64,000 nt of DNA from Candidatus Sulfomarinibacteraceae bacterium (GCA_963796455.1 CAWCLO010000004.1:672001-736000); one strand, 5' to 3'. Positions 1 through 64,000 are shown, counted from the first letter of the stretch. Notes: generated from the letters alone by a model not told the origin. A program made the numbers and translations.

Positions 1-2462
<2,462 letters not shown>

Positions 2463-2466
<4 letters not shown>

Positions 2467-3569
2467 GACTCGGCCTCGTCTTCGCCGTTGGGCTCGGGTT
2501 CCGGATCACCCGGCAGACGAACGAGCGCACCGTCCTTGAGGCTGGCCTGACCGGCGACCACGATCTGATCACCTTCTGAAAGCGCGGAGGCGGGCTCAAA
2601 GTTGTTGACATCTTCGAGCACCGGTTGGATCTTGATCCGCTCCACCCGGCGCTCATCGCCCAGGCGGAAGACAAAGAGCTGGTCGTTGTCGTAGACCACG
2701 GCCCGTTTCGGCAGCAACAGGGCGTCCTCGTGGACCGCCGTCACCAGGTCGACCTCGACGTACATTCCGGGCCGCAGCCCCTGCTGGCGGGGGATCGCGA
2801 CGGTGACTTTCAGCGTGCCGGTTCCGGGATCCACCACGGGAGCGATGCGGTCCACGCTGCCGACCAGGTTTGCGCGGCCGACTGCATCGGCGGTGACCCG
2901 GGCAGCGAGCCCGGGCGCCAGCGACGGCAGCTCCTTCTGAGGAACGTAGATCCTGGCGACGATGGAGTCGAAGTCGATGATCCGAAACAGCGGCTGGTTG
3001 AGCGTCACAGAGTCGCCGACGTTGACGAGGCGCTCGGTGACGACACCGGCGAACGGCGCCCGGACCTCGGTATAGGCCAGGTTGCGTCGCGCGTCATCAA
3101 CGGCGATCTCGGCCTGATCGAAGACCGACGCCGTGTCGTTGAACACCTGCTCGCTCACCAGCTTCTGCTCGAACAGGCTCTTCTGCCGGTTGAACTCGCG
3201 GGTCGCCTGCCGCAGCTCGATCTCGGCCTTGTTGAGGGCGCTCCGTTGCTCGTCGTCCTGGAGCCGGATGAGCAGTGCGCCGGCTCTGACGCCGTCGCCT
3301 TCCTCCACCCGGAGCTCGACCACCCGCCGCTGGGCCTCGGCTAAAACCTGGACGTCGCGCTCGGCCTCGAGGGTTGCCGAAAACCGGAGCGCCGACTCGA
3401 TGGTGCCGCGCTCGAGGGCGACGACATCGACCGGAACAGCCTCTTCGGGCCGATCCTCGTCGCTTGCTGCCCCCTCGGCCCAGGTCCGTTCATCATCCCC
3501 TCCGCCCGAACATGAGGCGAGGGTCAGCAACAGTAGGAGAGTGAGACACGTAGAGGTGAGCAATTTCAT
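2463..3569 (-). CDS. RND efflux periplasmic adaptor (membrane fusion protein), lipoprotein
   Basis: MKLLTSTC...LASC lipobox; VEEGDGV..G..L hairpin, EVRAPFAGVV, LRPGMY and LLPKRAV motifs; coupled to the RND permease. Confidence 0.92.
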
Positions 3570-3679
3570 TGGCGGTGGATAGTCCCTTCGACTCGTTTTC
3601 GGTCCCACGAGATTTAACGGGAAAAACGACTCCGGGTTCCCGATCAGTTATCGAGTGCCTCCAGGATACAGATCCTGAT

Positions 3680-3725
3680 GGGTTCCACGTTGCATGGGTG
3701 CCGCGTTCACCATTGCGCCATTGTC
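3680..3725. repeat. Left-end GGGTGCCA-family motif doublet with a 30-bp extension
   Basis: GGGTTCCA 3680-3687 and GGGTGCCG 3696-3703. 3696-3725 (gggtgccgcgttcaccattgcgccattgtc) matches 11851-11880 (gggtgccacgttcacaattgcacagttgtc) at 25/30. Confidence 0.75.
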
Positions 3726-3935
3726 ATTTTCGAGAGATCGCTAAGTCATTGAGCGCCAGGTATTAGATTGTGGCGTTTGCTCGTGCAATGCCGTCTCCGG
3801 GTCATCAGGTGATACCTGCAAACCAGGCAAAACCATGCGTTCGGATGAAGGAAACCATCCAAACGGGCGATTGCGGTGAACAGTTCCTACTCCTATCGTT
3901 GAATATGAGGGCGTCTCGACACTATGGGGGTTGTA

Positions 3936-5222
3936 ATGAAATCAGCTTTTGTTCGGGGAATGCGGGTCGTTTTGTTTGCGGTGATCGCGATGGCTCTTTG
4001 CATTGCAGCCGGTCCCGCCGTGGCTCAAGGTCCGCCGATCTTCGACGTGCAGGAAATCGGCCCGGGGACCATCCCGGCAGACCTCAATAATCGGGGTGAG
4101 GTTGTCGGAGGAGCCAGGGGGCCCGTACCGGGCGGGTATGGATTTACCGCATTCTATTGGTTCGATGGGGTCCTCGTCGATCTTGGGGCCAACTGGGAAA
4201 ACGCGAGTTCTGCCCTGTCCGTGAACAATTCCGGCGTGATTCTCGGGACCGTTGAAGGTGTTGGCGATGAACTCGACAGGTTATTTGAAATCGATGCCGA
4301 AGGGAATATCAGTTACCCCGCGCCGTTCGACCCAGCGGTTGACGTGAGGGCGAAGGCGATCAACGATGAGGGCCAAATTGTAGGAACCCATAGCAGCACG
4401 AGTATTCCCTTTTTCTGGGATCGCACGACGGTGTATGACCTTGTCCCGAGTTGGGCGGTTCAGAGTTTTTTTGGCGGTCTCAATAACCTGGGTCAGGTCG
4501 CAGGGTCTTCCCGCGAGGATGGGTGCGGCAACTCCGGTTTTTTGTGGCAAATGAACTTTTTCACCGAAGTCGGCTCGTGCAACGATCGGATCGCGGCGAA
4601 TGACATCAACGACACCTCACAAATCGTTGGTTCCATGTTTTTTGCGGGTGAGAACCAGAAACACGCATTCGTTTACGAGGACTCACAGTTCACTGACCTG
4701 GGGGTTCTTGACGGCCAACAGGCAAGTGTTGCACGCAGCATCAATAACCAGGGTTGGATTGTCGGTGACTCGTCCTCGTCGATGCCACCGTCCGGGAGCG
4801 CGTTCATTTACATTGACGGGGTTATGTACGACCTCAACGACTATGTTTCTACCGAAAGCTGGCGTCTCACCAGGGCCCTCAAGATCAACGACCGCGGCCA
4901 GATACTCATGTTGGCCAATCTCACAACGAGCTTCGGGAGCACCTATCTCCTGCTGACACCCTCGGGAATTGATTCGATTCCAGGCCTCATTGAACTGATC
5001 GAATCCTACGAACTCCATCACGGTATCGAGCACAGTCTTTTGGTGAAGCTCGAGCACGCGAACGAGGCGGTCGCCGACGGAAACCTGAAACGCGCATGCC
5101 ATCGTCTCCAAGCGTTCATCAATCAGGTCAACGCACAAACGGGGAAGAAGATCACCGAAACCCAGGCGGAAGAGATTCTCGAAGCCGTCGACACTATTCG
5201 AGCTGCGCTGCCCTGCCCGTAG
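3936..5222 (+). CDS. Secreted HAF-repeat (DUF3466-like) protein with C-terminal FIMAH-like helical domain
   Basis: Signal peptide ending AVA-Q; repeated A..IN..G.IVG units with HAF/AF; C-terminal GIEHSLLVKLEHA...LQAFINQVNAQTGKKITETQAEEI. Start could also be 3924 or 3960. Confidence 0.8.
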   Translation: MKSAFVRGMRVVLFAVIAMALCIAAGPAVAQGPPIFDVQEIGPGTIPADLNNRGEVVGGARGPVPGGYGFTAFYWFDGVLVDLGANWENASSALSVNNSGVILGTVEGVGDELDRLFEIDAEGNISYPAPFDPAVDVRAKAINDEGQIVGTHSSTSIPFFWDRTTVYDLVPSWAVQSFFGGLNNLGQVAGSSREDGCGNSGFLWQMNFFTEVGSCNDRIAANDINDTSQIVGSMFFAGENQKHAFVYEDSQFTDLGVLDGQQASVARSINNQGWIVGDSSSSMPPSGSAFIYIDGVMYDLNDYVSTESWRLTRALKINDRGQILMLANLTTSFGSTYLLLTPSGIDSIPGLIELIESYELHHGIEHSLLVKLEHANEAVADGNLKRACHRLQAFINQVNAQTGKKITETQAEEILEAVDTIRAALPCP

Positions 5223-5243
5223 CGCACACCGTCGGTGCTTCAA

Positions 5244-5262
5244 TGGCACCCATGCATGTTCT
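5244..5262. repeat. TGGCACCCATGC motif
   Basis: tggcacccatgca 5244-5256 is the inverted complement of tgcatgggtgccg 3691-3703 (12/13), so the pair brackets the HAF gene. Confidence 0.75.
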
Positions 5263-5476
5263 TTTGGCACTCTCACTTCTAGAAAGTGAGAAATATTGTT
5301 GGAATTGCGTCGTCTAAGAGTCAAAGGAACTCTTTTGTGCGGACAACATCGGGTGCCGTTACCGTCGAGAAAGCGACCGAATCGGCAGAACGTGCCTCGT
5401 CTTTCCGCAAAATGGCATGCGTGGGTGGATCCGCGCGTATGAACATGCGAACCTGGCGTCACCTCAGGAGGTAACA

Positions 5477-6458
5477 ATGCCGACTCATCGTGAAGTTCGT
5501 CGATCCTTCGTTCTGATGACTGCCCTTGCCCTTTTCATCGGTTGCGGTGTCGTCCAGACCGAGCCCGAACCCTCGGCGGCCAAGGAAGTCGCGCCGCCCT
5601 TGCCGGCAATCGATTCGTTGGTCACGGCGGAGTGGCTGAGCGAGCACCTCGACGAACCGGATCTGGTGGTGCTGGACTGTACCGTGATGGTGGAGCAGGC
5701 CGAGGACGGCAGCATGCAGACCGTCAACGGCCGGGCCAACTATGACAGCGGGCATATTCCGTCCGCCGGCTTCGCGGATCTCATGGGAGATCTCGTCGAT
5801 GGTGAGAGCGATCTCGATTTCGCGATGCCGACACCTGAGGCCTTCGCGGCCGCCATGAGCGCGCTTGGCGTGAGTGACGATTCTCGAGTGGTCCTCTACG
5901 ACGCGATGGGCTCTTCGTGGGCGGCACGAGTCTGGTGGATGCTTCGCTGGATCGGCTTCGACCGCGCGGCTCTGCTCGACGGAGGTCTGGCGGCCTGGAC
6001 GGCCGAAGACCGTCCGCTGTCAACCGAGGCTGTCGCGCGGCCAGCGGGGACGCTGACCCCGGCTCCCCGGCCCGGAACTCATCGCCGATCGTGACGAGGT
6101 GCTCGCCGCGATTGATGACGCCGGAGTGCTCATTGTCGACGTCCTGCCGGAGCCGCACTACCGCGGAGAGATGGTCATGTACGCCCGCCCGGGTCACATC
6201 ACCAGCGCTGTGAACGTCTCGGTCATGGGGCTTTTTGACGAAACCGGCCATTTTCGATCGCAGGACGAGCTGGCCGCTCTGCACACGACCGATCACGATG
6301 CCCGCCACATCACATATTGCGGTGGCGGCATCGCCGCGTCGTCGAATGCCTTCGTCATGACCCGACTCGGTTTCACCAACGTCGCTGTCTATACCGCCTC
6401 GCTGCAGGAATGGACTGCCGATCCGGACCTACCGATGGAGACCGTGCCGGCGCAGTAG
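5477..6458 (+). CDS. Tandem-rhodanese sulfurtransferase (SseA/TST-like), probable lipoprotein; +1 frameshift near 6071
   Basis: AGGAGG RBS; LFIGC lipobox; LVTAEWL, YDSGHIPSA, AARVWWML and LLDGGLAAW in frame 1. RPGHI, active site YCGGGIAA and YTASLQEW in frame 2. Removing one C in cccggaactc restores PRPELIADRDEVL. Confidence 0.85.
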
Positions 6459-6616
6459 GGGAAGATGAGTATCTGGATCCGAAGATCCTGGATCGTTGCG
6501 TTGACGGCTACCAGAATGCCCAACTTCCCAAGATCCTCGGACCTGGAGCCTCTACACATGCCCCGTTCGCATCACCACAACCTATGGGCATTTGACAGGG
6601 TGACGGAAGAGTAAGA

Positions 6617-6679
6617 GGGCACCCATGTGAGAAAGCAAGATTGAATGATTACGAAGGGTGGCACCATGGCACCCATGGG
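6617..6679. repeat. TGGCACCC-family motifs (three copies)
   Basis: gggcacccatg 6617-6627; tggcacca-tggcacccatgg 6659-6678. Confidence 0.75.
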
Positions 6680-6770
6680 ACAGATGAATGTCAGGTCCGG
6701 AGTTCGAAGTTAGGTTAAACGGAACTGCGGAACTGCGGGCCTCGCTCCGAAAGAAAATGGCACCGAATAA

Positions 6771-7607
6771 TTATGGCGTCACCGATGACCACAAATCGGT
6801 GGTCCCCGACTCGAAACCATCGGCAAAGAGCGTCCCGGGCACGACCTCCTCGAAAGAGAAACCGACGCGGAGATCGTCGAAAAAGGTCGGTTGGCCGTTC
6901 ATCTGATCGCCTCGGATTGAGACGGTCAAGATTTTTCCGCCGCCGCTGTTCAGCAATTCGGTAGAGAATCCGTTGATCACCGGCAAGTTTGACTCGTCGA
7001 CGGGGTCGACCCAGAGCGTGACAACCTCGTCGTCGTCCAGGCCACCCGTGTTCGTGTCGCCGTACTCGATCCGGACGACGACAAGTTGCTTGTCGGCGGG
7101 CACGGTGCCACCGCTGGCGAGGCCGCTGATGCCGCCATTACCGACGATGTACGCTCCATCGCTAATCCCGAAAGAAAAGTCGACCGCCCCACCGCCGTCG
7201 AGTCGCACGAGCTCGAGCTCGAAAGTCATGTCTCCGTCGGCCCTCGGAGGAGCAATCAGGAAGCTCGCGTAGAACATATCGCCGTCGGTCTCATAGAGAA
7301 TATGTTCGGCCGAGGCGCTCCGTGTCGCGATGCGGGCTCCGTTGTCACCGGAAGGCCGGTCGTAGACGGCTTTGCCCGTGCCGGCCTCATCGTCGAGTTG
7401 AGTCTTGTTGACATAAAAGTTGCTGTTCGGAACAAGCGTCCAGTTGCCGATCAATCCGTCGGCCGGTCCCGCCGGGTCAGCCGAGATCAATACGTTGTCC
7501 GGATAGCCTGTGAAAGTATCCTCGATGATCGTTTGTGCCTGCAAAGAAGCAGCCGGCGATAACAGACACAGACCCATCACGCCTACCGGGATTCCGTGAA
7601 ATCTCAT
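6771..7607 (-). CDS. Secreted hypothetical protein with C-terminal LFADGFESG..W motif
   Basis: Signal peptide (...SLQA-Q); beta-rich body ending FFDDLRVG; terminal TLFADGFESGTTDLWSSVTP. Confidence 0.8.
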   Translation of the reverse strand: MRFHGIPVGVMGLCLLSPAASLQAQTIIEDTFTGYPDNVLISADPAGPADGLIGNWTLVPNSNFYVNKTQLDDEAGTGKAVYDRPSGDNGARIATRSASAEHILYETDGDMFYASFLIAPPRADGDMTFELELVRLDGGGAVDFSFGISDGAYIVGNGGISGLASGGTVPADKQLVVVRIEYGDTNTGGLDDDEVVTLWVDPVDESNLPVINGFSTELLNSGGGKILTVSIRGDQMNGQPTFFDDLRVGFSFEEVVPGTLFADGFESGTTDLWSSVTP

Positions 7608-7932
7608 TCGATTGCCCCCCGCGTTCGTTCAATCGTTCCTCGAATCGTGTCATCGGTGCCCGCCAGTTTCCTGGTTGTGGTCGGTGCCGACCGGGTTGAT
7701 CATTCGCGTTCGGCCTTGGTGACGTCCCGCCGGACAATCCAGGGGTGGGGCACGGTCACCTGAACTTGAGCAAGACCGGTGCCAACTTCTCCAGATTTCA
7801 ACAAGTGGTTTTGGAACAGCTATTTGGCTGCAGATGAGCCGCCGAGTTTCCGAACCCGGGCGAGTCGAGGAGCCACGCAGGGTGTGGCAACCCGACCCAC
7901 TCGGTCAGGTGCCGCGGTCGATCCACGAAAAA

Positions 7933-8008
7933 GGGTCCACCGATCACAACCTCACAATAAACACAGTTTCAGGCGATAGACATTGTGAGGTTGTGATCAG
8001 TGGCACCC
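7933..8008. repeat. ~76-bp hairpin element, copy 1 (REP/REPIN/MITE-like)
   Basis: Left arm gggt-ccaccgatcacaacctcacaat 7933-7958 pairs with right arm attgtgaggttgtgatcagtggcaccc 7982-8008 (one bulge, one mismatch); 23-nt loop aaacacagtttcaggcgatagac. Confidence 0.9.
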
Positions 8009-8031
8009 ATGCACCCATGTTCTGGCAATCA

Positions 8032-8060
8032 GGATGCCAGCTGGCACCCAGGTGGCACCC
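8032..8060. repeat. Empty palindrome GGATGCCA-GC-TGGCACCC plus an 11-bp-period doublet
   Basis: ggatgccagctggcacccaggtggcaccc; exact TGGCACCC at 8042 and 8053. Confidence 0.8.
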
Positions 8061-8113
8061 TTGTATGGGGTGCCCCTGATGCAGCTACACTGGCGGCACA
8101 TCGGAGGTGCCCT

Positions 8114-11100
8114 TTGGCCAGACTGAAGCTTTCTCATGCCCTAACGCTGTTGATCGTGGCGATGCCATGTGTGACCGCAGGAGCCCAGACCGCGCCTGAA
8201 AGCGCCATCGTTCCTGCGGAGCTCTTCTCCGGCCTCGAGTACCGCATGGTAGGGCCCTCCCGCGGGGGGCGGGTGACGACGGTGGCCGGTCACAGGGATC
8301 AGCTCGCGACCTTTTATATGGGTGCGAGCGGCGGCGGGGTGTGGAAGACGGAGGACGGCGGCCTGACATGGCGCAACGTTTCTGACGGCTCGTTCGCCAC
8401 GGGGTCCATCGGCGCTATCCGGACGGCCGATTCGAACCCCGATGTGGTGTATGTGGGAACCGGCTCGGACGGACTCCGGAGCAACGTCATCATCGGCAAA
8501 GGGGTCTACCGATCGGATGACGGTGGCACGACGTGGCGGCACCTTGGCCTCGAGGGCGTCGGCAATATCGGCGCCGTGCTGATCCATCCCGAGAATCCGG
8601 AGCTGGTCTACGTGGCGGCCATCGGCAACCCTTTCGCACCGAACCCCGAGCGAGGCGTCTACCGATCGCGGGACGGGGGGAGAGCTGGCAGAAGGTGCTT
8701 TTTGTGTCGGAAAAGACCGGCGCAGTGGATCTCGAGTTTGCCCCGGACGACCCGAGCAGAATCTACGCCTGCATGTGGCGCGCCGAGCGCAAGCCATGGA
8801 CCATCATCAGCGGCGGCCTCGAAGGCGGCGTCTACACTTCTCTCGACGGCGGTGACAGCTGGCAGCAGCTCACCGAAGGCCTGCCCAGCGGCCTGCGTGG
8901 CAAGGCGGATCTGGCCGTCTCGGCGGGCGATCCGGAGCGGGTTTACGTGCTCATCGAAGCGCCGGGCGACGAGGGCGGGCTGTACCGCTCCGACGATCGC
9001 GGCTCGAGCTGGCGTCAGGTCTCGGATTTCGACAAGATCCGCACCCGGCCCTTCTACTACTGCAATCTCGAGGCCCACCCCACAAACCCGGAGATCCTGT
9101 GGGCGATGAGCGAAGGCTTTTGGAAGTCCGAGGATGGGGGAGAGACCTGGAAGAAACAGAGAACACCCCACGGCGACAACCACGACATGTGGATCAATCC
9201 CTCGCACCCTGACCTGTTCATCCAGGCAAACGACGGCGGCGCCAACGTCACCCTCAACGGCGGCAAGACCTGGACGAGTCAGTACAACCAGCCGACTGCG
9301 GAGCTTTACCAGGTCGATGTGAGCGACGGCTTCCCATATCGCCTCTACGCCGGCCAGCAGGACAACACCACCATCTCGGTGCCGAGCTTTCCTCAGCGCG
9401 CCATGCCGGGAGGTCATACGGCTCTGTGGGAGGACCAGGGTGGATGCGAGACGGGCCCGGCAGTGCCCAAACCCGGCGATCCCGACATCGTCTACGCCAA
9501 TTGCAAGGGCCGATTCGGCGTCTTCAACCGACGAACCGGGCAGGAGCAGCAGTACTACGTGGGATTCGCCAACGTTTACGGCCACAACCCCAGGGATCTG
9601 GAGTACCGCTTCCAGCGGGTGGCGCCGATCCACGTCTCGCCCCACGATCCCGATCGCGTCTACCACGGCTCGCAGTTCGTGCACGTTACCGAGAACGGCG
9701 GCAGGACCTGGAAGACCATATCTCCCGACCTCACGGCGAACACACCGGAGACGCAGGTGGTTTCGGGAACTCCCATCACCATCGACGTCACCGGCGAAGA
9801 GCACTTCGCCACCCTCTACGAGATCCAGGAGTCACCCCACGAGCCGGGCGTCATCTGGGTAGGTGCCAACGACGGGCCGATCCACCTGACGCGCGACGGC
9901 GGCGCGACCTGGACCGAGGTCACCCCCGAAGGACTCGGTCCCCATGGCCGGGTGCAGACGATCGAGGTTTCGCCCCACGACCCGGCGGCGGCCTATGCGG
10001 CAATCCTCCGCTACCAGCTCGGTGACTTCTCGCCCCACGTCTACGCCACACGCGACTATGGTGCCAGCTGGTCGCGGCTGACAACCGGCGAAAACGGGAT
10101 CCCCGAAGACGTGCCCGTGCGGGTGGTACGAGAGGACCCGATGCGACCGGGGCTGCTGTACGCCGGTACCGAATTCGGCATGTACGTCTCCTTCGACGGC
10201 GGGGCGCAGTGGCAGGATCTGCAGCTCAACCTACCCGTCACACCGGTGACGGATCTCAAGCTGGTGCACAACGACCTGGTGCTTTCGACCATGGGCCGCA
10301 GCTTCTGGATTCTCTACGACCGGTCTCCCCTTCTCGAGGCCTCCGCCGAGCTCGCCACCGAAACCGCTCACCTGTATGCCGTGCAGGAAGCCGTCCGCCT
10401 CCACACCGGTGGCCGCTGGCGGCGACCGAGTGATGATGCAGCCCGCCCCCAGTACCCTGCGGCCGGTGCCAATATCAACTACTACCTCGCCGCGGAAGCG
10501 AACGGCGAGATGCGTGTGGAGATCTTCGACGACAACGGCACGCTTGTGCGCGAAATCGTGCCCGAGCCGCCGGATCCCGAGCAGGAATCCGAGTCCGAGG
10601 AGGTGGGGGAGGTTCGACTCCTCCGAAGATCCGGACGACACCATGGAGACGCCCGACGCGCCGCCCGAGAAACCTGCGCCCACACGCTGCAGACCACGGC
10701 GGGAATGCACCGCGTGGTTTGGGATCTGCGCCACACCGGCCCGACCGAACGACGGGTCAAAGATGAGGGTGAGGACGACGACGACGATCGCTCCAAGCTG
10801 CGCGGCCCCATGGTGCCGCCGGGCACCTACGAGGCGAGACTCCAGATGGGGGAGTGGAGTGCGAGACAACGATTCGAGGTGGTGATGGACCCGCGGGTCG
10901 AGGCCGAGGGCATCGGCCCCGCTGATGTCACGGTTCAAGCGGACTTCGCCCTCGCGGTCCGGGACGCCGTCAGCCAGGGCCAGAGATGCCGCGGATCGAA
11001 TCGAGGAGGCCATGAAGGGGCTCGACCAGGGCGAGCAGCGCGAACGGCTCGAGGGAATCAAGGCCAGGCTCATCACGCACGAGGTGCGCTATTCACAGCC

Positions 11101-11260
11101 CAAGCTGCTGGATCAGCTCGAGTACCTGTACCGCAACCACATCGGTGCCGACCAGCTGCCGGGGGCAGAGGCGCGAAGACGTTTCACAGTTCTCGAGGAC
11201 GAACTGGCAGTTCTTCTCGAAGACCTGGAACTCACGCTTAACGCCAAGAACCAGGATTGA
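8114..11260 (+). CDS. Secreted VPS10/sortilin-like BNR (Asp-box) glycosyl-hydrolase-type protein; frameshifted
   Basis: GGAGG RBS then TTG 8114; signal peptide; YRMVGPSRGGRV, many S.DGG.TW Asp boxes, PHGDNHDMWINP and LLYAGTEFG. Frameshifts at the G-run 8675-8680 and at 10977-10979, plus an apparent compensating pair near 10610/10682. Confidence 0.85.
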
Positions 11261-11296
11261 ACTGCCGTCTGTCGGGGCCTCCATTTCGCTTCACCT

Positions 11297-11430
11297 GGGT
11301 GACACGCTTTGCATTGTCTCGTCGTTCACGATAATGCAATGGAGAACCCGGTACCCATCAGCGTGACGTGTTCCTCCTATTTGAGGATGGCCTCCACGAT
11401 TTATGTTTGGTTGTGACCGTGGCACCGATG
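11297..11430. repeat. Degenerate motif cluster including a partial right arm of the hairpin element
   Basis: gggtgaca 11297, cggtacccat 11349; ggttgtgaccgtggcaccgatg 11409-11430 resembles ggttgtgatcagtggcacccatg at 7989-8011. Confidence 0.6.
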
Positions 11431-11444
11431 GTCCGGCGTTGGGA

Positions 11445-11836
11445 TCAGCGGGGCGCCGTTCGTCTCGACGCGCGCCGGGTCCCGATCGTGGAGAACTCGA
11501 CCGCATCGACCGGTCCCGACACCTCGATCACTTCCGCGTCCAGGCGCCGCCAGACCGCACCCTTCCCATCGACCTCGACTTCCGTGATCCGCAACGCTGT
11601 GTGAAGCCAGAAGTGGAAGGCGGTGACGCCCCCGGTCAGCGCCCTCACCGTCATGGTGTTGCTGCCGTTGATGGTTTCGGACTCGGGGTTGACGTCGAAG
11701 TCCAGACGGTAGTGGAGGACGTCGGTGCGCTCGTTGAGGGGATCGTTGATGCTCTTGAGCCGCAGCACTTCGGATTCTTCGGAGGATCCGGCATGGGCGG
11801 TCTTGGCACGCGAACAGACGTCGGTCGTGCCCGTCT
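11445..11836 (-). pseudogene. N-terminal-region fragment of an M1-family aminopeptidase-like gene
   Basis: Open frame ETGTTDVCSRAKTAH...DVLHYRLDFDVNPESETINGSNTMTVRAL...LRITEVEVDG resembles the M1 N-terminal beta domain. No signal peptide and no GXMEN/HEXXH domain. Confidence 0.65.
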
Positions 11837-11839
11837 CCA

Positions 11840-11880
11840 GGGTGCCACCAGGGTGCCACGTTCACAATTGCACAGTTGTC
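11840..11880. repeat. GGGTGCCA doublet (11-bp period) plus the 30-bp extension shared with 3696-3725
   Basis: gggtgcca-cca-gggtgcca-cgttcacaattgcacagttgtc. Confidence 0.85.
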
Positions 11881-11898
11881 AGGCTTCGTGAATCAAAA

Positions 11899-11979
11899 GG
11901 GTGCCGCCGATCGCAATCTAACCCACAACACAGTTTCAGGCGATAGACGTTGTGAGGTTGTAATCAGTGGCGCCCATGC
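11899..11979. repeat. ~76-bp hairpin element, copy 2
   Basis: gggtgccgccgatcgcaatctaacccacaacacagtttcaggcgatagacgttgtgaggttgtaatcagtggcgcccatgc. Loop aacacagtttcaggcgatagac is identical to copy 1; the left arm is degraded. Confidence 0.9.
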
Positions 11980-12004
11980 GGTCATATAATGAAATGAAGG
12001 GCAG

Positions 12005-12754
12005 ATGGCAAAGGCTTCATGGCGAGACGCATTCACGGTTGATCGGGTCTACCCGGAAGGGTTGCGGTGCCTGATTGAGTTGGTCCACCGTCACGTGCCG
12101 AAGGCTTCGTGGGGGATGGCCCCTACGGACCATTCGTGGCCTTGATCGAAAGAAACCTGGCCGACTGGGAAGCTGACGCGTGAGAGTCGTGGCCACCTGG
12201 TTGGGATGGGGATGGGGTCGATTTACGATCTCGGCGGGCCTGGGCACCGCGCACCTCAAGACGAGCGCGAGCAATTCGATCGCTTCGATGACGCGCTCCG
12301 CTGGATACACGGCCTCACCTGGACCTGTGCCGAGCAATGGGTCGCCCACCGGAAGCGATGGAACGCCCAACATGACCGCGCACTGCTCACAAAACTCGAG
12401 GTCCAACAGCAGGTGGTCATTTCGGCCAAGGAATGCCTTCGTTGCCGGTGGCAGGCGGCAGTTCGGTCGGACATGACAGTGGCGGTCAATACCCTCGAGA
12501 AGGAGCCCTTTCTGCGACAGCTTGTCACGCGCGGGGGCAAAGCGGTTTCTCGAGCCCTGTTGCGACCTCGCACGGCCAAACAGCTGGCTGGTCACGGAAA
12601 GCTTCGCGATGCTCTCATGGCGACGCTGCCTGACCAGGGCGTCAAGGTCTATAGCAAGCGCTATCCTACTCGTTGCCCAGCATGTCAAGGACGTCTTATC
12701 GGGACCTATCTCACCCTTGAGGAGGAGACGGTTCGCGCGTTGGTCAAAGGATGA
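12005..12754 (+). pseudogene. Hypothetical protein with two CxxC pairs (zinc-ribbon-like); 5' part interrupted
   Basis: ATG 12005 after gaaggg is in frame with ORF 12206-12754 but interrupted by TGA 12143-12145; CLRC and CPAC pairs downstream. Confidence 0.45.
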
Positions 12755-12757
12755 GCC

Positions 12758-13295
12758 GGGTGCCAGCTCCCGGACAGCCGCGATGGCATTTCGTTCTCCG
12801 ATTTCTGATCGACTGGGCGTTGATCGCATCTGCCTGACAGGGGTGTTTGTCGGGCCGTCCGCCCTGGTCGGCCTTGTCGGCCCGGCGATGGTCTGGGAAT
12901 TCGTTCATGCGTTTTACGGACTGTTCTTGAGCAACCTGCGGGTGGCGAAAGGCTCCCTGATGAGCTGGATTTTCGTCGCTTCAGTCTCGATTGTGGTTGT
13001 GATTTATGCCTTCGCCGTCAATGGCTGGGTTGTGCTGACCTTTGCAGTGCTTTCGACTCGGTATCTGCTTGCAGGTAATGCCGGGCAAATTCAGTCTGCT
13101 TTTGCCGACACTGTGCAGTATGTCTTTGCCGTCTTTCCAGCCGGCTTCCTCGCCTACGTGGCCACGCAGACGGCTGACCTGACGATGGCACAGGGCGTTG
13201 TCCTCTTTGCCGGGCTCTATTTCCTGGCGCGCTGGTTTTTTTCGAACTACTGGGATCCGTACCGCTGGCTCGGGGTCGACTGGCATCCAGGCTGA
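12758..13295 (+). pseudogene. Multi-pass membrane protein, 5'-truncated or frameshifted
   Basis: Hydrophobic ICLTGVFVGPSALV...WFFSNYWDPYRWLGVDWHPG. Upstream RWHFVLRFLIDWALIA lies in a different frame (shift near 12826). Confidence 0.5.
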
Positions 13296-13312
13296 ACCAA
13301 TTCGAAGATGGT

Positions 13313-13332
13313 CGGCACCCATGTGGCACCCA
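13313..13332. repeat. TGGCACCC doublet (11-bp period)
   Basis: cggcaccc-atg-tggcaccca. Confidence 0.8.
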
Positions 13333-13390
13333 AGCCGAGCCTCCGCTATCCTCTGCGTTGCCGTGTGCGCCCGGATCCGGAGGTCAAATC

Positions 13391-14170
13391 ATGCTGATCC
13401 TATTGTCCCCAGCCAAGAGTCTCGTCGAAGGACCTGCCGTCGACGGCCTGCCTGCCACCCAACCGGTTTTGCTCGATCAGACCGAAACACTGATGAAAAC
13501 GACTCGTCGTCTGAGCGCACCCAAGATCAAAAAACTGATGGGCGTCAGCGACCGACTCTCGGTCCTGAACCGCCAGCGCTTCCGGGATTGGACGACGCCC
13601 TTCACGACTGAAAATGCACGCCAGGCCGCGCTGATGTTCAGTGGAGATGTATACCGCGGTTTCGACGCAGCCACCCTCAGCGTCGAGGATCTCGCTTTTG
13701 CCCAGGACCACCTGGTGATCCTTTCCGGCCTTTACGGCGCCCTGCGTCCACTGGACCTGATCCAACCCTATCGCCTCGAGATGGGCACCCGGCTTAATAC
13801 GAGACGTGGCAAAGACCTCTATGCCTTCTGGGGCCGGCGCATCACGGACCGATTGAATGAGCTCACCGAGGGGCAGGAAGATCGCACCGTCGTCAACCTG
13901 GCCTCAAAGGAATACTTCAAAGCGGTCCAGCCTGAAAAACTCGCCGGTCCTCTCGTCACCCCGGTCTTCAAAGACGTCAAGGACGGCAAAGCACGATTCC
14001 TGTCATTCTTTGCCAAAGCGACCCGCGGCAAGATGGCGCGGTGGGCGATCCAGAATCGCATGTCCACGAAGGATCAACTGCGTGCCTTCGATGGCGGCGG
14101 CTACGTGTTGCAACCCGAACTCTCCGACGAGACGCACTGGGAGTTTCACCGCCCCGGAGTGAATTGCTGA
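13391..14170 (+). CDS. yaaA: Peroxide stress protein YaaA (UPF0246)
   Basis: GGAGG RBS; MLILLSPAKSL, FSGDVYRG, LSGLYGALRPLDLIQPYRLEMGT, VNLASKEY and SFFAKATRG. Confidence 0.93.
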   Translation: MLILLSPAKSLVEGPAVDGLPATQPVLLDQTETLMKTTRRLSAPKIKKLMGVSDRLSVLNRQRFRDWTTPFTTENARQAALMFSGDVYRGFDAATLSVEDLAFAQDHLVILSGLYGALRPLDLIQPYRLEMGTRLNTRRGKDLYAFWGRRITDRLNELTEGQEDRTVVNLASKEYFKAVQPEKLAGPLVTPVFKDVKDGKARFLSFFAKATRGKMARWAIQNRMSTKDQLRAFDGGGYVLQPELSDETHWEFHRPGVNC

Positions 14171-14280
14171 TGGGTGAGGGGTGGGTCTTCAACTTTGTTG
14201 CCGGTGACGAGGGCTCGATCGACCGGATCGACTTCGAGTCGGATGGTCTGACCATGATCGTGAAACGCGTTGGAGAATAG
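14170..14280 (+). pseudogene. Short 3' gene remnant (C-terminal beta segment, DUF3471-like)
   Basis: MGEGWVFNFVAGDEGSIDRIDFESDGLTMIVKRVGE* abuts the yaaA stop and is followed by a motif doublet. Confidence 0.4.
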
Positions 14281-14291
14281 TCGGGGAACGG

Positions 14292-14315
14292 CCAGGGTGC
14301 GCCTCCAGGGTGCCA
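14292..14315. repeat. GGGTGCCA-family doublet
   Basis: ccagggtgcgcctccagggtgcca; exact copy at 14308. Confidence 0.75.
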
Positions 14316-14328
14316 ATGAATCTCTCGA

Positions 14329-14778
14329 CTATCGTTGGTTGCTGTTGTCCATGTCCGACATGATCATCCAGCGGCCGTCAGGGTCTTTATGCAAGGTGAG
14401 CGTGAACTTTCCGATATCGGGTTCGCCGCTGTGCCGCGAAAACCCTCCAATGATATAGCCCAGCGAACCTTCTGTCGCGAAAGCAAGTGCCCGGAGCACA
14501 AGCGCGCCGCCGCTATTTTTGTAGCGAAGTTCGATCTTTTTCCTGCCCCGGACCGGCGGCCTTCCACTCGAGAGGACAAAGCCATCTTCGGTGAAAAGGG
14601 CTGCAAGGGCTTTTTCGTCTTTGGCCCGCCAGGCTTCCTCGTAGTCAGTGAGAACGCGAGCGAGTTCCGGGGGGAGCGAGATCGTCGGCTCGGATGGTTC
14701 CTCTGCGCCACACACCGCGCCGCACCCGACCACCAAGGCCGCAGAAACGGCCACCAAAACCGGACCAACACTCTTCAT
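14329..14778 (-). CDS. Exported NTF2-like (DUF4440/YybH) protein
   Basis: Signal/lipobox LVVGC; YEEAWRAKD...LAALFTEDG, PVRGRKKI and GKFTLTLHKDPDGRWMI. Confidence 0.85.
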   Translation of the reverse strand: MKSVGPVLVAVSAALVVGCGAVCGAEEPSEPTISLPPELARVLTDYEEAWRAKDEKALAALFTEDGFVLSSGRPPVRGRKKIELRYKNSGGALVLRALAFATEGSLGYIIGGFSRHSGEPDIGKFTLTLHKDPDGRWMIMSDMDNSNQR

Positions 14779-14840
14779 TTTTCCCCTCCGCCTCTTTCTC
14801 TACAGTGCCGCGGCGGCGCCGATGTGGGAACCGGAAAAGA

Positions 14841-14864
14841 GGGCGCCACACTCGAGTGGCACCC
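14841..14864. repeat. Mini-palindrome GGGCGCCAC-ACTCGA-GTGGCACCC
   Basis: Inverted motif pair with a 6-bp spacer between the two NTF2-like genes. Confidence 0.8.
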
Positions 14865-14873
14865 ACGCAATTT

Positions 14874-15239
14874 CTAGCTTTCCACGTGGAAGAGTTTGTT
14901 GTAGATCCGCCACTGACCGTCGGTGTTGAGGAGCGACAGAGTGTCCAGGAAGGTCATGCCCAGGTAGTCGTCGCGCACCCGGGCGACTGCTGTCTTCCCG
15001 GCGATGTCGAGCGAGACGACTTCGAGCCGTGCGTTCTCCCCCTTCTCCCGGGGAGAGGGCTGCTGACTTTCCACGAAACCGGCGAAATCGACCACCGACA
15101 TCTCGTGCAGCTCGCCGTTGATCTCGCCGGTGATCTTGGCATTTGGATGGAATGCTGAGTGGGCCTTCTCGCCGCTCGACTCGAACATGGAGTCGAAGTA
15201 GGTCTGGATCGTGTCCTTGATTGCTTGCTCGTCGCTCAT
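14874..15239 (-). CDS. NTF2-like (Lumazine_bd_2-type) protein
   Basis: GGAGG RBS; AIKDTIQTYFD, AFHPNA, IAGKTAVARV and FLDTLSLLNTDGQWRIYNKLF. Confidence 0.87.
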   Translation of the reverse strand: MSDEQAIKDTIQTYFDSMFESSGEKAHSAFHPNAKITGEINGELHEMSVVDFAGFVESQQPSPREKGENARLEVVSLDIAGKTAVARVRDDYLGMTFLDTLSLLNTDGQWRIYNKLFHVES

Positions 15240-15386
15240 TTCTCACCTCCGGAATCGTGGATATTAATATTGTTGTTTTGTTTCGCAACCGACGAGAGCT
15301 GATGGGAATTCCCCAATCACCCAACCCGCACACCACATCTGAAGGTATGTACGTGGAATCCATGCGATCCAGGACAGAAAGGGTAT

Positions 15387-16521
15387 TCAGGTTCCGGTGA
15401 TTCGGCCCAGCGCCTCGGCCAAAGGTGCGACTGCGCGGTCCGAGTCGCCCAACTTCTCCAGGCCGAACAAGCCCACACGAAACGTGCGGAAATCGGACGG
15501 TTCATCGCACATCAACGGGACACCGGCTGCGATTTGCAGGCCCTGTGCAAGGAACTTGCTGCCGTTCTGGATTTCCGGATCGTCCGTGTAATAAACGACC
15601 ACACCTGGCGCCTGGTAGCCTTCGTCGGCAACACTTTTGAAGCCGTGGCTCTGCAGAAGCTCACGGACTTTCTTACCCAGTTCCCACTGTTTTTCACGCA
15701 TGGTTTCGAGCCCGTAGGAACAGGTCTCCATCATGTTGTCCCGAAACGTTTTCAGTGCGTCGGTTGGAAGTGTTGCATGGTAGGCATGTCCGCCGTTTTC
15801 ATAGGCTCGCATGATGTCGAGCCATTTCCGCAGGTCACAGGCGAAGCTGTTGCTGGTGGTTTTGCCAACTCGTTCCAGTGCGTTCTCGCCCAGCATGACG
15901 AGGGCACCGCATGGAGAGGAACTCCATCCTTTTTGAGGGGCGGTGATCAACACGTCAACACCGCTGGCTTTCATATCGACCCACACACAACCGGAAGCGA
16001 CACTATCAAGAACAAATAAACCACCATGTTCATGAACGGCTTCGGCAACGGCGCGGATGTATTCATCCGGCAGGATCATGCCCGAGGACGTGTCCACGTG
16101 CGGCGCAAAAACGACATCCGGTTTTTCGAGTCGGATCGTATCCGTCACTTCGCCGATGGCGGGTGGCACGAACGGCGCCTCTGGTCCGGCAGCCCTCTGC
16201 CGGGCCTGCAGAACGGTGAGTCTCGTCGGTGAGGCCGCCCATCTCAATGATCTGAGACCAGCGGAAACTGAAAAAACCATTTCGGATCACCAGGCACTTC
16301 TGACCGGTGGCGAACTGGCGGGCAACCGACTCCATCCCGTAGGTGCCGCCACCCGGCACGACGATCACAGCCTCAGCGTTGTAAACGTCCTTGAGGGTGG
16401 TTGAAATATCCCTCATCACCTGCTGGAAAGTCTGTGACATGTGGTTCAGGGAGCGGTCGGTGAACACGACCGAGTATTCGAGCAGTCCTTCCGGATCAAC
16501 CTCAGGCAACAAGCTGGTCAT
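15387..16521 (-). CDS. Class V PLP aminotransferase (alanine-glyoxylate/serine-pyruvate type); frameshift near 16220
   Basis: GLLEYSVVFTDRSLNHMS, VPGGGTYGMESVARQ and RNGFFSFRW in one frame; HVDTSSG, LDSVASG, TAPQKGW (PLP lysine) and FRVGLFGLEKL in another. Confidence 0.88.
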
Positions 16522-16613
16522 TCGCGGGTTCCTCCTTGAGTTTTCTGGGTGGTCAAACGCAATGATCTCTTCAGGTTCACCCAGGAAACGCGGTTCTTCA
16601 TCGCCAGTATTGT

Positions 16614-16751
16614 AGTGGTACCCGTGGGAAGCTGCCCGACGTTTTCGGGGCGCCCGCTGTTTTCGCCAGGGCACCGATGTTCGCTACCACCCTCGATCGT
16701 CGACCCCCACATTGGCCCTGCTCCGTTGTAATGTTGTGATCAGTGCCACCC
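16614..16751. repeat. Motif variants and a third right arm of the hairpin element
   Basis: tggtaccc 16616; gggcaccgatg near 16669; cgttgtaatgttgtgatcagtgccaccc 16724-16751 resembles cattgtgaggttgtgatcagtggcaccc at 7981-8008. Confidence 0.7.
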
Positions 16752-16811
16752 GAGCATGGACAGTAACCTTTCGTTACCCGTCGGGTATGATCACCCCCAG
16801 GGAGAAAGTCC

Positions 16812-19541
16812 ATGGCCCAGTGTCCATCATGCTCGGCGGAAATACCGGAGAGTTCGAACAGCTGTCCGAGCTGCGGTGCGGATCTTGATCTCTCGTCGCT
16901 GATGACCGAGACCGGGCTCTCCCAGGATGGAGTCCCCACGCAACCGCCGACGCCGGGACCGCAATCAGGCCCCTCGGCCGTAGGAATCACGAGCGATCTC
17001 CAGGGAGACGGCGACGAGCACCAACCCGGCACCATTCTCGGCGGGAGGTACCGTGTGGTTGGATTGCTCGGGCGCGGCGGCATGGGTTCGGTATATCGGG
17101 CCGATGATCTCACCCTCGGGCAGCCGGTCGCGCTGAAGTTTCTTCCCGATGAACTGGCCGCCAATCTCGATCGTCTCGAGCGTTTCCGGGCCGAGGTCCG
17201 GGTCTCCCGCCAGGTGTCCCACGCCAACGTCTGCCGCGTTCACGACATCGGTGAAGCCGACGGCAAGATCTTTCTTTCCATGGAACTGGTGGATGGAGGA
17301 GATCTCTCGTCGCTGCTCAAGCGGGTCGGTCGCCTGCCCACCGATCGCGGTCTGGAGATCGCCCGCCAACTCTGCGCGGGGCTGGCGGCGGCGCACGACC
17401 GCGGTGTGCTTCACCGCGACCTCAAACCGGCCAACGTGATGATCGACGCAGAAGGTCGGGTTCGAATCGCCGACTTCGGGTTGGCGGGAATCGCCGGCGG
17501 GTTCGAAGGATCCGAGATTCAAAGCGGAACGCCCGCCTATATGGCCCCTGAAACCCTGAGTGGGCGAGAGGTCACCACCCGATCCGACATCTACGCTCTG
17601 GGGCTGGTCCTGTACGAGCTTTTCACGGGAGCCAGGGCTTTCCGCGGCGCGAGTATCGCCGAACTCACCAAAAAGCACACCGAAGAGTCGGCCACCGATC
17701 CAACCGCGATCATCGGCGATCTCGACCCTCAGATCGAACGCGTGATCCTGCAATGCCTCGAGAAGGACCCGCTGGCGAGGCCCGAATCCGCGTTGGCCGT
17801 GGCGATGGCGCTGCCCGGCGGCGACCCGCTGGCCGCGGCCCTGGCCGCCGGTGAAACTCCGTCTCCCGAACTGGTTGCCCAGGCGGGGGCCGAGGGAACC
17901 CTCAAACCCTGGCAAGGCTGGGCCCTCCTGGCCTCGGTTGTGGTCTCTCTTCTTGCGTTTGTCGCCGCCAGCTCGTACCGGCATATCCTTTTTTTCGAGC
18001 CCATGGATCGCCCACCCGAAGTGCAGCTCGATCGGGCCGTCGAGTTGCTGACCACTCTCGGACTCGATGTTCCGACCACCGATCGGATCACGGGCTTTTC
18101 AGCCGACTTCAATATCCTCCGCGAGATCAACAATGACGGGGCCTCGCCTGAAGAACTTGACGCGCTTTCCGAAGGTGAGATCTCGGTGATCGGGTTCTGG
18201 CTCAGGGCGGCGCCATCGGAATTGGTGGCCGAGCGCATCTCAGGTCGGGTGTCGAGGACGCGACCGGCGCGAAACATGGCCGGCGAGCTCTTCGCCTCAT
18301 TCGACAGCCACGGTCGACTGCGTTTTCTCGACGTCGTGCCCGACGAAATGATGGCGTCAGATGGCTCGTCCCCGATGAACACCACAGAGGAGGCCTGGCA
18401 GGGCGTGTTGGCAGCGGCGGGTCTCGATTCCCAGGCATTTGAAGAGTCGATACCGCTTTGGTCTCCGCCCCGGTTTATCGACGAGCTTCGCGCCTGGTCA
18501 TTGCGGGGAGTGGGAGAAGGGGATCTCGCCGTCAATCGGATCGAGGTCGGGAGTCGATCCGGACGACCGGTTTATCTGCGGACCGGAACCTCCCTCGACG
18601 AGGCGGTGGGCCGATCGGCCTCGACCCGCGGATCAGACCTCGGACAGGCATTGAATGCCGGGCTCATCGTGGTGGTTTTGATCGTCGGTGGCCTCATCGC
18701 GCGCCGGAACCTACGCCGCGGTCGAGGAGATTTGCGGGGGTCGTGGCGCATGGCGGGGTTCGTATTCGCCCTCGGAATGACAAGCTGGTTGGTCTCGGCT
18801 CACCATGCTTTCGGCGCCGGCAGGGAGTTGAATCTTTTTGTGCTCGCGGCGGGCGGTTCGTTGTTCATTGCGGGTTTTGTGTGGTTGCTCTACGTCGCTC
18901 TCGAACCCGAGGTCCGGCGGCATTGGCCCAAACGCCTCATCTCCTGGCAGCGTATGTTGGCCAGGAGCTATCGCGATCCCTTGGTAGGACGGCACGTGCT
19001 GGTGGGTCTTCTCATCGGAACCAGCATGAATCTGCTTGTTGCGTTGATTGCCATCGTCTCCTCGATGCTCAATACTTCAGCCCTCGAACTCAGCGCGTCC
19101 GGGATGGCTCACCTGACCGGAACCGGGTTCGTGGTCGGGTCGGTTCTGGCCCAGGCCGGCCAGGCGATCTTCGCCGGCGTCTTCATCACGGTACTCGTCC
19201 TTCTCGTGAGACTCGTCCTGCGTCGGACCTGGGCCGCGGTGGCATTGTCTGTAGCAATTATTGTCGCGATGAATGTGCTCGGGTCGGAGGACCCATTCTG
19301 GGACGGTTTGGCCTCGACGGTCATCCTCGCCGCGGTCATGGCTGCGCTCCTTCGTTTTGGTCTGCTTTCTCTGATTGCTGTCGTCTTTGTCGTCAACGTT
19401 CTCCAGGTCATCCCGCAGACTATATCCCTGTCGGCGTGGTATTTTCCGGCGACAGCGATTCCGGTGCTCGTCGTGCTGGCTCTCGCGGCAGCCGCGTTCG
19501 CGGCCTCCCTCGGCCGCCAGTCGTGGTTCGGCTCAGACTAG
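16812..19541 (+). CDS. Hanks-type Ser/Thr protein kinase with N-terminal zinc ribbon and C-terminal multi-TM region
   Basis: CPSC...CPSC; GRGGMGSVY, VALK, HRDLKPAN, DFG, GTPAYMAPE and SDIYALG; extracytoplasmic loop followed by many hydrophobic helices. Confidence 0.93.
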   Translation: MAQCPSCSAEIPESSNSCPSCGADLDLSSLMTETGLSQDGVPTQPPTPGPQSGPSAVGITSDLQGDGDEHQPGTILGGRYRVVGLLGRGGMGSVYRADDLTLGQPVALKFLPDELAANLDRLERFRAEVRVSRQVSHANVCRVHDIGEADGKIFLSMELVDGGDLSSLLKRVGRLPTDRGLEIARQLCAGLAAAHDRGVLHRDLKPANVMIDAEGRVRIADFGLAGIAGGFEGSEIQSGTPAYMAPETLSGREVTTRSDIYALGLVLYELFTGARAFRGASIAELTKKHTEESATDPTAIIGDLDPQIERVILQCLEKDPLARPESALAVAMALPGGDPLAAALAAGETPSPELVAQAGAEGTLKPWQGWALLASVVVSLLAFVAASSYRHILFFEPMDRPPEVQLDRAVELLTTLGLDVPTTDRITGFSADFNILREINNDGASPEELDALSEGEISVIGFWLRAAPSELVAERISGRVSRTRPARNMAGELFASFDSHGRLRFLDVVPDEMMASDGSSPMNTTEEAWQGVLAAAGLDSQAFEESIPLWSPPRFIDELRAWSLRGVGEGDLAVNRIEVGSRSGRPVYLRTGTSLDEAVGRSASTRGSDLGQALNAGLIVVVLIVGGLIARRNLRRGRGDLRGSWRMAGFVFALGMTSWLVSAHHAFGAGRELNLFVLAAGGSLFIAGFVWLLYVALEPEVRRHWPKRLISWQRMLARSYRDPLVGRHVLVGLLIGTSMNLLVALIAIVSSMLNTSALELSASGMAHLTGTGFVVGSVLAQAGQAIFAGVFITVLVLLVRLVLRRTWAAVALSVAIIVAMNVLGSEDPFWDGLASTVILAAVMAALLRFGLLSLIAVVFVVNVLQVIPQTISLSAWYFPATAIPVLVVLALAAAAFAASLGRQSWFGSD

Positions 19542-19621
19542 ATAGGGAGTGCCGCCCGAATCGACACGTGCTTTTTTCAGGACGGCACCATGGTGGAGCC
19601 AGAGCGCAGGCACCTCACGTA

Positions 19622-20704
19622 TCAGCGCACGGCGTCGAAAATGTGCGTGTAGAGGAATTCGATCGGAGCGTTCTGCTCCTGCCGGCCTCGGGCGCCGGCG
19701 GTGACCACGACGACCATGTCAAGCTCGGGTGCGACAAAGATGTACTGGCCCTTGAAGCCGAATGCGCCGTAGACATCCTGCGTGCCGCTACCCCCGGGAG
19801 CCGGGGGCAGTACCCACCACCAATAGCCGTAACCGACGACCCGGTCACGCTGACCCTCGAGCTCGACCTGTCGTGACAGTGAGTCTGCGACCCAGGAGGT
19901 AGGCAGGATTTGTTTGCCGTCCCAACGCCCCTTTTGCAGGTACAACAGCCCGAGCTTGGCCATGTCCTTGGAGCGGAGGTGCAAACCACCCCCGGTATGC
20001 GGGTGCCCCTCGGCGTTGCGATACCAGCGGCTCTGCTCGATTCCCATTGGCGCGAACAGGTATTTTTCAGCAAAGGCGTCGGCGTGCATGCCGGTGCGCT
20101 CTTTGAGGATCGCGGAGGTCAGGATCACCGCTCCCGAGTCATAGCGAAAGCTCGTTCCGGGCTCAGCGATCATGGGTCGATCGAGAATGAACTTCGTCCA
20201 TCCCCGGCTCAGGCGGTTGAGCTGAAAATGAGGGGAGTCCGAACCGCGCTCGTGATAGTCCGTGCCGCTGCGCATGGTCAGCAGATCTTCGAGAGTTATC
20301 TCTCGCTTGCGCTCATCCAGGTTTTCGATGTCGTCGATTTCGGGAAAGAAGGCCAGGGCCCTCTCGTCCACCCCCTCGATCTTGCCTTGGCTGATGGCGA
20401 TACCGACGAGGGCCGAGGTGAAACTCTTGCTGACCGATTGCTGCTCGTGAAGCTCCTCGGCGCCGTGCCCGTTGAAGTACTCCTCGAGCACGAGCCGCCC
20501 GTTGCGAACGATCAGCAGACTGTGAATGTTGCGGATCTCGTTCTTACGCAGAGCTGCGACGAGGTTGTCGAGGCGTTCGCCGTCCAGACTCTGCTCGGCG
20601 GGAGTCGAGCGGATCCAGGACTCGGTCGGCCGGGGTGACTCCCCGGAGGCAGGAATGCAGGCCGAACAAACCAGGACGACCAGCAGGATTGCGGATCGGA
20701 TCAT
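19622..20704 (-). CDS. Serine hydrolase (class C beta-lactamase/6-aminohexanoate-dimer hydrolase family), exported
   Basis: SVSK (SxxK), LLTMRSG, FRYDS, GYGYWWW and GFKGQYIFV; signal peptide. Confidence 0.9.
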   Translation of the reverse strand: MIRSAILLVVLVCSACIPASGESPRPTESWIRSTPAEQSLDGERLDNLVAALRKNEIRNIHSLLIVRNGRLVLEEYFNGHGAEELHEQQSVSKSFTSALVGIAISQGKIEGVDERALAFFPEIDDIENLDERKREITLEDLLTMRSGTDYHERGSDSPHFQLNRLSRGWTKFILDRPMIAEPGTSFRYDSGAVILTSAILKERTGMHADAFAEKYLFAPMGIEQSRWYRNAEGHPHTGGGLHLRSKDMAKLGLLYLQKGRWDGKQILPTSWVADSLSRQVELEGQRDRVVGYGYWWWVLPPAPGGSGTQDVYGAFGFKGQYIFVAPELDMVVVVTAGARGRQEQNAPIEFLYTHIFDAVR

Positions 20705-20742
20705 GATCAGAAGATACGGCCTAGGGCATCCTCGGGTTTACC

Positions 20743-20766
20743 TGGGTGTCACGATGGTGGCACCCA
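20743..20766. repeat. Mini-palindrome TGGGTGTCAC-GATG-GTGGCACCCA
   Basis: Inverted motif pair between the divergent serine hydrolase and lipase genes. Confidence 0.8.
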
Positions 20767-20875
20767 AACTTGCTCTGAAACCATTGACCGTCGTCTGAAG
20801 AGCATGGAATCGAATCCTCCGGGGTGTGTTAGTCTCCGCACGAAAACCTTCCAGAAGATGAGAACGGAGCCTGAA

Positions 20876-21904
20876 ATGAGAACTATTTCTAATTCTGGCC
20901 CTGGCGCCGGAGTCGCGGCGATCCTTGTTATCGGGGCGGTCGTTCTCAGTGTTTGCGGGTTTGCACGCGCTGCGGACATCTATCCGGACACGATGGACCT
21001 GGCAGCGGAGGGGTTCTCGCTTCGCAACGCTTCGTTCCTCGTGTCGCTGGTGGAGGTCGCCGGGCAGAATGACGCAGGTCGGATCCAAACGCAGCTGGCT
21101 GCGGTAGGGTTTGTTCGTTCAACCTTGATCAAGGGCAGAGTCCTCCATTGTGTTCTCGCAGAGCACGAGGACTATCTGGTGTTGGCGTTCAGGGGCTCGA
21201 CGACGATGCAGGATTGGCTGACCGATCTCAAGTTCACCCAGTCGAAAAGCAAGCGCACCGGTTTGCCCGGTAAGGTCCACCGTGGTTTTTACAAGTCTCT
21301 GGACCAGGAATGGCCGCGTCTCTCGGATCTTCTGAAACATGCCGGTGAAAGTGGCAAGCCCATCTGGATCACCGGCCACAGCCTCGGCGGAGGGCTCGCA
21401 CATCTCGCCGCCATGCGGGCCGCGCAGGAGGGAATCGGGGTGGCCGGAGTTTACACCTTCGCATCACCGAGGGTGGGCAACGACACCTTCGCCTCAGCGT
21501 ACGATCGGGTCTACCGCGGCCGGTCATTTCGGGTCGTCAACTCCAACGACCTTGTCCCCCACGTGCCGCCCAGCCAGCCCGCCGAGGGAGTCTTCGGCCG
21601 CATCGTCGCACCGGTCGGAGACACCCTCGAGCTCAAGATGGCGGTCAAAGGCGCGTTCATGATGGTCCACTACACCCATGCTGGAGACCTCTATCTCTTC
21701 GAAGACACGGGCGCATTCGCCGGGAGGCGAGCCTACTCTGACCGAAGCGATGTCGGCTACTGGCAGCGAGTCGAGTCAGAATACGGCGATGGATCGTGGC
21801 TGGTCCTCGTGGACGACCAGGGAAAGATCGCGAGGAACCATTTCCTGGCTGCCTACATCAAGGTCCTTCACGAAGCGGCGCGAACCGCAGACAACACCGG
21901 TTGA
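20876..21904 (+). CDS. Class 3 lipase, secreted
   Basis: LAFRGS, DWLTDL, VHRGF, TGHSLGG nucleophile elbow, YTFASPRVGN and DLVPHVP. Confidence 0.9.
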   Translation: MRTISNSGPGAGVAAILVIGAVVLSVCGFARAADIYPDTMDLAAEGFSLRNASFLVSLVEVAGQNDAGRIQTQLAAVGFVRSTLIKGRVLHCVLAEHEDYLVLAFRGSTTMQDWLTDLKFTQSKSKRTGLPGKVHRGFYKSLDQEWPRLSDLLKHAGESGKPIWITGHSLGGGLAHLAAMRAAQEGIGVAGVYTFASPRVGNDTFASAYDRVYRGRSFRVVNSNDLVPHVPPSQPAEGVFGRIVAPVGDTLELKMAVKGAFMMVHYTHAGDLYLFEDTGAFAGRRAYSDRSDVGYWQRVESEYGDGSWLVLVDDQGKIARNHFLAAYIKVLHEAARTADNTG

Positions 21905-22300
21905 CGGCTGAACGCGAAGCTCTTGCACCACGTATGCACCAATGAACGCATCACCGATGACGGGACGATACGGCGCATTGAGACATTGCACCGGAGTGGA
22001 GTTCGGAGTGGCGTGTGCAGGTTGGCGTTGGTGCAGTCGCGAGGTCGTCGGGCGGATCTGGTCGCTGCCGCTGATTGCTGAATACTGATCGCTGTTCCCC
22101 GTCTCTGATCCCTGTCGCTGCCCCTGGACTCTGTCGCTGCCGCTGCAATTCGGACGCGGACGCCGAGGGGGGGCGTGCAACCGCCAACTGGATATGGCAA
22201 AAACCAACCCGTAGACCACGTGCTGTCAGGTGGGAAATTTCATGACGTTCTGTTTTGGACAGCACTGATCGCGGATACTCGATTTCCCGAAAGGGTGGTA

Positions 22301-22334
22301 TCCAGGATCCAGCATCGAGCATCGAGTATCTAGT
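22301..22334. repeat. Heptamer tandem repeat (TCCAGCA-like, about 5 copies)
   Basis: tccagga tccagca tcgagca tcgagta tctagt, just beyond the lpdA stop. Confidence 0.6.
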
Positions 22335-22336
22335 GT

Positions 22337-23734
22337 CTACGAATGCAGCGCCCGCTTGTCCACTGCCAACGCCGCTTCCTTGACCACCTCGGAGAGCGTC
22401 GGATGGGCGTGGCAGGTCCGTGCGAGGTCTTCGGCCGAGGCGGAAAACTCCATTGCTATCGCAGCCTCTGCGATGAGTTCGGAAACTCTCGGCCCGACCA
22501 TGTGCACGCCGAGAATCCGATCTGTCTCCTTGTCCGCGAGGATCTTGACCATTCCAGTGAGTTGACCGAGGCTCTTGGCGCGGCCGTTGGCGCGGAACTG
22601 GAAGCGCCCGGTATTGAACTTCAGGCCGGCGTCTTTGAGTTCGGCCTCGGTGCGACCGACCATCGCCAACTCCGGTTCCGTGTAGACCACGTTCGGGATT
22701 ACATCGTAGTTGACGTGGCCGGGCATGCCGGCAATCTTTTCAGCCACAGCAACGCCCTCGTCCTCGGCTTTGTGGGCGAGCATGGGACCGCGGACGAGAT
22801 CGCCGATCGCCCAGATGCCGTCGATATTGGTTTTGAGGTCGTCGTCGACGGCGACCCGGCCATGCTCATCCAGGGCGACCCCGACCTCTTCGAGACCGGT
22901 GCCCTCGGTGCATGGACGACGTCCGACCGCTACCAGGACCCGGTCGGCGTTGATCTCTTCCGATCCGCCCTTGGCGTCTTCGATGGTCAGCTTGATGGTC
23001 TTTTTGAGGACCTTGCCGGCGGTGACCTTGCATGACAACCTGATGTCCATGCCCTGATCGGTCAGGGCCCGTTGCAGGGCGTTGGCCATCTGCTTGTCGG
23101 CGAAGGGCGTGATGGTCGGCAGCATCTCGATGACGGTGACTTCCGAGCCCAGTCGCCGCCAGACGCTTCCGAGTTCGAGACCGACCGCCCCGGCGCCGAT
23201 GACAACCAGTTTCTTCGGCACCTTGGCAAAATCAAGAGCCTCGGTCGACGACACCACCGATTGGCCGTCAAAGGGCAGAAAGGGCAGTTCGACGGCTTGA
23301 CTCCCCATTGCGAGACAGATGTTCTTGGCCGTGATCTCGGTGTCACCGCCGTCTCCGGTGACCGTTACTCGACCGGGTGCGGTCACGACGCCCCGGCCGT
23401 GCAGAACAACTACCTTGTTCTTCTTCATCAGCATCGCGACGCCGTCGGTCAAATCTTTGACGATGCCGCCCTTGCGGGCGAGCATGGCGGTGAGATCCAG
23501 GGCAATGTCACCGAGCATGACGCCATGCTCGGCCGCATGCTTGCGGGTCGTTTCATAGAGCTCTGATGACTCGAGGAGCGCCTTCGAAGGGATACAGCCG
23601 ATATTGAGGCAGGTGCCGCCGAGGGCGCTGCGCTTTTCGACCAGAGCGGTTTTGAGCCCGAGTTGGGCGGCCCGGATCGCGCAGACATAGCCGCCGGGCC
23701 CGGCACCGATGACGATCAGATCGTAAGAATCCAC
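22337..23734 (-). CDS. lpdA: Dihydrolipoyl dehydrogenase (E3)
   Basis: GTG start with GGAG RBS; GAGPGG, GGTCLNIGCIPSK, GAGAVG, MLAHKA and HAHPTLSE. Confidence 0.97.
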   Translation of the reverse strand: MDSYDLIVIGAGPGGYVCAIRAAQLGLKTALVEKRSALGGTCLNIGCIPSKALLESSELYETTRKHAAEHGVMLGDIALDLTAMLARKGGIVKDLTDGVAMLMKKNKVVVLHGRGVVTAPGRVTVTGDGGDTEITAKNICLAMGSQAVELPFLPFDGQSVVSSTEALDFAKVPKKLVVIGAGAVGLELGSVWRRLGSEVTVIEMLPTITPFADKQMANALQRALTDQGMDIRLSCKVTAGKVLKKTIKLTIEDAKGGSEEINADRVLVAVGRRPCTEGTGLEEVGVALDEHGRVAVDDDLKTNIDGIWAIGDLVRGPMLAHKAEDEGVAVAEKIAGMPGHVNYDVIPNVVYTEPELAMVGRTEAELKDAGLKFNTGRFQFRANGRAKSLGQLTGMVKILADKETDRILGVHMVGPRVSELIAEAAIAMEFSASAEDLARTCHAHPTLSEVVKEAALAVDKRALHS

Positions 23735-23736
23735 TC

Positions 23737-25011
23737 TTAAATCTCCAACAACATCCGGTCCGGATCCTCGATGCACTCGACGATTCGCTTGAGAAAGGTG
23801 ACGGCCTCGCGTCCGTCAATGATTCGGTGGTCGTAGGACATGGCCAGGTACATCATCGGCCGAATCACGATTTCGTCATCGACCACGACCGGGCGTTTTT
23901 TGATTGAGTGCATCCCGAGGATGGCGCTGCCCGGTGGATTGAGGATCGGGGTTGATTGCAGCGAGCCGAAGACGCCACCGTTGGAAATCGTGAAGACCGC
24001 CCCCGAAAGATCCGAAAGCTCGAGTCGCCGCTCTTTCGCGCGGGTCGCCAGATCTGCAATGCTCGACTCGATCTGGGCCATCGAGAGACGATCGGCGTCA
24101 CGAACAACCGGTACAACCAGGCCTTTGTCGGAGCTGACGGCAACGCCGATGTCGTAGTAGTGGTTGGTGACAATCTCGTCGCCGTCGATATAGGCGTTGA
24201 CCGCCGGCACGGTTTTGAGTGCGTTGACGGTTGCCTTGACAAAAAAGGACATGAATCCGAGCCCAACGCCGTGTTGCTGTTTGAAGTCTTCCTTGTATTG
24301 ACTGCGGAGATTCATGACCCGGCTCATGTCGACCTCGTTGAACGTGGTCAGAATAGCCGCAGTCTGCTGCACGTCCACCAACCGTTCGGCGAGGCGCTGA
24401 CGGAGCCTCGACATCGGCGATCGTGTCTGCCGTTGATCGGGCAGAGCGACCGGTTGTGGTGGCGGAGTCGCGGGTTTGGGGGGAGCCGCTGCGCTGGGCA
24501 CCGCGACCGGTGCCGTGGCGGGTGCGACCGGTTCGTGGCTGTCGAGATAACGGATCACGTCGCCCTTCAGCAAACGCCCGTCCTTGCCGGTGCCTTCAAT
24601 CAGTTTTGGATCCAGGTGGTGTTCGAGGACCAGACGCTGAACCGCAGGTGAAAGCCCGGAGACATCGATCGGCGGCTGCGAGTCTGCGCCGACATCGGTG
24701 GTGGCGACTTCCTCGGTTTTTGCCGCCACGTCGGCAGCCGTCTCTTCAGGCGGTGCCGGACCGGCTGCCGCGGTGGCATCGGTGTCGATGGTGGCTACCA
24801 CCTGCCCGACCTCGACGGTCTCACCCTCGGCAACCTGGATCTCGAGGCGGCCGGCATGCTCGGCATTGATCGTCATGGTGATTTTATCGGTCTCGAGGAC
24901 CAATAGAGGATCCTCCACCGAGACCACCGCACCGTCGGTCTGGGACCACTCGGCGAGGAAACCCTCGGTGATCGATTCGCCGATCTCAGGAATTTTGACT
25001 TCGACCGCCAT
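23737..25011 (-). CDS. sucB: 2-oxoglutarate dehydrogenase E2 (dihydrolipoyllysine succinyltransferase)
   Basis: Lipoyl domain LETDKI, E3-binding [16 protein letters not shown] and SYDHRIIDG. Confidence 0.97.
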
Positions 25012-25033
25012 CTGCAGAGCTCCTTGGGTGCTG

Positions 25034-27790
25034 TTATGAGTCGTTTGATTGTTCGAGGGCCGCTCGGACGAGTGCTTCCTGCTGAGCGCGATGAATACTG
25101 GCCGATCCTGTCGCCGGGCTCGCGCTTGGTTCGCGTCCGATATAGCGGATCGGGTGATCCGGGAAAATCTCCATGAGTCTGGGCATCATGAAGGTCCAAC
25201 CACCGCGGTTGCGGGTCTCTTCCTGGACCCATACAATTTCGCTTGCGCCCCGGTAGGGGGCCACGACCCTCTCGAGAAAGTCGCCGTTGAAGGGGTAGAA
25301 CTGCTCGACCCGGACGATGGCCACATCCGTGACATCCATCTCCTCGCGTCCCGCCGCGAGATCGTAAAATACCTTGCCGCTGCACAGCACCAGCCGGTGC
25401 GGCGCCTCCGGGGTCATCGGGTCATCGAGGATCTCCTGGAACTTGCCGACCGTCAGATCCTCGAGGGGCGAGACGGCCTGCTTGTGTCGCAGCAGGCTCT
25501 TGGGTGACATGATGATGAGCGGCCGGCGAAACTGGGAGATGATCTGTCGGCGCAGCGCGTGGAAGAACTGTGCCGGGGTGGTCAGGTTGCAGACCTGCAT
25601 GTTTTCTTCAGCGCAGGCCATGAGGTAGCGTTCGAGATAGGCGTTGGAGTGTTCCGGGCCCTGTCCCTCGTAGCCGTGCGGGAGCAACATCACCAGACCG
25701 CTGACCCGGTGCCATTTGTCGAGAGCCGCAGAGATGAACTGATCGATGATGACCTGGGCGCCATTTGCGAAATCGCCGAACTGCGCTTCCCAGAGAACCA
25801 ACATATTTGGTTCCACCAACGAGTAGCCGTAGTCAAAACCGAGAACCGCCGCTTCGGAAAGCATGCTGTTGTACACGCAGAAACGGGCCTGGTCCGGGGT
25901 GATGTGGTTGAGCGGGACCCAGATTTCCTGGCTGGTGGAATCGAACCAGGCGGCGTGGCGGTGTGAGAAGGTCCCGCGCATGCTGTCCTGGCCGCTGAGC
26001 CGGACCGGTGTCCCCTCCATGAGCAGGCTGCCGAATGCCAACAACTCCGCCAGCGCCCAATCCACTGAGCCGTCGTTTTCGACCGCGTCCAGCTGAGCGG
26101 GCAGCCGCCGCGCGACCTTCCGATTGAGTTTGAACCCTTCGGGCACGGTGGAGAGCGCGGTGGCGACTTCGAGCAGTTTGTCGACAGCCACGCCGGTCTC
26201 CGCGCAGTCAAAGCAATGGGGGTGGTCGTAGCCACTCCACAATCCGGCAAAGGCGTGGCCGTCGTCTTCTGTGAGGTCGCACGCCTCTTTGGCGCTCTGA
26301 AATGCTTCGACCAACCGCTCCTGCAAGGAGTTGGTGAGCTCCTCACTTTCGCTCAGGGTGATGTCATGTGCGCTTTCGAGTTGCAGTTGGTAAATGGCGC
26401 GGGTCGACGGCCGGTTCTGGATCTTCTGATACATCAATGGCTGGGTGAAAACAGGTTCATCACCCTCGTTATGACCGTGCTTCCGGTAGCAGACCATATC
26501 GATCACCACATCCTGCCGAAACTCCTGCCGGAATCGAAGGGCGAGGTCGACGACGTGCACCACCGCCTCCGGATCGTCGCCATTGACGTGGAAGATCGGA
26601 GCCTCCACCATCTTTGCCACATCGGTGGGGTAGCGGGTCGAGCGGGCTTCACCCGGCAGCGTGGTGAACCCGATCTGGTTGTTGACCACGATATGCACGG
26701 TTCCGCCGGTCTCATATCCCTTGAGCTGGGAAAGATTGAAGGTCTCCGCCACCAGACCCTGGCCGGCGAAGGCTGCGTCGCCGTGCAACAACAAGGGCAG
26801 GACCTTGCGGCGTTTCGCGGTGTCCCCGCGCCGCCGTTGTTTGGCCCGCGTCCTTCCCTCGACAACCGGATCCACTGCCTCGAGATGACTGGGGTTCGCG
26901 GTCAGGCTGATGTGGACGCTTCTGCCTTCAACCGTATTGTAATCAGATGAATATCCGCGGTGGTACTTGACGTCACCGTCACCGCCGTACGGGTCCGGTC
27001 TGACATTGTCCTCGAACTCGTGGAAGATCATCGAGTAGGGCTTGCGCAGGATGTTCGCCAGAACGTTGAGACGGCCCCGGTGGGACATCCCCATGACGAT
27101 CTCCTCCGCCCCTGTCTCGACTGCTGTCTCGACGAACTGATGCAGAGCCGGTATCAGCGACTCGCCGCCCTCCAGAGAAAAGCGTTTCTGGCCCTGGTAG
27201 CGGCCGTGGGTGAAGCTCTCGAAAAGTTCGGCGTCAATCAATTGCGCGAGGATCCGGTGTTTTTTGTCGCGGCTCAACTGCGGCCGGTTGCGGATCGGTT
27301 CCATCTGCTCCTGCAGCCACCGGCGGACGGCCGTGTCCTGAACGTGAAGGTACTCGACGCCGATGGTGCCGCAGTAGGTTTCTCGAAGCACCAAAATGAT
27401 CTCGCGCAGGGTGATCTGCTGCGGCCCGCCCATGTGACCGGTGTCAAAAACCTGGTCGAGGTTTTCTTCACTGAGGCCGAAAGTTTCGAGTTCCAGCAGG
27501 GGGTGGCTTGCCAGATTGTCGCCGAGAGGGTCGAGGTCCGCAACGAGGTGGCCGAGGTTTCGATAAGCAAAGATCAGGCTGGCAACCTTCGATTGCTCGG
27601 ATGCGCGTTCGGAGGCCACGGGGCTGCTCGGCCGAAAGGCGAGATCGAAGCCCGCAAAGAAAATCCGCCACTCTTCGCTCAGCGTGGACGGGTCGGATTG
27701 CCATTGCAGGTAGAGTTCTTCCACATAACCCGAACTGGCGAGCAGCGCCAGGTTTTGCGGCGAATAATCGGATGCGGCTCCTGTGGCCAT
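25034..27790 (-). CDS. sucA: 2-oxoglutarate dehydrogenase E1
   Basis: [57 protein letters not shown] and [14 protein letters not shown]. Confidence 0.98.
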
Positions 27791-27972
27791 CAATCAAGCT
27801 CCTCGGCGTCGGTTCGATTCGAGCGGCGAACGCCATCATCACATAACATTTCGGAGGATTATGGCATTTCCTCGCCTCGATGGTAGCGATGGCGGAGTAT
27901 ATATCGCAATTGAGTGTTCATCGCATTTTCCAGGAGAAGACTCATGCGGTTCGGCAAGCTCTGGTCGAAGCG

Positions 27973-28088
27973 ATGAGGCTATGAGGCAATGAGGCTATGG
28001 AACGGTGAGGCGATGACGCCATCCGATATGCAAAACTCCATAGCCAGGCCGCGCCGGCGGCCGGTCACTGCCTCGCTGCCTCGCTGCC
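27973..28088. repeat. Octamer tandem repeats in two facing arms
   Basis: (ATGAGGCW)-like x6 at 27973-28020 and (TCGCTGCC)-like x3 at 28065-28088. Confidence 0.65.
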
Positions 28089-28108
28089 TATTCGCGTAGA
28101 ATGGCCGC

Positions 28109-28513
28109 ATGAAATCCCTGTCGCTGGAAAAAGCCGAATTCTTGAGGGTTCTCGCCGCCCGCATCGTGCCCGAAACAGTCGCTCTCGATCAGGCCGCTGC
28201 GGCTCGGTTCTTCGCTATCATCGACCACACTTTGTTGGAACGAGATGCCTCGGTGCGTCGCCAATTTTCGATTTTTCTGGGCGTCCTCCGCTGGGCGCCG
28301 CTTGTTCGCTACGGTGGAAGCTTCGAAGGGCTCCGGAAGGACCGAAAAGATGCGGTGTTGAGATTTTTCGAAGACTGCCCCGTCAGTTTGCTCCGCAAGG
28401 GGTTTTGGGGGCTCAAGGCAATGGTGTTCATGGGATATTACGGGCAGCCGGAAACCAATCAGGAGCTGGGCTATAACCCGTCGGTCGACGGAAGGAACGG
28501 TCTCCATGCCTGA
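28109..28513 (+). CDS. GMC-associated small subunit (gluconate 2-dehydrogenase subunit 3-like)
   Basis: LAARIVP, F..L...RKDAVL, LRKGFWGLKAMVFMGYYG and LGY; overlaps the GMC gene start. Confidence 0.75.
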   Translation: MKSLSLEKAEFLRVLAARIVPETVALDQAAAARFFAIIDHTLLERDASVRRQFSIFLGVLRWAPLVRYGGSFEGLRKDRKDAVLRFFEDCPVSLLRKGFWGLKAMVFMGYYGQPETNQELGYNPSVDGRNGLHA

Positions 28514-30008
28514 GCTCGAATACGACATCGTCATCATCGGCTCCGGTGCCGGCGGCGGCGCGACCGCCAAGGAGCTCGTTCCTTTGTGCGCCGAAGGGGC
28601 CCGAATCGCCGTGCTCGAGTGGGGCTCCAAGCTGCGCGACGAGGAGTTCACTGGGCACGAGGTCGATATGGCCTCCAAGCTGTATTTCGACTCCGGCGGG
28701 ACATTTACCAAAGATCGTGTGATGACTCTGGCCTATGGCCGGGCCTATGGTGGTTCAACCGTGATCTATACGGGTACCTCGCTCGCCATGCCGGAAGAGG
28801 TTGTGGCGAAGTGGAACGTACCTGGCATCGTGTACGAGGATCTCCACCCGAGGGCGCTGAAGTATCTGGATGAGAACAACGTTCACCTGCTTCCTGATGA
28901 CCAAATCAACGACAACAACCGGCTCTTTCTCGACGGCTGCACGGAGCTGGGCTACCAGGTGGAACAGTTTCCGATCAACGTCAAGGGCTGCAGATCCTCG
29001 AGCCTCTGCAACCTCGGGTGTCCCAACCAGGCCAAGCAGGGAACCCATCGGGTGCAGTTACCGCAGGCTGAGGCTGGTGGCGTCGAGGTCATCACGAATT
29101 GCCGGGTCACGAAGATCGGCGAACGCAGCTGCGAGGCGGTTGTTGCCGATCCGGGTTATGGAGAGGCGTCAGCTCTCGAACCGGGTTCCTACCGAATCAA
29201 AGCCAAGGTCATCGTTGTCGCGGCTGGTGGAGCGGTCAACTCGCCGGCGCTTTTGTTGCGTTCCGGGTTTGGAGACTCGCTGCCGGCCCTCGGCCGCTAT
29301 ATCACCTTGCATCCTGCGCTGATCCTGGTGGGCGAACACGCGCAAAAGATCAGCAACTTCAACGGCCATCCCAAGAGCTATTACTGCGACCATTTTTGGC
29401 AGAAGGATCGATTCCTGCTGGAAACCTGTATGTATTTCCCCTTTGTCACCGCCAAAAACCTGATCGGTTTCGGCGCCGAGCATTCCGAGTTGATGCGGGC
29501 CTTTCCGCGTCTGCAGATGATCCTGGTCCTCGCGCTCGACCCGGCGCTTGCGGAGAACAGAGTGACGGTGGATTCCAGGGGCGTTCCGGTGGTTGACTAC
29601 ACCCTGACCGACGGCGTGCTCGACACCCTCCACGCCTCGATGTTGGCGAGCACCAGGGTCTTTTTTGCTGCGGGTGCGGAACGCGTGCACGCTCCGGCCG
29701 GCACGAACTTCTTCATCGAGCGGTCCGATGCAGGTCGGATCGATGAGTTGATCCCGCGGGCCAACGTCAAACCGGGCAAGATTTCGGTCACCTCGGCACA
29801 TCTCATGGGTGGATGCCGGATGGGGCGTGACGCCACCGATTCGGTGACCGACGGGTGGGGGAGGGTCCATGGGTCGCCCTGGCTGTTCGTCGCCGACTCG
29901 AGCCTGTTTCCGCGCTGTTCGGAAGTCAATCCCTATGTGACGGTCATGGCGCTTGCCGATCGCGTCGCCGAGGGCATACGCAACAATGCAGGGGAGCTTT
30001 TAGCATGA
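28506..30008 (+). CDS. GMC family FAD oxidoreductase
   Basis: IIGSGAGG, GRAYGGSTVI, C....CNLGC, SAHLMGGCRMG, VADSSLFP and VNPYVTVMALA. Confidence 0.92.
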   Translation: MPELEYDIVIIGSGAGGGATAKELVPLCAEGARIAVLEWGSKLRDEEFTGHEVDMASKLYFDSGGTFTKDRVMTLAYGRAYGGSTVIYTGTSLAMPEEVVAKWNVPGIVYEDLHPRALKYLDENNVHLLPDDQINDNNRLFLDGCTELGYQVEQFPINVKGCRSSSLCNLGCPNQAKQGTHRVQLPQAEAGGVEVITNCRVTKIGERSCEAVVADPGYGEASALEPGSYRIKAKVIVVAAGGAVNSPALLLRSGFGDSLPALGRYITLHPALILVGEHAQKISNFNGHPKSYYCDHFWQKDRFLLETCMYFPFVTAKNLIGFGAEHSELMRAFPRLQMILVLALDPALAENRVTVDSRGVPVVDYTLTDGVLDTLHASMLASTRVFFAAGAERVHAPAGTNFFIERSDAGRIDELIPRANVKPGKISVTSAHLMGGCRMGRDATDSVTDGWGRVHGSPWLFVADSSLFPRCSEVNPYVTVMALADRVAEGIRNNAGELLA

Positions 30009-31723
30009 AGACTCGCGCCGCCAAGGAGATCGCCCGCGCGCTCGCGGACGAAGGTGTGCGATACACCTTCGGAATTCCGGGAACCCACAATATCGAGCTC
30101 TACGATGCCCTCGCAAAAACCGACGGCATCGAGACGGTTCTGGTGACCTCGGAAGTTGCGGGTGCGTTCGTCGCGGTGGGATTTTCGGCTTCTTCCGATC
30201 AAGTCGGAGTGATCAACGTCGTACCGGGTGCAGGGGTGACCTACAGTCTGTCGGGCATTGCTGAAGCCTTTATGGACAACATTCCGATGGTGGTTTTGGC
30301 CAGCGGAATTCGATCCGATACCGATGCCGCATATCAGCTGCACGCCATCGACCAGTTGGCCGCGCTGCGGCCGGTGACCAAAGAAGCGGTCCGGGTGGAT
30401 CGGGCCGAGGATCTTTATCCGACGATCCGCCGGGCCTTCCGGATCGCCCGACAGGGTGCGCCCGGGCCGGTTGCGGTCGAGATCCCCGCGCAGCTTTTCA
30501 TGTTTCGCCAGGAGATCGGAGCCGTTGCCTTCGAAGCGGAGCCCGATCTCGGTGGATCTCCGGAAGCGGAATTGGTGGAGAGCGCTGCAGCGATGCTCGC
30601 TGAAGCCAAACACCCGGCCATCTATCTCGGCAAGGGGGCTGCAGGCGCCGCCGACCTGTTGGTTGCTTTGGCTGAGCAGCTGGGCGCGCCGGTGACCAGT
30701 TCCTTCAGCGGCAAGGGTGTTTTTCCGGAAAACCACCGGCTCTGGCTGTGGAATGGTTTTGGCCGCCAGGCTCCGCCATTTGCGCGGACGATCATGGACC
30801 GGTGCGACTGCCTGCTCGCTATCGGCTGCCGATTTGGCGAAGTCACAACGGCCGGTTACGGCATCGAGCCGCCGGAGCAGCTGATTCACGTCGATATCGA
30901 GCCCGAGGTCTTCAACCGCAATTTTCCGGCCAAGATCGCCATCAGGTCCGACGCGCGGTCGTTTGTCGAAGCACTCGGTGGCCTTATCGACGGTCGCCGT
31001 CCCTCCGAGAGCCTGGCCGGCGAAATCGCAGACGGACACACCGCGGTCCGCGAGAATTGGCGCAGCAAATCCAGCGCGACGCGGGTCACGCCGAATGCGC
31101 TCTTCGAGGCCCTTCAGCGGCACTGCAACGAAGATGCGATTTACGCGACCGATAGTGGCAACGGCACTTTCCTGGCGGTCGAACATCTGCGGATTTTGGC
31201 TCCAGGCAGATTTCTCGCTCCCACCGATTTTTCGTGTATGGGTTTCTCGGTGCCGGTTGCGATCGGTGCCTGCTTTGCCAACCCCGGCCGCGACGTGGTG
31301 GCCTTGCCGGGCGATGGCGCATTCCTGATGACCGGGCTCGAGTTGGTCACCGCCTCGGCCTACGGATTGGCGCCGTTGGTGTGTGTGTTGCGAGATGGCA
31401 AGTTGTCGCAGATCGCCCAGTTCCAGAAGATGCAGGTCAATCGCGAGACCTCGAGCGTGCTGCCTGAATACGATCTCGAGGCCTTCGCCGGGGTGAGCGG
31501 CAGCCGCTATTTTCGGATCATCCGCGACGTGGAGCTCGATTCGGTCCTGCCCGCGGCCCTCGAGATGACCCGCGCCGGAACTCCCGTCCTGATCGAAGTC
31601 GTGATCGACTACTCGCAAAAGACATACTTCACCAAGGGCGTTGTCAAAAACGTCTTCTCGCTTCTGCCCTGGGGCGATCGGGTGGCAAACATTCTTCGCG
31701 CGGTGGGCCGACGGATCGTTTGA
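30005..31723 (+). CDS. Thiamine-diphosphate enzyme (acetolactate synthase large subunit-like)
   Basis: FGIPGTHNIELY, catalytic E (TSEVAG), PGPVAVEIP, GKGVFPE, MGFSVP and GDGAF. Confidence 0.9.
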   Translation: MKTRAAKEIARALADEGVRYTFGIPGTHNIELYDALAKTDGIETVLVTSEVAGAFVAVGFSASSDQVGVINVVPGAGVTYSLSGIAEAFMDNIPMVVLASGIRSDTDAAYQLHAIDQLAALRPVTKEAVRVDRAEDLYPTIRRAFRIARQGAPGPVAVEIPAQLFMFRQEIGAVAFEAEPDLGGSPEAELVESAAAMLAEAKHPAIYLGKGAAGAADLLVALAEQLGAPVTSSFSGKGVFPENHRLWLWNGFGRQAPPFARTIMDRCDCLLAIGCRFGEVTTAGYGIEPPEQLIHVDIEPEVFNRNFPAKIAIRSDARSFVEALGGLIDGRRPSESLAGEIADGHTAVRENWRSKSSATRVTPNALFEALQRHCNEDAIYATDSGNGTFLAVEHLRILAPGRFLAPTDFSCMGFSVPVAIGACFANPGRDVVALPGDGAFLMTGLELVTASAYGLAPLVCVLRDGKLSQIAQFQKMQVNRETSSVLPEYDLEAFAGVSGSRYFRIIRDVELDSVLPAALEMTRAGTPVLIEVVIDYSQKTYFTKGVVKNVFSLLPWGDRVANILRAVGRRIV

Positions 31724-31747
31724 CCCTCTTCGCGCTCGACAAAACGA

Positions 31748-31780
31748 ATCGGTATCGGTATCGGTATCGCTATCGCTATT
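31748..31780. repeat. Hexamer tandem repeat (ATCGST)x5
   Basis: atcggt atcggt atcggt atcgct atcgct att. Confidence 0.8.
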
Positions 31781-31841
31781 GATAGATGAATTCCCGACGG
31801 CAGGATTGCATCACGAAGGCAGGCGGACCACAATACTCACA

Positions 31842-32006
31842 ATGAGTAAGATCGTGATACACGGTGTGGACGTCCTGCAGTGCGAGGACGACCGTTGCGA
31901 GGTGCTCCGCGGCCAGGACATTCGCATCAAAGGCAACCGCATCGAAACCATGAATCGTCCGTCAAAACGGGTGCCGGATGCTAGGATTCAGACCTATCAA
32001 CCCTGA
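31842..32006 (+). pseudogene. N-terminal remnant of an amidohydrolase-family gene
   Basis: MSKIVIHGVDVL...GQDIRIKGNRIET resembles the N-terminal beta strands of amidohydrolases, then loses similarity and stops at 54 aa. Confidence 0.55.
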
Positions 32007-32015
32007 GGAGAAGAC

Positions 32016-32729
32016 ATGGCAAAGGCTCACACAACGTGGAAGGTGCTCCGGCACGGTCCGATCGAGCGGCTCGAGTCGAATCTATGGAGTGTCACCGGTT
32101 CGCTGCCCGGGATGGCCTTGAAGAGGGTGATGGCCCTGATCCGGCTCGATGACGGTCGGCTGGTCATCCACAGCGCCATCGCCCTCGAGGACGAGGCCAT
32201 GGCCGAGATCGAGGCCTGGGGGACACCGGCCATCTTGCTGGTGCCGAACTCTTTCCACCGGCTCGATGCTCCTGCCTACGTGGCCAGATACCCGGATATC
32301 AAGGTCTTCTGTCCAAAGGGAGGACGAAAGAAAGTCGAAGAGGTGGTGGCGGTCGACGGCAGCTACGAGGATCTCGAGGAGCTACCCGGTCTGCGGCTCG
32401 AATATCTCGATGGAATCGGCAAGGGCGAGGCGGTGCTCTTCGTTCGCTCCGCTTCGGGCACGACCCTGATCATCAACGACGCCGTCTTCAATATGGAGCA
32501 CCAGAGCGGGGTGGCCGGTTTCTTTTTCCGATATCTCACCCAATCGACCGGTGGTCCGAGGGTGACCCGGATCTTCAAGTTTTTTGGAGTCAAGGACAAA
32601 GACGCGTTTCGCAGCCAACTCGAGCGTCTCGCCGAGACTCCGGATCTGCATCGAATCATCGTGTCGCACGACCGCATGATCACCGACGATCCCGCGGCGG
32701 CACTGCGGCGGGCGGCTTCAACCTTGTAG
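32016..32729 (+). CDS. DUF4336-like protein
   Basis: GAGGAG RBS; MALIRLDDGRLVIHSAIAL, LVPNSFHRLD, EAVLF...TLIINDAVFN and RIIVSHD. Confidence 0.75.
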   Translation: MAKAHTTWKVLRHGPIERLESNLWSVTGSLPGMALKRVMALIRLDDGRLVIHSAIALEDEAMAEIEAWGTPAILLVPNSFHRLDAPAYVARYPDIKVFCPKGGRKKVEEVVAVDGSYEDLEELPGLRLEYLDGIGKGEAVLFVRSASGTTLIINDAVFNMEHQSGVAGFFFRYLTQSTGGPRVTRIFKFFGVKDKDAFRSQLERLAETPDLHRIIVSHDRMITDDPAAALRRAASTL

Positions 32730-32747
32730 GTTCGCTCGACCATCCCT

Positions 32748-32855
32748 GGAGAAAAGGGAGAAAGGGAGAAAGGGAGAAAGGGAGAAAGGGAGAAAGGGGG
32801 CAGGGGAGAAAGGGCACGCCAGAGATTCAAGCCCCAAGCCTCAAGCCCCAAGTCC
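32748..32855. repeat. (GGGAGAAA)n octamer array followed by (CAAGCCY)n heptamers
   Basis: Five perfect GGGAGAAA at 32756-32795; caagccc caagcct caagccc caagtcc at 32828-32855; convergent gene junction. Confidence 0.85.
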
Positions 32856-32862
32856 CGGCGCT

Positions 32863-34383
32863 TCAGTTCCCGCCTTGCTCTTCGAGCCTTTCGGCCAGCT
32901 TACGCCACGGTTCCATGCTGTTGTTCGGTGGTTGCTCCATGACGGTTCGGCCGCTGTGTTCGGGCACTTCAAAGCTTTCGAAATGCCGGTCGAGGGCCGC
33001 TCCCAGCGCTTCAACGGTCTCCCGGTACTCGGCCGAATCCACCACATTGGCGGTTTCGTGGGGATCGGTCTCGAGATCGTAGAGCTCGTCACCGAAGCGC
33101 GGGTCGATGGGCGGATAGCGCCGCACGAGCTTGTGCCTTCCATCGGTGATCTGGCGGGCGTTGCCGTGCTCGGTAAAGCGATAGCGGCGCCATGGGGTCT
33201 CGGGCGCTTCGAGTAATGCAAACAGACTCTGACCGGGGCTGTTGATCTGCTGGCGCAACTCGTCGTCGAGCTCGACACCGGCGGCGTCGAGAACCGTGGC
33301 GAAGAGGTCGAGCAGATCAAAGGGCAGATCGAGCACCACGCCAGTTTCTGCGATGCCCAGGGGCCACACCAAAACCATAGGGATTCGGATCGACTCTTCA
33401 TAGAGGTTCTGCGGAATGGTCGCGTTCGATTTGCCGATCAGCCCGTGGTGGCCGATCATCATGCCGTGGTCGGAGGTGTAGATCACGAGGGTGTTGTCGA
33501 GCGTGCCGCGTTGTTCGAGCACCTCGAGGATCTTGGCCAGCTCCTCGTCCTGGTGGCTGACGGCAGCGTAGTACTGGGCGAGGGTCTCGCCGATATCCTG
33601 TGGTGCGACGGCCGCGGGATAGGCTGCTGGCAACGATGGGGAGCCTCCCTCGGATGGCGGCGCGAGATCCATCGTACGGTATTTCTCGACCCATTCTTCC
33701 GGATGGCCGGTGATGGGCTCGTGGGTGTCGGTGGGCGTGAAAACCAGAAAAAAGGGCTGCTCGGGATCACCCGAAGAGATGAAATCCCGGGCGAACTCTC
33801 CGAGGCGCTCGATCTGAAAACCATCGACGCTGATGGGCGCGCCCTGGTCCGAGAGGTAGACCTCGCCGTGGTGCAGGTATTGATTCGGCCAATCCGCCGG
33901 ACCCTGGTCGTAGCTCACCCAACGATCGAAGCCTCGTGAAGGCTCGAGGCTTGTGGCGCTGAGATGCCACTTGCCGATCAAAGCCGTACGGTACCCGGCT
34001 TCCTGGAGCAATTCGGGCAGCAAGACCTCACCCTCGAGCCAGTCGGTGGCGAAATCGGGGCTTTCGGAGAGAAAATCGTGGACCCCGTGTTGGGACGGAA
34101 GCCGGCCCGTCATCAAACTCGTCCTTGCCGGTGAGCACACCGGCGACGGTGTCGTGGCATTGGCCATCAGCACCCCCAGACCGGCCAGGGTGTCGAGGGT
34201 GGGAGTCGCCACGTCGGTGTTGCCATAGGGCCCGGCGGCCCACTGGCCGTGGTCATCGGCCATGAACAACAGGATGTCCGGCGGGCGGGACGATGCGGTT
34301 GCTGCCTCCTCGACCCCGGACCCACACCCGACGACGACCAAACATACGAGTGTCACGAAACCAGGCACGGTTTTTCGTTTCAT
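32863..34383 (-). CDS. Formylglycine-dependent sulfatase, lipoprotein
   Basis: VVVGC lipobox; PDILLFMADD, CSPARTSLMTG (CxPxR), GYRTALIGKWHL, YTSDHG and ELYDLETDPHE. Confidence 0.94.
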   Translation of the reverse strand: MKRKTVPGFVTLVCLVVVGCGSGVEEAATASSRPPDILLFMADDHGQWAAGPYGNTDVATPTLDTLAGLGVLMANATTPSPVCSPARTSLMTGRLPSQHGVHDFLSESPDFATDWLEGEVLLPELLQEAGYRTALIGKWHLSATSLEPSRGFDRWVSYDQGPADWPNQYLHHGEVYLSDQGAPISVDGFQIERLGEFARDFISSGDPEQPFFLVFTPTDTHEPITGHPEEWVEKYRTMDLAPPSEGGSPSLPAAYPAAVAPQDIGETLAQYYAAVSHQDEELAKILEVLEQRGTLDNTLVIYTSDHGMMIGHHGLIGKSNATIPQNLYEESIRIPMVLVWPLGIAETGVVLDLPFDLLDLFATVLDAAGVELDDELRQQINSPGQSLFALLEAPETPWRRYRFTEHGNARQITDGRHKLVRRYPPIDPRFGDELYDLETDPHETANVVDSAEYRETVEALGAALDRHFESFEVPEHSGRTVMEQPPNNSMEPWRKLAERLEEQGGN

Positions 34384-34425
34384 CGCTTGACTCCAGCCGT
34401 GATGGTAACAAGGTCGCGATCTGTC

Positions 34426-34453
34426 AAAAAGCCCCCTCCGATCGGAGGGGGCT
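34426..34453 (-). terminator. Intrinsic terminator after the TonB-dependent receptor gene
   Basis: agccccctccg-at-cggagggggct inverted repeat (34430-34453) followed on the minus strand by a T-run. Confidence 0.8.
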
Positions 34454-34485
34454 GAAGGGTCAGAGACCAGTTATTGATTTCGTAT

Positions 34486-36771
34486 CTAGAACCGGGCGAC
34501 GAACTCGACCCCGATGATCCGCGGGTCGTTCATCATGCCGGTGAGGTTGTTGAAGTCGATGCCGTTGCGCACGATCTCCTCGTCGAGGATGTTCCGGCCG
34601 AAGAGTGCCACCTCGTAGAGTCCCTGGTTCCAGCCGTAACCGAGGCGCAGACCGAGCTCGAGGGAGTCGCTGTTGAATTCTTTCGACTCGTAGAGGAAGA
34701 AACTTTTGTTGCTGTGATACGCCCAATCGAGGGCACCGAAGAAGCCCTTGGAAACCGGGTCCGAGCGGTAGTTGATGATGCCGTTGAAGATGATCTCGGG
34801 TGCGTGGGGCAAGCTGTTGCCGTTGATCACTGCAAAGCCGTCCTCCACCGGGTCCAAAACCGTGCAGCTGCCGCAGATCGGAATCCTCAGATCGTCATCG
34901 ACGATCTCGGTCGGGTTCCAGCTCGCGCCAAAGGTCATCAGCCAGTTGCCGGTCGGGATCCACTCCATATCTGCCTCGAGCCCATGCCCCTTGGTCTTGT
35001 CGGCGTTGTGCAGACGGGCAGAGTTCTCTGCGCCACCGACCGCGGTGATTTGCTGATCCGACATCTCGAAGATGTAGGCGGTCAGGTTGAGCCGCACCCT
35101 GTTGTCGGCAAGAATCGATTTGACACCGATCTCGGCCGAAAGGTTGGTTTCGGTGTCCGCAGTGGTCACACAGGACGCGGCATCCTGACAGAAGGTGATC
35201 CGGCCCTGGATTGCCGGGGCCCGGTTACCGGTCGCCAACCGACCGTAGACATTGACATTGTCACTGGCGGCATATGTTGCGCTGAGGTCCCAGCTCGCGA
35301 AACTGTCGCCCACCTGCTCGGTGATGCGGCCATCGAGGGGCGGAATCCACGGAAGGCTCTGCGGCATGGCGACCCAGAAGTCCTTGTCATCATCCGAATA
35401 GCGCAAACCGGCGTTGAGGTTCCATTTGTCAGAGGCCTGCCAGTTGAGTGAACCGAACAGGGCGTAGGAATTGGCTTCCTGCCACTGGGTCGCAAGGGCG
35501 TTTTGCGGGTTGCCCGGTGCGAGGGAGTCGTAGCTGTAGTTTTCGATGTTGACTTCCTCGTTGAAGTAGAAAAAGCCCACCAGCCAGTTCCAGTCGCTGC
35601 CGCCGTTGCTGGCGAGCCGGAACTCCTGAGTCCACTGATCGAGATTCGGTATGGCGCCCGCTGACTCCGATGAGAAGGGGATGAACCCAGGGCCGTAGTT
35701 GCCCTCGCCGAGGAAGGCCGCGCCATAACCGCCATCGATGTCGCCCCGGCTATACATGTCGCGGATACTCTCGTAACCGGTGACCGATGTCAGGGTCATC
35801 TGGCCGAAATCGTAGGCGAGACGCAGCAGGCCGCCGCGGCTTTTGATCTCCTGGTTGTTCAGGCCGTCAAACCAGACCTGATCCTGGGCAAAACCGTCGA
35901 CCAACCGATTGCTGCCGGGCTCGATGATATTTGCGCGGAAGGCCCGCGCCGTGCCATCGCTGACTTCCCAGCCGTGGACCTTGAAGAGACCGGTGAATTT
36001 CTCGTTGGGTTCCCACATGAGCTGGAGACGGAAGGCGGTGGTGGTGTAGCCGCCGAGGTCTTCACCGCCCTCGAAATTGTTGTTGATCCAGTTGCCGCGC
36101 GATTGGTAGAGACCCGAAGCACGAGCCGAAAAACCGCCGCCGAGCGAACCGCCCACAGCGGCCTGAATGTCGGTGGTCGAATAGGATCCGTAGGATGCTC
36201 TGACAAATGCGTCGAATTCTTGCGAAGGTTTGACGGTGTCGAATTTGACGATACCGGCCGGTGTGTTGCGCCCGAAGAGGGTGCCCTGGGGTCCGCGGAG
36301 GACCTCGACGCGATCGAGATCGAAGAGCGGCATGCCCTTGACCACCGGGTTTTCGAGCACCACTTCATCGACGACCATGGATACCGGTTGCGAGGCGTTG
36401 AGATCGAAGTCGGTGTTGCCGAGACCGCGGATATAAAAACGCGGGAAGGCGCGGCCGAAGGAAGACTCCATGATCAGGCTGGGCGCGCGACCGGAGAGTG
36501 CCCGGACGTCGGTGCCGCCCGCGGTGATGACCGCGAGATCTTCTTTCTGAATCGCGGTAATTGAAACAGGAACATCCTGGATGTTTTCTTCGCGTTTCTG
36601 GGCCGTGACGGTGACTTCGCCGATAAATTCTTTCCACTCCTCGGGAATGTCATCCGCTGCCGGCGGTGTCTCGGCCGGCTCGTCCTGGGCTAGCGCCGGA
36701 GAGCCGCCGACAAACAAAAACATCACCAGAAACAGTGCGACAAACACCCCTCGTCCTAACAGTCTTTCCAC
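34486..36771 (-). CDS. TonB-dependent receptor
   Basis: GTG start after an AGGGAGG RBS; EVTVTAQKRE TonB box, plug motif RVEVLRGPQGTLFGRN, C-terminal F. Confidence 0.95.
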   Translation of the reverse strand: MERLLGRGVFVALFLVMFLFVGGSPALAQDEPAETPPAADDIPEEWKEFIGEVTVTAQKREENIQDVPVSITAIQKEDLAVITAGGTDVRALSGRAPSLIMESSFGRAFPRFYIRGLGNTDFDLNASQPVSMVVDEVVLENPVVKGMPLFDLDRVEVLRGPQGTLFGRNTPAGIVKFDTVKPSQEFDAFVRASYGSYSTTDIQAAVGGSLGGGFSARASGLYQSRGNWINNNFEGGEDLGGYTTTAFRLQLMWEPNEKFTGLFKVHGWEVSDGTARAFRANIIEPGSNRLVDGFAQDQVWFDGLNNQEIKSRGGLLRLAYDFGQMTLTSVTGYESIRDMYSRGDIDGGYGAAFLGEGNYGPGFIPFSSESAGAIPNLDQWTQEFRLASNGGSDWNWLVGFFYFNEEVNIENYSYDSLAPGNPQNALATQWQEANSYALFGSLNWQASDKWNLNAGLRYSDDDKDFWVAMPQSLPWIPPLDGRITEQVGDSFASWDLSATYAASDNVNVYGRLATGNRAPAIQGRITFCQDAASCVTTADTETNLSAEIGVKSILADNRVRLNLTAYIFEMSDQQITAVGGAENSARLHNADKTKGHGLEADMEWIPTGNWLMTFGASWNPTEIVDDDLRIPICGSCTVLDPVEDGFAVINGNSLPHAPEIIFNGIINYRSDPVSKGFFGALDWAYHSNKSFFLYESKEFNSDSLELGLRLGYGWNQGLYEVALFGRNILDEEIVRNGIDFNNLTGMMNDPRIIGVEFVARF

Positions 36772-36898
36772 GTGATACCTCCCTTTACGGAAATGAAAAT
36801 AGTCCCTCGTCCCGGACGGCATCGAGGGTAGCAGATTCTCGCCGGGCTGCGGCATCGTTGATTGGGAAAAATTGCGGGTCTTTTCGAAAACGCCTGCG

Positions 36899-38260
36899 TC
36901 AATGGGATGGTTCGAGTGATCGGGCTTCGGTTGGCCGGCCATGGGCGATCTTGGGCCATTTCTCGTCCCAGTCAAAAGCATCAGGGTTTCGGTGGCAACC
37001 GCTGCAGGTGTTTTCGTCGGGCACGCGGCCCCCGTGCTCGAGAAAGGCCGCACGATCCGCCATCACCGCCGGGTCCATGTAGCTCGACCCCGGACCGTGG
37101 CAGGATTCGCAGCCGACGCCTTCTTCGACGCGAAAGGAATCGGCCAAGAGCGCGTCATCATCAAGATTTCCTGTGACGTGGCAGAGCAGACAGCGTTGGT
37201 CTTCAATCGGTCGCTCCAGATCCCTATATTGCGGCCGGAGACGGCCGAGGAAACGCGCCCAATCAGCGCCGAGCCGCCAGAAAGCGTGGGCGTGGCGGCT
37301 TCGGAGCCAGGTGAGGTACTGGTTTCCGTGATCGGGGTCAATATGGCATCCCATGCACGTCTTCGAACCGACGTATAACGGTGACGCAGTTTTTTGCCCG
37401 CTCACAGTGCGGCGAAGAAAATCGATTTCCACCGATTCGACGGCTCCGGCGACGTTCCGGTGGAATCGAATCCGCCACGGCTCCTGTCGGCAATAAAAAC
37501 TGTCCCGGCCGATCGGATACAGGTCGTCGGGTGCAAATTCGCGAAAACGCAGATCGTCCTCTTCGCGCCATACCTTGGCCGTGAGGCCGCCACCGAGATT
37601 GTAGAGGCCGACGAAGTCTTCCAGGCTTTCGCCGTCGAGAGTGATTTCCGGTGGACGTTCTCGCCAATAGGATGCGGCGACGAGCCCCTGGGCATCGCCG
37701 AGATCGGTCTCGGCGCCTCGCTCCTTGAGGAGTGCCATCATCTCCGCATGACCGCTCTGGGCCGCCACGTGGAGTGGGGTCCATCCTTCTTTGGTCCGGG
37801 CATTGGGGTCGGCGCCGCGCTCGAGCAGCAGGTCGGCCACAGCCAGACACCCGCGCCGGGCGGCGACGTGAAGCGGTGCCCGGCCCCATCGGTTGCTGAG
37901 GTTGATCGTGGCCCCGGAATCCAGCAGTAGCTTCACCATGTCGGCGCGGTCGTGGTGGCATGCCCAGTGGAGCGGGCCGCCTCCGTCGCTGCCGACGGCG
38001 TTCACCGGGGCGCCGGCGGCGATCAACTCCTCAAAAATGCGCCAATTACCACGCACACCCGCCCAATGAAGCGCCGTGTAGCCCATCCGACCGCGCACCC
38101 CGAGATCGGTTTCCTGCTCGATCAGTCGGTGCACGGCGTGGCCATCACCGAGTTTGGCCGAAGCGACAAGATCTCCAGTCTGAAGGTCGGCCGCAAATGG
38201 CTGACCGGGAAGGATGGAAAATACGGCGAGCACGAACACCAACTGCTTCATGGATGTCAT
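36899..38260 (-). CDS. Secreted ankyrin-repeat / DUF3471-like / tetraheme cytochrome c (c554-like) fusion
   Basis: Signal peptide; TALHWA, GPLHWA, APLHVAA and TPLHVAA ankyrin repeats; CMGCH, CLLCH, CESCH and CSGCH. Confidence 0.85.
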   Translation of the reverse strand: MTSMKQLVFVLAVFSILPGQPFAADLQTGDLVASAKLGDGHAVHRLIEQETDLGVRGRMGYTALHWAGVRGNWRIFEELIAAGAPVNAVGSDGGGPLHWACHHDRADMVKLLLDSGATINLSNRWGRAPLHVAARRGCLAVADLLLERGADPNARTKEGWTPLHVAAQSGHAEMMALLKERGAETDLGDAQGLVAASYWRERPPEITLDGESLEDFVGLYNLGGGLTAKVWREEDDLRFREFAPDDLYPIGRDSFYCRQEPWRIRFHRNVAGAVESVEIDFLRRTVSGQKTASPLYVGSKTCMGCHIDPDHGNQYLTWLRSRHAHAFWRLGADWARFLGRLRPQYRDLERPIEDQRCLLCHVTGNLDDDALLADSFRVEEGVGCESCHGPGSSYMDPAVMADRAAFLEHGGRVPDENTCSGCHRNPDAFDWDEKWPKIAHGRPTEARSLEPSH

Positions 38261-38500
38261 CTTTGCCCGGTCCAATCCTCGTTTGAGTCGCCGAGGCGGT
38301 GCCTCACTCGAAGTTGTACGCAAAACGAGGTCGAGAGTTCATCGAGCGAGGCCCTTGCCTAACGAGTATCCTCCACCCGACACGTCGCGACCGGGGTGAA
38401 AACGGACCAGAAGCGACACTGGGTTGTACAGGGCTCTTCAGTGACCCATCCGGGCGAATTTTGCGCCGGTATTCCGGCTCGCAAGATCAGATGCCCGAAC

Positions 38501-39049
38501 TCATAGTTCTGCAAGGGCGGCGACGATTTCAGCCGCGATTTTTTCTGCGCCTTGCGACAGGGACTGTGCGACCGCATCAGCATTGCTGGCAGCGGCCGTT
38601 TCGGTGGCGTTGAACGACTGCTCCAACAGCGGTGCCTCGAAGCGCTTCTTGCTCGGATCACGGATCACGACGTCCACAGCCATCCTCGTTTCGGTAACTC
38701 CGCCCCGATCCACCTGCTCGAAAGCCGTGACTTTTCCGGAGAGCTCATACGTTGGTCGTCCGGCCACATGCGGGCCGAACTCGGTCTGGAATTTCTGTTG
38801 CACCAGTTCACCGACACTCGAGACCCAATGATCGGTGGCGTAATACTCGACCCGGGTCGGTGAGGCCGCGATCAGGATCCCACTTCGGCTCAGCGCCTCG
38901 GTGGTCTGAAATCTCTGAACATCGAGATTGACTGCTGGCTGCGAATTCCCGGAAGACTCCGCCGACAGGGTGTAGTAGTTGAGCTTGGGCGACGAAGCAC
39001 AGGCGGCGAGCACCAGAAATACACACAGTTGAGAGAAGCGCTTCATCAC
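38501..39049 (-). CDS. PqiC-like ABC-transport auxiliary lipoprotein
   Basis: LAAC lipobox, NYYTLS, YYATDHW and L.G.V.AFE; follows the MCE gene with a GTGA overlap. Confidence 0.85.
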   Translation of the reverse strand: MMKRFSQLCVFLVLAACASSPKLNYYTLSAESSGNSQPAVNLDVQRFQTTEALSRSGILIAASPTRVEYYATDHWVSSVGELVQQKFQTEFGPHVAGRPTYELSGKVTAFEQVDRGGVTETRMAVDVVIRDPSKKRFEAPLLEQSFNATETAAASNADAVAQSLSQGAEKIAAEIVAALAEL

Positions 39050-40053
39050 TGTCCCTTCGTCTTTCTTCCTTGCGATCCTTTTCCACGGATCAGCGATTCG
39101 GGCCGATCGGCCAGGATGCGGGAGAACTCGCGGAGATTGCGGGTGGTTTCCTGGAGATTGACCAGGATCTCCTCCAGCGTTGGGCGCTGGGTGTCAATGA
39201 GATCGCTGGCGTTGGCGCCGACATCGTCGAGGTGGGCGACAACCTGTTGCAGGGCGGCACCGAGCTCTTCCATCTGGGCTGCCGTGTCGGATGTGAGCTT
39301 CTCGAGATTCGCGACCGTGGCGTGCAAGGGGGCCCGGTTTTCGCCGACCACAGCCTGGATCTGCTCGAGGAGTTCGGTTGCCACGGTTTCAAGCGAAACC
39401 AGCCGATCGACGACTTCCTTGAAGCCCGGTTGATTGCTCTCGACCACCGTGGAGATGCCGTGCAGAGCAGTGGTGCCCTCGGTCAACGTTCCATCGAGCG
39501 TTTTCATGAGCTCGGCCAGGTCGACTGCTTCGGGATCATCCGGATCTTTCACTCCGACGACCACATTCAGTCCGTCGAGAAGATTCTCCAGCCGACCGAC
39601 CACTCCCTGGAGATCGGGTAGGCCGAAGGCCCCCGTGCTGCTCAGCGAATTCAGCAGATCGCCGCCTTCATGGAGCGCCGCGTCGGGTTCTCCGGTCGAG
39701 ATTTCGAGGTGTTTGGAAGAGGTGAGCGTGATCTGATCGATCGAGGCCACGCTTCCGTGGTTCACAGGAACGTCGCCATCGACCTCGGCGGTAACCCTGA
39801 TCAAGGCTCGGTCCTCGCTGTCCGTTTCCAGTGCAATGACGCGCCCCACCTTGACTCCGCCGAATCGGACATCGGCGCCTCGGTTGAGACCGCTTATATT
39901 CGAAAAGGTGGCAAAGTACTGCGTGGTCGATTTACCGGTTGTTCGGCACCCTTTGATAGCCCCGAGGAACCCGACAAGAATGATCACGCTTGCGAGGACG
40001 AGTGCGCCGGCCTTGATCTCGGTTGCGGTGAAGTCATGTTTGGACGCTGGCAT
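39046..40053 (-). CDS. mlaD: MCE (MlaD-family) protein with a long helical tail
   Basis: EIKAGALV N-terminal TM; FSNISGLNRGADVRFGGVKVGRV; C-terminal RPESLIRG. Confidence 0.9.
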   Translation of the reverse strand: MPASKHDFTATEIKAGALVLASVIILVGFLGAIKGCRTTGKSTTQYFATFSNISGLNRGADVRFGGVKVGRVIALETDSEDRALIRVTAEVDGDVPVNHGSVASIDQITLTSSKHLEISTGEPDAALHEGGDLLNSLSSTGAFGLPDLQGVVGRLENLLDGLNVVVGVKDPDDPEAVDLAELMKTLDGTLTEGTTALHGISTVVESNQPGFKEVVDRLVSLETVATELLEQIQAVVGENRAPLHATVANLEKLTSDTAAQMEELGAALQQVVAHLDDVGANASDLIDTQRPTLEEILVNLQETTRNLREFSRILADRPESLIRGKGSQGRKTKGQ

Positions 40054-40065
40054 ATACCTTCCGGT

Positions 40066-40866
40066 TCATTCGGGCCCGGCAATGGCGCGGGCATAGTCCT
40101 GATCGTTCTCCGACGACGCATCCGGCCTTCGTGCGAAGAATTGCTCGATGTAGGGGTGATGGAGTTGCTGCAGCTCGTCGTGGGTTCCGATCCCGACCAG
40201 ACCGCCCTTATAAAGGACGCAGATCCGATCGGCGATCAACTTGACGCTCTCCATTTCGTGGGTGACGACGATGCTGGTGAGGTGAAAGGTGCTTTGCAGG
40301 GTTCGAATCAGTTCGTCGAGACCGGCTGCGACGATGGGATCGAGCCCGGCGGAAGGTTCGTCATAAAAGATGATTTCCGGATCCATCGCCATGGCGCGAG
40401 CGACACCGGCGCGCTTTTTCATGCCACCGCTGAGCTCTGACGGCAGGTAGTCTTCGGTTCCGGCAAGACCCACCAACTCGAGCTTGATGGTGGTCATGAT
40501 CTCGATGGTTGATTCTTCGAGATCGGTGTGTTCGCGCAGCGGCAGCGCCACGTTGTCGCCGACGCTCAAAGATCCGAGCAGCGCAGAGTTCTGAAAACAC
40601 ATGCCCATCTTTTTGCGGAATTCGATCCGTTCGGAATCGCTCATGGCCGTGAAATCTTCGCCGCGAATCTTGATGCGGCCGGCAGCAGGTCGCATCAGAC
40701 CCACGAGGTTTCGCAGCAGGGTGGTCTTCCCGGAACCGCTGCCACCGACGATGACGAACACCTCTCCTTCGTAGATCGTGAAGCTGAGGCCGTCGAGGAC
40801 GGTCCGGTCACCGTAGCGCACGACCAGGTCTTCGACCTCGATGATGGGAGATTTTTTCCGTGCCAT
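40066..40866 (-). CDS. mlaF: MlaF-type ABC ATPase
   Basis: GGSGSGKT, LSGGMKKRAGVARA, YDEPSAGLDP and VVTHE. Confidence 0.93.
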   Translation of the reverse strand: MARKKSPIIEVEDLVVRYGDRTVLDGLSFTIYEGEVFVIVGGSGSGKTTLLRNLVGLMRPAAGRIKIRGEDFTAMSDSERIEFRKKMGMCFQNSALLGSLSVGDNVALPLREHTDLEESTIEIMTTIKLELVGLAGTEDYLPSELSGGMKKRAGVARAMAMDPEIIFYDEPSAGLDPIVAAGLDELIRTLQSTFHLTSIVVTHEMESVKLIADRICVLYKGGLVGIGTHDELQQLHHPYIEQFFARRPDASSENDQDYARAIAGPE

Positions 40867-40868
40867 TT

Positions 40869-41660
40869 TCAGATGAAGTAGAACAGAACCGTAAAGACGA
40901 GGTCAATCACAATGATGAAGAAGATCGACGTGACGACCGAAGATGTGGTTTTGCGGCCGACTCCCTCGGCTCCACCTTCGACCTGGAAGCCGCGGTAGAC
41001 ACCGACCCAACAAATGGCGACGGCAAAGAACAGGCTCTTGACGAGCCCGGTGAGGAGATCCTTTTCTACCAACGAGTTGACCGTCTGCTCGATGTAGATC
41101 GAGGAATCGACGCCGACGATGAACACTCCGGCCGTCCAACCGCCCGAGACCATGACGAACATGGCCACCAGGGTCACGCAGGGCACCGCCACCACCATGG
41201 CCAGAAACTTCGGTGCGACCAGGAATTTGATGGGGTTGAGCCCCATGACTTCGAGAGCATCGATTTCTTCGCTCACCTTCATGGTGCCGATCTCGGCTGC
41301 GATGGCCGAACCACTGCGCCCCGTCATGATGATGGCGGTCATCAGAGGCGCCAGTTCGCGCAGGGCGGATACGGCCACCAGATCGGCGATAAAACGGTTG
41401 GCGCCCCACTGACCGAGCGTATATGAGGCCTGGAGGGCGATGATGACCCCGATCAGAAAGGTGATCATGCTGACGATCGGCAGCGACCGAACACCGAACT
41501 CGACGAAATTCTCCACCGCCGCCCGGATTCTCAAACCCTTTCCGCGCAGGGGAGCGACGACGATCCACCAAAAAGTCTCGACCATGAGCACCGAGACCTC
41601 GAGGGCCGCGGCGATCACATCAAAGGTCCAACGGCCGACTCGGCCGAAGATCGCGATCAT
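40869..41660 (-). CDS. mlaE: MlaE-type ABC permease
   Basis: RELAPLMTAIIMTGRSGSAIAAEIGTMKVSEEIDALEVMG and GGAEGVG. Confidence 0.94.
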   Translation of the reverse strand: MIAIFGRVGRWTFDVIAAALEVSVLMVETFWWIVVAPLRGKGLRIRAAVENFVEFGVRSLPIVSMITFLIGVIIALQASYTLGQWGANRFIADLVAVSALRELAPLMTAIIMTGRSGSAIAAEIGTMKVSEEIDALEVMGLNPIKFLVAPKFLAMVVAVPCVTLVAMFVMVSGGWTAGVFIVGVDSSIYIEQTVNSLVEKDLLTGLVKSLFFAVAICWVGVYRGFQVEGGAEGVGRKTTSSVVTSIFFIIVIDLVFTVLFYFI

Positions 41661-41971
41661 TGCGGCGTGATCTCGAAGACCGTGTCCAGCCTGGCGAGCT
41701 CCAGGACCTTCATCACCGATTTCGATGGATGGAGCAGGACGTATTTCTTGTCGTGCTTGCGGGCGCTGCGAAGACCTTCAACCAGGACAGCAACTCCTGA
41801 GGAGTCCATATAAGACACACCGTCGAGATTCACCAGCACGCATTCGGCGGCTTCGGGCACCGAGTCCAGGATCGATTTGCGTAACTGGGGGGCCGAGTAG
41901 AGGTCGACCGATCCTTCGACCTTGACCTCGGTCACGCCATCCGCAGTCGTTGATTGAATGTCCAGACCCAT
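41657..41971 (-). CDS. STAS domain protein (anti-sigma antagonist RsbV/SpoIIAA-like, in the MlaB position)
   Basis: GSVDLYSAPQLR, VSYMDSSG phosphoacceptor motif and VLELARLD; ATGA overlap with mlaE. Confidence 0.9.
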   Translation of the reverse strand: MGLDIQSTTADGVTEVKVEGSVDLYSAPQLRKSILDSVPEAAECVLVNLDGVSYMDSSGVAVLVEGLRSARKHDKKYVLLHPSKSVMKVLELARLDTVFEITPQ

Positions 41972-41981
41972 GTTCGACCCC

Positions 41982-42407
41982 TCACCGCGGCCGGTTCAGC
42001 CGCATGATAACCCGGTTGCCCCGCGGCGAGCCGGGTTGAAAACTGACTTCGTCAAATACCTGATAGATCAACTGCACCCCGAGGCCCCCGGGGGTGACGT
42101 CGTCCGCGCTTGGCCGTACGAGTTCACGCCTCTGGACGTGTTCCGGCCGACAGGGGGTCCCTTCGTCGGAAAGCTCGATTTCCAGGTGTTCCTCGGTCGA
42201 TCGAAGAACCAGGGTCGCGTGGCGGTCCCATCGCCCGTGGTAGGCGTGCCGCATGGCATTCGAACATGCCTCGTCGACTGCCAATACCACCGCGTGCTCG
42301 TTTTCCTCGCCGAGACCGAACGGGGCGATCCAGCTTCGTACCAGCTCCCGAACCGACGCGAGGAGCCTCGGGTCGGTGCGGACCTCGATGCGAAAATCGT
42401 ACGTCAT
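41982..42407 (-). CDS. RsbW/SpoIIAB-like anti-sigma serine kinase (HATPase_c_2)
   Basis: LAVDEACSNAMRHAY, SDEG and GGLGVQLI..VFDEV; ATGA overlap with the upstream phosphatase gene. Confidence 0.9.
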   Translation of the reverse strand: MTYDFRIEVRTDPRLLASVRELVRSWIAPFGLGEENEHAVVLAVDEACSNAMRHAYHGRWDRHATLVLRSTEEHLEIELSDEGTPCRPEHVQRRELVRPSADDVTPGGLGVQLIYQVFDEVSFQPGSPRGNRVIMRLNRPR

Positions 42408-44074
42408 CCGCGAAATCTCAGGGCGATCATCGTGCAATCATCGTGTGGCGCAATCGGCGAACAGTACCGGGTCACATCATCCATTACCGCGGCGATGAGA
42501 TTCTTCGGCCGTGCGAGCGCGTTGTGCCGGACCACCTCTTCGAGGCGATCCATCTCGTACTCGACGTCCTGATCTTCCGAGTCTCCGATCATGGTGGCGA
42601 TCGCCCGCGCTTCGACGATACCGTCGGTGTACATCAAGATGACCGAACCCGGGTCCATTTCGGCAACCGTGTTGCGCCAGGTGAGGTCGGGCAGAATTCC
42701 GACCGGTGGTCCCGAGGCTTCCAATACGTGAGTCAGTTCCGGGCCCGACGCGAGGAGTGCCGGATGGTGCCCTGCATTGGCGCCGATCACCTTGCCGTTC
42801 TCGAGATCGATTTCGAAATAGCACATGGTGCAGAATGCGCCGCGCTGACTGCGAGTGACGAAGTGGTCGTTGATCCGGGCGAGAATGGCCGCAGGCGAAC
42901 GGATGTCGTGGGCGTAGAGCCGAAACTCCGCCAGGATCTGGGCCATGGTCAGCGCCGCCGGGACCCCCTTGCCGCTCACATCACCGATCAAAACGCCGAC
43001 GCGATCGCCGTCGAGCCGGACGAAATCGTAGAAATCGCCGCCGACCACTTTGGCCGGCTGGGTTTCGCCATAAACCTCGAATCGCGCTTCGTCGTCAGGC
43101 CAGTCGCGAACCAGAAATCCCTGTTGGATCTTCCAGGCGGCTTCGATGTCCTGATCCATGCGTTGTTTTTCGAGAACGGCACGGTGGTTTTTGGCGTTGT
43201 CGAGCGCCAATCCGGCGCTGTTGCCGGCCGCCGCGGCGAGCAGCAGATGATCGTTATCGTAGCTCTGCTCGGCGATGTCGCTATCGATGTAGAGGATGCC
43301 GAATATCTGGTTCTTTGCCCGAATCGGCACGCAGATGATCGATGAGAGGTTGAGTGCAGCGATGCTTTTGCTGCTGTCGATGTCGTCGTTCGTCCAACCC
43401 GAGTGATAGAGGACGTTTTCGCCGTCTTTGAGCACCCGACGGGCGACCGATTCACTGATCGCGATGTCCTCGACCCTGGCTGTTTGCGAGACGCCGGACC
43501 GGATCGTGTGCACGTGACCGCACTCGGCACAGGGCAGGAGCTCGGCTCCCGCTCCGGCATAGAGGATCGCTCCCCGTTGTCCGCGAATTGCTTCCATTGT
43601 GGTGTTGAGCACGCGGTCGGCAAGATCGCATGGGTTGAAATTCGAACCGAGAGCGTTCATCAACGTATAGGCCGCCTCGAGAAGTTCCTGCGATCTCGAG
43701 GCCGGCGGCGCCTCTTTTTCATGGCCGGTTTCGTCGAGCACCGTCTGCATGAAGACGGTCCTGTCCGACGCCGTGAACCCGGTCTCGTCACCGATTTCAA
43801 AAGTGAAGACCGTCGTCCCGATTCCGATCCGATCGCCGTCCCGGAGCTCGGCGTCGGTGACCCGGCGGTTGTTGATGAGGGTTCCATTGCTGCTGCCGAG
43901 ATCACGGCAAACAAAAACATCTCCGGCAGGGCGGATCTCGATGTGCTGGCGGGAGGCGGCGGCGTCGTTGACAACCAATCCGCAGGCGCTCGAACGCCCG
44001 ATGATCAGGGTCTGGCCGATTGCGACCCGACGCCGCTCGGCTCCCTGACCGTGAATAATGTACCCCTGCCGCAT
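42404..44074 (-). CDS. FHA-GAF-SpoIIE (PP2C, RsbU-like) phosphatase
   Basis: FHA motifs IGRS, ASRQH and DLGSSNGT; GAF SIICVPI...GILYID; PP2C VGGDFYD, GDVSGKGVPAAL, NAGH, YTDGIVE and DDCT. Confidence 0.93.
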   Translation of the reverse strand: MRQGYIIHGQGAERRRVAIGQTLIIGRSSACGLVVNDAAASRQHIEIRPAGDVFVCRDLGSSNGTLINNRRVTDAELRDGDRIGIGTTVFTFEIGDETGFTASDRTVFMQTVLDETGHEKEAPPASRSQELLEAAYTLMNALGSNFNPCDLADRVLNTTMEAIRGQRGAILYAGAGAELLPCAECGHVHTIRSGVSQTARVEDIAISESVARRVLKDGENVLYHSGWTNDDIDSSKSIAALNLSSIICVPIRAKNQIFGILYIDSDIAEQSYDNDHLLLAAAAGNSAGLALDNAKNHRAVLEKQRMDQDIEAAWKIQQGFLVRDWPDDEARFEVYGETQPAKVVGGDFYDFVRLDGDRVGVLIGDVSGKGVPAALTMAQILAEFRLYAHDIRSPAAILARINDHFVTRSQRGAFCTMCYFEIDLENGKVIGANAGHHPALLASGPELTHVLEASGPPVGILPDLTWRNTVAEMDPGSVILMYTDGIVEARAIATMIGDSEDQDVEYEMDRLEEVVRHNALARPKNLIAAVMDDVTRYCSPIAPHDDCTMIALRFRG

Positions 44075-44264
44075 ATCCGATGCCCCCTGCCTCTTCCCTC
44101 GCGCTGGCCGTGGTCGTGGACGAACGGGTTCTCAGGCCGAACTATACATCAGCGCTGTTCGAACTTACCCGGACACTGGTCCACTGAAACCCCGGGAATG
44201 GGGATCGGGGACAATGGTAGAGGCAAACTGGCGAAAGCCTGAAATCAAATCGGGGAGGCGGGCC

Positions 44265-45203
44265 ATGGCGACGTATCGGGTATTGTCGATCGACGGCGGT
44301 GGAATTCGCGGCCTGGTCACCACGGTCATGCTGCAGCGTCTGGTGGCGGAACCGGGTCTCGGGGGCTTTCTCGACCGGATCGATCTCGCTGCCGGCACCT
44401 CGACGGGTGGCCTGCTCGCTCTCGGGTTGGCCAAGGGCCTCGATCTCGAGGAGATCCGTCGCCTTTACGTGGATGCCGGGCCAAAGATATTCGACGATTC
44501 GTGGTTGGACGATCTGGTCGATCTCGGCAAGCTTCGAGGCGCCGACTACGACATCAAGACACTCCGTCGTGAGCTCAAAAGAATTCTCGGAGAGACGACG
44601 ACGCTGGGTCAGTTGAAAAAACGTGTACTGGTCACCGCCTTCGACCTCGACAACCAGGACTCGGATCCCTCCAAAAGGACCTGGAAGCCGAAGCTGTTTC
44701 ACAATTTCCCCGGTCGCGGGAACGACCGCCGCTCGCTGGCCTACAAGGTGGGGCTCTACACCTCGGCGGCGCCGACCTATTTCCCCTCGGTCGACGGCTT
44801 CATCGATGGCGGCGTCTACGCAGGAAACCCCGCCATGTGCGCCCTTGCGCAGACCCAGGACAAACGATACAAACCGACGCCGGTGCTCGATGAAGTCGTG
44901 CTCCTGTCGCTCGGTACCGGTACCAGCCTGATTCACATCAAGCGAAAAAGCCTGGATTGGGGCTATGCACAGTGGATCAAGCCGCTCGTGAACCTGATGC
45001 TCGACGGATCGGCCGGAATCGCCGATTATCAGTGTTACCAGATGTTGAACGAGCACTATCACCGATTGGCCCCCGTTTTCCCGGCCGGTACCACGGTGCC
45101 GATGGATGGGGTTCAAAAGATCCCGGAGATGATCGCCTTTGCGGAGTCGGTGGATATTCGAAAAACGGCCGCCTGGATTCGCCGCCACTGGATGGGGGAG
45201 TAG
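44265..45203 (+). CDS. Patatin-like phospholipase
   Basis: GGGGAGG RBS; LSIDGGGIRG, GTSTG, SAAPTYF and DGG. Confidence 0.93.
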   Translation: MATYRVLSIDGGGIRGLVTTVMLQRLVAEPGLGGFLDRIDLAAGTSTGGLLALGLAKGLDLEEIRRLYVDAGPKIFDDSWLDDLVDLGKLRGADYDIKTLRRELKRILGETTTLGQLKKRVLVTAFDLDNQDSDPSKRTWKPKLFHNFPGRGNDRRSLAYKVGLYTSAAPTYFPSVDGFIDGGVYAGNPAMCALAQTQDKRYKPTPVLDEVVLLSLGTGTSLIHIKRKSLDWGYAQWIKPLVNLMLDGSAGIADYQCYQMLNEHYHRLAPVFPAGTTVPMDGVQKIPEMIAFAESVDIRKTAAWIRRHWMGE

Positions 45204-45209
45204 TCGATC

Positions 45210-45686
45210 GTGGACGGCCTCAGAAAATGTCGATCGCTGTTCGTTGTGGCGGCTCTCTGCGTTGTTTCGCAGGGCTGCGCAAGTGGTGGCCGGGCGGCCA
45301 CCTCCGAGCCGGTGCCGAATGGGTGGCCGGTTCCTTATGACGTGGCCTCCGTTTCGTCCTCTTTTGGTGCTCCCCGGGGAAATGGAAGGCACCAGGGCCT
45401 CGATCTCACCGCACCCAAAGGAACTCCGGTTCGGGCGACTGCCGACGGAGTCGTGGTCTTTGCCGGCCGTTCCGGGGATTTCGGCCGCTTGGTGATCATC
45501 GATCACGGCGATGGATGGCAAACCCGCTATGCCCACCTCAAGGAGATCGAGACCAGGGAGGGGCGACGGGTGCAGCGGGCGACGGTGATCGGCACGGTTG
45601 GGAAGAGCGGCAATGCTTCGGGATACCACCTCCACTACGAAGTTCTGCGCGATGGCGCGGCCGTGGATCCGGGTCCGTTCTTGTGA
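45210..45686 (+). CDS. M23 family metallopeptidase, lipoprotein
   Basis: SQGC lipobox; HQGLD, YAHL and HLHYEV. Confidence 0.9.
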   Translation: MDGLRKCRSLFVVAALCVVSQGCASGGRAATSEPVPNGWPVPYDVASVSSSFGAPRGNGRHQGLDLTAPKGTPVRATADGVVVFAGRSGDFGRLVIIDHGDGWQTRYAHLKEIETREGRRVQRATVIGTVGKSGNASGYHLHYEVLRDGAAVDPGPFL

Positions 45687-45732
45687 CCGATCTACGGAAA
45701 CCGCCGGTCGGGTGGAGCGGAGGGCGGCCGAC

Positions 45733-46401
45733 GTGAACGGCCGCCTGTCCGAGGAACTCGCCACCTACTGTTCGGATCGGATCGCGGAGTTCGACCGGAT
45801 ATCCGCAGAGCGCCAACAGACCCTCGACCTTCTGGCGCGGGCTGTTGGCGAGAGGCTCGAAACCGAGGATTCGGCGGAGGTCATATTCATCTGCACCCAC
45901 AACTCACGCCGCAGCCACTTGACTCAGCTGTGGGCGCAGACCGCTGCCCACCTCTATGGAGTCGGCGGGGTCTCGACCTTTTCCGGCGGTACCGAGGCGA
46001 CCGCCTTCAACCCCAGTGCGGTTGCGGCTGTCCGGCGGGCCGGTTTCTCGGTTCGCCGGGCGACGGCCGGCGACAACCCCATTTACCGCATCCGCTGCGA
46101 CGAGCAGATGGAGGCCATGGAGTGTTTCTCCAAGGTCTACGACGAGCCACCGAATCCACAGCGTGGATTCATCGCCGTGCTGACCTGTTCGGCTGCCGAC
46201 GCAGCGTGTCCGGTGGTAGAGGGTGCGGCGGCGCGAATCGCGATCCCCTACGACGATCCAAAGGATTTCGATGGAACGCCGCGGGAAGCGGCGGTCTACG
46301 ACGAGCGTTGCCGTCAGATTGCGCGTGAAATGTTGTCTGTCTTCAGGATCCTCGCTGCGGGCCGAGCAATTGATGATCCCCGCACGTGGGCCAAAGGGTG
46401 A
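45733..46401 (+). CDS. Low-molecular-weight protein-tyrosine phosphatase / arsenate reductase-like protein
   Basis: FICTHNSRRS (CX5R), SGGTEATAF, TCSAADAACP and YDDPK. Confidence 0.88.
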   Translation: MNGRLSEELATYCSDRIAEFDRISAERQQTLDLLARAVGERLETEDSAEVIFICTHNSRRSHLTQLWAQTAAHLYGVGGVSTFSGGTEATAFNPSAVAAVRRAGFSVRRATAGDNPIYRIRCDEQMEAMECFSKVYDEPPNPQRGFIAVLTCSAADAACPVVEGAAARIAIPYDDPKDFDGTPREAAVYDERCRQIAREMLSVFRILAAGRAIDDPRTWAKG

Positions 46402-46421
46402 AGGCAGGGTAGACTCTCGCT

Positions 46422-47369
46422 ATGGAGAAATGGCTGCACGACCTGCAACGCTTTGTTGAGGGCTCACTCGGTTTGTCTCCCGAGCTCTTTGACAAGATCC
46501 TGGCGACCATCGTAGTCGCTGTCTTGTTGTTGCTCGCTCGGCGCGCAATCCTCTACATCCTGAGTCGCCGCGTCCACGACATCGGTCGCCGCTACATCGC
46601 CGTCAAGACCATCAACTACTTTCTCGGTTTTTGTGCGACGCTGGCCCTGTTGCGGATCTGGCTCGGAGGTTTGACCGGGCTTGCCGCCTCGATCGGCATT
46701 GTCTCCGCCGGTATCGCCATCGCTCTCCACGCCCCACTCGGCAATCTCGCCGGTTGGGTGTTCCTCAGTATTCGGCGGCCTTTTACGGTCGGTGACCGAA
46801 TTCAGATCGGAGACTGTGCCGGCGACGTCATCGATCTCAGGCTCTTTGCTTTTTCGCTGGTTGAAATCGGCAACTGGGTCAATGCCGACCAGAGCACCGG
46901 TCGAATTCTCCACATTCCCAACGGGAGGGTTTTTACGGAAATGGTGGCGAACTACACTCAGGGATTCAATTTCATCTGGGACGAGCTTCCGGTGACGGTG
47001 ACCTTCGAAAGTGACTGGCGAAAAGCCAAGGCCCTGTTGTCGGAGATCGCCGGACACCACGCCGCCCTCACCAAGGAGGACGCGGCCCGGCAGGTGCGCC
47101 GCGCGGCCAACAAGTACCTCATCCACTATCAACACCTGACGCCGATCGTCTGGACCTCGGTGGCCGACATCGGGGTGACCCTGACCCTCCGGTTTCTGAC
47201 CGATCCGCGCAAGCGGAGGTCGGTCGAAGAGGCCATGTGGGAGGAGATTCTCGATGTCTTCGCCGCCCACGACGATATCGATTTTGCCTACCCGACCCAG
47301 CGCTTTTATGACAACCTGAGCGAGGGCAAACCGGGAGCGAGAGCACCTGCGGCCGGCGACGATCGTTGA
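46422..47369 (+). CDS. MscS-family mechanosensitive channel
   Basis: RPFTVGDRIQIG, GDVIDL, STGRILHIPN and FAYPT. Confidence 0.9.
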   Translation: MEKWLHDLQRFVEGSLGLSPELFDKILATIVVAVLLLLARRAILYILSRRVHDIGRRYIAVKTINYFLGFCATLALLRIWLGGLTGLAASIGIVSAGIAIALHAPLGNLAGWVFLSIRRPFTVGDRIQIGDCAGDVIDLRLFAFSLVEIGNWVNADQSTGRILHIPNGRVFTEMVANYTQGFNFIWDELPVTVTFESDWRKAKALLSEIAGHHAALTKEDAARQVRRAANKYLIHYQHLTPIVWTSVADIGVTLTLRFLTDPRKRRSVEEAMWEEILDVFAAHDDIDFAYPTQRFYDNLSEGKPGARAPAAGDDR

Positions 47370-47393
47370 CCGAAAAATTTTCAGGAGGTCGTG

Positions 47394-49254
47394 ATGGGTC
47401 GGGAAATGGATGTGATGACTTCTTGCGAGCTCTTCCAGGGCCTGGCTCCCGCGACGCTGGAACAATTGGCGAAGTTGGCCCGACGCGAGATCATTGAAGA
47501 CGGACAACTGGTCTTCGAAGTCGGTGCTCCGCGAAGAGGCCTCTATGTGATCGTTGCCGGAAACCTCGGGGTGATCGTGGGTGGCGGCAACGAATCCGAT
47601 CTTCGGATTCTGCTCGGCCCCGGCGAAGCGATCGGCGAAGCGGCGCTCATCGACCAGTCACAACACACGGCCACCGTTCGGGCGCGTGGTCGGGCCGAGG
47701 TCCTGGAGCTGAATGCCGACGAAGTGATCGCCGCGCTCGCCGACGAGCCACAGGATCTCCACCGTCTGCTCTCCAACGTCACCACCATTATCGTCAGGAG
47801 AATGCAGTACGCGGCCTACCGGAGGGTGGGTTGGGAGCAGATCTATCGTTCGGGCGCGACCCGGTTGGAACACGATCTTCTCGGCGAACGGGAGGTTCCG
47901 GACGACGCCCGTTATGGGGTCCAGACTCTGCGGGCGATGGAAAATTTTGACATCACGGGCATCCGTCTCGGCCACTATCCCCATCTCGTGCGGGCCATGG
48001 CCATCGTCAAACAAGCCGCCGCGCGGGCCAACCAGGACCTCGGATTGCTCGATGAGGAAATCGCCTCAGCCATCGAATACGCCTGCCAAGAAATCATCGA
48101 CGGTCATTGGCACGGTCATTTTGTGGTCGATGTGGTGCAGGGAGGTGCCGGCACCTCCACCAACATGAATGCCAACGAGGTGATCGCCAACCGAGCGCTC
48201 GAACTGCTCGGTCACCATCGCGGCGACTACCAGTACTGCCACCCCAACAATCACGTCAATCTCTCCCAGTCGACCAACGACGTCTATCCGACCGCGGTCC
48301 GGGTCGCGCTCCTTCTCGAGCTCGATGAGTTGCTCGCCGAGTTGGAGGCCTTCGAAAAAGTGCTCGAGGCGAAGGCTGCGGAGTTTGCCGACGTCCTCAA
48401 AATGGGTCGTACCCAGCTCCAGGACGCTGTGCCCATGACCCTGGGCCAGGAGTTCGAGGCATTCGCGGTGACCACCGCGGAGGACATCCTGCGGTTGCGC
48501 GAAACGGCCCGTCTCTTTCTCGAGGTCAATCTCGGCGGCACGGCCATCGGTACCGGGATCAACGCCGACCCACGCTATCCGCAGATGGCGGTTGACGAGT
48601 TGACAAAGATCACCGGGCTCGATTTCGTGCTGGCTGCAAATCTCGTCGAGGCAACTCCCGACACCGGTGCGTTCGTGATGTTTTCGGGTGTTTTAAAGAG
48701 GGTTGCGGTCAAGCTCTCGAAGCTCTGCAACGACCTCCGTCTCTTGTCCTCGGGCCCGCGCTGCGGGTTCAACGAGATCAATCTTCCGGCCATGCAACCG
48801 GGGTCTTCGATCATGCCCGGCAAGGTCAACCCAGTGATTCCGGAGGTAGTCAACCAGATCGCCTTTCAGGTCATCGGCAACGATCTCACTATCACGATGG
48901 CGGCCGAAGCCGGGCAGCTGCAGCTCAACGTGATGGAGCCGATCATCACCTTCAACCTTTTCGAATCCCTCGATATGCTGACTGCCGGTGTCCGGGTCTT
49001 CACGCGAACGGTGTATCGCAGGCATCACCGTCAATCGGGATCGGTGCCGCGATCTGATCGAATCTTCGATCGGTGTCGTCACTGCGCTGGTGCCGGTGAT
49101 CGGCTACGAACGGGCCGGCGAGGTTGCCAAGGAAGCCCTGTCCAGCGGCCGCTCGGTGCGGGAGATTCTGCTTGAAGATGGTGATCTCGACCAGGCGGAA
49201 ATCGACAAGTGGCTTTCGCCGGAGGCGATGACCAAACCACGAAACCTCACGTAG
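47394..49254 (+). CDS. aspA: Aspartate ammonia-lyase with N-terminal cyclic-nucleotide-binding domain; frameshift near 49002
   Basis: cNMP domain (LYVIVAG, IGEAALID, ATVRA); aspartase YGVQTLRA, QGGAGTSTNMN, GRTQLQDA and PGSSIMPGKVNP; C-terminus CIAGIT...IGYE...LSPEAM in another frame. Confidence 0.9.
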
Positions 49255-49264
49255 GAGCTGGACC

Positions 49265-49394
49265 CAGGATGCAGGATGCAGGATTCAGGGAACAGAGGAG
49301 ACCCGGTCCCTGTCACAAACGACGTTTCCGGTAGTGTTACCCCTTTCTCCCTTTCTCCCTTTCTCCCTTTCTCCCTTTCTCCCTTTCTCCCTTT
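49265..49394. repeat. (CAGGATG)n heptamers and (TTTCTCCC)x6 octamers
   Basis: Heptamers at 49265-49289, octamers at 49344-49391. The octamer is the reverse complement of the array at 32756. Confidence 0.85.
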
Positions 49395-49422
49395 CGGGAA
49401 CGGGATCGGGACTGTCGGTCAA

Positions 49423-49543
49423 GATGTCATCCTGAGCGAAGCGCCTTCGGCGCGAAGTCGAAGGATCTGCGGTCCGGGAATCTCTGTCCATTTCATAGAT
49501 CCTTCGACTACGCCCCATATGGGACTCCGCTCAGGATGACATC
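49423..49543. repeat. REP/MITE-like palindrome of the GTCATCCTGAGCGAAG...CGCTCAGGATGAC type
   Basis: Perfect 16-bp terminal inverted repeat gatgtcatcctgagcg / cgctcaggatgacatc with an inner agtcgaaggatct / agatccttcgact pair. Confidence 0.88.
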
Positions 49544-49628
49544 GGGAGGCGGCATTCGCTTGAGTTCGAAGTCTGTGCGGGTGTTTCTTCGCTTCCCATC
49601 CGCCTCTCTTGTGGATCGATCTCGCCGT

Positions 49629-49716
49629 CGATTGCGATAGCGATCCCGATAGCGATAGCGATAGCGATGAGCTGGCCCTCGTGCCCCTCCGCCCCTCTGC
49701 CCCTCCGCCCCTCTGC
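49629..49716. repeat. (CGATAG)n hexamers and (GCCCCTCY)x4 octamers
   Basis: Hexamers at 49629-49670 (same family as 31748, inverted); octamers at 49683-49716. Confidence 0.8.
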
Positions 49717-49813
49717 TATGTCTGGGAGATCGAGCATCGAGGGAGTAGGCGGTCTCCCTTTCACCCTTTCTCGCTCTCGGGGACGGGATCGAGTTCCAAA
49801 GAGAATGGTCGGC

Positions 49814-51049
49814 TCAGAAACCCCAGCGCGTGAAGAACCAGACCTTCTGGGTGTCGACGGTCCATTCGTCAGCGTCGTAGAGGGCGAACTTGAGTCCGAA
49901 CTGCTGTTTCCAGGAGGTCTTGTAGACCGCGAAACCATCGAGCTCGGTGCCGTAGGACGCGCCGCCGCTGTCGGCGGAGAAGTCGTGGTATTCGGCGCCC
50001 AGAGTCCATCTTCCGACTTTGGCGTTGACGGTCAGGAACAGGTCCTGGAGACCGTTTGCAGGAGTCGCCAGAAAGCGATCGGCCCATCCGTTGAATTTGT
50101 GCAGGGTGGCGAGGGGGGTGTTGAAGCTGCCATCACCCGCGGCGCCGCCGAGTAGCTCATACCCGGCGCCGAAGGTCACCTTGCCGACCTTGAGTCCGAG
50201 ATCGGCGCGGCCGTAGTTCGCATCGACGGATTCGGGGTTGTTGGCGGTGTCGCTCTGGGTCGCGAGCTCCAGACGGTAGCTCAGGTCGAGGCTGTCCGAT
50301 AGCGGAGCAGAACCGGCAAAGGAGGCCCCGATCGTGCTGGTCGAGAGTCTCCAGAGTGTCTCCTGATCGTAGTCGATGGAGAGCAGGTAGGCGCGCAGGG
50401 TTCCCGCCTTCCCGAGCTTCAGCGAGCCGTCGAGATGGCTGGTGGACATGGGCCGCTCGGCACCGGTGACGGTTCTCTGGCGGCCGATATAGGTGTATCC
50501 GAGGGAGATGTTCTTGAAGCCGTTGAAGTGGACCATTCCGGCGTCGTAGCCCTGGTGATTCTGGCGCCAGCCCACGTTCCCGATGAAGCGAGAGTTGTCG
50601 ACGATGATCTCCTGCCGCCCGCCACGAAACGGCAGGGTCTTGATGGGTTTCCACTCGAGGTAGGCCTGGTTGATCTCGGTGATCGGAGGATCGGCAATGA
50701 CCGGCCGGTCGGTGACGCCGTTCCACAACGAGCCGTGGCCCGCGTTGTTGTGCTCGTTCGACATTCCGATGTTGCGCACGTCCTCGAACTCCACGAATGC
50801 GGACAGATTCTGCCACCAGAGCGTGCGGTAGCCGAGAGCGGTACGAATGGTCGAGGCAAGGCCCCGCTCGTCGCCGTTGTCGAGATCAACGTTCTCATAG
50901 CGGTAGTTCAGGTTGAGCGAAATCTTGCCTTTGGTGAGGGCGTCTCCCAGTGCCGGGTCCTCATCTTCCGCGGAGGCGAAGCTCGCCAGGCCGGCGACGG
51001 CGACGATCACAAAAATCGAAACGATGATCTGAAACGGTCTGCGATTCAT
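49814..51049 (-). CDS. Outer-membrane beta-barrel porin (alginate-export-family-like)
   Basis: GAGGAG RBS; signal peptide; YRYENV, GRQEI..DNSRFIGNVGWRQN, FNTPLATLHKFNGWADRF; terminal F. Confidence 0.85.
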   Translation of the reverse strand: MNRRPFQIIVSIFVIVAVAGLASFASAEDEDPALGDALTKGKISLNLNYRYENVDLDNGDERGLASTIRTALGYRTLWWQNLSAFVEFEDVRNIGMSNEHNNAGHGSLWNGVTDRPVIADPPITEINQAYLEWKPIKTLPFRGGRQEIIVDNSRFIGNVGWRQNHQGYDAGMVHFNGFKNISLGYTYIGRQRTVTGAERPMSTSHLDGSLKLGKAGTLRAYLLSIDYDQETLWRLSTSTIGASFAGSAPLSDSLDLSYRLELATQSDTANNPESVDANYGRADLGLKVGKVTFGAGYELLGGAAGDGSFNTPLATLHKFNGWADRFLATPANGLQDLFLTVNAKVGRWTLGAEYHDFSADSGGASYGTELDGFAVYKTSWKQQFGLKFALYDADEWTVDTQKVWFFTRWGF

Positions 51050-51081
51050 GGTGTTCTCCTCGGCCGGCCTCGGGGCCGCCA

Positions 51082-52569
51082 TCACTGTTTGGTCGACGAC
51101 AGAAATTCCTGACGAAGGAACTCGTGCATCGGACGGTTTCGTGCTTTCTCCGGAGCGGGCTCGAGATAGGCGAACGGTTGCGACTCGCCGTAGGCCAGGA
51201 TCGAATGGCACAGGGTGCAGTCATCCGAAATCCAGTCGCCGTCCACATTCTGAAGCTCGCGGGTATGGCAACGGAAACAGCCGGTGGAGCCCTGGTGGCC
51301 CAAAAAGCTGGGGTATGCGCCCCACTCGATCTTCATCCCGGGATGGACATTTCGCGCCCAGACTGCGACGAGCTCGTCGACCGCGGCGTCGATCCGGTCA
51401 TACCAGGCGGATGCATGCTTGGGGTAGTTGCGGCGGTAGAAGCTCTCGAGTCCGGCTCGGATCCCGTGCTCGGCGGCCTCCAGGGAGGGGTAGCCGCCGG
51501 TCACCGCGTCCAGGGCCTCGCGCCGGATATACGGCAGATCGCGATCGATCATTCCGAGCCGCAGCCGTTCATCCACCGCCCGCTCGGGCTCCTCGTAGAT
51601 GTGGGTCGCCCGGTTGTGACAATCGACGCAATCCATGATTCGTTCGCCGCCCTCAGCTTTTTTGTCGGTCAGCCGGGTGTTGAAAAACCTGCGGGCGCTG
51701 CCGTCCTCATCGCTGACCTCGACCCAGATCATCTCCTCACGTTTGTCATCGACTGAGGCGTAGCGAACCTCGTTGCCGTCCTGGACGTGCCAATGAACAC
51801 CGGTGTCGCCGGCGGCACCGGGATCGATCTTGAGGTTGAGGGTCGTATAGCTGGGAGTCGAGGTCTCATCGTTGGCGTAGCTGACCCGGGTCTGCAACCG
51901 GCTGCCATAGAACTTGCCCGGCCAGTGGCACTTCTCACAGGTCTCGCGGGCCGGACGCAGCTGGTGGACCGGGGTCGGGATCGGGCGTTCGTAGAGATCG
52001 AAGGTGGCGGAGACCATCTGCCAGGCGCCGTTCAGTTTCGAGTTCACGAGCGCACCGACGCCTTCGCCGACGTGGCACTCGACACACGCGACCCGTGCGT
52101 GGGGCGAGGCCTGGTAGGTGGCCCATTCCGGGCTCATGACCGAGTGGCAGGCGGTGCCGCAGAACTCGGCGCTGTCCATGAAGTGAAGCATTTTGATGCT
52201 GGCGATCCCGAGAATGAGGAGATTGGCCAACGTGAAGATCGCGACGGTCCGAAAGAGTTTCGATCCGGCCGCCTGGGCTTTGACATCGTCACTTCCGAAT
52301 CGCTTTTCGAGCAGTTCTCTGGATGACAGCCCGGTTCGCCTGCGCTGCCGAAACCATGCAATCGGTATCAGGACCAGACCCAGAACGAACATCACCGGGA
52401 AGAGCAGGTAGACGATCAACCCCACATAGGAGTTGGTCACCAGACCGAGCAACATCACCAGCTGAAAAAGGACGAAGCTGACGAATGCAGTGGTCGTCAG
52501 GATGACGCCGACCCGGCCGAGACGGTCGAGCGACACCGCACGGATGAAGTCGAGATAGCCTCGGAGCAT
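51082..52569 (-). CDS. Membrane-anchored NapC/NirT-type multiheme cytochrome c, extended
   Basis: Three N-terminal TM helices; FCGTACH (CX3CH), CVECH, CEKCH, CVDCH, CFRCH and CTLCH. Confidence 0.88.
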   Translation of the reverse strand: MLRGYLDFIRAVSLDRLGRVGVILTTTAFVSFVLFQLVMLLGLVTNSYVGLIVYLLFPVMFVLGLVLIPIAWFRQRRRTGLSSRELLEKRFGSDDVKAQAAGSKLFRTVAIFTLANLLILGIASIKMLHFMDSAEFCGTACHSVMSPEWATYQASPHARVACVECHVGEGVGALVNSKLNGAWQMVSATFDLYERPIPTPVHQLRPARETCEKCHWPGKFYGSRLQTRVSYANDETSTPSYTTLNLKIDPGAAGDTGVHWHVQDGNEVRYASVDDKREEMIWVEVSDEDGSARRFFNTRLTDKKAEGGERIMDCVDCHNRATHIYEEPERAVDERLRLGMIDRDLPYIRREALDAVTGGYPSLEAAEHGIRAGLESFYRRNYPKHASAWYDRIDAAVDELVAVWARNVHPGMKIEWGAYPSFLGHQGSTGCFRCHTRELQNVDGDWISDDCTLCHSILAYGESQPFAYLEPAPEKARNRPMHEFLRQEFLSSTKQ

Positions 52570-52571
52570 GA

Positions 52572-53900
52572 TCAGCCCTCGTCGTCGAAGAACCTCGTGT
52601 AGATCTTCTGCATGTCGCCGGAGCGAATCTGTTTCTTCAGGTCATCAGTCTGCTCGCGCACCCACTGGTGCATCGGATCGCTCGAGAGAAGGGTGTCGAT
52701 GAAGGCGTCCACCTCGGGGTCGCCGAGCTTACGGGCCTCGGGAAGGAGCCCGAAATAGAAATGCTGGGCGATGTCGTAGAAGCCGTGCCACCAGGTGTAA
52801 TCGGGGCCCATCATGGCGGCGCCGTGGCGCGCACGGCGGCCTTCGTGATGCCAGAGCTCCCAATAGATCCACTCGATCTTGTTCGAGAAGCTGGCGGGGT
52901 TATCCAACAGCTCGCGCTCCCGCACGAGTTTCATCAGATTGGTGGCAGGGATCGCGAACTTTTCGTTATACAGGCGAACCGAAGCATCGAACTGATAAAA
53001 GTGGCCATCGGTGAACGTCTTGGTGTGGCAGGCGGTGCAGACGTCTTCCATATTGGCCCGTTTGGTCTTCCAGTTGTCCTTGTGCTTGGAAACCGGGGGG
53101 CGCAGGGTCCAGGCGATGCGCTGGCCCACATCGTGGGTGATCTTCTGCTTCCGAGTCGCAGACATGTGGCAACTGGCGCAGGTCGGGGCCGCGGCATAGT
53201 CGATTCCGACGACCCACGAATCGGAGTGGAGGTTCATCATTTCTTCGTTGGTGAAGTAAGTGTTGCCGTGTTTCGACTCCTCGTAGACCTCTTTCTGCGG
53301 ATGATCCGGTCCGAGGTGGCATTTCGAACAGGCTTCGGGCTGCCGGGCCTGTGCCTTGGAGAAAGTGTGCCGTGTATGGCACGCGTTGCACGCACCCAGA
53401 GAACCGTCGGGGTTGATGCGACCGATTCCCGAGTTGGGCCAACTCCGCCGGTCCAACTTGTTGGGGCTCGACGGGTCGATCTTGACCTTGCCGCCGTGGC
53501 AGCTCTCGCAGCCGATGATCGCGACCGGGTCTCCGGCCGCCACGTGGGCGAGGTAGGCGTCCGCGGAATCAAGAATCTGCCCTGCCGATGCGTGATAGGA
53601 ATTCCCGACCTCTTCGGCGGCGCGGGCATGGCAGCGTCCACAGTCCTTGGGGGTTACGAGGGTGGCGACCAGCGCGTCGTAGTGCTGAAATGCGTCCTTG
53701 TCGTCCCGCTCGGCCTGGTGACAGCTGAGACAGGTCACGTTGTGAGCCGCATGCTCGGAGTCGAACCATTGTTTGTAGATACCTGGAGACTTCTCCTTGT
53801 GGCAGGTCATGCAGGCCCCCGCTACTTTCGGATCGTCGGCCGCTCCCACCGTCAGACTCATAACAATCGTCAGCAACGCTGCAGTTGTCACGTATCGCAT
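52572..53900 (-). CDS. Octaheme hydroxylamine oxidoreductase-family cytochrome c (reductive, epsilon-Hao-like)
   Basis: GGAGG RBS; signal peptide; eight CxxCH motifs (CMTCH, CLSCH, CGRCH, CESCH, CNACH, CSKCH, CASCH, CTACH); GIGRINPDGS, HLGPDHPQ.E.YEESKHG and GAAMMGPDYTWWHG. Confidence 0.92.
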   Translation of the reverse strand: MRYVTTAALLTIVMSLTVGAADDPKVAGACMTCHKEKSPGIYKQWFDSEHAAHNVTCLSCHQAERDDKDAFQHYDALVATLVTPKDCGRCHARAAEEVGNSYHASAGQILDSADAYLAHVAAGDPVAIIGCESCHGGKVKIDPSSPNKLDRRSWPNSGIGRINPDGSLGACNACHTRHTFSKAQARQPEACSKCHLGPDHPQKEVYEESKHGNTYFTNEEMMNLHSDSWVVGIDYAAAPTCASCHMSATRKQKITHDVGQRIAWTLRPPVSKHKDNWKTKRANMEDVCTACHTKTFTDGHFYQFDASVRLYNEKFAIPATNLMKLVRERELLDNPASFSNKIEWIYWELWHHEGRRARHGAAMMGPDYTWWHGFYDIAQHFYFGLLPEARKLGDPEVDAFIDTLLSSDPMHQWVREQTDDLKKQIRSGDMQKIYTRFFDDEG

Positions 53901-53987
53901 CTCAGGTCCTCCAGGTTTTTTGATTGGGCTCATCGTAACTCAGTTTTCGGTCCCGGCACAGGATCGTCGCACCAGTTCTATTTCGCC

Positions 53988-54001
53988 TTGACCTTGGTCA
54001 A
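53988..54001. promoter_or_regulatory. FNR/CRP-family-like box TTGAC-N4-GTCAA
   Basis: ttgaccttggtcaa has perfectly inverted half-sites and lies 88 bp upstream of the HAO start; the FNR consensus is TTGAT-N4-ATCAA. Confidence 0.6.
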
Positions 54002-54101
54002 CACCGTGAGCCCAACAGGACACAAGGCTGGCGGGCCGGAGTAGGATGGTTGCTGGCGAGTCGGCCGTGAAATCCGGCCGCAAAAACCGGACGGGGGTGA
54101 G

Positions 54102-55478
54102 GTGGTGAAAGACAAAAACCAAGAACAGATGAGCCGCCGGGACATGCTTCGACTGGGCGCAGTTGGAGCCGGCGGTCTGGTCCTCCATTCCCTGGCTTCT
54201 CCAGAAGCTCGGGCCATCGCCGGCAGCGCCACCATGATCGAGTGGGCCGATCGTCCGATGGACGTCGTCCGAATCGGTTTTGTGGGTGTCGGCGGCATGG
54301 GCACCGCCCATGTGGAGAACTTCCTCAAGATCGAAGGCGTCGAGGTCCGTGCGGTATGCGACATCGTCGAGGATCGGGTTGCCCGGGCACAAAAACTGGT
54401 GGTCGAGGCGGGACAGGAAAAACCTGCAGGATATTCCGGTGGACCGCTCGATTTTGAACGTCTGTGCGAACGGGAAGACCTCGATCTGGTCTTCACCGCC
54501 ACACCCTGGCGGTGGCACGTACCGGTTTGTGTGGCGGCGATGAAGGCCGGCAAACATGCGGCCACCGAAGTCCCCGCCGCGTTGACCCTCGACGACTGTT
54601 GGCAGCTGGTCGAGGTCTCAGAGGGCACTCGTCGTCACTGCATGATGATGGAAAACTGCAACTACGACCGTTTCGAAATGATGGCCCTCAATATGGTCCA
54701 GCAGGGTGTGCTCGGCGAGATCCTTCACGCCGATTGCGGCTATCTCCACGACCTTCGCGCCGTCAAGCACGATCTCGATGGTGAGGGCGCGTGGCGTCGA
54801 GCCCATTCCATGACCAGCAACGGCGATCTCTATCCGACCCATGGTCTCGGTCCGGTGGCACAGTGTCTGGATATCAACCGGGGAAACTCCTTTGAGACCC
54901 TGGTGGCGATGGGATCGAAAACGCGGGGTCTTCACCGCTACGCGAAACAGACTTTCGGTCCAGAGAGCGCTCAGGCGGCCGAACGATTTGTTCTTTCGGA
55001 TGTGGTGACGACGCTGATGCAGACATCGAGGGGTGAGACGGTGGTGATCACCCACGACACCAGCTCGCCGCGGCCCTACAGCAGAGACTTCAAGATCCAG
55101 GGAACCAACGGCCTGGTCCGGAAATACCCGAAACCCCTGGTCCATATCGAGGGACGAAGCGAGGCCCATCGGTGGCAGCCGGTGGATGAGTACATGGCCG
55201 AATACGACCATCCGGTATGGAAGCAACTCGAACTACAGAGCAAGGGAGCGGGCCACGGCGGCATGGACTTCATCGAGGATTTCCGTCTGATCGACGCTCT
55301 CCGCGTCGGACGTCCGCCGGACATGGATGTGTATGACGCTGCGATGATCAGTGCGGTGGTCGAGCTCAGCGGTCGATCCATCGCCCGCGGCAGCGAGCCG
55401 ATGGCATTCCCGGATTTCACCCGTGGTGGTTGGCAGGCGAAACGGCCCCTGCGCGTGATGGGGGTCGAAGCATCGTGA
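54102..55478 (+). CDS. Tat-exported Gfo/Idh/MocA protein, GH109 (alpha-N-acetylgalactosaminidase-like)
   Basis: SRRDML twin-arginine; GVGGMG, ATPWRWH, ATEVP, MMENCNY, GYLHDLR, YPTHG and GHGGMD. Confidence 0.9.
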   Translation: MVKDKNQEQMSRRDMLRLGAVGAGGLVLHSLASPEARAIAGSATMIEWADRPMDVVRIGFVGVGGMGTAHVENFLKIEGVEVRAVCDIVEDRVARAQKLVVEAGQEKPAGYSGGPLDFERLCEREDLDLVFTATPWRWHVPVCVAAMKAGKHAATEVPAALTLDDCWQLVEVSEGTRRHCMMMENCNYDRFEMMALNMVQQGVLGEILHADCGYLHDLRAVKHDLDGEGAWRRAHSMTSNGDLYPTHGLGPVAQCLDINRGNSFETLVAMGSKTRGLHRYAKQTFGPESAQAAERFVLSDVVTTLMQTSRGETVVITHDTSSPRPYSRDFKIQGTNGLVRKYPKPLVHIEGRSEAHRWQPVDEYMAEYDHPVWKQLELQSKGAGHGGMDFIEDFRLIDALRVGRPPDMDVYDAAMISAVVELSGRSIARGSEPMAFPDFTRGGWQAKRPLRVMGVEAS

Positions 55479-55506
55479 TGGACGCCGGTCCGAGACCGGG
55501 GATCCG

Positions 55507-56691
55507 GTGATGCAGGTCGGCGATCCGGCGGTGCTGCATTCCGGGGCGCGAAAAAGACGCCGGTGGTTGCGTCGGTTCTTTCGTGTCCTCCTGGTAGTTG
55601 TGGTTCTGGTCGCGGTGGTTGCCGGCTTACTCTATTGGTCCTCTGACTGGGGTGCGACCCTCGGCGGCTCGATCGAGGGGGAGCGGCTCAGACGCGTGAA
55701 CGCGAGCTCGAACTTCGCCGACGGCAGGGCCCGGAATGCCGTCGAGACGGACCTGGGTTCCGGTGATGTTGGGGAGTTCATCGTCGAGTATTTCCGAGGT
55801 GCAGAGGCGCGCAAGCCGCCGGACCCGGTTCCCATGGTGGAGACGGACCCGAGTGCCCTGCAATCGATCCAACGTCGCGGTATTCGATTCATCTGGCTCG
55901 GTCACTCATCGGTCTACCTTGAGGTAGATGGCACCCGCGTCCTCATCGACCCGGTCTGGTCGGATCGCGCTTCGCCCTTCAAGATTGTCGGACCTCAACG
56001 CAGCCATCCGGTGCCGCTGGCTCTCTCGGATCTTCCGGCGATCGATGTGGTGGTGATCTCCCATGATCACTACGATCATCTCGATCCCGGTGTCGTGCGT
56101 GAGTTGGCGCCACTGGGCGTTCAGTTTGCTGTCCCACTCGGGGTTGGAGCAGATCTCGAGGCCTGGGGCGTCGACGCGGATCAGTTGATCGAGCTTGATT
56201 GGTGGGAAGAGGCGAGGGTCGGTTCGCTGACGCTCACGGCAACCCCGGCCCGGCATTTCTCAGGATGGCAGCTTACCGACAGAGACCGTACGCTGTGGTC
56301 GTCGTGGGCTCTCGTCGGGCCGCGATCACGTGTTTTCTACAGCGGTGATACCGGTTGGCATGAGGGCTTCGAACAAATCGGGAGCCGGATCGGCCCCTTC
56401 GATCTGACGATCGTGAAGGCCGGCGCTTATGGTGACGGCTGGCCTGATATCCACCTCAACGGCATCCAGGCGGTGGAGGCGCACCTGGCGCTCAGAGGAC
56501 GGGCACTGCTGCCGGTCCACTGGTTGACCTTCGATCTCGCCCTGCACCCCTGGGCGGAGCCCATGGAGCAAGTCATCGAAACCGCCGCCGAACTCGATGT
56601 CGATGTGATCACGCCGATGCTCGGCGAGTTGGTCGACATCGGCAGGCCCCGGAGCAATGTCCGGTGGTGGGAAGCCACCCAGACTCAATAG
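55507..56691 (+). CDS. MBL-fold hydrolase (NAPE-PLD/RomA-like)
   Basis: N-terminal TM; WLGHSS, IDPVWS, SHDHYDHLD, PARHFSG, SGDTG and PVHW. Confidence 0.9.
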   Translation: MMQVGDPAVLHSGARKRRRWLRRFFRVLLVVVVLVAVVAGLLYWSSDWGATLGGSIEGERLRRVNASSNFADGRARNAVETDLGSGDVGEFIVEYFRGAEARKPPDPVPMVETDPSALQSIQRRGIRFIWLGHSSVYLEVDGTRVLIDPVWSDRASPFKIVGPQRSHPVPLALSDLPAIDVVVISHDHYDHLDPGVVRELAPLGVQFAVPLGVGADLEAWGVDADQLIELDWWEEARVGSLTLTATPARHFSGWQLTDRDRTLWSSWALVGPRSRVFYSGDTGWHEGFEQIGSRIGPFDLTIVKAGAYGDGWPDIHLNGIQAVEAHLALRGRALLPVHWLTFDLALHPWAEPMEQVIETAAELDVDVITPMLGELVDIGRPRSNVRWWEATQTQ

Positions 56692-58508
56692 CCCCTTGTG
56701 GGATCAACCACCGACAACAAAGGTTCACCGGCAACAAAGCGCCGTAGGTTTTCCCGGTAGAGAAGCCAGTGCAGTTCGCGGCCCGCATCGGACCAGGCCG
56801 CGAAGTGAGGAGTGATGATCAGATTCGGTGCCTTCCACAAAGCATGGCCGTCAGGCAGCGGTTCTGGGTCAGTAACATCGAGACCGGCACCCGCGATCGA
56901 ACCGTCTTCGAGAGCCTTGATCAGGTCAGCGGTGTTCACGGTACCACCACGACCGACGTTGATGAAAAAGGCGCTCGGTTTCATCGCTGCAAAAAGCTCG
57001 GAATTGAAACTGCCCCTGGTCTCGTCGGTCAAGGGCAGACAGTTCGCGACAACATCGGCTTCGGCGAGATAGGCCGGAAGATCCTCTCCGAGCCCGACCC
57101 GATCGACGAAGGGCGGTCCGGCGCGGCGGCTGTTGCGGATCGCGAGCACCCGCATTCCCGCGCCGTCCGCAAGGCGCGCCACTTCGGTACCGATGCCGCC
57201 CAGACCTACTACCAGCATGGTCTTGCCGCGGAGGACGGTGAGTGGAGCCGAATTCCCGATCTCGGAACGCTTCCACTGTCCCTCATTCTGGGCTGAGATG
57301 GCACCGTTGAGACCCCGCGCAAGGGCGCGTGCGAGCGCCATGACATGTTCGCCGATCGTCTTCGAGGCCAGGCGTTGTCCGTTCGTCAAGACCGCATTTC
57401 CGCCGGCGAGCTCTGGAATGCGGAGATATCGTTCGACACCGGCCGAGCCCACCTGAACCCAGCGGAGCCTGGCGCCGGAGGCCAGGAGTTCGGCCGTCGC
57501 GGTGCCGATGATCGCGTCGGCGTCAGCGACCTGCTCCATGGCCTCGGCATTGTTTTTGAAAGGCACGATCTCCACTCCCGGCGCCACCTGGGCGAGCAAG
57601 GGAAGGCGGTCGGGCCAGGTGTTGCGCCAAAGTACCTTGCGCGGTTTCGTCCAGCCCTCGTCCTCAGCGGTCGGCGACGCGCCCGGTCGGAGCCCTCGTT
57701 CCTCGATCAATTCCCACGGCGGCCTCAGACCTGCCATCTCGCCGAATACGGTGTCGAAAGCCTGCAGGGCACCTTCTGAGTCGGCTTCTCGCCAGTTCTC
57801 GAACCAGGTGGCGGAAAAGCCTGCGGCAGCATCCTGCGCTGATCTGCCGGCCAGGAGAGCGTCGCTGATATGGGTTCTGAGCCCCTGCAGCCGGTCGCGC
57901 TGTTGCGCCAGCAACTCGATGCCGCCGGGTTTGCCGGTGAAGGGAATCACCAGTTCCGGATCGAGATCCAGCAGCCGGTCCAGGACCTCGAGCCAGGCAT
58001 CGGTGTCCGAGCTTTCGGAAACGGCCATCCCGGCGTGGGTGCAGAGCCTCCCGGTGATCAGCACACGTTCCCGCGGCAGCCAAACCGCGAGATCGCCTGC
58101 GCTCGCGGCACGACCGAAATCGAAGAAGATGATCTCGCGCCCTGTCGATTTGAGGGTGAATCCAGATTCGACGACGATGGTCGACTCGCTGGCGGACGCA
58201 CCTGTTTCCGGCCTGCTGCCGGGCCACAGCAAGGTGCTTGAGTCGGCCGGCGCCGGAATCGTTTCCGCACCGGTGGCGACGACGAATCCTGGTTTGGCGT
58301 CGACGGTGGTCGCCGCCCTTTCTGTGTCGATCGCGAGCACGGTATGGCCGAAGTTGATCCACACTCGATTCGGTTCCGCACCGTCGCCGAAATCGACGAT
58401 GACTCCGGGCCGAAGTTGATGTTCGGCGCCGTGGGCGTTAAGAAATACGGCAAGGAGCACCGCAACCATGAGGAATAGGCGATGGGTCGAAAAGGGGTTG
58501 GTTTTCAT
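56685..58508 (-). CDS. Degenerate MBL-fold domain fused to a D-2-hydroxyacid dehydrogenase, with signal peptide
   Basis: C-half: GLGGIG, NVGRG, LDVTDPEP and TPH. N-half: GD..VWLP..RVLITG...W...L..L....P..VIP; N-terminal hydrophobic signal. Confidence 0.85.
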   Translation of the reverse strand: MKTNPFSTHRLFLMVAVLLAVFLNAHGAEHQLRPGVIVDFGDGAEPNRVWINFGHTVLAIDTERAATTVDAKPGFVVATGAETIPAPADSSTLLWPGSRPETGASASESTIVVESGFTLKSTGREIIFFDFGRAASAGDLAVWLPRERVLITGRLCTHAGMAVSESSDTDAWLEVLDRLLDLDPELVIPFTGKPGGIELLAQQRDRLQGLRTHISDALLAGRSAQDAAAGFSATWFENWREADSEGALQAFDTVFGEMAGLRPPWELIEERGLRPGASPTAEDEGWTKPRKVLWRNTWPDRLPLLAQVAPGVEIVPFKNNAEAMEQVADADAIIGTATAELLASGARLRWVQVGSAGVERYLRIPELAGGNAVLTNGQRLASKTIGEHVMALARALARGLNGAISAQNEGQWKRSEIGNSAPLTVLRGKTMLVVGLGGIGTEVARLADGAGMRVLAIRNSRRAGPPFVDRVGLGEDLPAYLAEADVVANCLPLTDETRGSFNSELFAAMKPSAFFINVGRGGTVNTADLIKALEDGSIAGAGLDVTDPEPLPDGHALWKAPNLIITPHFAAWSDAGRELHWLLYRENLRRFVAGEPLLSVVDPTRGY

Positions 58509-58586
58509 GCCCGCTATAGTACCTGTCCCCGGCGATTATGAGGCTTCGCTGAAATCAATGGGAAGTTGCTTTCGTTAGGAGATGAT

Positions 58587-58952
58587 GTGAAGCGAGAGGC
58601 TGAATCCGCGAGATTGCGCCGCGAACGCAGGACGGTGCGCGTGATGGTGGAGATGTATTGCGCACACAACCATGGCGGCACGCCGTTGTGTCCCGAATGC
58701 TCCTCCCTCGCCGACTATGCCGACCGGAAGCTCGATCTTTGCCCCTATCATGGTGAGAAGCCGGCCTGTACCAATTGCCCAATTCACTGTTATCGTTCGG
58801 AACCGCGTGAAATGATGCGCCAGGTCATGCGTTTTGCCGGTCCGAGGATGATTGCCAGACACCCTTATCTCGCCATCCGGCACCTCCTGGATGAACGGCG
58901 CGAGTCGCCTCCCTTGCCGGCAAAAATGGTCGATCCGACGAAGGAAGGGTGA
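58587..58952 (+). CDS. ygbA: YgbA-family (nitrous oxide-stimulated promoter) protein
   Basis: AGGAG RBS; MYCAHNH, LCPEC, CPY..EKPACTNCPIHCY and VMRFAGPRM..HP. Confidence 0.88.
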   Translation: MKREAESARLRRERRTVRVMVEMYCAHNHGGTPLCPECSSLADYADRKLDLCPYHGEKPACTNCPIHCYRSEPREMMRQVMRFAGPRMIARHPYLAIRHLLDERRESPPLPAKMVDPTKEG

Positions 58953-58989
58953 TGACGATGGCTGAGGTAGAATTCCCTCGGAGTTTTTG

Positions 58990-59382
58990 ATGAATAAAAG
59001 TAGTGTGTCTAGATTTGTGGCGGTAGCTCTGCTCGTGTTTTCGCTCGCGTGCTCGACCCGGCAACCCACGGATGAAAACACCCTTCGGGCCAGTTTTTTT
59101 CAGAACGCGGACCGCGTGTGGTCGGCGATTCAGATGTCACTGATCGATCTCGATTACGAGATGGGGGACTCCAATCGGATGGATGGCACGATGAGCGCAT
59201 CTTCATCCGTCGGCGAGACCACGATCGAGCTCGATATCAGGCAGATCCAGTACACCGAGGACCAGGTGAACGTCTTTGTCAGACCGGTTGACGGTGGCGG
59301 CACGACCGCTGCCGAGGCCGGCGCTCTCAGGGCTGCCGGGGACGCCTTCATGAAGCTTCTCAGCAGCAAGCTCGGCGGTTGA
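58990..59382 (+). CDS. Hypothetical lipoprotein
   Basis: SLAC lipobox; alpha/beta body (DRVWSAI..SL..LDY). Confidence 0.75.
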   Translation: MNKSSVSRFVAVALLVFSLACSTRQPTDENTLRASFFQNADRVWSAIQMSLIDLDYEMGDSNRMDGTMSASSSVGETTIELDIRQIQYTEDQVNVFVRPVDGGGTTAAEAGALRAAGDAFMKLLSSKLGG

Positions 59383-59462
59383 TTTTGCCAGTGCGTTCGT
59401 GAATCCGGGTCCGGATCTGACGCTGCTGAACCGGAGGGGCCGTCCTACGGTGCAATTGTCTG

Positions 59463-60728
59463 ATGATTGACCAGGCCGGAGGCGGCCGCCTGAGGAATGT
59501 GGCCCGGGTTGTCGGACCAGGTCTGGCGATTGCCGCCACCGGTGTCGGGGCCGGCGATCTGCTGGCCGCTATGGTGGCCGGGGCGGATTTCGGCACCGCC
59601 CTGATGTGGGTCATCGTGGTCGGGGCGGCGCTCAAGCTCGGCCTCAACGAGGGTGTTGCGAGATGGCAGCTCGCCACCGGCACCACCCTGCTCGAGGGCT
59701 GGTGCCGCTACCTCGGGTGGCCCATGAGGGCCTATTTCCTCATCTATCTGGTCGTGTGGAGCTTTATCGTCGCCGGTGGATTGATGAGTGCCTGTGGGGT
59801 CGCGGCACACGCTTTGTGGCCGGTCATGAGCATCAGGAGCTGGGCGATCGTCCATTCCCTCGCCGCGCTGGGATTGGTCGCTTTCGGGCGTTACAGTTTG
59901 TTCGAAAATACGATGAAGGTGCTGATCGGTCTCATGACATTGACCCTGCTCGGAAGCGTCGCGATGGTGGGGGTCGATCTTCCCGGTCTGATGCGCGGTC
60001 TGTTTCCATCCCTTCCCTCGGGCTCCGCCCCGGCAGTGCTCAGCTTGATGGGTGGAGTGGGCGGCAGCGTGACGCTTCTCGCCTATGGCTACTGGATTCG
60101 TGAGAAGGGGTGGCGGGGTAGGGGAGCGATCCATAACGTCCGGATCGATCTGACGGTGGGATATGCCCTGACGGGGCTCTTTGGTGTTGCGATGCTGTTG
60201 TTGTCGGCCGCCGTGCTTGGCGGCGGGCAGGGTATGCCGCCCGGCAGCCAGGCCCTCGTGGCCTGCGCGGACGCCGTGCGCGAAGCGACCGACCTCCGTT
60301 TTGGCGGCGCTGTCGGTGGCGCTGTGGCCGGCATCTTTTTGACCGGCGTCTGGGGGGCGGTCTTCACCAGTACCCTCGGAGTCTGGAACGGCGTCCCCTA
60401 CCTTTTTGCAGATTTCTTGAACGCGTTGCGAGGACGTTTCGACGCGGATGTCGAGACCCGCGGAGCGGCTTACCGAACATACCTCGTGTATCTGGCCGTC
60501 CCGCCGATGCTCCTGCTCTTTCTCGACCGACCGATCTGGGTGATCAAGCTCTACACCTTGACCGGCGGCCTCTTCATGCCGGTCCTCGCCGCAACCCTGT
60601 TGTGGCTGAACTCGCGACGCGACCTCGTCGGGGATCTCAAAAACGGCCGGCTCGCCGTGGCCGTCCTGATGCTCTCGCTCGGTTTATTCGCCGTCATCGC
60701 GTGGCGGCAGTTGGCCGATCTCTTCTGA
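59463..60728 (+). CDS. NRAMP-family (YcsG-like) transporter
   Basis: GPGLAIAATGVGAGDL, LNEGVARWQLATG and MGGVGG; about 11 TM helices. Confidence 0.88.
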   Translation: MIDQAGGGRLRNVARVVGPGLAIAATGVGAGDLLAAMVAGADFGTALMWVIVVGAALKLGLNEGVARWQLATGTTLLEGWCRYLGWPMRAYFLIYLVVWSFIVAGGLMSACGVAAHALWPVMSIRSWAIVHSLAALGLVAFGRYSLFENTMKVLIGLMTLTLLGSVAMVGVDLPGLMRGLFPSLPSGSAPAVLSLMGGVGGSVTLLAYGYWIREKGWRGRGAIHNVRIDLTVGYALTGLFGVAMLLLSAAVLGGGQGMPPGSQALVACADAVREATDLRFGGAVGGAVAGIFLTGVWGAVFTSTLGVWNGVPYLFADFLNALRGRFDADVETRGAAYRTYLVYLAVPPMLLLFLDRPIWVIKLYTLTGGLFMPVLAATLLWLNSRRDLVGDLKNGRLAVAVLMLSLGLFAVIAWRQLADLF

Positions 60729-62501
60729 TCCGAAGGTCGGCGAAATGACCCTCTGCTCCAGGGTCTTTTCGAGTTCCTCGAAAGTGACTCCAAGCCTGCG
60801 TGCGGTACCTACGGCAAGAGAGGTCGTCGCGACGCCCGGGATGAATCGGAAGGTGGCGCCCTGGTCCTCGCGGACCTCGGCCTGGAGAAAGGAGAGACCC
60901 TCGATCGAGGGAGCACTCTGTTGACCCTCGGCAAAATCGAGGAAGTGGGTGGTGACAAAGGCGATGGGGTCGAGTTGGCGCAAAAGACGGAGAACCATTT
61001 CGACGATTTCGATCGCCTCGGAGGGGTTGGTCCCCGAGCACAGCTCGTCGAGAAGCACCACCGATTGCGGAGGAACGCTCTGGAAGAGGGTCCGTAACCG
61101 CATCATTTCGGTGCCGAGGCGGCCCTCGGCCTGATCCGCCCGGTCGAATTCGACGATCGACGCAAAAAGGCTCGATGCGAGGGGGAGGCGGGCTTGCCGG
61201 CACGGGGCGTAGAGGCCGGACTGGGCGAGAACCTGGGTGATTCCGATCGCCTGCAGAAGGCGGGTCTTGCCGCCGGAATTGGGCCCGGTGATCAGATTGA
61301 TGGGCGACGTGCCGGACATCGAGAGATCCGACGGCACCGGCTCATCGACGATTCCCAACAGCAGGGGATTGAAAAGGCCCTCGACCTCGAAAACTTCGTG
61401 TGGTCCGAGCAAGGGGAGGCACACATGCAGACCCCTGGCTCGGGCTTGCGCGGCAAAGGACCGGCTTGAAGCATAGACCTCGAGGTGTCCTGTCAGCTGG
61501 ACCACCCTGGCCATTGCCGGTGCGATCTCGCGAAAGACACCCATCACCAATCGCTCTGCGATCTCGTTGCCGCGCAGGCTGTATCGGTGATAAACGGCGC
61601 GAAAACGATCCAACCATCGGCGCAGGGGCCGACGGAAAAATGGGTTTCGCCTTCGCTCGCGAAGGCCTCGGATCTCGAGGTGCCGCAGCCGTCCGTCATC
61701 ACCAACTGTCGCCTCGATTTCGAGGGTCGCCATCGAATCGTGGTGATCGAGCAGGGCTTCGAGTCGTTCGAAGGCGGGTGTCGCCCGGATCAGATTTCCT
61801 ACCTCGGTGAGACGTTGCAGACCAGATGTGCTGTGCTCGAATGCATCCGCCATGTGGACGACAACCGATCGAAAGGTTCGGAGCACGTCGAATCGAAAAC
61901 GCAAAGGTTCCAACCGGGCGTCGTCACGGGAAGCGCGCAGCAGGGTCAGAAGGTGATTGATTGACAGCAGCAATTCGTCGGTCGCCGGCCCGAGCTCTGG
62001 TTTTTCTGCGAGCTCCCGGAGAATCGTCTGGCGGTATCGTATGGTCTCGAGATCGGTCGGCGGTGTCTCCAACACCCGCTCGATAAACCTCCGGTGCTTT
62101 GTAACGCGTCTCCCGTTGTGATCGGGGCTCAGGCAATCGCGCACGAGATCGGGGAGGAAGAGGTCGTTGGCGAAATGGGCCGGTTCCCACTCGGTTCGAC
62201 CGCATCCCTGGGCGTCGAGTTCGCGGTCGATTTCGCCGGCGCTGGCGCGGCCGAGGAACGCGAGATCGAGGTACCCGATGAGCTTTTCAGGATCCGAGCC
62301 GGTGCCCCCGGCGGGTGAGAGGAGATCCGGCAGCGGGATCTTCCACAGCTCCTCCTCGGTTTTCCGACGGCGGCCGAAACCGAAGATGTTCGCGAGCCGG
62401 CCCAACGGTGTCTTGTCCCGGCTCCGGTCGGCCGCATCCTCGACGACACTTCCAGGCCCGTGCTCGGCGCGCCGGCGCAGGGTGGATTTGCGAACTGCCA
62501 T
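60684..62501 (-). CDS. MutS-family domain V ATPase (no mismatch-recognition domain)
   Basis: LITGPNSGGKT, LAQSG, EGRLGTE, LLDELCSGTNP and VTTHF. Confidence 0.88.
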   Translation of the reverse strand: MAVRKSTLRRRAEHGPGSVVEDAADRSRDKTPLGRLANIFGFGRRRKTEEELWKIPLPDLLSPAGGTGSDPEKLIGYLDLAFLGRASAGEIDRELDAQGCGRTEWEPAHFANDLFLPDLVRDCLSPDHNGRRVTKHRRFIERVLETPPTDLETIRYRQTILRELAEKPELGPATDELLLSINHLLTLLRASRDDARLEPLRFRFDVLRTFRSVVVHMADAFEHSTSGLQRLTEVGNLIRATPAFERLEALLDHHDSMATLEIEATVGDDGRLRHLEIRGLRERRRNPFFRRPLRRWLDRFRAVYHRYSLRGNEIAERLVMGVFREIAPAMARVVQLTGHLEVYASSRSFAAQARARGLHVCLPLLGPHEVFEVEGLFNPLLLGIVDEPVPSDLSMSGTSPINLITGPNSGGKTRLLQAIGITQVLAQSGLYAPCRQARLPLASSLFASIVEFDRADQAEGRLGTEMMRLRTLFQSVPPQSVVLLDELCSGTNPSEAIEIVEMVLRLLRQLDPIAFVTTHFLDFAEGQQSAPSIEGLSFLQAEVREDQGATFRFIPGVATTSLAVGTARRLGVTFEELEKTLEQRVISPTFGSEEIGQLPPRDDGE

Positions 62502-62659
62502 AGGCTGAGTTTACTCCTTCATCTGGAGATGGTTTCGAGATTCTGTGGTCGTGTCGAAAAACGGAAAGCTTTCCCGATTCGAGAAAACCCAAGCAGTACC
62601 GATTCGTAAGACCGGAAGGGCCGCCCGCGGGCGACCTCGACCGAATGGAGGATCTCGTG

Positions 62660-63649
62660 ATGAGAAATGCGCTCACGACCGCTGCCACTGTGTTTTCGAT
62701 TCTGGTGTCCTCTGTCGTTGTCGCCGGGCAGTCTCCCTGCCTGGCTCGGGGGCCCGTTCTCGGCCAGGGACCGGCCCCATCCCAACCCTCCATCTTTGCA
62801 CCGGGCATCGCTTCGACGGAACACCACGATGATTGGCCGCCGGTCTTCAGCCCGAACGGGCGCGAGATGATCTTGAGGATTCTGGGCAAGGTGGCCGGTG
62901 AGACCACCGGTGTTTTCTTCAGCAGCACCCAAGACGAAACGGGTTGTTGGTCGGAGCCTCGACCGCTCCCATTCTCGGGCACGACGATGGACGGCGCCAT
63001 CATTTATGCGGCGGATGGCGACACGCTCTATTTCACATCCAAGAGACTGATCGAGGGTGAAGACCGCGTCGAAAGCCCGAGATCGAGGATCTGGTTCAGC
63101 GATCGCAAGGAGACTGGCTGGAGTGATCCGATCATGCTCGACACCCCGATCAACAGGTTTCATATCAACGGTGGCATCTCCATGGCCGCTGACGGTACGA
63201 TCTTCGCGGCCATGGCGGCGCCAGGCGGGTTGGGGATGCACGATATCTACGTGGTGCCGTTGATCGACGGTCGTTACCCCGGCTTTTTTCCGATTCCGGG
63301 TCTGATCAACACCTCGGATCAGGAGGTGGCCCCGGCGATGGATCCGCAGCAGCGCTTTCTTCTCTACACGGTGCGTACCAAAGATGGAACGACCATCGTC
63401 GTCAGCACACCGGATGAAAACGGCCAGTGGTCGAAGGGTCGAGGAATAGGGATCCTCGACGGCACCGGTGCGAAATTCGGTTCCATCACGAGGGATGGCT
63501 CGACCATGTTCTACGTCAGTCACCGCCAATGCGACGAATGCAATCCCCCGGCGTTGTGGCACATCGATCTTTTCGACGGCCCCGCCCTCGATGCCAATGC
63601 GGATATCTATTGGCTGACCGCAGCCGGTATATTGACCACGATCCACTGA
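62660..63649 (+). CDS. Secreted PD40/TolB-like beta-propeller protein
   Basis: GGAGG RBS; FAPGIAST, VFSPNG, DGDTLYFTSKR, GGLGMHDIY and ITRDG..MFY. Confidence 0.82.
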   Translation: MRNALTTAATVFSILVSSVVVAGQSPCLARGPVLGQGPAPSQPSIFAPGIASTEHHDDWPPVFSPNGREMILRILGKVAGETTGVFFSSTQDETGCWSEPRPLPFSGTTMDGAIIYAADGDTLYFTSKRLIEGEDRVESPRSRIWFSDRKETGWSDPIMLDTPINRFHINGGISMAADGTIFAAMAAPGGLGMHDIYVVPLIDGRYPGFFPIPGLINTSDQEVAPAMDPQQRFLLYTVRTKDGTTIVVSTPDENGQWSKGRGIGILDGTGAKFGSITRDGSTMFYVSHRQCDECNPPALWHIDLFDGPALDANADIYWLTAAGILTTIH

Positions 63650-63704
63650 CCCTTGATTGTTAGATCGCAAGGTTGAACGGCGAGCTCGTGGCACAATAGC
63701 CTGC

Positions 63705-64000
63705 GTGAAGATACCCGCCTCCCGCGACGAAGCCATCGCCCTCGATGCCTCCGACCCGATCGGAGAGTTTCGAGGGTCTTTTCTTCTTCCGCCCGACGTG
63801 ATCTATCTCGATGGCAACTCCCTCGGACCACCGCCCCGGAAAACCATCGGTCGGGTCGAAGATGTTCTCGTACGGGAGTGGGGCGGCGAGCTCATTCGGA
63901 GCTGGAACTCTCACGCCTGGATCGATCTGCCGCAACGGGTAGCCGCCAAGATCGCGCCATTGATCGGCGCCGGGCCACACGAAATCGCGGTCGCGGATTC
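63705..64000 (+). CDS. kynU: Kynureninase (partial, runs off the window)
   Basis: Manual translation from GTG 63705: ...ALDASDPIGEFRGSFLLPPDVIYLDGNSLG...EWGGELIRSWN..WIDLP...IAPLIGA..HEIAVAD. Confidence 0.9.
   Translation, partial: MKIPASRDEAIALDASDPIGEFRGSFLLPPDVIYLDGNSLGPPPRKTIGRVEDVLVREWGGELIRSWNSHAWIDLPQRVAAKIAPLIGAGPHEIAVAD

What the first reader, a model, noticed from the sequence alone, without database searches (positions are those of the whole stretch)
3680..21904. ~18 kb island of unrelated single-gene units punctuated by a TGGCACCC/GGGTGCCA motif: candidate undescribed cassette-capture system
Seen: between the RND operon and lpdA-sucB-sucA lie about 13 functionally unrelated genes in mixed orientation plus gene fragments. 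Exact TGGCACCC/GGGTGCCA copies occur at 5244, 6667, 8001, 8042, 8053, 11840, 11851, 12758, 13324, 14308, 14857 and 20758, all intergenic or right at a gene junction. One-mismatch variants occur at 3680, 3696, 6617, 11297, 11420, 11899, 11968, 13281, 13313, 14841, 16616, 16744 and 20744. A given 8-mer on both strands is expected only about once in 18 kb. In 22-64 kb I noticed one copy (coding, 55929) and none intergenic, from a by-eye scan that was not exhaustive. Established: integrons (attC), pdif modules and REP/REPIN-RAYT systems use short recurring sites at cassette or insertion boundaries, but this motif matches neither attC (RYYYAAC/GTTRRRY) nor dif. Inference: the motif is the recognition end or scar of a recombinase or HUH (Y1) transposase encoded elsewhere that accumulates cargo at this locus, making an integron-like array with a different site.
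Basis: partly seen in the sequence, partly recalled or inferred. Interest (0 to 1): 0.88.

Follow-up and report, generated by a model that had tools for sequence, protein, structure and literature searches.

The report
Transposase-end array of swapped genes
The repeated motif is the tip of the end-repeat of a little-studied single-strand DNA transposase (TIRYT); loose copies of these ends, mostly pointing the same way, sit between the genes of a roughly 120-kb stretch of horizontally shared genes, which suggests, but does not prove, an integron-like gene store run by a different enzyme.

Summary
The motif marks a ~120-kb array that runs ~97 kb left of the window: 39 exact intergenic copies in 24 kb, against 19 in 733 kb elsewhere. 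It is the tip (4-nt cap + GGTGCCAC) of the terminal inverted repeats of one clade of TIRYT (Y1/HUH, subclass 2.1) transposases in this genus. Two window arms match such ends, one with a transposase 3' remnant. No intact cognate gene was found in this assembly. Relatives carry orientation-biased arrays, stacks of truncated arms, one allelic empty/filled pair at a tip, and window genes at 83-90% identity against 72-77% for core DNA. Arm-to-foreign-DNA joints peak 4 nt outside GGTGCCA (9 of 37). It is not an integron. Best model (~0.6): TIRYT acting in trans joins arm ends to DNA near existing arms and so moves cargo. Main rival: arms colonise an island filled by other means. No activity was shown. 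This scan noted TIRYT-bounded modules before on other DNA, including another piece of this genome.

The parts
3680..3687 (+). Degenerate tip stub; homology of the RND promoter with a relative ends about 5 nt before its core
   Evidence: L259 match ends at 3675
3693..3751 (+). Cap CATG + downstream (right) TIR arm of a CAC-clade TIRtron with ~25 nt of the transposase 3' end
   Evidence: 19/20 inner match to L091 arm; 56 nt at 80% to the element end; alignment
3960..5222 (+). Cargo: secreted protein, DUF3466 + FIMAH
5244..5254 (-). Bare tip with CATG cap, 21 nt after the cargo stop
5516..6458 (+). Cargo: rhodanese, split by a frameshift; 79-85% to homologues with other neighbours
6617..6677 (-). 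Tip, arm of the L101 type (18/20 to an orphan arm of G006) and a tandem tip
6761..7925 (-). Cargo module: 269-aa protein of no Pfam family plus 350 bp upstream; homology with three relatives ends at 7923-7927, each next to a different arm type
7930..8011 (.). Inward-facing arm dimer (MITE/REPIN-like); ssDNA hairpin -24.9 kcal/mol, z -7.6; arm type found in 17 of 25 genus genomes
8032..8075 (.). Cluster of bare tips, including an 11-nt tandem pair (8042, 8053)
8000..11241 (+). Cargo: Vps10/BNR-repeat protein, frameshifted near its 5' end (range of two overlapping open frames)
11297..11320 (+). Degenerate arm (14/20 to a CAC-clade arm)
11445..11826 (-). Gene fragment: residues 29-146 of a 599-aa protein encoded elsewhere in the genome (40%), starting just outside the tip at 11840
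11837..11880 (+). Tandem tip (cap CCAG twice) + right arm of the L059/L091 type; an intact element has a near-identical duplicated end
11896..11978 (.). Second, decayed copy of the arm dimer (84% to the 7930 copy; folding not significant, z -0.67)
11993..13298 (+). Cargo module of two ORFs (12206-12754, 12843-13295), 83% to G021, with tips near both ends; a bare tip at 12758 lies between the ORFs
13313..13331 (-). 11-nt tandem tips
13391..14170 (+). Cargo: YaaA peroxide-stress protein
14308..14315 (+). Bare tip in a convergent gap
14329..14778 (-). Cargo: DUF4440 protein
14841..14864 (.). Minimal inverted tip pair with an 8-nt spacer
14874..15239 (-). Cargo: Lumazine_bd_2 protein
15387..16624 (-). 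Cargo: class-V aminotransferase (frameshifted), 86-90% to five relatives; homology with G001, G005 and G008 ends at the tip-like site 16616-16626
16726..16751 (-). Single arm of the dimer type (18/20 to an orphan arm of G006)
16902..19541 (+). Cargo: membrane Ser/Thr kinase
19622..20704 (-). Cargo: PF00144 (beta-lactamase family) protein; 84% to a G004 copy that has arms on both sides
20744..20765 (.). Inverted tip pair, hairpin z -3.7; last tip of the array
20876..21904 (+). Cargo: class-3 lipase, last gene before lpdA

Best explanation
Shown by sequence: the motif is the conserved tip of the ~30-bp terminal inverted repeats of one clade of TIRYT transposases (HUH-Y1 core with a C-terminal extension, 322-340 aa). 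Each arm is a 4-nt cap (often CATG), GGTGCCAC, and a subfamily-specific inner part. Orphan arms, arm dimers and bare tips of many subfamilies are concentrated in large accessory-gene arrays. CATG-capped tips point one way within an array, and arms are joined to foreign DNA at the outer edge of the cap. Inferred: a TIRYT supplied in trans binds arms, probably through its helix-turn-helix, nicks at the cap and holds that end as a 5'-phosphotyrosine. It transfers the end to a 3'-OH at a variable position that is usually 10-60 nt inside an existing arm of the same orientation. The far end is variable (one-ended transfer). Whatever lies on the inner side of the moving arm goes with it: a transposase fragment, an arm stub or genes. 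Existing arms attract new events, so the locus grows into a polar array that gains, loses and reorders genes, including genes exchanged between species of the genus. It works like an integron array but uses HUH chemistry and has no fixed integrase or attI site.
For: 57 of 60 distinct genus TIRYT genes have an IR pair matching at >=19/25, beginning GGTGCCA or a close variant. The 10 with GGTGCCAC tips form one side of a 100/100 branch among 56 rows. 19 of 140 island intergenic tips match a TIRYT inner arm at >=14/20, against 1 of 219 coding controls and 1 of 294 intergenic sites elsewhere. A transposase 3' remnant lies at window 3697-3751. Junction offset from GGTGCCA has its mode at 4 nt (9 of 37; 14 of 37 at 3-5). 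In 11 informative rows of 42 printed, read by eye, truncated elements meet a tip through 3-5 non-native bases. 373 of 422 arms keep their tip, and tandem-tip spacing peaks at 11 nt. G006 has stacks of up to 8 truncated arms of different subfamilies in one orientation. CATG-capped tips split 116 to 6 by orientation over 26 stretches. A G001 allelic pair differs by a 4.8-kb two-gene unit between directly repeated capped tips. Two arm+gene units (1.5 kb at 95%, 1.0 kb at 90%) start at the cap in different outer flanks. Homology ends fall within 10 nt of a tip in 30 of 110 cases against 15.0 expected. Window cargo is 83-90% identical to copies in genomes whose core DNA averages 72-77%. HUH enzymes forming a 5'-phosphotyrosine and a 3'-OH is stated in PMC8266576 (passages).
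Against: No CAC-clade transposase was found in this 90.5%-complete assembly; the best hits are its three CAG-clade genes at 36-40%. No transposase family was found among 84 array proteins scanned. Only 36 of 140 island tips carry a recognisable arm. 80 of 110 homology ends are not at tips; the ends are not independent, BLAST can extend through a shared tip, and 12 of the loci were picked by the motif itself. 23 of 37 junction offsets fall outside 3-5 nt. In one five-gene block that is collinear in G008, tips sit between genes 2 and 3, so arms can arrive after the cargo. The second G001 indel is bounded by a 34-bp repeat of another family, which host recombination would explain. Only one clean empty/filled pair exists and its direction is unknown; no clean empty site was found for 59 intact elements. 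Polarity counts include alleles of one locus. No circle or enzyme activity was observed.
Confidence: 0.6

Rival explanations
1. Passive colonisation. The island is filled by ordinary horizontal transfer. TIRYT spreads only short arms and dimers, like REPs/REPINs, which pile up near older arms and cause local deletions; genes are not moved by the enzyme.
For: Tips interrupt a block that is collinear in G008. Most homology ends are not at tips. Repeated arms at one cargo end (window 7925) could be successive arrivals. Other repeats and group II introns also accumulate in the arrays.
Against: A 4.8-kb indel runs exactly cap-to-cap. Arm+gene units start at the cap in different flanks. One ~630-bp gene module is duplicated within a G001 contig with tips at both ends. 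The same genes recur in arm arrays of different species with new neighbours.
Confidence: 0.28
2. TIRYT seeds the arms, but modules are exchanged by host homologous or microhomology recombination between arms, for example after DNA uptake.
For: Directly repeated arms bound the G001 indel, and the second indel lies between 34-bp repeats. Same-orientation arms favour deletion.
Against: Many joints join a cap to DNA with no arm homology, such as transposase interiors, an intron and gene ends. Arms at a shared cargo end are often of different subfamilies and share only the tip.
Confidence: 0.08
3. An integron/CALIN or another site-specific recombinase array.
For: Polar array, mostly single-gene units, hairpin-forming dimers, and a broken IntI fragment in the same contig.
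Against: An attC scan finds 11 similar attC sites next to the IntI fragment but only 3 unrelated hits in the array, 2 of them inside genes. No resolvase was found. The motif equals TIRYT ends.
Confidence: 0.02
4. A transcription-factor or sigma-54 binding site.
For: TGGCAC resembles the sigma-54 -24 box (recalled, not from a call); 11-nt tandem spacing.
Against: Only 1 of 40 exact island copies has TTGC at the -12 spacing, and tip density is highest in convergent gaps (8.6 per kb against 4.0-7.8).
Confidence: 0.02

Closest known systems
TIRtrons / TIRYT (Di Nocera et al. 2013, PMC3733652, passages read) = TnpA_Y1 subclass 2.1 (Quentin et al. 2018, PMC6006769, abstract, section 15 part 1 and section 31 read)
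   Same: Y1/HUH gene with NHYH and Y[IV]HLNP motifs and a C-terminal extension, flanked by TIRs; orphan TIRs occur singly, as dimers and in clusters.
   Different: The tip is GGTGCCA(C/G), not GGGGWSAS; more distant homologues mostly keep GGGGTCAG. The passages read describe no 4-nt cap, no polar gene arrays, no arm stacks and no cargo movement, and give no mechanism.
REP/RAYT (REPtrons; TnpA_REP biochemistry in PMC8266576, passages read)
   Same: A Y1 enzyme acts in trans on dispersed short repeats; dimers resemble REPINs; ssDNA cleavage and strand transfer.
   Different: No GTAG tag. Arms are clustered in gene arrays rather than spread genome-wide. The joint is fixed at the arm's outer edge rather than at C|T sites on either side.
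Integrons / CALINs
   Same: Polar arrays of mostly single-gene accessory units separated by short, sometimes hairpin-forming sites; the sites are targeted by group II introns (group IIC-attC introns, PMC3001079, search listing only).
   Different: No attC, attI or IntI at the array; cargo lies in both orientations and often keeps promoters; junction structure is variable; the enzyme is HUH.
IS91/ISCR and Helitron-type one-ended capture (recalled)
   Same: An HUH enzyme with one precise end and one variable end that carries neighbouring DNA.
   Different: Those use Y2 enzymes with oriIS/terIS ends. The three IS91-like copies in this genome end in a different sequence.
Subclass-2.1 TnpA_REP linked to prochlorosin genes (bioRxiv 10.1101/2020.03.09.984088, whole text read)
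   Same: The same transposase subclass is proposed to drive gene diversification; truncated copies lie among gene clusters.
   Different: [quoted passage not shown]

Membership tests
TIRtron/TIRYT TIR repeats (subclass 2.1) | Repeat equals the terminal inverted repeat flanking a Y1 transposase gene | tested here: met
   13 intact CAC-tip elements in relatives; window arms 3696 and 11851 match at 19/20 and 17/20
TIRtron/TIRYT TIR repeats (subclass 2.1) | HUH and Y-NP motifs (NH[VYF]H, Y[IV]HLNP) | tested here: met
   P0001 has NHYH and YVHLNP and passes PF01797
TIRtron/TIRYT TIR repeats (subclass 2.1) | C-terminal HTH (Bac_DnaA_C-like) | tested here: inconclusive
   Bac_DnaA_C E 7e-4, below cut-off, in the genome's own CAG-clade protein; only a weak hit to another family in the CAC-clade protein
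TIRtron/TIRYT TIR repeats (subclass 2.1) | GGGGWSAS tip (described for some or most TIRs, not all) | tested here: not met
   Tip is GGTGCCAS, 2 of 8 positions different; filed as a variant
TIRtron/TIRYT TIR repeats (subclass 2.1) | Cognate transposase in the same genome | tested here: inconclusive
   Not found in a 90.5%-complete assembly; three CAG-clade genes present
TIRtron/TIRYT TIR repeats (subclass 2.1) | Enzyme cleaves and transfers the TIR | not testable with these tools
   Needs a biochemical assay
Integron/CALIN | attC sites between cassettes | tested here: not met
   Simple pattern scan: 11 sites at a separate locus as positive control, 3 unrelated hits in the array
Integron/CALIN | IntI/attI at the array | tested here: not met
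   Only a broken fragment below cut-off, 185 kb away; none among 84 array proteins
REP/REPtron (GTAG) | GTAG-tagged hairpin dispersed genome-wide | tested here: not met
   Arms carry no GTAG tag and are clustered about 60-fold
IS91/ISCR | Y2 transposase with oriIS end equal to the motif | tested here: not met
   IS91-like ends differ
pdif / Xer modules | 28-bp dif-like sites | not tested
   No dif search was run; identity with TIR tips makes it unlikely

The most novel reading that the evidence does not exclude
TIRYT arms form a dedicated, self-targeting gene-acquisition platform, an HUH-driven functional counterpart of integrons. It builds 100-kb polar arrays, exchanges genes between species of sediment Acidobacteriota, and has group II introns specialised to its sites.
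Probability: 0.4. Interest if true: 0.87.

Novelty: new variant of a known kind. Interest (0 to 1): 0.7.

Why it matters
Subclass 2.1 occurs in about 15% of the genomes sampled by Quentin et al. (PMC6006769), and the sections I read give it no demonstrated function. This genus supplies a predicted cut position (outer edge of the 4-nt cap), a predicted target rule (near existing arms) and matched enzyme-arm pairs, which makes the family directly testable. If cargo transfer holds, it is a second route to integron-like gene arrays, one that attC-based tools would miss.

Tried and rejected
(1) IS608-like target tetranucleotide: rejected, because the 4 nt outside GGTGCCA are not native to the joined DNA. 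(2) A second fixed cut leaving headless arms: no peak; 373 of 422 arms are full. (3) Replichore-driven polarity: majority orientation agrees with GC skew on 10 contigs and opposes it on 5. (4) IS91 ends, attC/IntI, resolvase and sigma-54. (5) Empty sites for intact elements: one unclean pair from 59 elements, none in the own genome. (6) Cognate enzyme for the dimer-type arm: the one Y1 gene I checked beside it is a short REP-type protein. (7) Public reads: 12 runs held only 5-14% of the words. Four were laid at 85% likeness; all were contigs of relatives. A few joints pair arms with other window genes (8013 to 15365; 11879 to 3693; 6630 with 11840), but their sides are ~30 nt or unstated, so they are not evidence. 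(8) Rfam finds nothing in the window. (9) Of 26 candidate arm+cargo pairs most were introns, coding matches or alleles; of 4 followed up, one was a duplicated transposase end and one matched only 200 bp, and both were dropped. (10) One search was poorly aimed and shows only one close RND-gene match among 24 relatives. (11) Literature searches found no description of TIR-bounded gene arrays; TIRYT/TIRtron in the relevant sense appeared in two papers. Subscription journals are not covered, and I read no supplements or figures (Di Nocera Fig. 9 may list further TIR types).


Full report
Observation. All listed copies are present, and 13 in the window exceed every one of 100 shuffles. The window is C4:672001-736000 of a 5.02-Mb, 90.5%-complete genome. 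The closest named records for the transposase are Holophagae/Thermoanaerobaculia, one of them Ca. Sulfomarinibacteraceae, so I infer Acidobacteriota. The 8-mer has 226 genome copies, as expected from composition. With my own gene caller, 81 copies are intergenic. Of these, 39 lie in C4:575-694 kb against 0.6 expected from the background rate. The array therefore includes the RND operon and extends ~97 kb left of the window. Among 84 array proteins scanned (81 left of the window plus 3 in it; genes under 80 aa or crossing locus borders were left out), functions are mixed and no mobility family appears.

Identity of the motif. The genome has three long Y1 genes; two have ~34-bp TIRs beginning GGTGCCAGG. 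Across the genus, 57 of 60 distinct TIRYT genes have TIR pairs with a shared tip and subfamily-specific inner parts. Ten have the tip GGTGCCAC and form one side of a 100/100 branch in a 56-row tree; four rows were left out for weak IR or short length. Outside this family, homologues with a detectable IR mostly have GGGGTCAG, which fits the published GGGGWSAS. Window arms at 3696 and 11851 match CAC-clade downstream ends, and the first continues into a transposase 3' remnant. In the island, 19 of 140 intergenic tips match a known inner arm against 1 of 219 controls; 36 of 140 match a known arm or an orphan arm of a relative; the rest are bare or decayed tips. The lead to TIRYT came both from my and from earlier scan notes; I tested it here on this motif.

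Genus-wide arrays. The palindromic form exceeds its reversed control in most of the 24 genus relatives and not consistently in the 16 genomes of the second family. RTGGCACCCAT is clustered and polar: 29 to 7, 16 to 1 and 83 to 9 by strand in three genomes, against 0-1 for the control. Polarity belongs to the array and not to the replichore. DNA just left of the window's array is collinear with the far end of the G006 array. Many arrays end at contig breaks. In seven relatives the ~130 nt beyond lpdA show no tip, so the lpdA border is not shown to be conserved.

Junction anatomy. Where a tip abuts DNA whose unjoined form is known, identity most often stops 4 nt before GGTGCCA (mode 9 of 37). 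Truncated elements meet tips through 3-5 non-native bases (11 informative rows of 42). The cap thus travels with the arm. Caps vary: CATG stands at 5 of 13 upstream and 2 of 13 downstream arms of intact CAC elements. The other end is variable. Arms nearly always keep their tips (373 of 422), tandem tips peak at 11 nt with a broad tail, and G006 junctions hold stacks of up to 8 truncated arms of different subfamilies in one orientation. At window 7925, four genomes join the same cargo end to different arm types within ~20 nt, just inside an older degenerate tip. I read this as attraction to existing arms (inference).

Cargo. Window genes recur in relatives with other neighbours and often other arms. 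Their identity (83-90%) reaches or exceeds the best core segments sampled from the same genomes (means 72-77%, maxima 76-83%), which points to horizontal exchange, though the core sample is small. Homology ends are twofold enriched at tips (30 of 110 against 15.0; simulated p 7e-5, inflated by non-independence and by partly motif-chosen loci). Allelic contigs of G001 differ by a 4.8-kb unit between directly repeated capped tips. Two arm+gene units begin at the cap in different flanks. Against this reading: tips interrupt a block collinear in G008, a second indel lies between unrelated repeats, the cognate enzyme was not found here, and the reads were uninformative.

Mechanism. Shown: identity of the ends, clustering, polarity, cap-edge joints, variable gene content. 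Established for related enzymes: 5'-phosphotyrosine formation and strand transfer on ssDNA (PMC8266576 passages). Inferred: arm binding through the C-terminal domain, a nick at the cap, one-ended transfer near older arms, and carriage of genes. I put identity as TIRYT ends at about 0.95 and the full model at 0.6.

Comparison. The repeats are a variant TIR family of TIRtrons (PMC3733652; PMC6006769). The array fails the integron, REP and IS91 tests, although it may work like an integron. Bertels et al. (bioRxiv 10.1101/119735, passages) report group 1 RAYTs as among the most IS-like groups (6.3% duplicates) and the passages mention no cargo role. My searches found no published TIR-bounded gene arrays. 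Earlier notes of this scan report similar modules on other DNA; they are AI notes and not independent support.

Side finding. Two ORF-less group II intron types in relatives insert inside arms. One sits after GGGTGCCACGT or a near variant at 5 sites in G006 (Rfam RF02005). The other sits within the tip on the opposite strand at 3 sites in G008 and 1 in G014 (identified by its ends, not by Rfam). The G006 type is absent from this assembly.

Verdict: real feature, new variant of a known kind, interest 0.70; the integron-analogue reading has probability 0.4.

Noticed in passing
L138:9323-10111, L139:2824-3613, L121:8321-9110 (G006); L074-L075 (G008): ORF-less group II introns that insert repeatedly inside TIRYT arms, in two types on opposite strands; a parallel to group IIC-attC introns. 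An ORF-bearing group II intron in G006 (L138:2991-4858) inserts after GTAG-type REP hairpins.
   Followed up: partly
G000:C4:865137-878941 (partly L258): A genuine integron remnant: 11 similar attC sites beside a broken IntI fragment, 170-185 kb from the array.
   Followed up: partly
G000:C7:279901-281563 and 285081-286913, C6:37096-38933: Three IS91-like elements with an oriIS-like end; the coding TGGCACCC inside them is the W-H-P codon run, unrelated to the array motif.
   Followed up: partly
G000:C4:1143253-1147449 (L046, L057): Two 97%-identical CAG-clade TIRtrons, one with a 119-bp duplication of its 3' end; evidence of recent TIRYT activity in this genome.
   Followed up: partly
window 22030-22270: An unrelated dispersed repeat with dozens of genome copies lies between the array's last gene and lpdA; it could mark a rearrangement or a mis-join.
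   Followed up: no
G001:C3/C6, G014:C6/C8, G006:C16/C20: Arrays at contig ends point towards the break from both sides with compatible GC skew, hinting at a convergent array with a central growth point.
   Followed up: no
G000:C4:636-645 kb and window 5516-14170: Several redox or oxidative-stress genes in the array (peroxiredoxin, thioredoxin, glutathione peroxidase, YaaA, rhodanese); enrichment not tested.
   Followed up: no
G001 contigs C3, C11, C12: Near-identical (97-99%) allelic versions of one array within a single assembly, showing population-level variation of the array.
   Followed up: partly
G000:C1:39997-40080 and C3:353531: A few arms and arm dimers lie outside the arrays.
   Followed up: no

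Follow-up and report, generated by a model that had tools for sequence, protein, structure and literature searches.

A palindrome of 18 nt stands closed at 8032-8049 of the 64,000-nt stretch of DNA analyzed here (the window; Candidatus Sulfomarinibacteraceae bacterium), and its two halves stand apart at 12758-12766 and 13280-13288 in a region that encodes a membrane protein. This raises the question of whether the two places are the empty and the filled form of one insertion site, the latter occupied by a ~510-bp gene fragment with 9-nt inverted ends, as the original prediction held. All of the sequences quoted in that prediction were found in the window where it had placed them: the plus strand of 8032-8049 reads GGATGCCAGCTGGCACCC and the minus strand GGGTGCCAGCTGGCATCC, and the separated halves GGGTGCCAG (12758-12766) and CTGGCATCC (13280-13288) are letter-identical to the halves of the closed form, including its T variant. 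We conclude, with a probability of roughly 85%, that the 12758/13280 pair is a coincidence within an ordinary gene and that the motif GGGTGCCAC / GTGGCACCC forms the outer tip of terminal inverted repeats (TIRs) belonging to TIRYT-type elements (TIRtrons).

Both separated halves are coding sequence of one conserved gene (12751-13295, plus strand; 181 aa with a G inserted after 12825), which starts at ATG 12751, its start overlapping the upstream stop as ATGA. GGGTGCCAG corresponds to codons 3-5, and the codons around 12758-12766 read S-R-V-P-A; CTGGCATCC codes for D-W-H-P, which is retained in four of the five aligned homologues. The alignment with four homologues from the database (175-181 aa) extends from MSRVPAPGQ at the N-terminus to VDWHPG at the C-terminus. 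The gene had been described as a fragment lacking a clean start, and its N-terminal 25 aa are indeed in one frame and the remainder of the protein in another. A 198-nt public contig, however, has an extra G after 12825 with no other difference from the window, and a second, more diverged public contig likewise has this G. The apparent break thus arises because a single G is missing after 12825, and the gene is intact when it is read.

The surrounding sequence is also inconsistent with an insertion bounded by the two motifs. A genome of the same genus (G021) is collinear with the window from 11993 to 13298 (83% identity over 1308 nt), so that homology passes through both motifs and extends 765 nt to the left of the left one; it keeps the membrane-protein gene without the left motif, at whose position ATGAATCGAACGCTCGAT stands. 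The synteny breaks lie at 11993, at a hairpin, and at 13298, at a tandem of tip units. The collinear segment contains a two-gene module, the first gene of which (12005-12754, plus strand; function unassigned) carries an in-frame stop and an out-of-frame stretch in this assembly; the 269-aa open frame of G021 matched it by tblastn with 69% identity over 252 aa and one stop, and this gene had no Pfam family match. Only one relative, G008, has lost part of the module, and there the deletion ends lie at ~12239 and ~13209, away from the motifs.

The frequencies of the motif halves point the same way. With up to one mismatch allowed, the window contains 28 occurrences of the 9-mer where 19.1 ± 3.9 are expected, a weak enrichment that one shuffle in 100 equaled or exceeded. 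Left-then-right pairs with up to one mismatch per half and 100-700 nt apart number 74 genome-wide, or 0.94 per 64 kb, and a split pair of the 12758/13280 type is therefore a chance-level event. Exact pairs whose halves lie 0-2000 nt apart are scarcer: only the two under discussion exist in the genome against 0.38 expected, with the exact 9-mers of both halves recurring 4.7 kb apart, a mild oddity for which pure coincidence accounts only moderately well. This excess, the identity of the halves and the presence of tip-only palindromes nearby are what speaks for an empty and a filled site. Nevertheless, the closed 18-mer is present in just one of the 77 family genomes, namely the genome of the window itself (G000), and its fold is indistinguishable from shuffles (z = 0.14). 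Together with the coding role of both halves, the collinearity of G021 and the deletion ends in G008, this makes an empty and a filled site barely credible, and the reading fails the refutation criterion that the original prediction set for itself.

The recurrent feature in the window is instead the shorter tip, (G)GGTGCCAC / GTGGCACCC. Its 8-mer core GGGTGCCA is present in 13 copies against 2.27 ± 1.43 expected (0 of 100 shuffles reached 13), and 12 of these fall within 5244-20765. This tip is the outer end of the 27-31-nt TIRs of TIRYT/TIRtron elements of the Thermoanaerobaculales (Acidobacteriota), small transposons that have received little study and whose transposase is a RAYT-like HUH (Y1) enzyme acting on single-strand DNA. 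Relatives hold the whole elements, consisting of a TIR, a Y1 transposase gene of roughly 330 aa and a second TIR, and the window arms are identical or similar to these TIRs. Clean TIR pairs (~27-31 nt) were found at 15 of the 21 loci examined, all tipped with (G)GGTGCCAC, GGTACCAC or GGTGCCAGG. At the clean-pair loci, the upstream arm lies 32-131 nt before the transposase start, and the distance from the end of the protein match to the downstream arm is 57-181 nt, increasing to 874 nt in the cargo-bearing element L110. When G000's own pair on contig C4 is added to these loci, 16 of 17 elements measure 1065-1262 bp, the cargo-bearing one being longer. The latter, in one relative, is a 1977-bp element (L110/L046) with TIRs at 1-27 and 1951-1977 and a 328-aa transposase gene at 93-1079 followed by Phd and ParE genes. 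The 328-aa transposase P0008 matches Pfam Y1_Tnp with 35.2 bits (cut-off 23) and has the motifs NHYH and YVHLNP; its residues 237-285 match Bac_DnaA_C with E = 2.2e-5 and 24.8 bits, below the Pfam cut-off of 31.5, and the matches of G000's own transposase copies to this family are weaker still. Y1 transposase homologues adjoin the motif in L046/L047 (one element) and L081, and short remnants of such genes do so at seven further loci. The transposase family is present in 51 of 61 family genomes, and TIRtrons are common in the Thermoanaerobaculales.

We built a position weight matrix from 28 arms flanking transposase genes in relatives and scanned G000 with it. The scan yielded 56 arms of at least 14 bits and 28 of at least 20 bits, against 8 and 0, respectively, in a reversed-genome null; 22 of the 56 are concentrated in C4:600-700 kb. 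The window holds five arms of at least 14 bits, all within 3696-16751. The leftmost orphan arm (3680-3727, plus strand, tip at left; 26.8 bits) reads GGGTGCCGCGTTCACCATTGCGCCATT from 3696 and is preceded by a partial tip copy, GGGTTCCACGTTGCAT. A bare tip unit, TGGCACCCATG, directly follows the stop of an HAF-like gene (5244-5253, plus strand) with no arm of at least 14 bits, and three tip units, GGCACCCATG, GTGGCACC and ATGGCACCCATGG, lie in the gap between convergent genes (6618-6677, plus strand).

The hairpins noted originally do exist, at roughly 85 nt. The first, at 7933-8008, is a TIR dimer with its left arm at 7933-7958, a spacer at 7959-7981 and its right arm at 7982-8008; the arms are 95% complementary in an inverted-repeat search, and the single-stranded DNA folds with -24.9 kcal/mol (z = -6.6). 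Its right arm scores 28.5 bits and is identical to the right TIR of a relative's full element (L110/L046). The closed 18-mer belongs to a pile of tip units directly after this dimer (8009-8075), which also contains the tandem CTGGCACCCAG / GTGGCACCCTT (8041-8062) and an inverted GGGTGCC (8068-8074). A second TIR dimer (11899-11976) is decayed: it is a direct copy of 7928-8012, 84% identical with the spacer included (repeat family D1), its right arm scores 15.1 bits and its fold is no better than shuffles (z = -1.2). Just upstream, at 11833-11882 (plus strand), a tandem left-type tip precedes a complete orphan arm (GGGTGCCACGTTCACAATTGCACAGTT from 11851; 29.0 bits) that represents a second TIR subfamily; this subfamily also flanks transposase genes at three loci in relatives (L117, L123 and L132).

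Further tip units stand in tandem 17 nt past the membrane-gene stop (GGCACCCATG / TGGCACCC, 13312-13331, plus strand) and at 14291-14316 (left-type, GGGTGCGCCTCCA / GGGTGCCA, plus strand; repeat family D9). The small palindromes proposed in the original prediction are present as well, one at 14841-14864 (GGGCGCCAC, 6 nt, GTGGCACCC; DNA fold z = -2.3) and the other at 20744-20765 (GGGTGTCAC, 4 nt, GTGGCACCC; z = -4.5, with 0 of 200 shuffles folding as well); 8032 counts only weakly among such tip-only palindromes. The last arm, TTGTAATGTTGTGATCAGTGCCACCC, is an orphan of right type upstream of a kinase gene (16726-16756, plus strand; repeat family D2; 21.2 bits), and in relatives the orthologous gap has other TIR subfamilies or none. 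The Pfam Y1_Tnp search placed all six Y1 matches of G000 outside the window. The window and its 100-kb surroundings contain many arms and no cognate transposase. A transposase of the matching subfamily was not found in G000, whose three copies are 39-41% identical to the cognate one and carry other TIRs; the assembly is 90.5% complete, and therefore the cognate gene could be missing from it. The window copies are likely leftover transposon ends that are inactive.

The same arms recur well beyond this genome. A 20-nt hairpin-arm pattern matched 82 stretches in contigs representing one genome per species, nearly all of them recorded as Thermoanaerobaculia, Sulfomarinibacteraceae, Holophagae or Acidobacteriota MAGs. 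We fetched 80 of these loci, set 9 aside and counted 72 copies: 61 run on into GCACCC, and 26 have an inverted partner, with a spacer of 20-26 nt in 22 of the 26. G021 has four 118-nt dimers that are alike exactly from GGGTGCC to GGCACCCA in unrelated flanks, so that the identity of these multi-copy dimers begins and ends precisely at the tips.

Whether the arms also carry ordinary genes is a separate matter. The idea of one element with inverted ends and varied contents stood in kind: one element family does span a series of sizes in relatives, from tip-only palindromes through ~80-nt and ~118-nt dimers and 1.07-1.26-kb transposase units to the 1977-bp Phd/ParE unit. No gene of the window was demonstrated as cargo. 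A broader proposal would treat the tips as working joints at which an HUH transposase moves or captures arm-flanked accessory genes, with the DUF4440 gene (14308-14864) and the HAF gene (3696-5251) as cargo. Each of these two genes is indeed enclosed by correctly oriented tips, one of left type and one of right type, the Phd/ParE pair lies inside the TIRs of a full element, and the synteny with G021 breaks at the hairpin and the tip tandem. Likewise, arms abound at a syntenic hot spot that lies downstream of rhodanese genes (16 in 15 kb in G021, 7 in 20 kb in G008) and differs in gene content. However, the gene-sized examples are weak on inspection: apart from the refuted membrane-protein gene, only 8-9-nt tips match around DUF4440, for which the 76 other family genomes offered no usable homologue, and HAF has one good full arm on one side and a bare tip on the other. 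A BNR gene lies outside its flanking arms because the tips face the gene, and synteny always breaks between genes, where these repeats also sit. Shuffling of these genes is hence improbable in our view.

A cis-regulatory site that controls local stress and accessory genes would be another way to read the repeat, either as the target of a response regulator binding 7-nt direct repeats spaced 11 nt apart or as a promoter element. The period of the tandem units GGCACCC-N4-GGCACCC is 11 nt, many of the window's copies precede a gene start by 40-170 nt, and the orthologues of the 6771-7923 gene in G013, G012 and G015 also have upstream units of the GGCACC type; products of the neighboring genes include YaaA, an aldo-keto reductase, a reductase of the old-yellow-enzyme type and a catalase-peroxidase-like peroxidase. 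The copies nevertheless show no orientation bias, since of 56 intergenic copies, judged with crude longest-ORF gene calls, 24 have the downstream gene in the same orientation and 26 in the opposite one. Moreover, the 27-nt sequence of the arms stands in inverted copies on either side of transposase genes, 20-27 nt of it are exact across many species in unrelated flanks, unlike regulator sites, and the multi-copy dimers are sharp-ended. A regulatory role is accordingly very unlikely, and we retain the reading as TIR tips.

Among known systems, TIRtrons are the closest match. They were described with their transposase, TIRYT, by Di Nocera, De Gregorio & Rocco (2013, BMC Genomics 14:522, PMC3733652), and Quentin et al. 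(2018, PMC6006769) equate TIRYT with TnpA-REP subclass 2.1, for which the criterion is a C-terminal helix-turn-helix extension (Bac_DnaA_C, HTH_23 or HTH_28). According to the portions of these accounts available to us, the shared features are a RAYT-like Y1/HUH transposase of ~330 aa (here in relatives only, with a C-terminal region that may resemble a helix-turn-helix), a transposase gene between TIRs rather than REP hairpins or stem-loops, and TIRs repeated also as single arms, dimers and clusters; in the 2013 paper, the TIRYTs of the Acidobacteria stand out as a sharply delimited group. The differences are that the tips here are (G)GGTGCCAC, GGTACCAC or GGTGCCAGG rather than the published GGGGWSAS, which is common to some TIRYT TIRs and not a strict requirement, others being unrelated; that the Thermoanaerobaculales MAG lineage lies outside those surveys; and that the window carries orphan arms only. 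Sharp-ended dimers of 76-80 and 118 nt, 11-nt tandem tips and Phd/ParE cargo are not mentioned in those same portions.

REPIN-RAYT systems (Bertels & Rainey; 'Curiosities of REPINs and RAYTs', PMC3337134), as far as the available part of that account goes, share two inverted short-repeat copies that form a hairpin around a short spacer, non-autonomy, a related Y1 transposase as the suspected mover, and an extragenic location as single copies and doublets. The REP unit, however, is a palindrome headed by GTAG (or CGTC) and stands on both sides of the RAYT gene, whereas here the 27-nt arm lacks a GTAG head and is self-complementary only at TGATCA, plain TIRs bound the transposase gene, and the arms are few (~56 in G000) and regionally clustered rather than dispersed.

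Integron cassettes resemble the window in having imperfect 60-140-nt palindromes (attC) between accessory gene modules in a variable region. In an integron, attI accompanies a tyrosine recombinase of the IntI type, and the cassettes share one orientation and each end in attC; here no integrase is nearby (the three Phage_integrase matches in G000 are at C3:142 kb, C10:594 kb and C4:878 kb), genes stand in both orientations, arms are missing from some junctions, and the repeat bounds a Y1 transposase gene in relatives. We therefore rejected a cassette array. IS200/IS605 elements (IS608, ISDra2) have subterminal hairpins, no TIRs and insertion 3' of a fixed tetra- or pentanucleotide. They share the HUH Y1 transposase and presumed single-strand DNA substrate with the present elements, which differ in having TIRs; no fixed or conserved target sequence was seen at the 17 full elements. 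Like MITEs (short, non-coding, TIR-bounded and multi-copy, with target-site duplications), the short units here are multi-copy, TIR-bounded and sharp-ended; no duplications were seen at the 17 full elements or the four G021 dimers.

The window copies would then be orphan or non-autonomous remains of earlier insertions. The ~80-nt dimers may represent a mobile miniature form moved in trans, presumably as single-strand hairpins, by analogy with REPINs, whose presumed movers are the RAYTs. Insertion time and again at the same spots, with partial duplication and deletion, could have left the tandem tip units of 11 nt and the tip-only palindromes as scars. Synteny breaks probably tend to coincide with elements because the elements pile up in variable regions. 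One orthologous gap, upstream of an aminotransferase gene, lacks arms in G017 and G019, and the arms that it has in the window, G001, G008 and G005 belong to different subfamilies.

The short motif that marks most gene gaps at 3.7–21 kb of the window is explained by the tips, the outer ends, of the terminal inverted repeats (TIRs) of Y1-transposase elements. The window holds a hairpin-forming repeat in two ~85-nt direct copies (7928–8012 and 11895–11979, 84% identity) and one partial copy (16726–16756), and its arms, as we call the 27–31-nt TIRs, end in GTGGCACCC. A 20-nt arm pattern matched 82 stretches in a one-genome-per-species collection, with titles that almost all name Thermoanaerobaculia, Sulfomarinibacteraceae, Holophagae or Acidobacteriota MAGs. 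Nine of the 80 fetched loci, seven with other taxon labels and two acidobacterial, all lacking the tip continuation, were excluded before counting; 61 of the remaining 72 arm copies run on into GCACCC, 16 are followed by further tip-like units, and 26 have an inverted partner, at a spacer of 20–26 nt in 22 of these 26. Homologues of the Y1 proteins of G000, the source genome of the window, lie directly beside the motif in two loci (L046/L047 and L081), and short remnants of them in seven more. The transposase family is present in 51 of 61 family genomes, and clean TIR pairs, belonging to several subfamilies, were found in 15 of the 21 loci examined; the tip common to all these pairs is (G)GGTGCCAC, GGTACCAC or GGTGCCAGG. 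When G000’s own pair on contig C4 is counted with these 15 loci, element length is 1065–1262 bp in 16 of 17.

One full element, L046/L047 (also extracted as L110), illustrates the architecture. It begins with a left TIR (1–27, GGGTGCCACTGATCACAACCTCACAAC), followed by the gene for a 328-aa Y1 transposase (93–1079; Pfam Y1_Tnp, 35.2 bits) that has the NHYH and YVHLNP motifs and a weakly Bac_DnaA_C-like C-terminus, and closes with a right TIR (1951–1977, GTTGTGAGGTTGTGATCAGTGGCACCC). The interval left between the transposase and this right TIR holds genes for a Phd (Phd/YefM) antitoxin and a ParE toxin. The cargo-bearing element, at contig positions 1–1977, is 1977 bp long, compared with ~1.07–1.26 kb for the others. 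The elements are a new member of the known TIRtron/TIRYT kind: their features fit the TIRtrons/TIRYT (PMC3733652) and subclass 2.1 of Quentin et al. (PMC6006769) as the available portions of these papers describe them, except for the GGGGWSAS tip, which the same portion of PMC3733652 does not claim for all TIRs. They are neither integrons nor IS200/IS605 elements, and do not form a REP/REPIN system in the strict sense. The portions of both papers at hand mention no bench study of TIRYT elements.

Two regulatory readings of the motif were rejected. For a promoter or regulator site, 56 intergenic arm copies were compared with their flanking genes: by crude ORF calls, 24 point the same way as the downstream gene and 26 the opposite way, and this random orientation argues against a promoter. 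For a sigma-54 promoter, TGGCAC is present, but no TGC stands at the right distance from it, and the bases after it, judged by eye, are unconserved.

A weight matrix built from 28 arms of such transposase elements, with the reversed genome as the null, found 56 arms in G000 at ≥14 bits (8 in the null) and 28 at ≥20 bits (0 in the null). Twenty-two of the 56 lie within C4:600–700 kb. The window contains five (3696, 8008, 11851, 11975 and 16751), with its other 47 kb free of them; it also holds left arms that score lower, tandem tip units of 11 nt and tip-only palindromes. The latter number 10 in G000 compared with 4 in the null, and eight of the ten fall in C4:606–693 kb. Within G000, an association of the arms with RAYT genes was rejected, as none of its six Y1_Tnp loci has a window-hairpin arm or a correctly placed GGCACCC tip, and the link between motif and transposase comes from relatives only. 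G000’s three TIRYT genes are 39–41% identical to the cognate transposase and carry other TIRs (tip AGGTGCCAGGTA on the C4 pair); therefore, the window copies are orphans in the 90.5%-complete assembly. The C4 pair (G000:C4:1143501–1147383) consists of two nearly identical TIRYT genes 3 kb apart, with TIRs tipped AGGTGCCAGGTA and, in the upstream TIR region of one of them, extra partial tip copies. The window itself yielded no integrase, transposase, tRNA (0 genes in a tRNA scan) or Rfam family (0 matches at gathering thresholds).

The original prediction took an 18-bp palindrome at 8032 for the empty form of a site that is split around a gene fragment at 12758–13288. The sequences are indeed there, with GGATGCCAGCTGGCACCC at 8032–8049 (+ strand), GGGTGCCAG at 12758 and CTGGCATCC at 13280. 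However, the latter two are coding sequence of an ordinary gene, and the reading of an empty and a filled site is refuted. Database searches with the ORF that ends at 13295 found four homologues of 175–181 aa with 57–89% identity. G021, a relative of the same genus, has an 81%-identical copy; four of the 61 genomes searched (G000 included) match at E ≤ 0.001, and only G021 besides G000 does so near full length. The homologues begin with MSRVPAPGQPRW or a close variant, and the window encodes exactly MSRVPAPGQPRW from an ATG at 12751 that forms an ATGA overlap with the upstream gene's stop codon TGA; therefore, GGGTGCCAG represents the codons S-R-V-P-A. At the other end, CTGGCATCC encodes D-W-H-P of a C-terminal VDWHPG that is kept in four of five aligned sequences. 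Furthermore, the G021 DNA is collinear with the window from 11993 to 13298 (83% over 1308 nt), a segment that spans both motifs and the whole upstream gene, and has different bases at the left-motif position. This is the outcome that the original prediction had itself named as its refutation. The remnant of this module in another relative, G008, was produced by a deletion that joins ~12239 to ~13209, not the motifs. As for the closed 18-mer, it is found, with either variant allowed, in one of 77 family genomes, G000 itself. The empty and filled site at 12758–13288 was a false lead.

The supposedly unclean start of this membrane-protein gene probably has an equally ordinary explanation. Its reading frame changes after the first 25 aa. 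An additional G after 12825 is present in a 198-nt public contig that does not otherwise differ from the window, and also in a second, more diverged contig; once this G is included, the sequence becomes LIDWALIGICLTG and agrees with the homologues. A one-base indel in the assembly is therefore the likeliest cause of the frame break. Other genes of the assembly look frameshifted as well: the upstream gene (12005–12754) has an in-frame stop relative to G021, and the gene at 6771–7923 and the BNR/sortilin gene (8000–11241) are each split over two frames. These breaks, too, are probably one-base assembly indels rather than pseudogenes, and would mislead annotation by making intact genes look broken. 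Public runs matching the stretch have word shares of ≤0.17 and contribute short contigs only, with parts of the stretch uncovered, and so carry no statement on habitat or abundance.

The upstream gene and the membrane gene form a two-gene module (12005–13295 in the window and 620–1971 in locus L002) joined by the ATGA stop/start overlap, encoding a protein of ~250–270 aa with a C-terminal CPAC motif and the 181-aa membrane protein; no Pfam family matches either of them, and the latter has only four homologues in a 5.8-billion-cluster search. In G008 (C32, locus L003, 1407–1596) the deletion amounts to ~970 nt, with its junction at a short GC-rich microhomology.

With at most one mismatch allowed, the window has 28 copies of the 9-mer where 19.1 ± 3.9 are expected, which is statistically weak, and left-then-right pairs 100–700 nt apart (at most one mismatch per half) number 74 genome-wide (5.02 Mb; 0.94 per 64 kb). 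The sole unusual statistic of the pair is that exact pairs occur twice in G000, both being those originally predicted, against 0.38 expected; the recurrence of both exact 9-mers 4.7 kb apart is a residual oddity. The 8-mer core GGGTGCCA, by contrast, is clearly enriched in the window, at 13 copies (2.27 ± 1.43 expected), 12 of them between 5244 and 20765. Its genome-wide count of 226 is about what we estimate from base composition, so the enrichment is regional; the enriched regions are C4:600–700 kb and the ends of contigs C6 and C7.

Miniature dimers, pairs of inverted arms, exist in multiple copies, and their presence varies at orthologous sites. G021 has four 118-nt dimers within 10 kb, with identity running from exactly GGGTGCC to GGCACCCA between unrelated flanks. 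On its contig C12 (locus L109; 5752–5895, 11422–11565, 12767–12910 and 14800–14942) they are near-identical with sharp ends at the tips; the left flank ends in TTCG in three of the four, and partial copies of the tip make up some of the flanks. The gap upstream of a conserved aminotransferase gene (15387–16674 in the window) contains different arm subfamilies in the window and in the relatives G001, G008 and G005, and none in G017 and G019. In the syntenic region past the rhodanese genes, there are 16 arms in 15 kb in G021 and 7 in 20 kb in G008, and gene content differs. The dimers are presumably moved in trans as single-strand hairpins; the first window hairpin has a folding energy of −24.9 kcal/mol (z = −6.6), and the decayed copy lacks such a fold. 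Tandem left ends occur at several autonomous copies, and repeated insertion, deletion and partial duplication of ends would have left the tip tandems and the tip-only palindromes as scars. No target sequence or target-site duplication was seen at 17 full elements.

The original prediction also placed these structures in a size series of one element with inverted ends around variable content. This is true of the element family in relatives, but was shown for no window gene. A search for DUF4440 as cargo found, among 77 genomes, only G000 itself and one 32%-identical match. A broader reading, which we consider improbable (roughly one chance in ten), is that the arms, rather than being inert scars, are working joints of a swapping of accessory gene modules driven by an HUH transposase acting on single-strand DNA in Thermoanaerobaculales hot spots, in which any DNA between a left and a right arm, be it nothing, a toxin-antitoxin pair or whole genes, could be mobilised, and tip-only palindromes and 11-nt tip tandems would be excision scars. 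If true, such a system would parallel the cassette traffic of integrons without using an integrase. The lineage offers a clear natural series for whether and how a TIRYT moves DNA: it has autonomous copies, one copy with cargo, miniature dimers with sharp ends, and insertions that vary between species at one orthologous site.

The arm-rich zone (G000:C4:600–672 kb, loci L005–L008, and window 1–24 kb) is full of redox- and stress-type accessory genes, namely a catalase-peroxidase-like peroxidase, YaaA, an old-yellow-enzyme-type reductase, an aldo-keto reductase, a zinc-type dehydrogenase, a gamma-glutamyltranspeptidase, rhodaneses and two RND pumps, and no integrase was found in it. Lastly, in two contigs of one MAG (L021 and L024), the arm is cut after ...GATCAGTG and continues into the same unrelated sequence in both, perhaps because another sequence was inserted at a fixed position within the arm.
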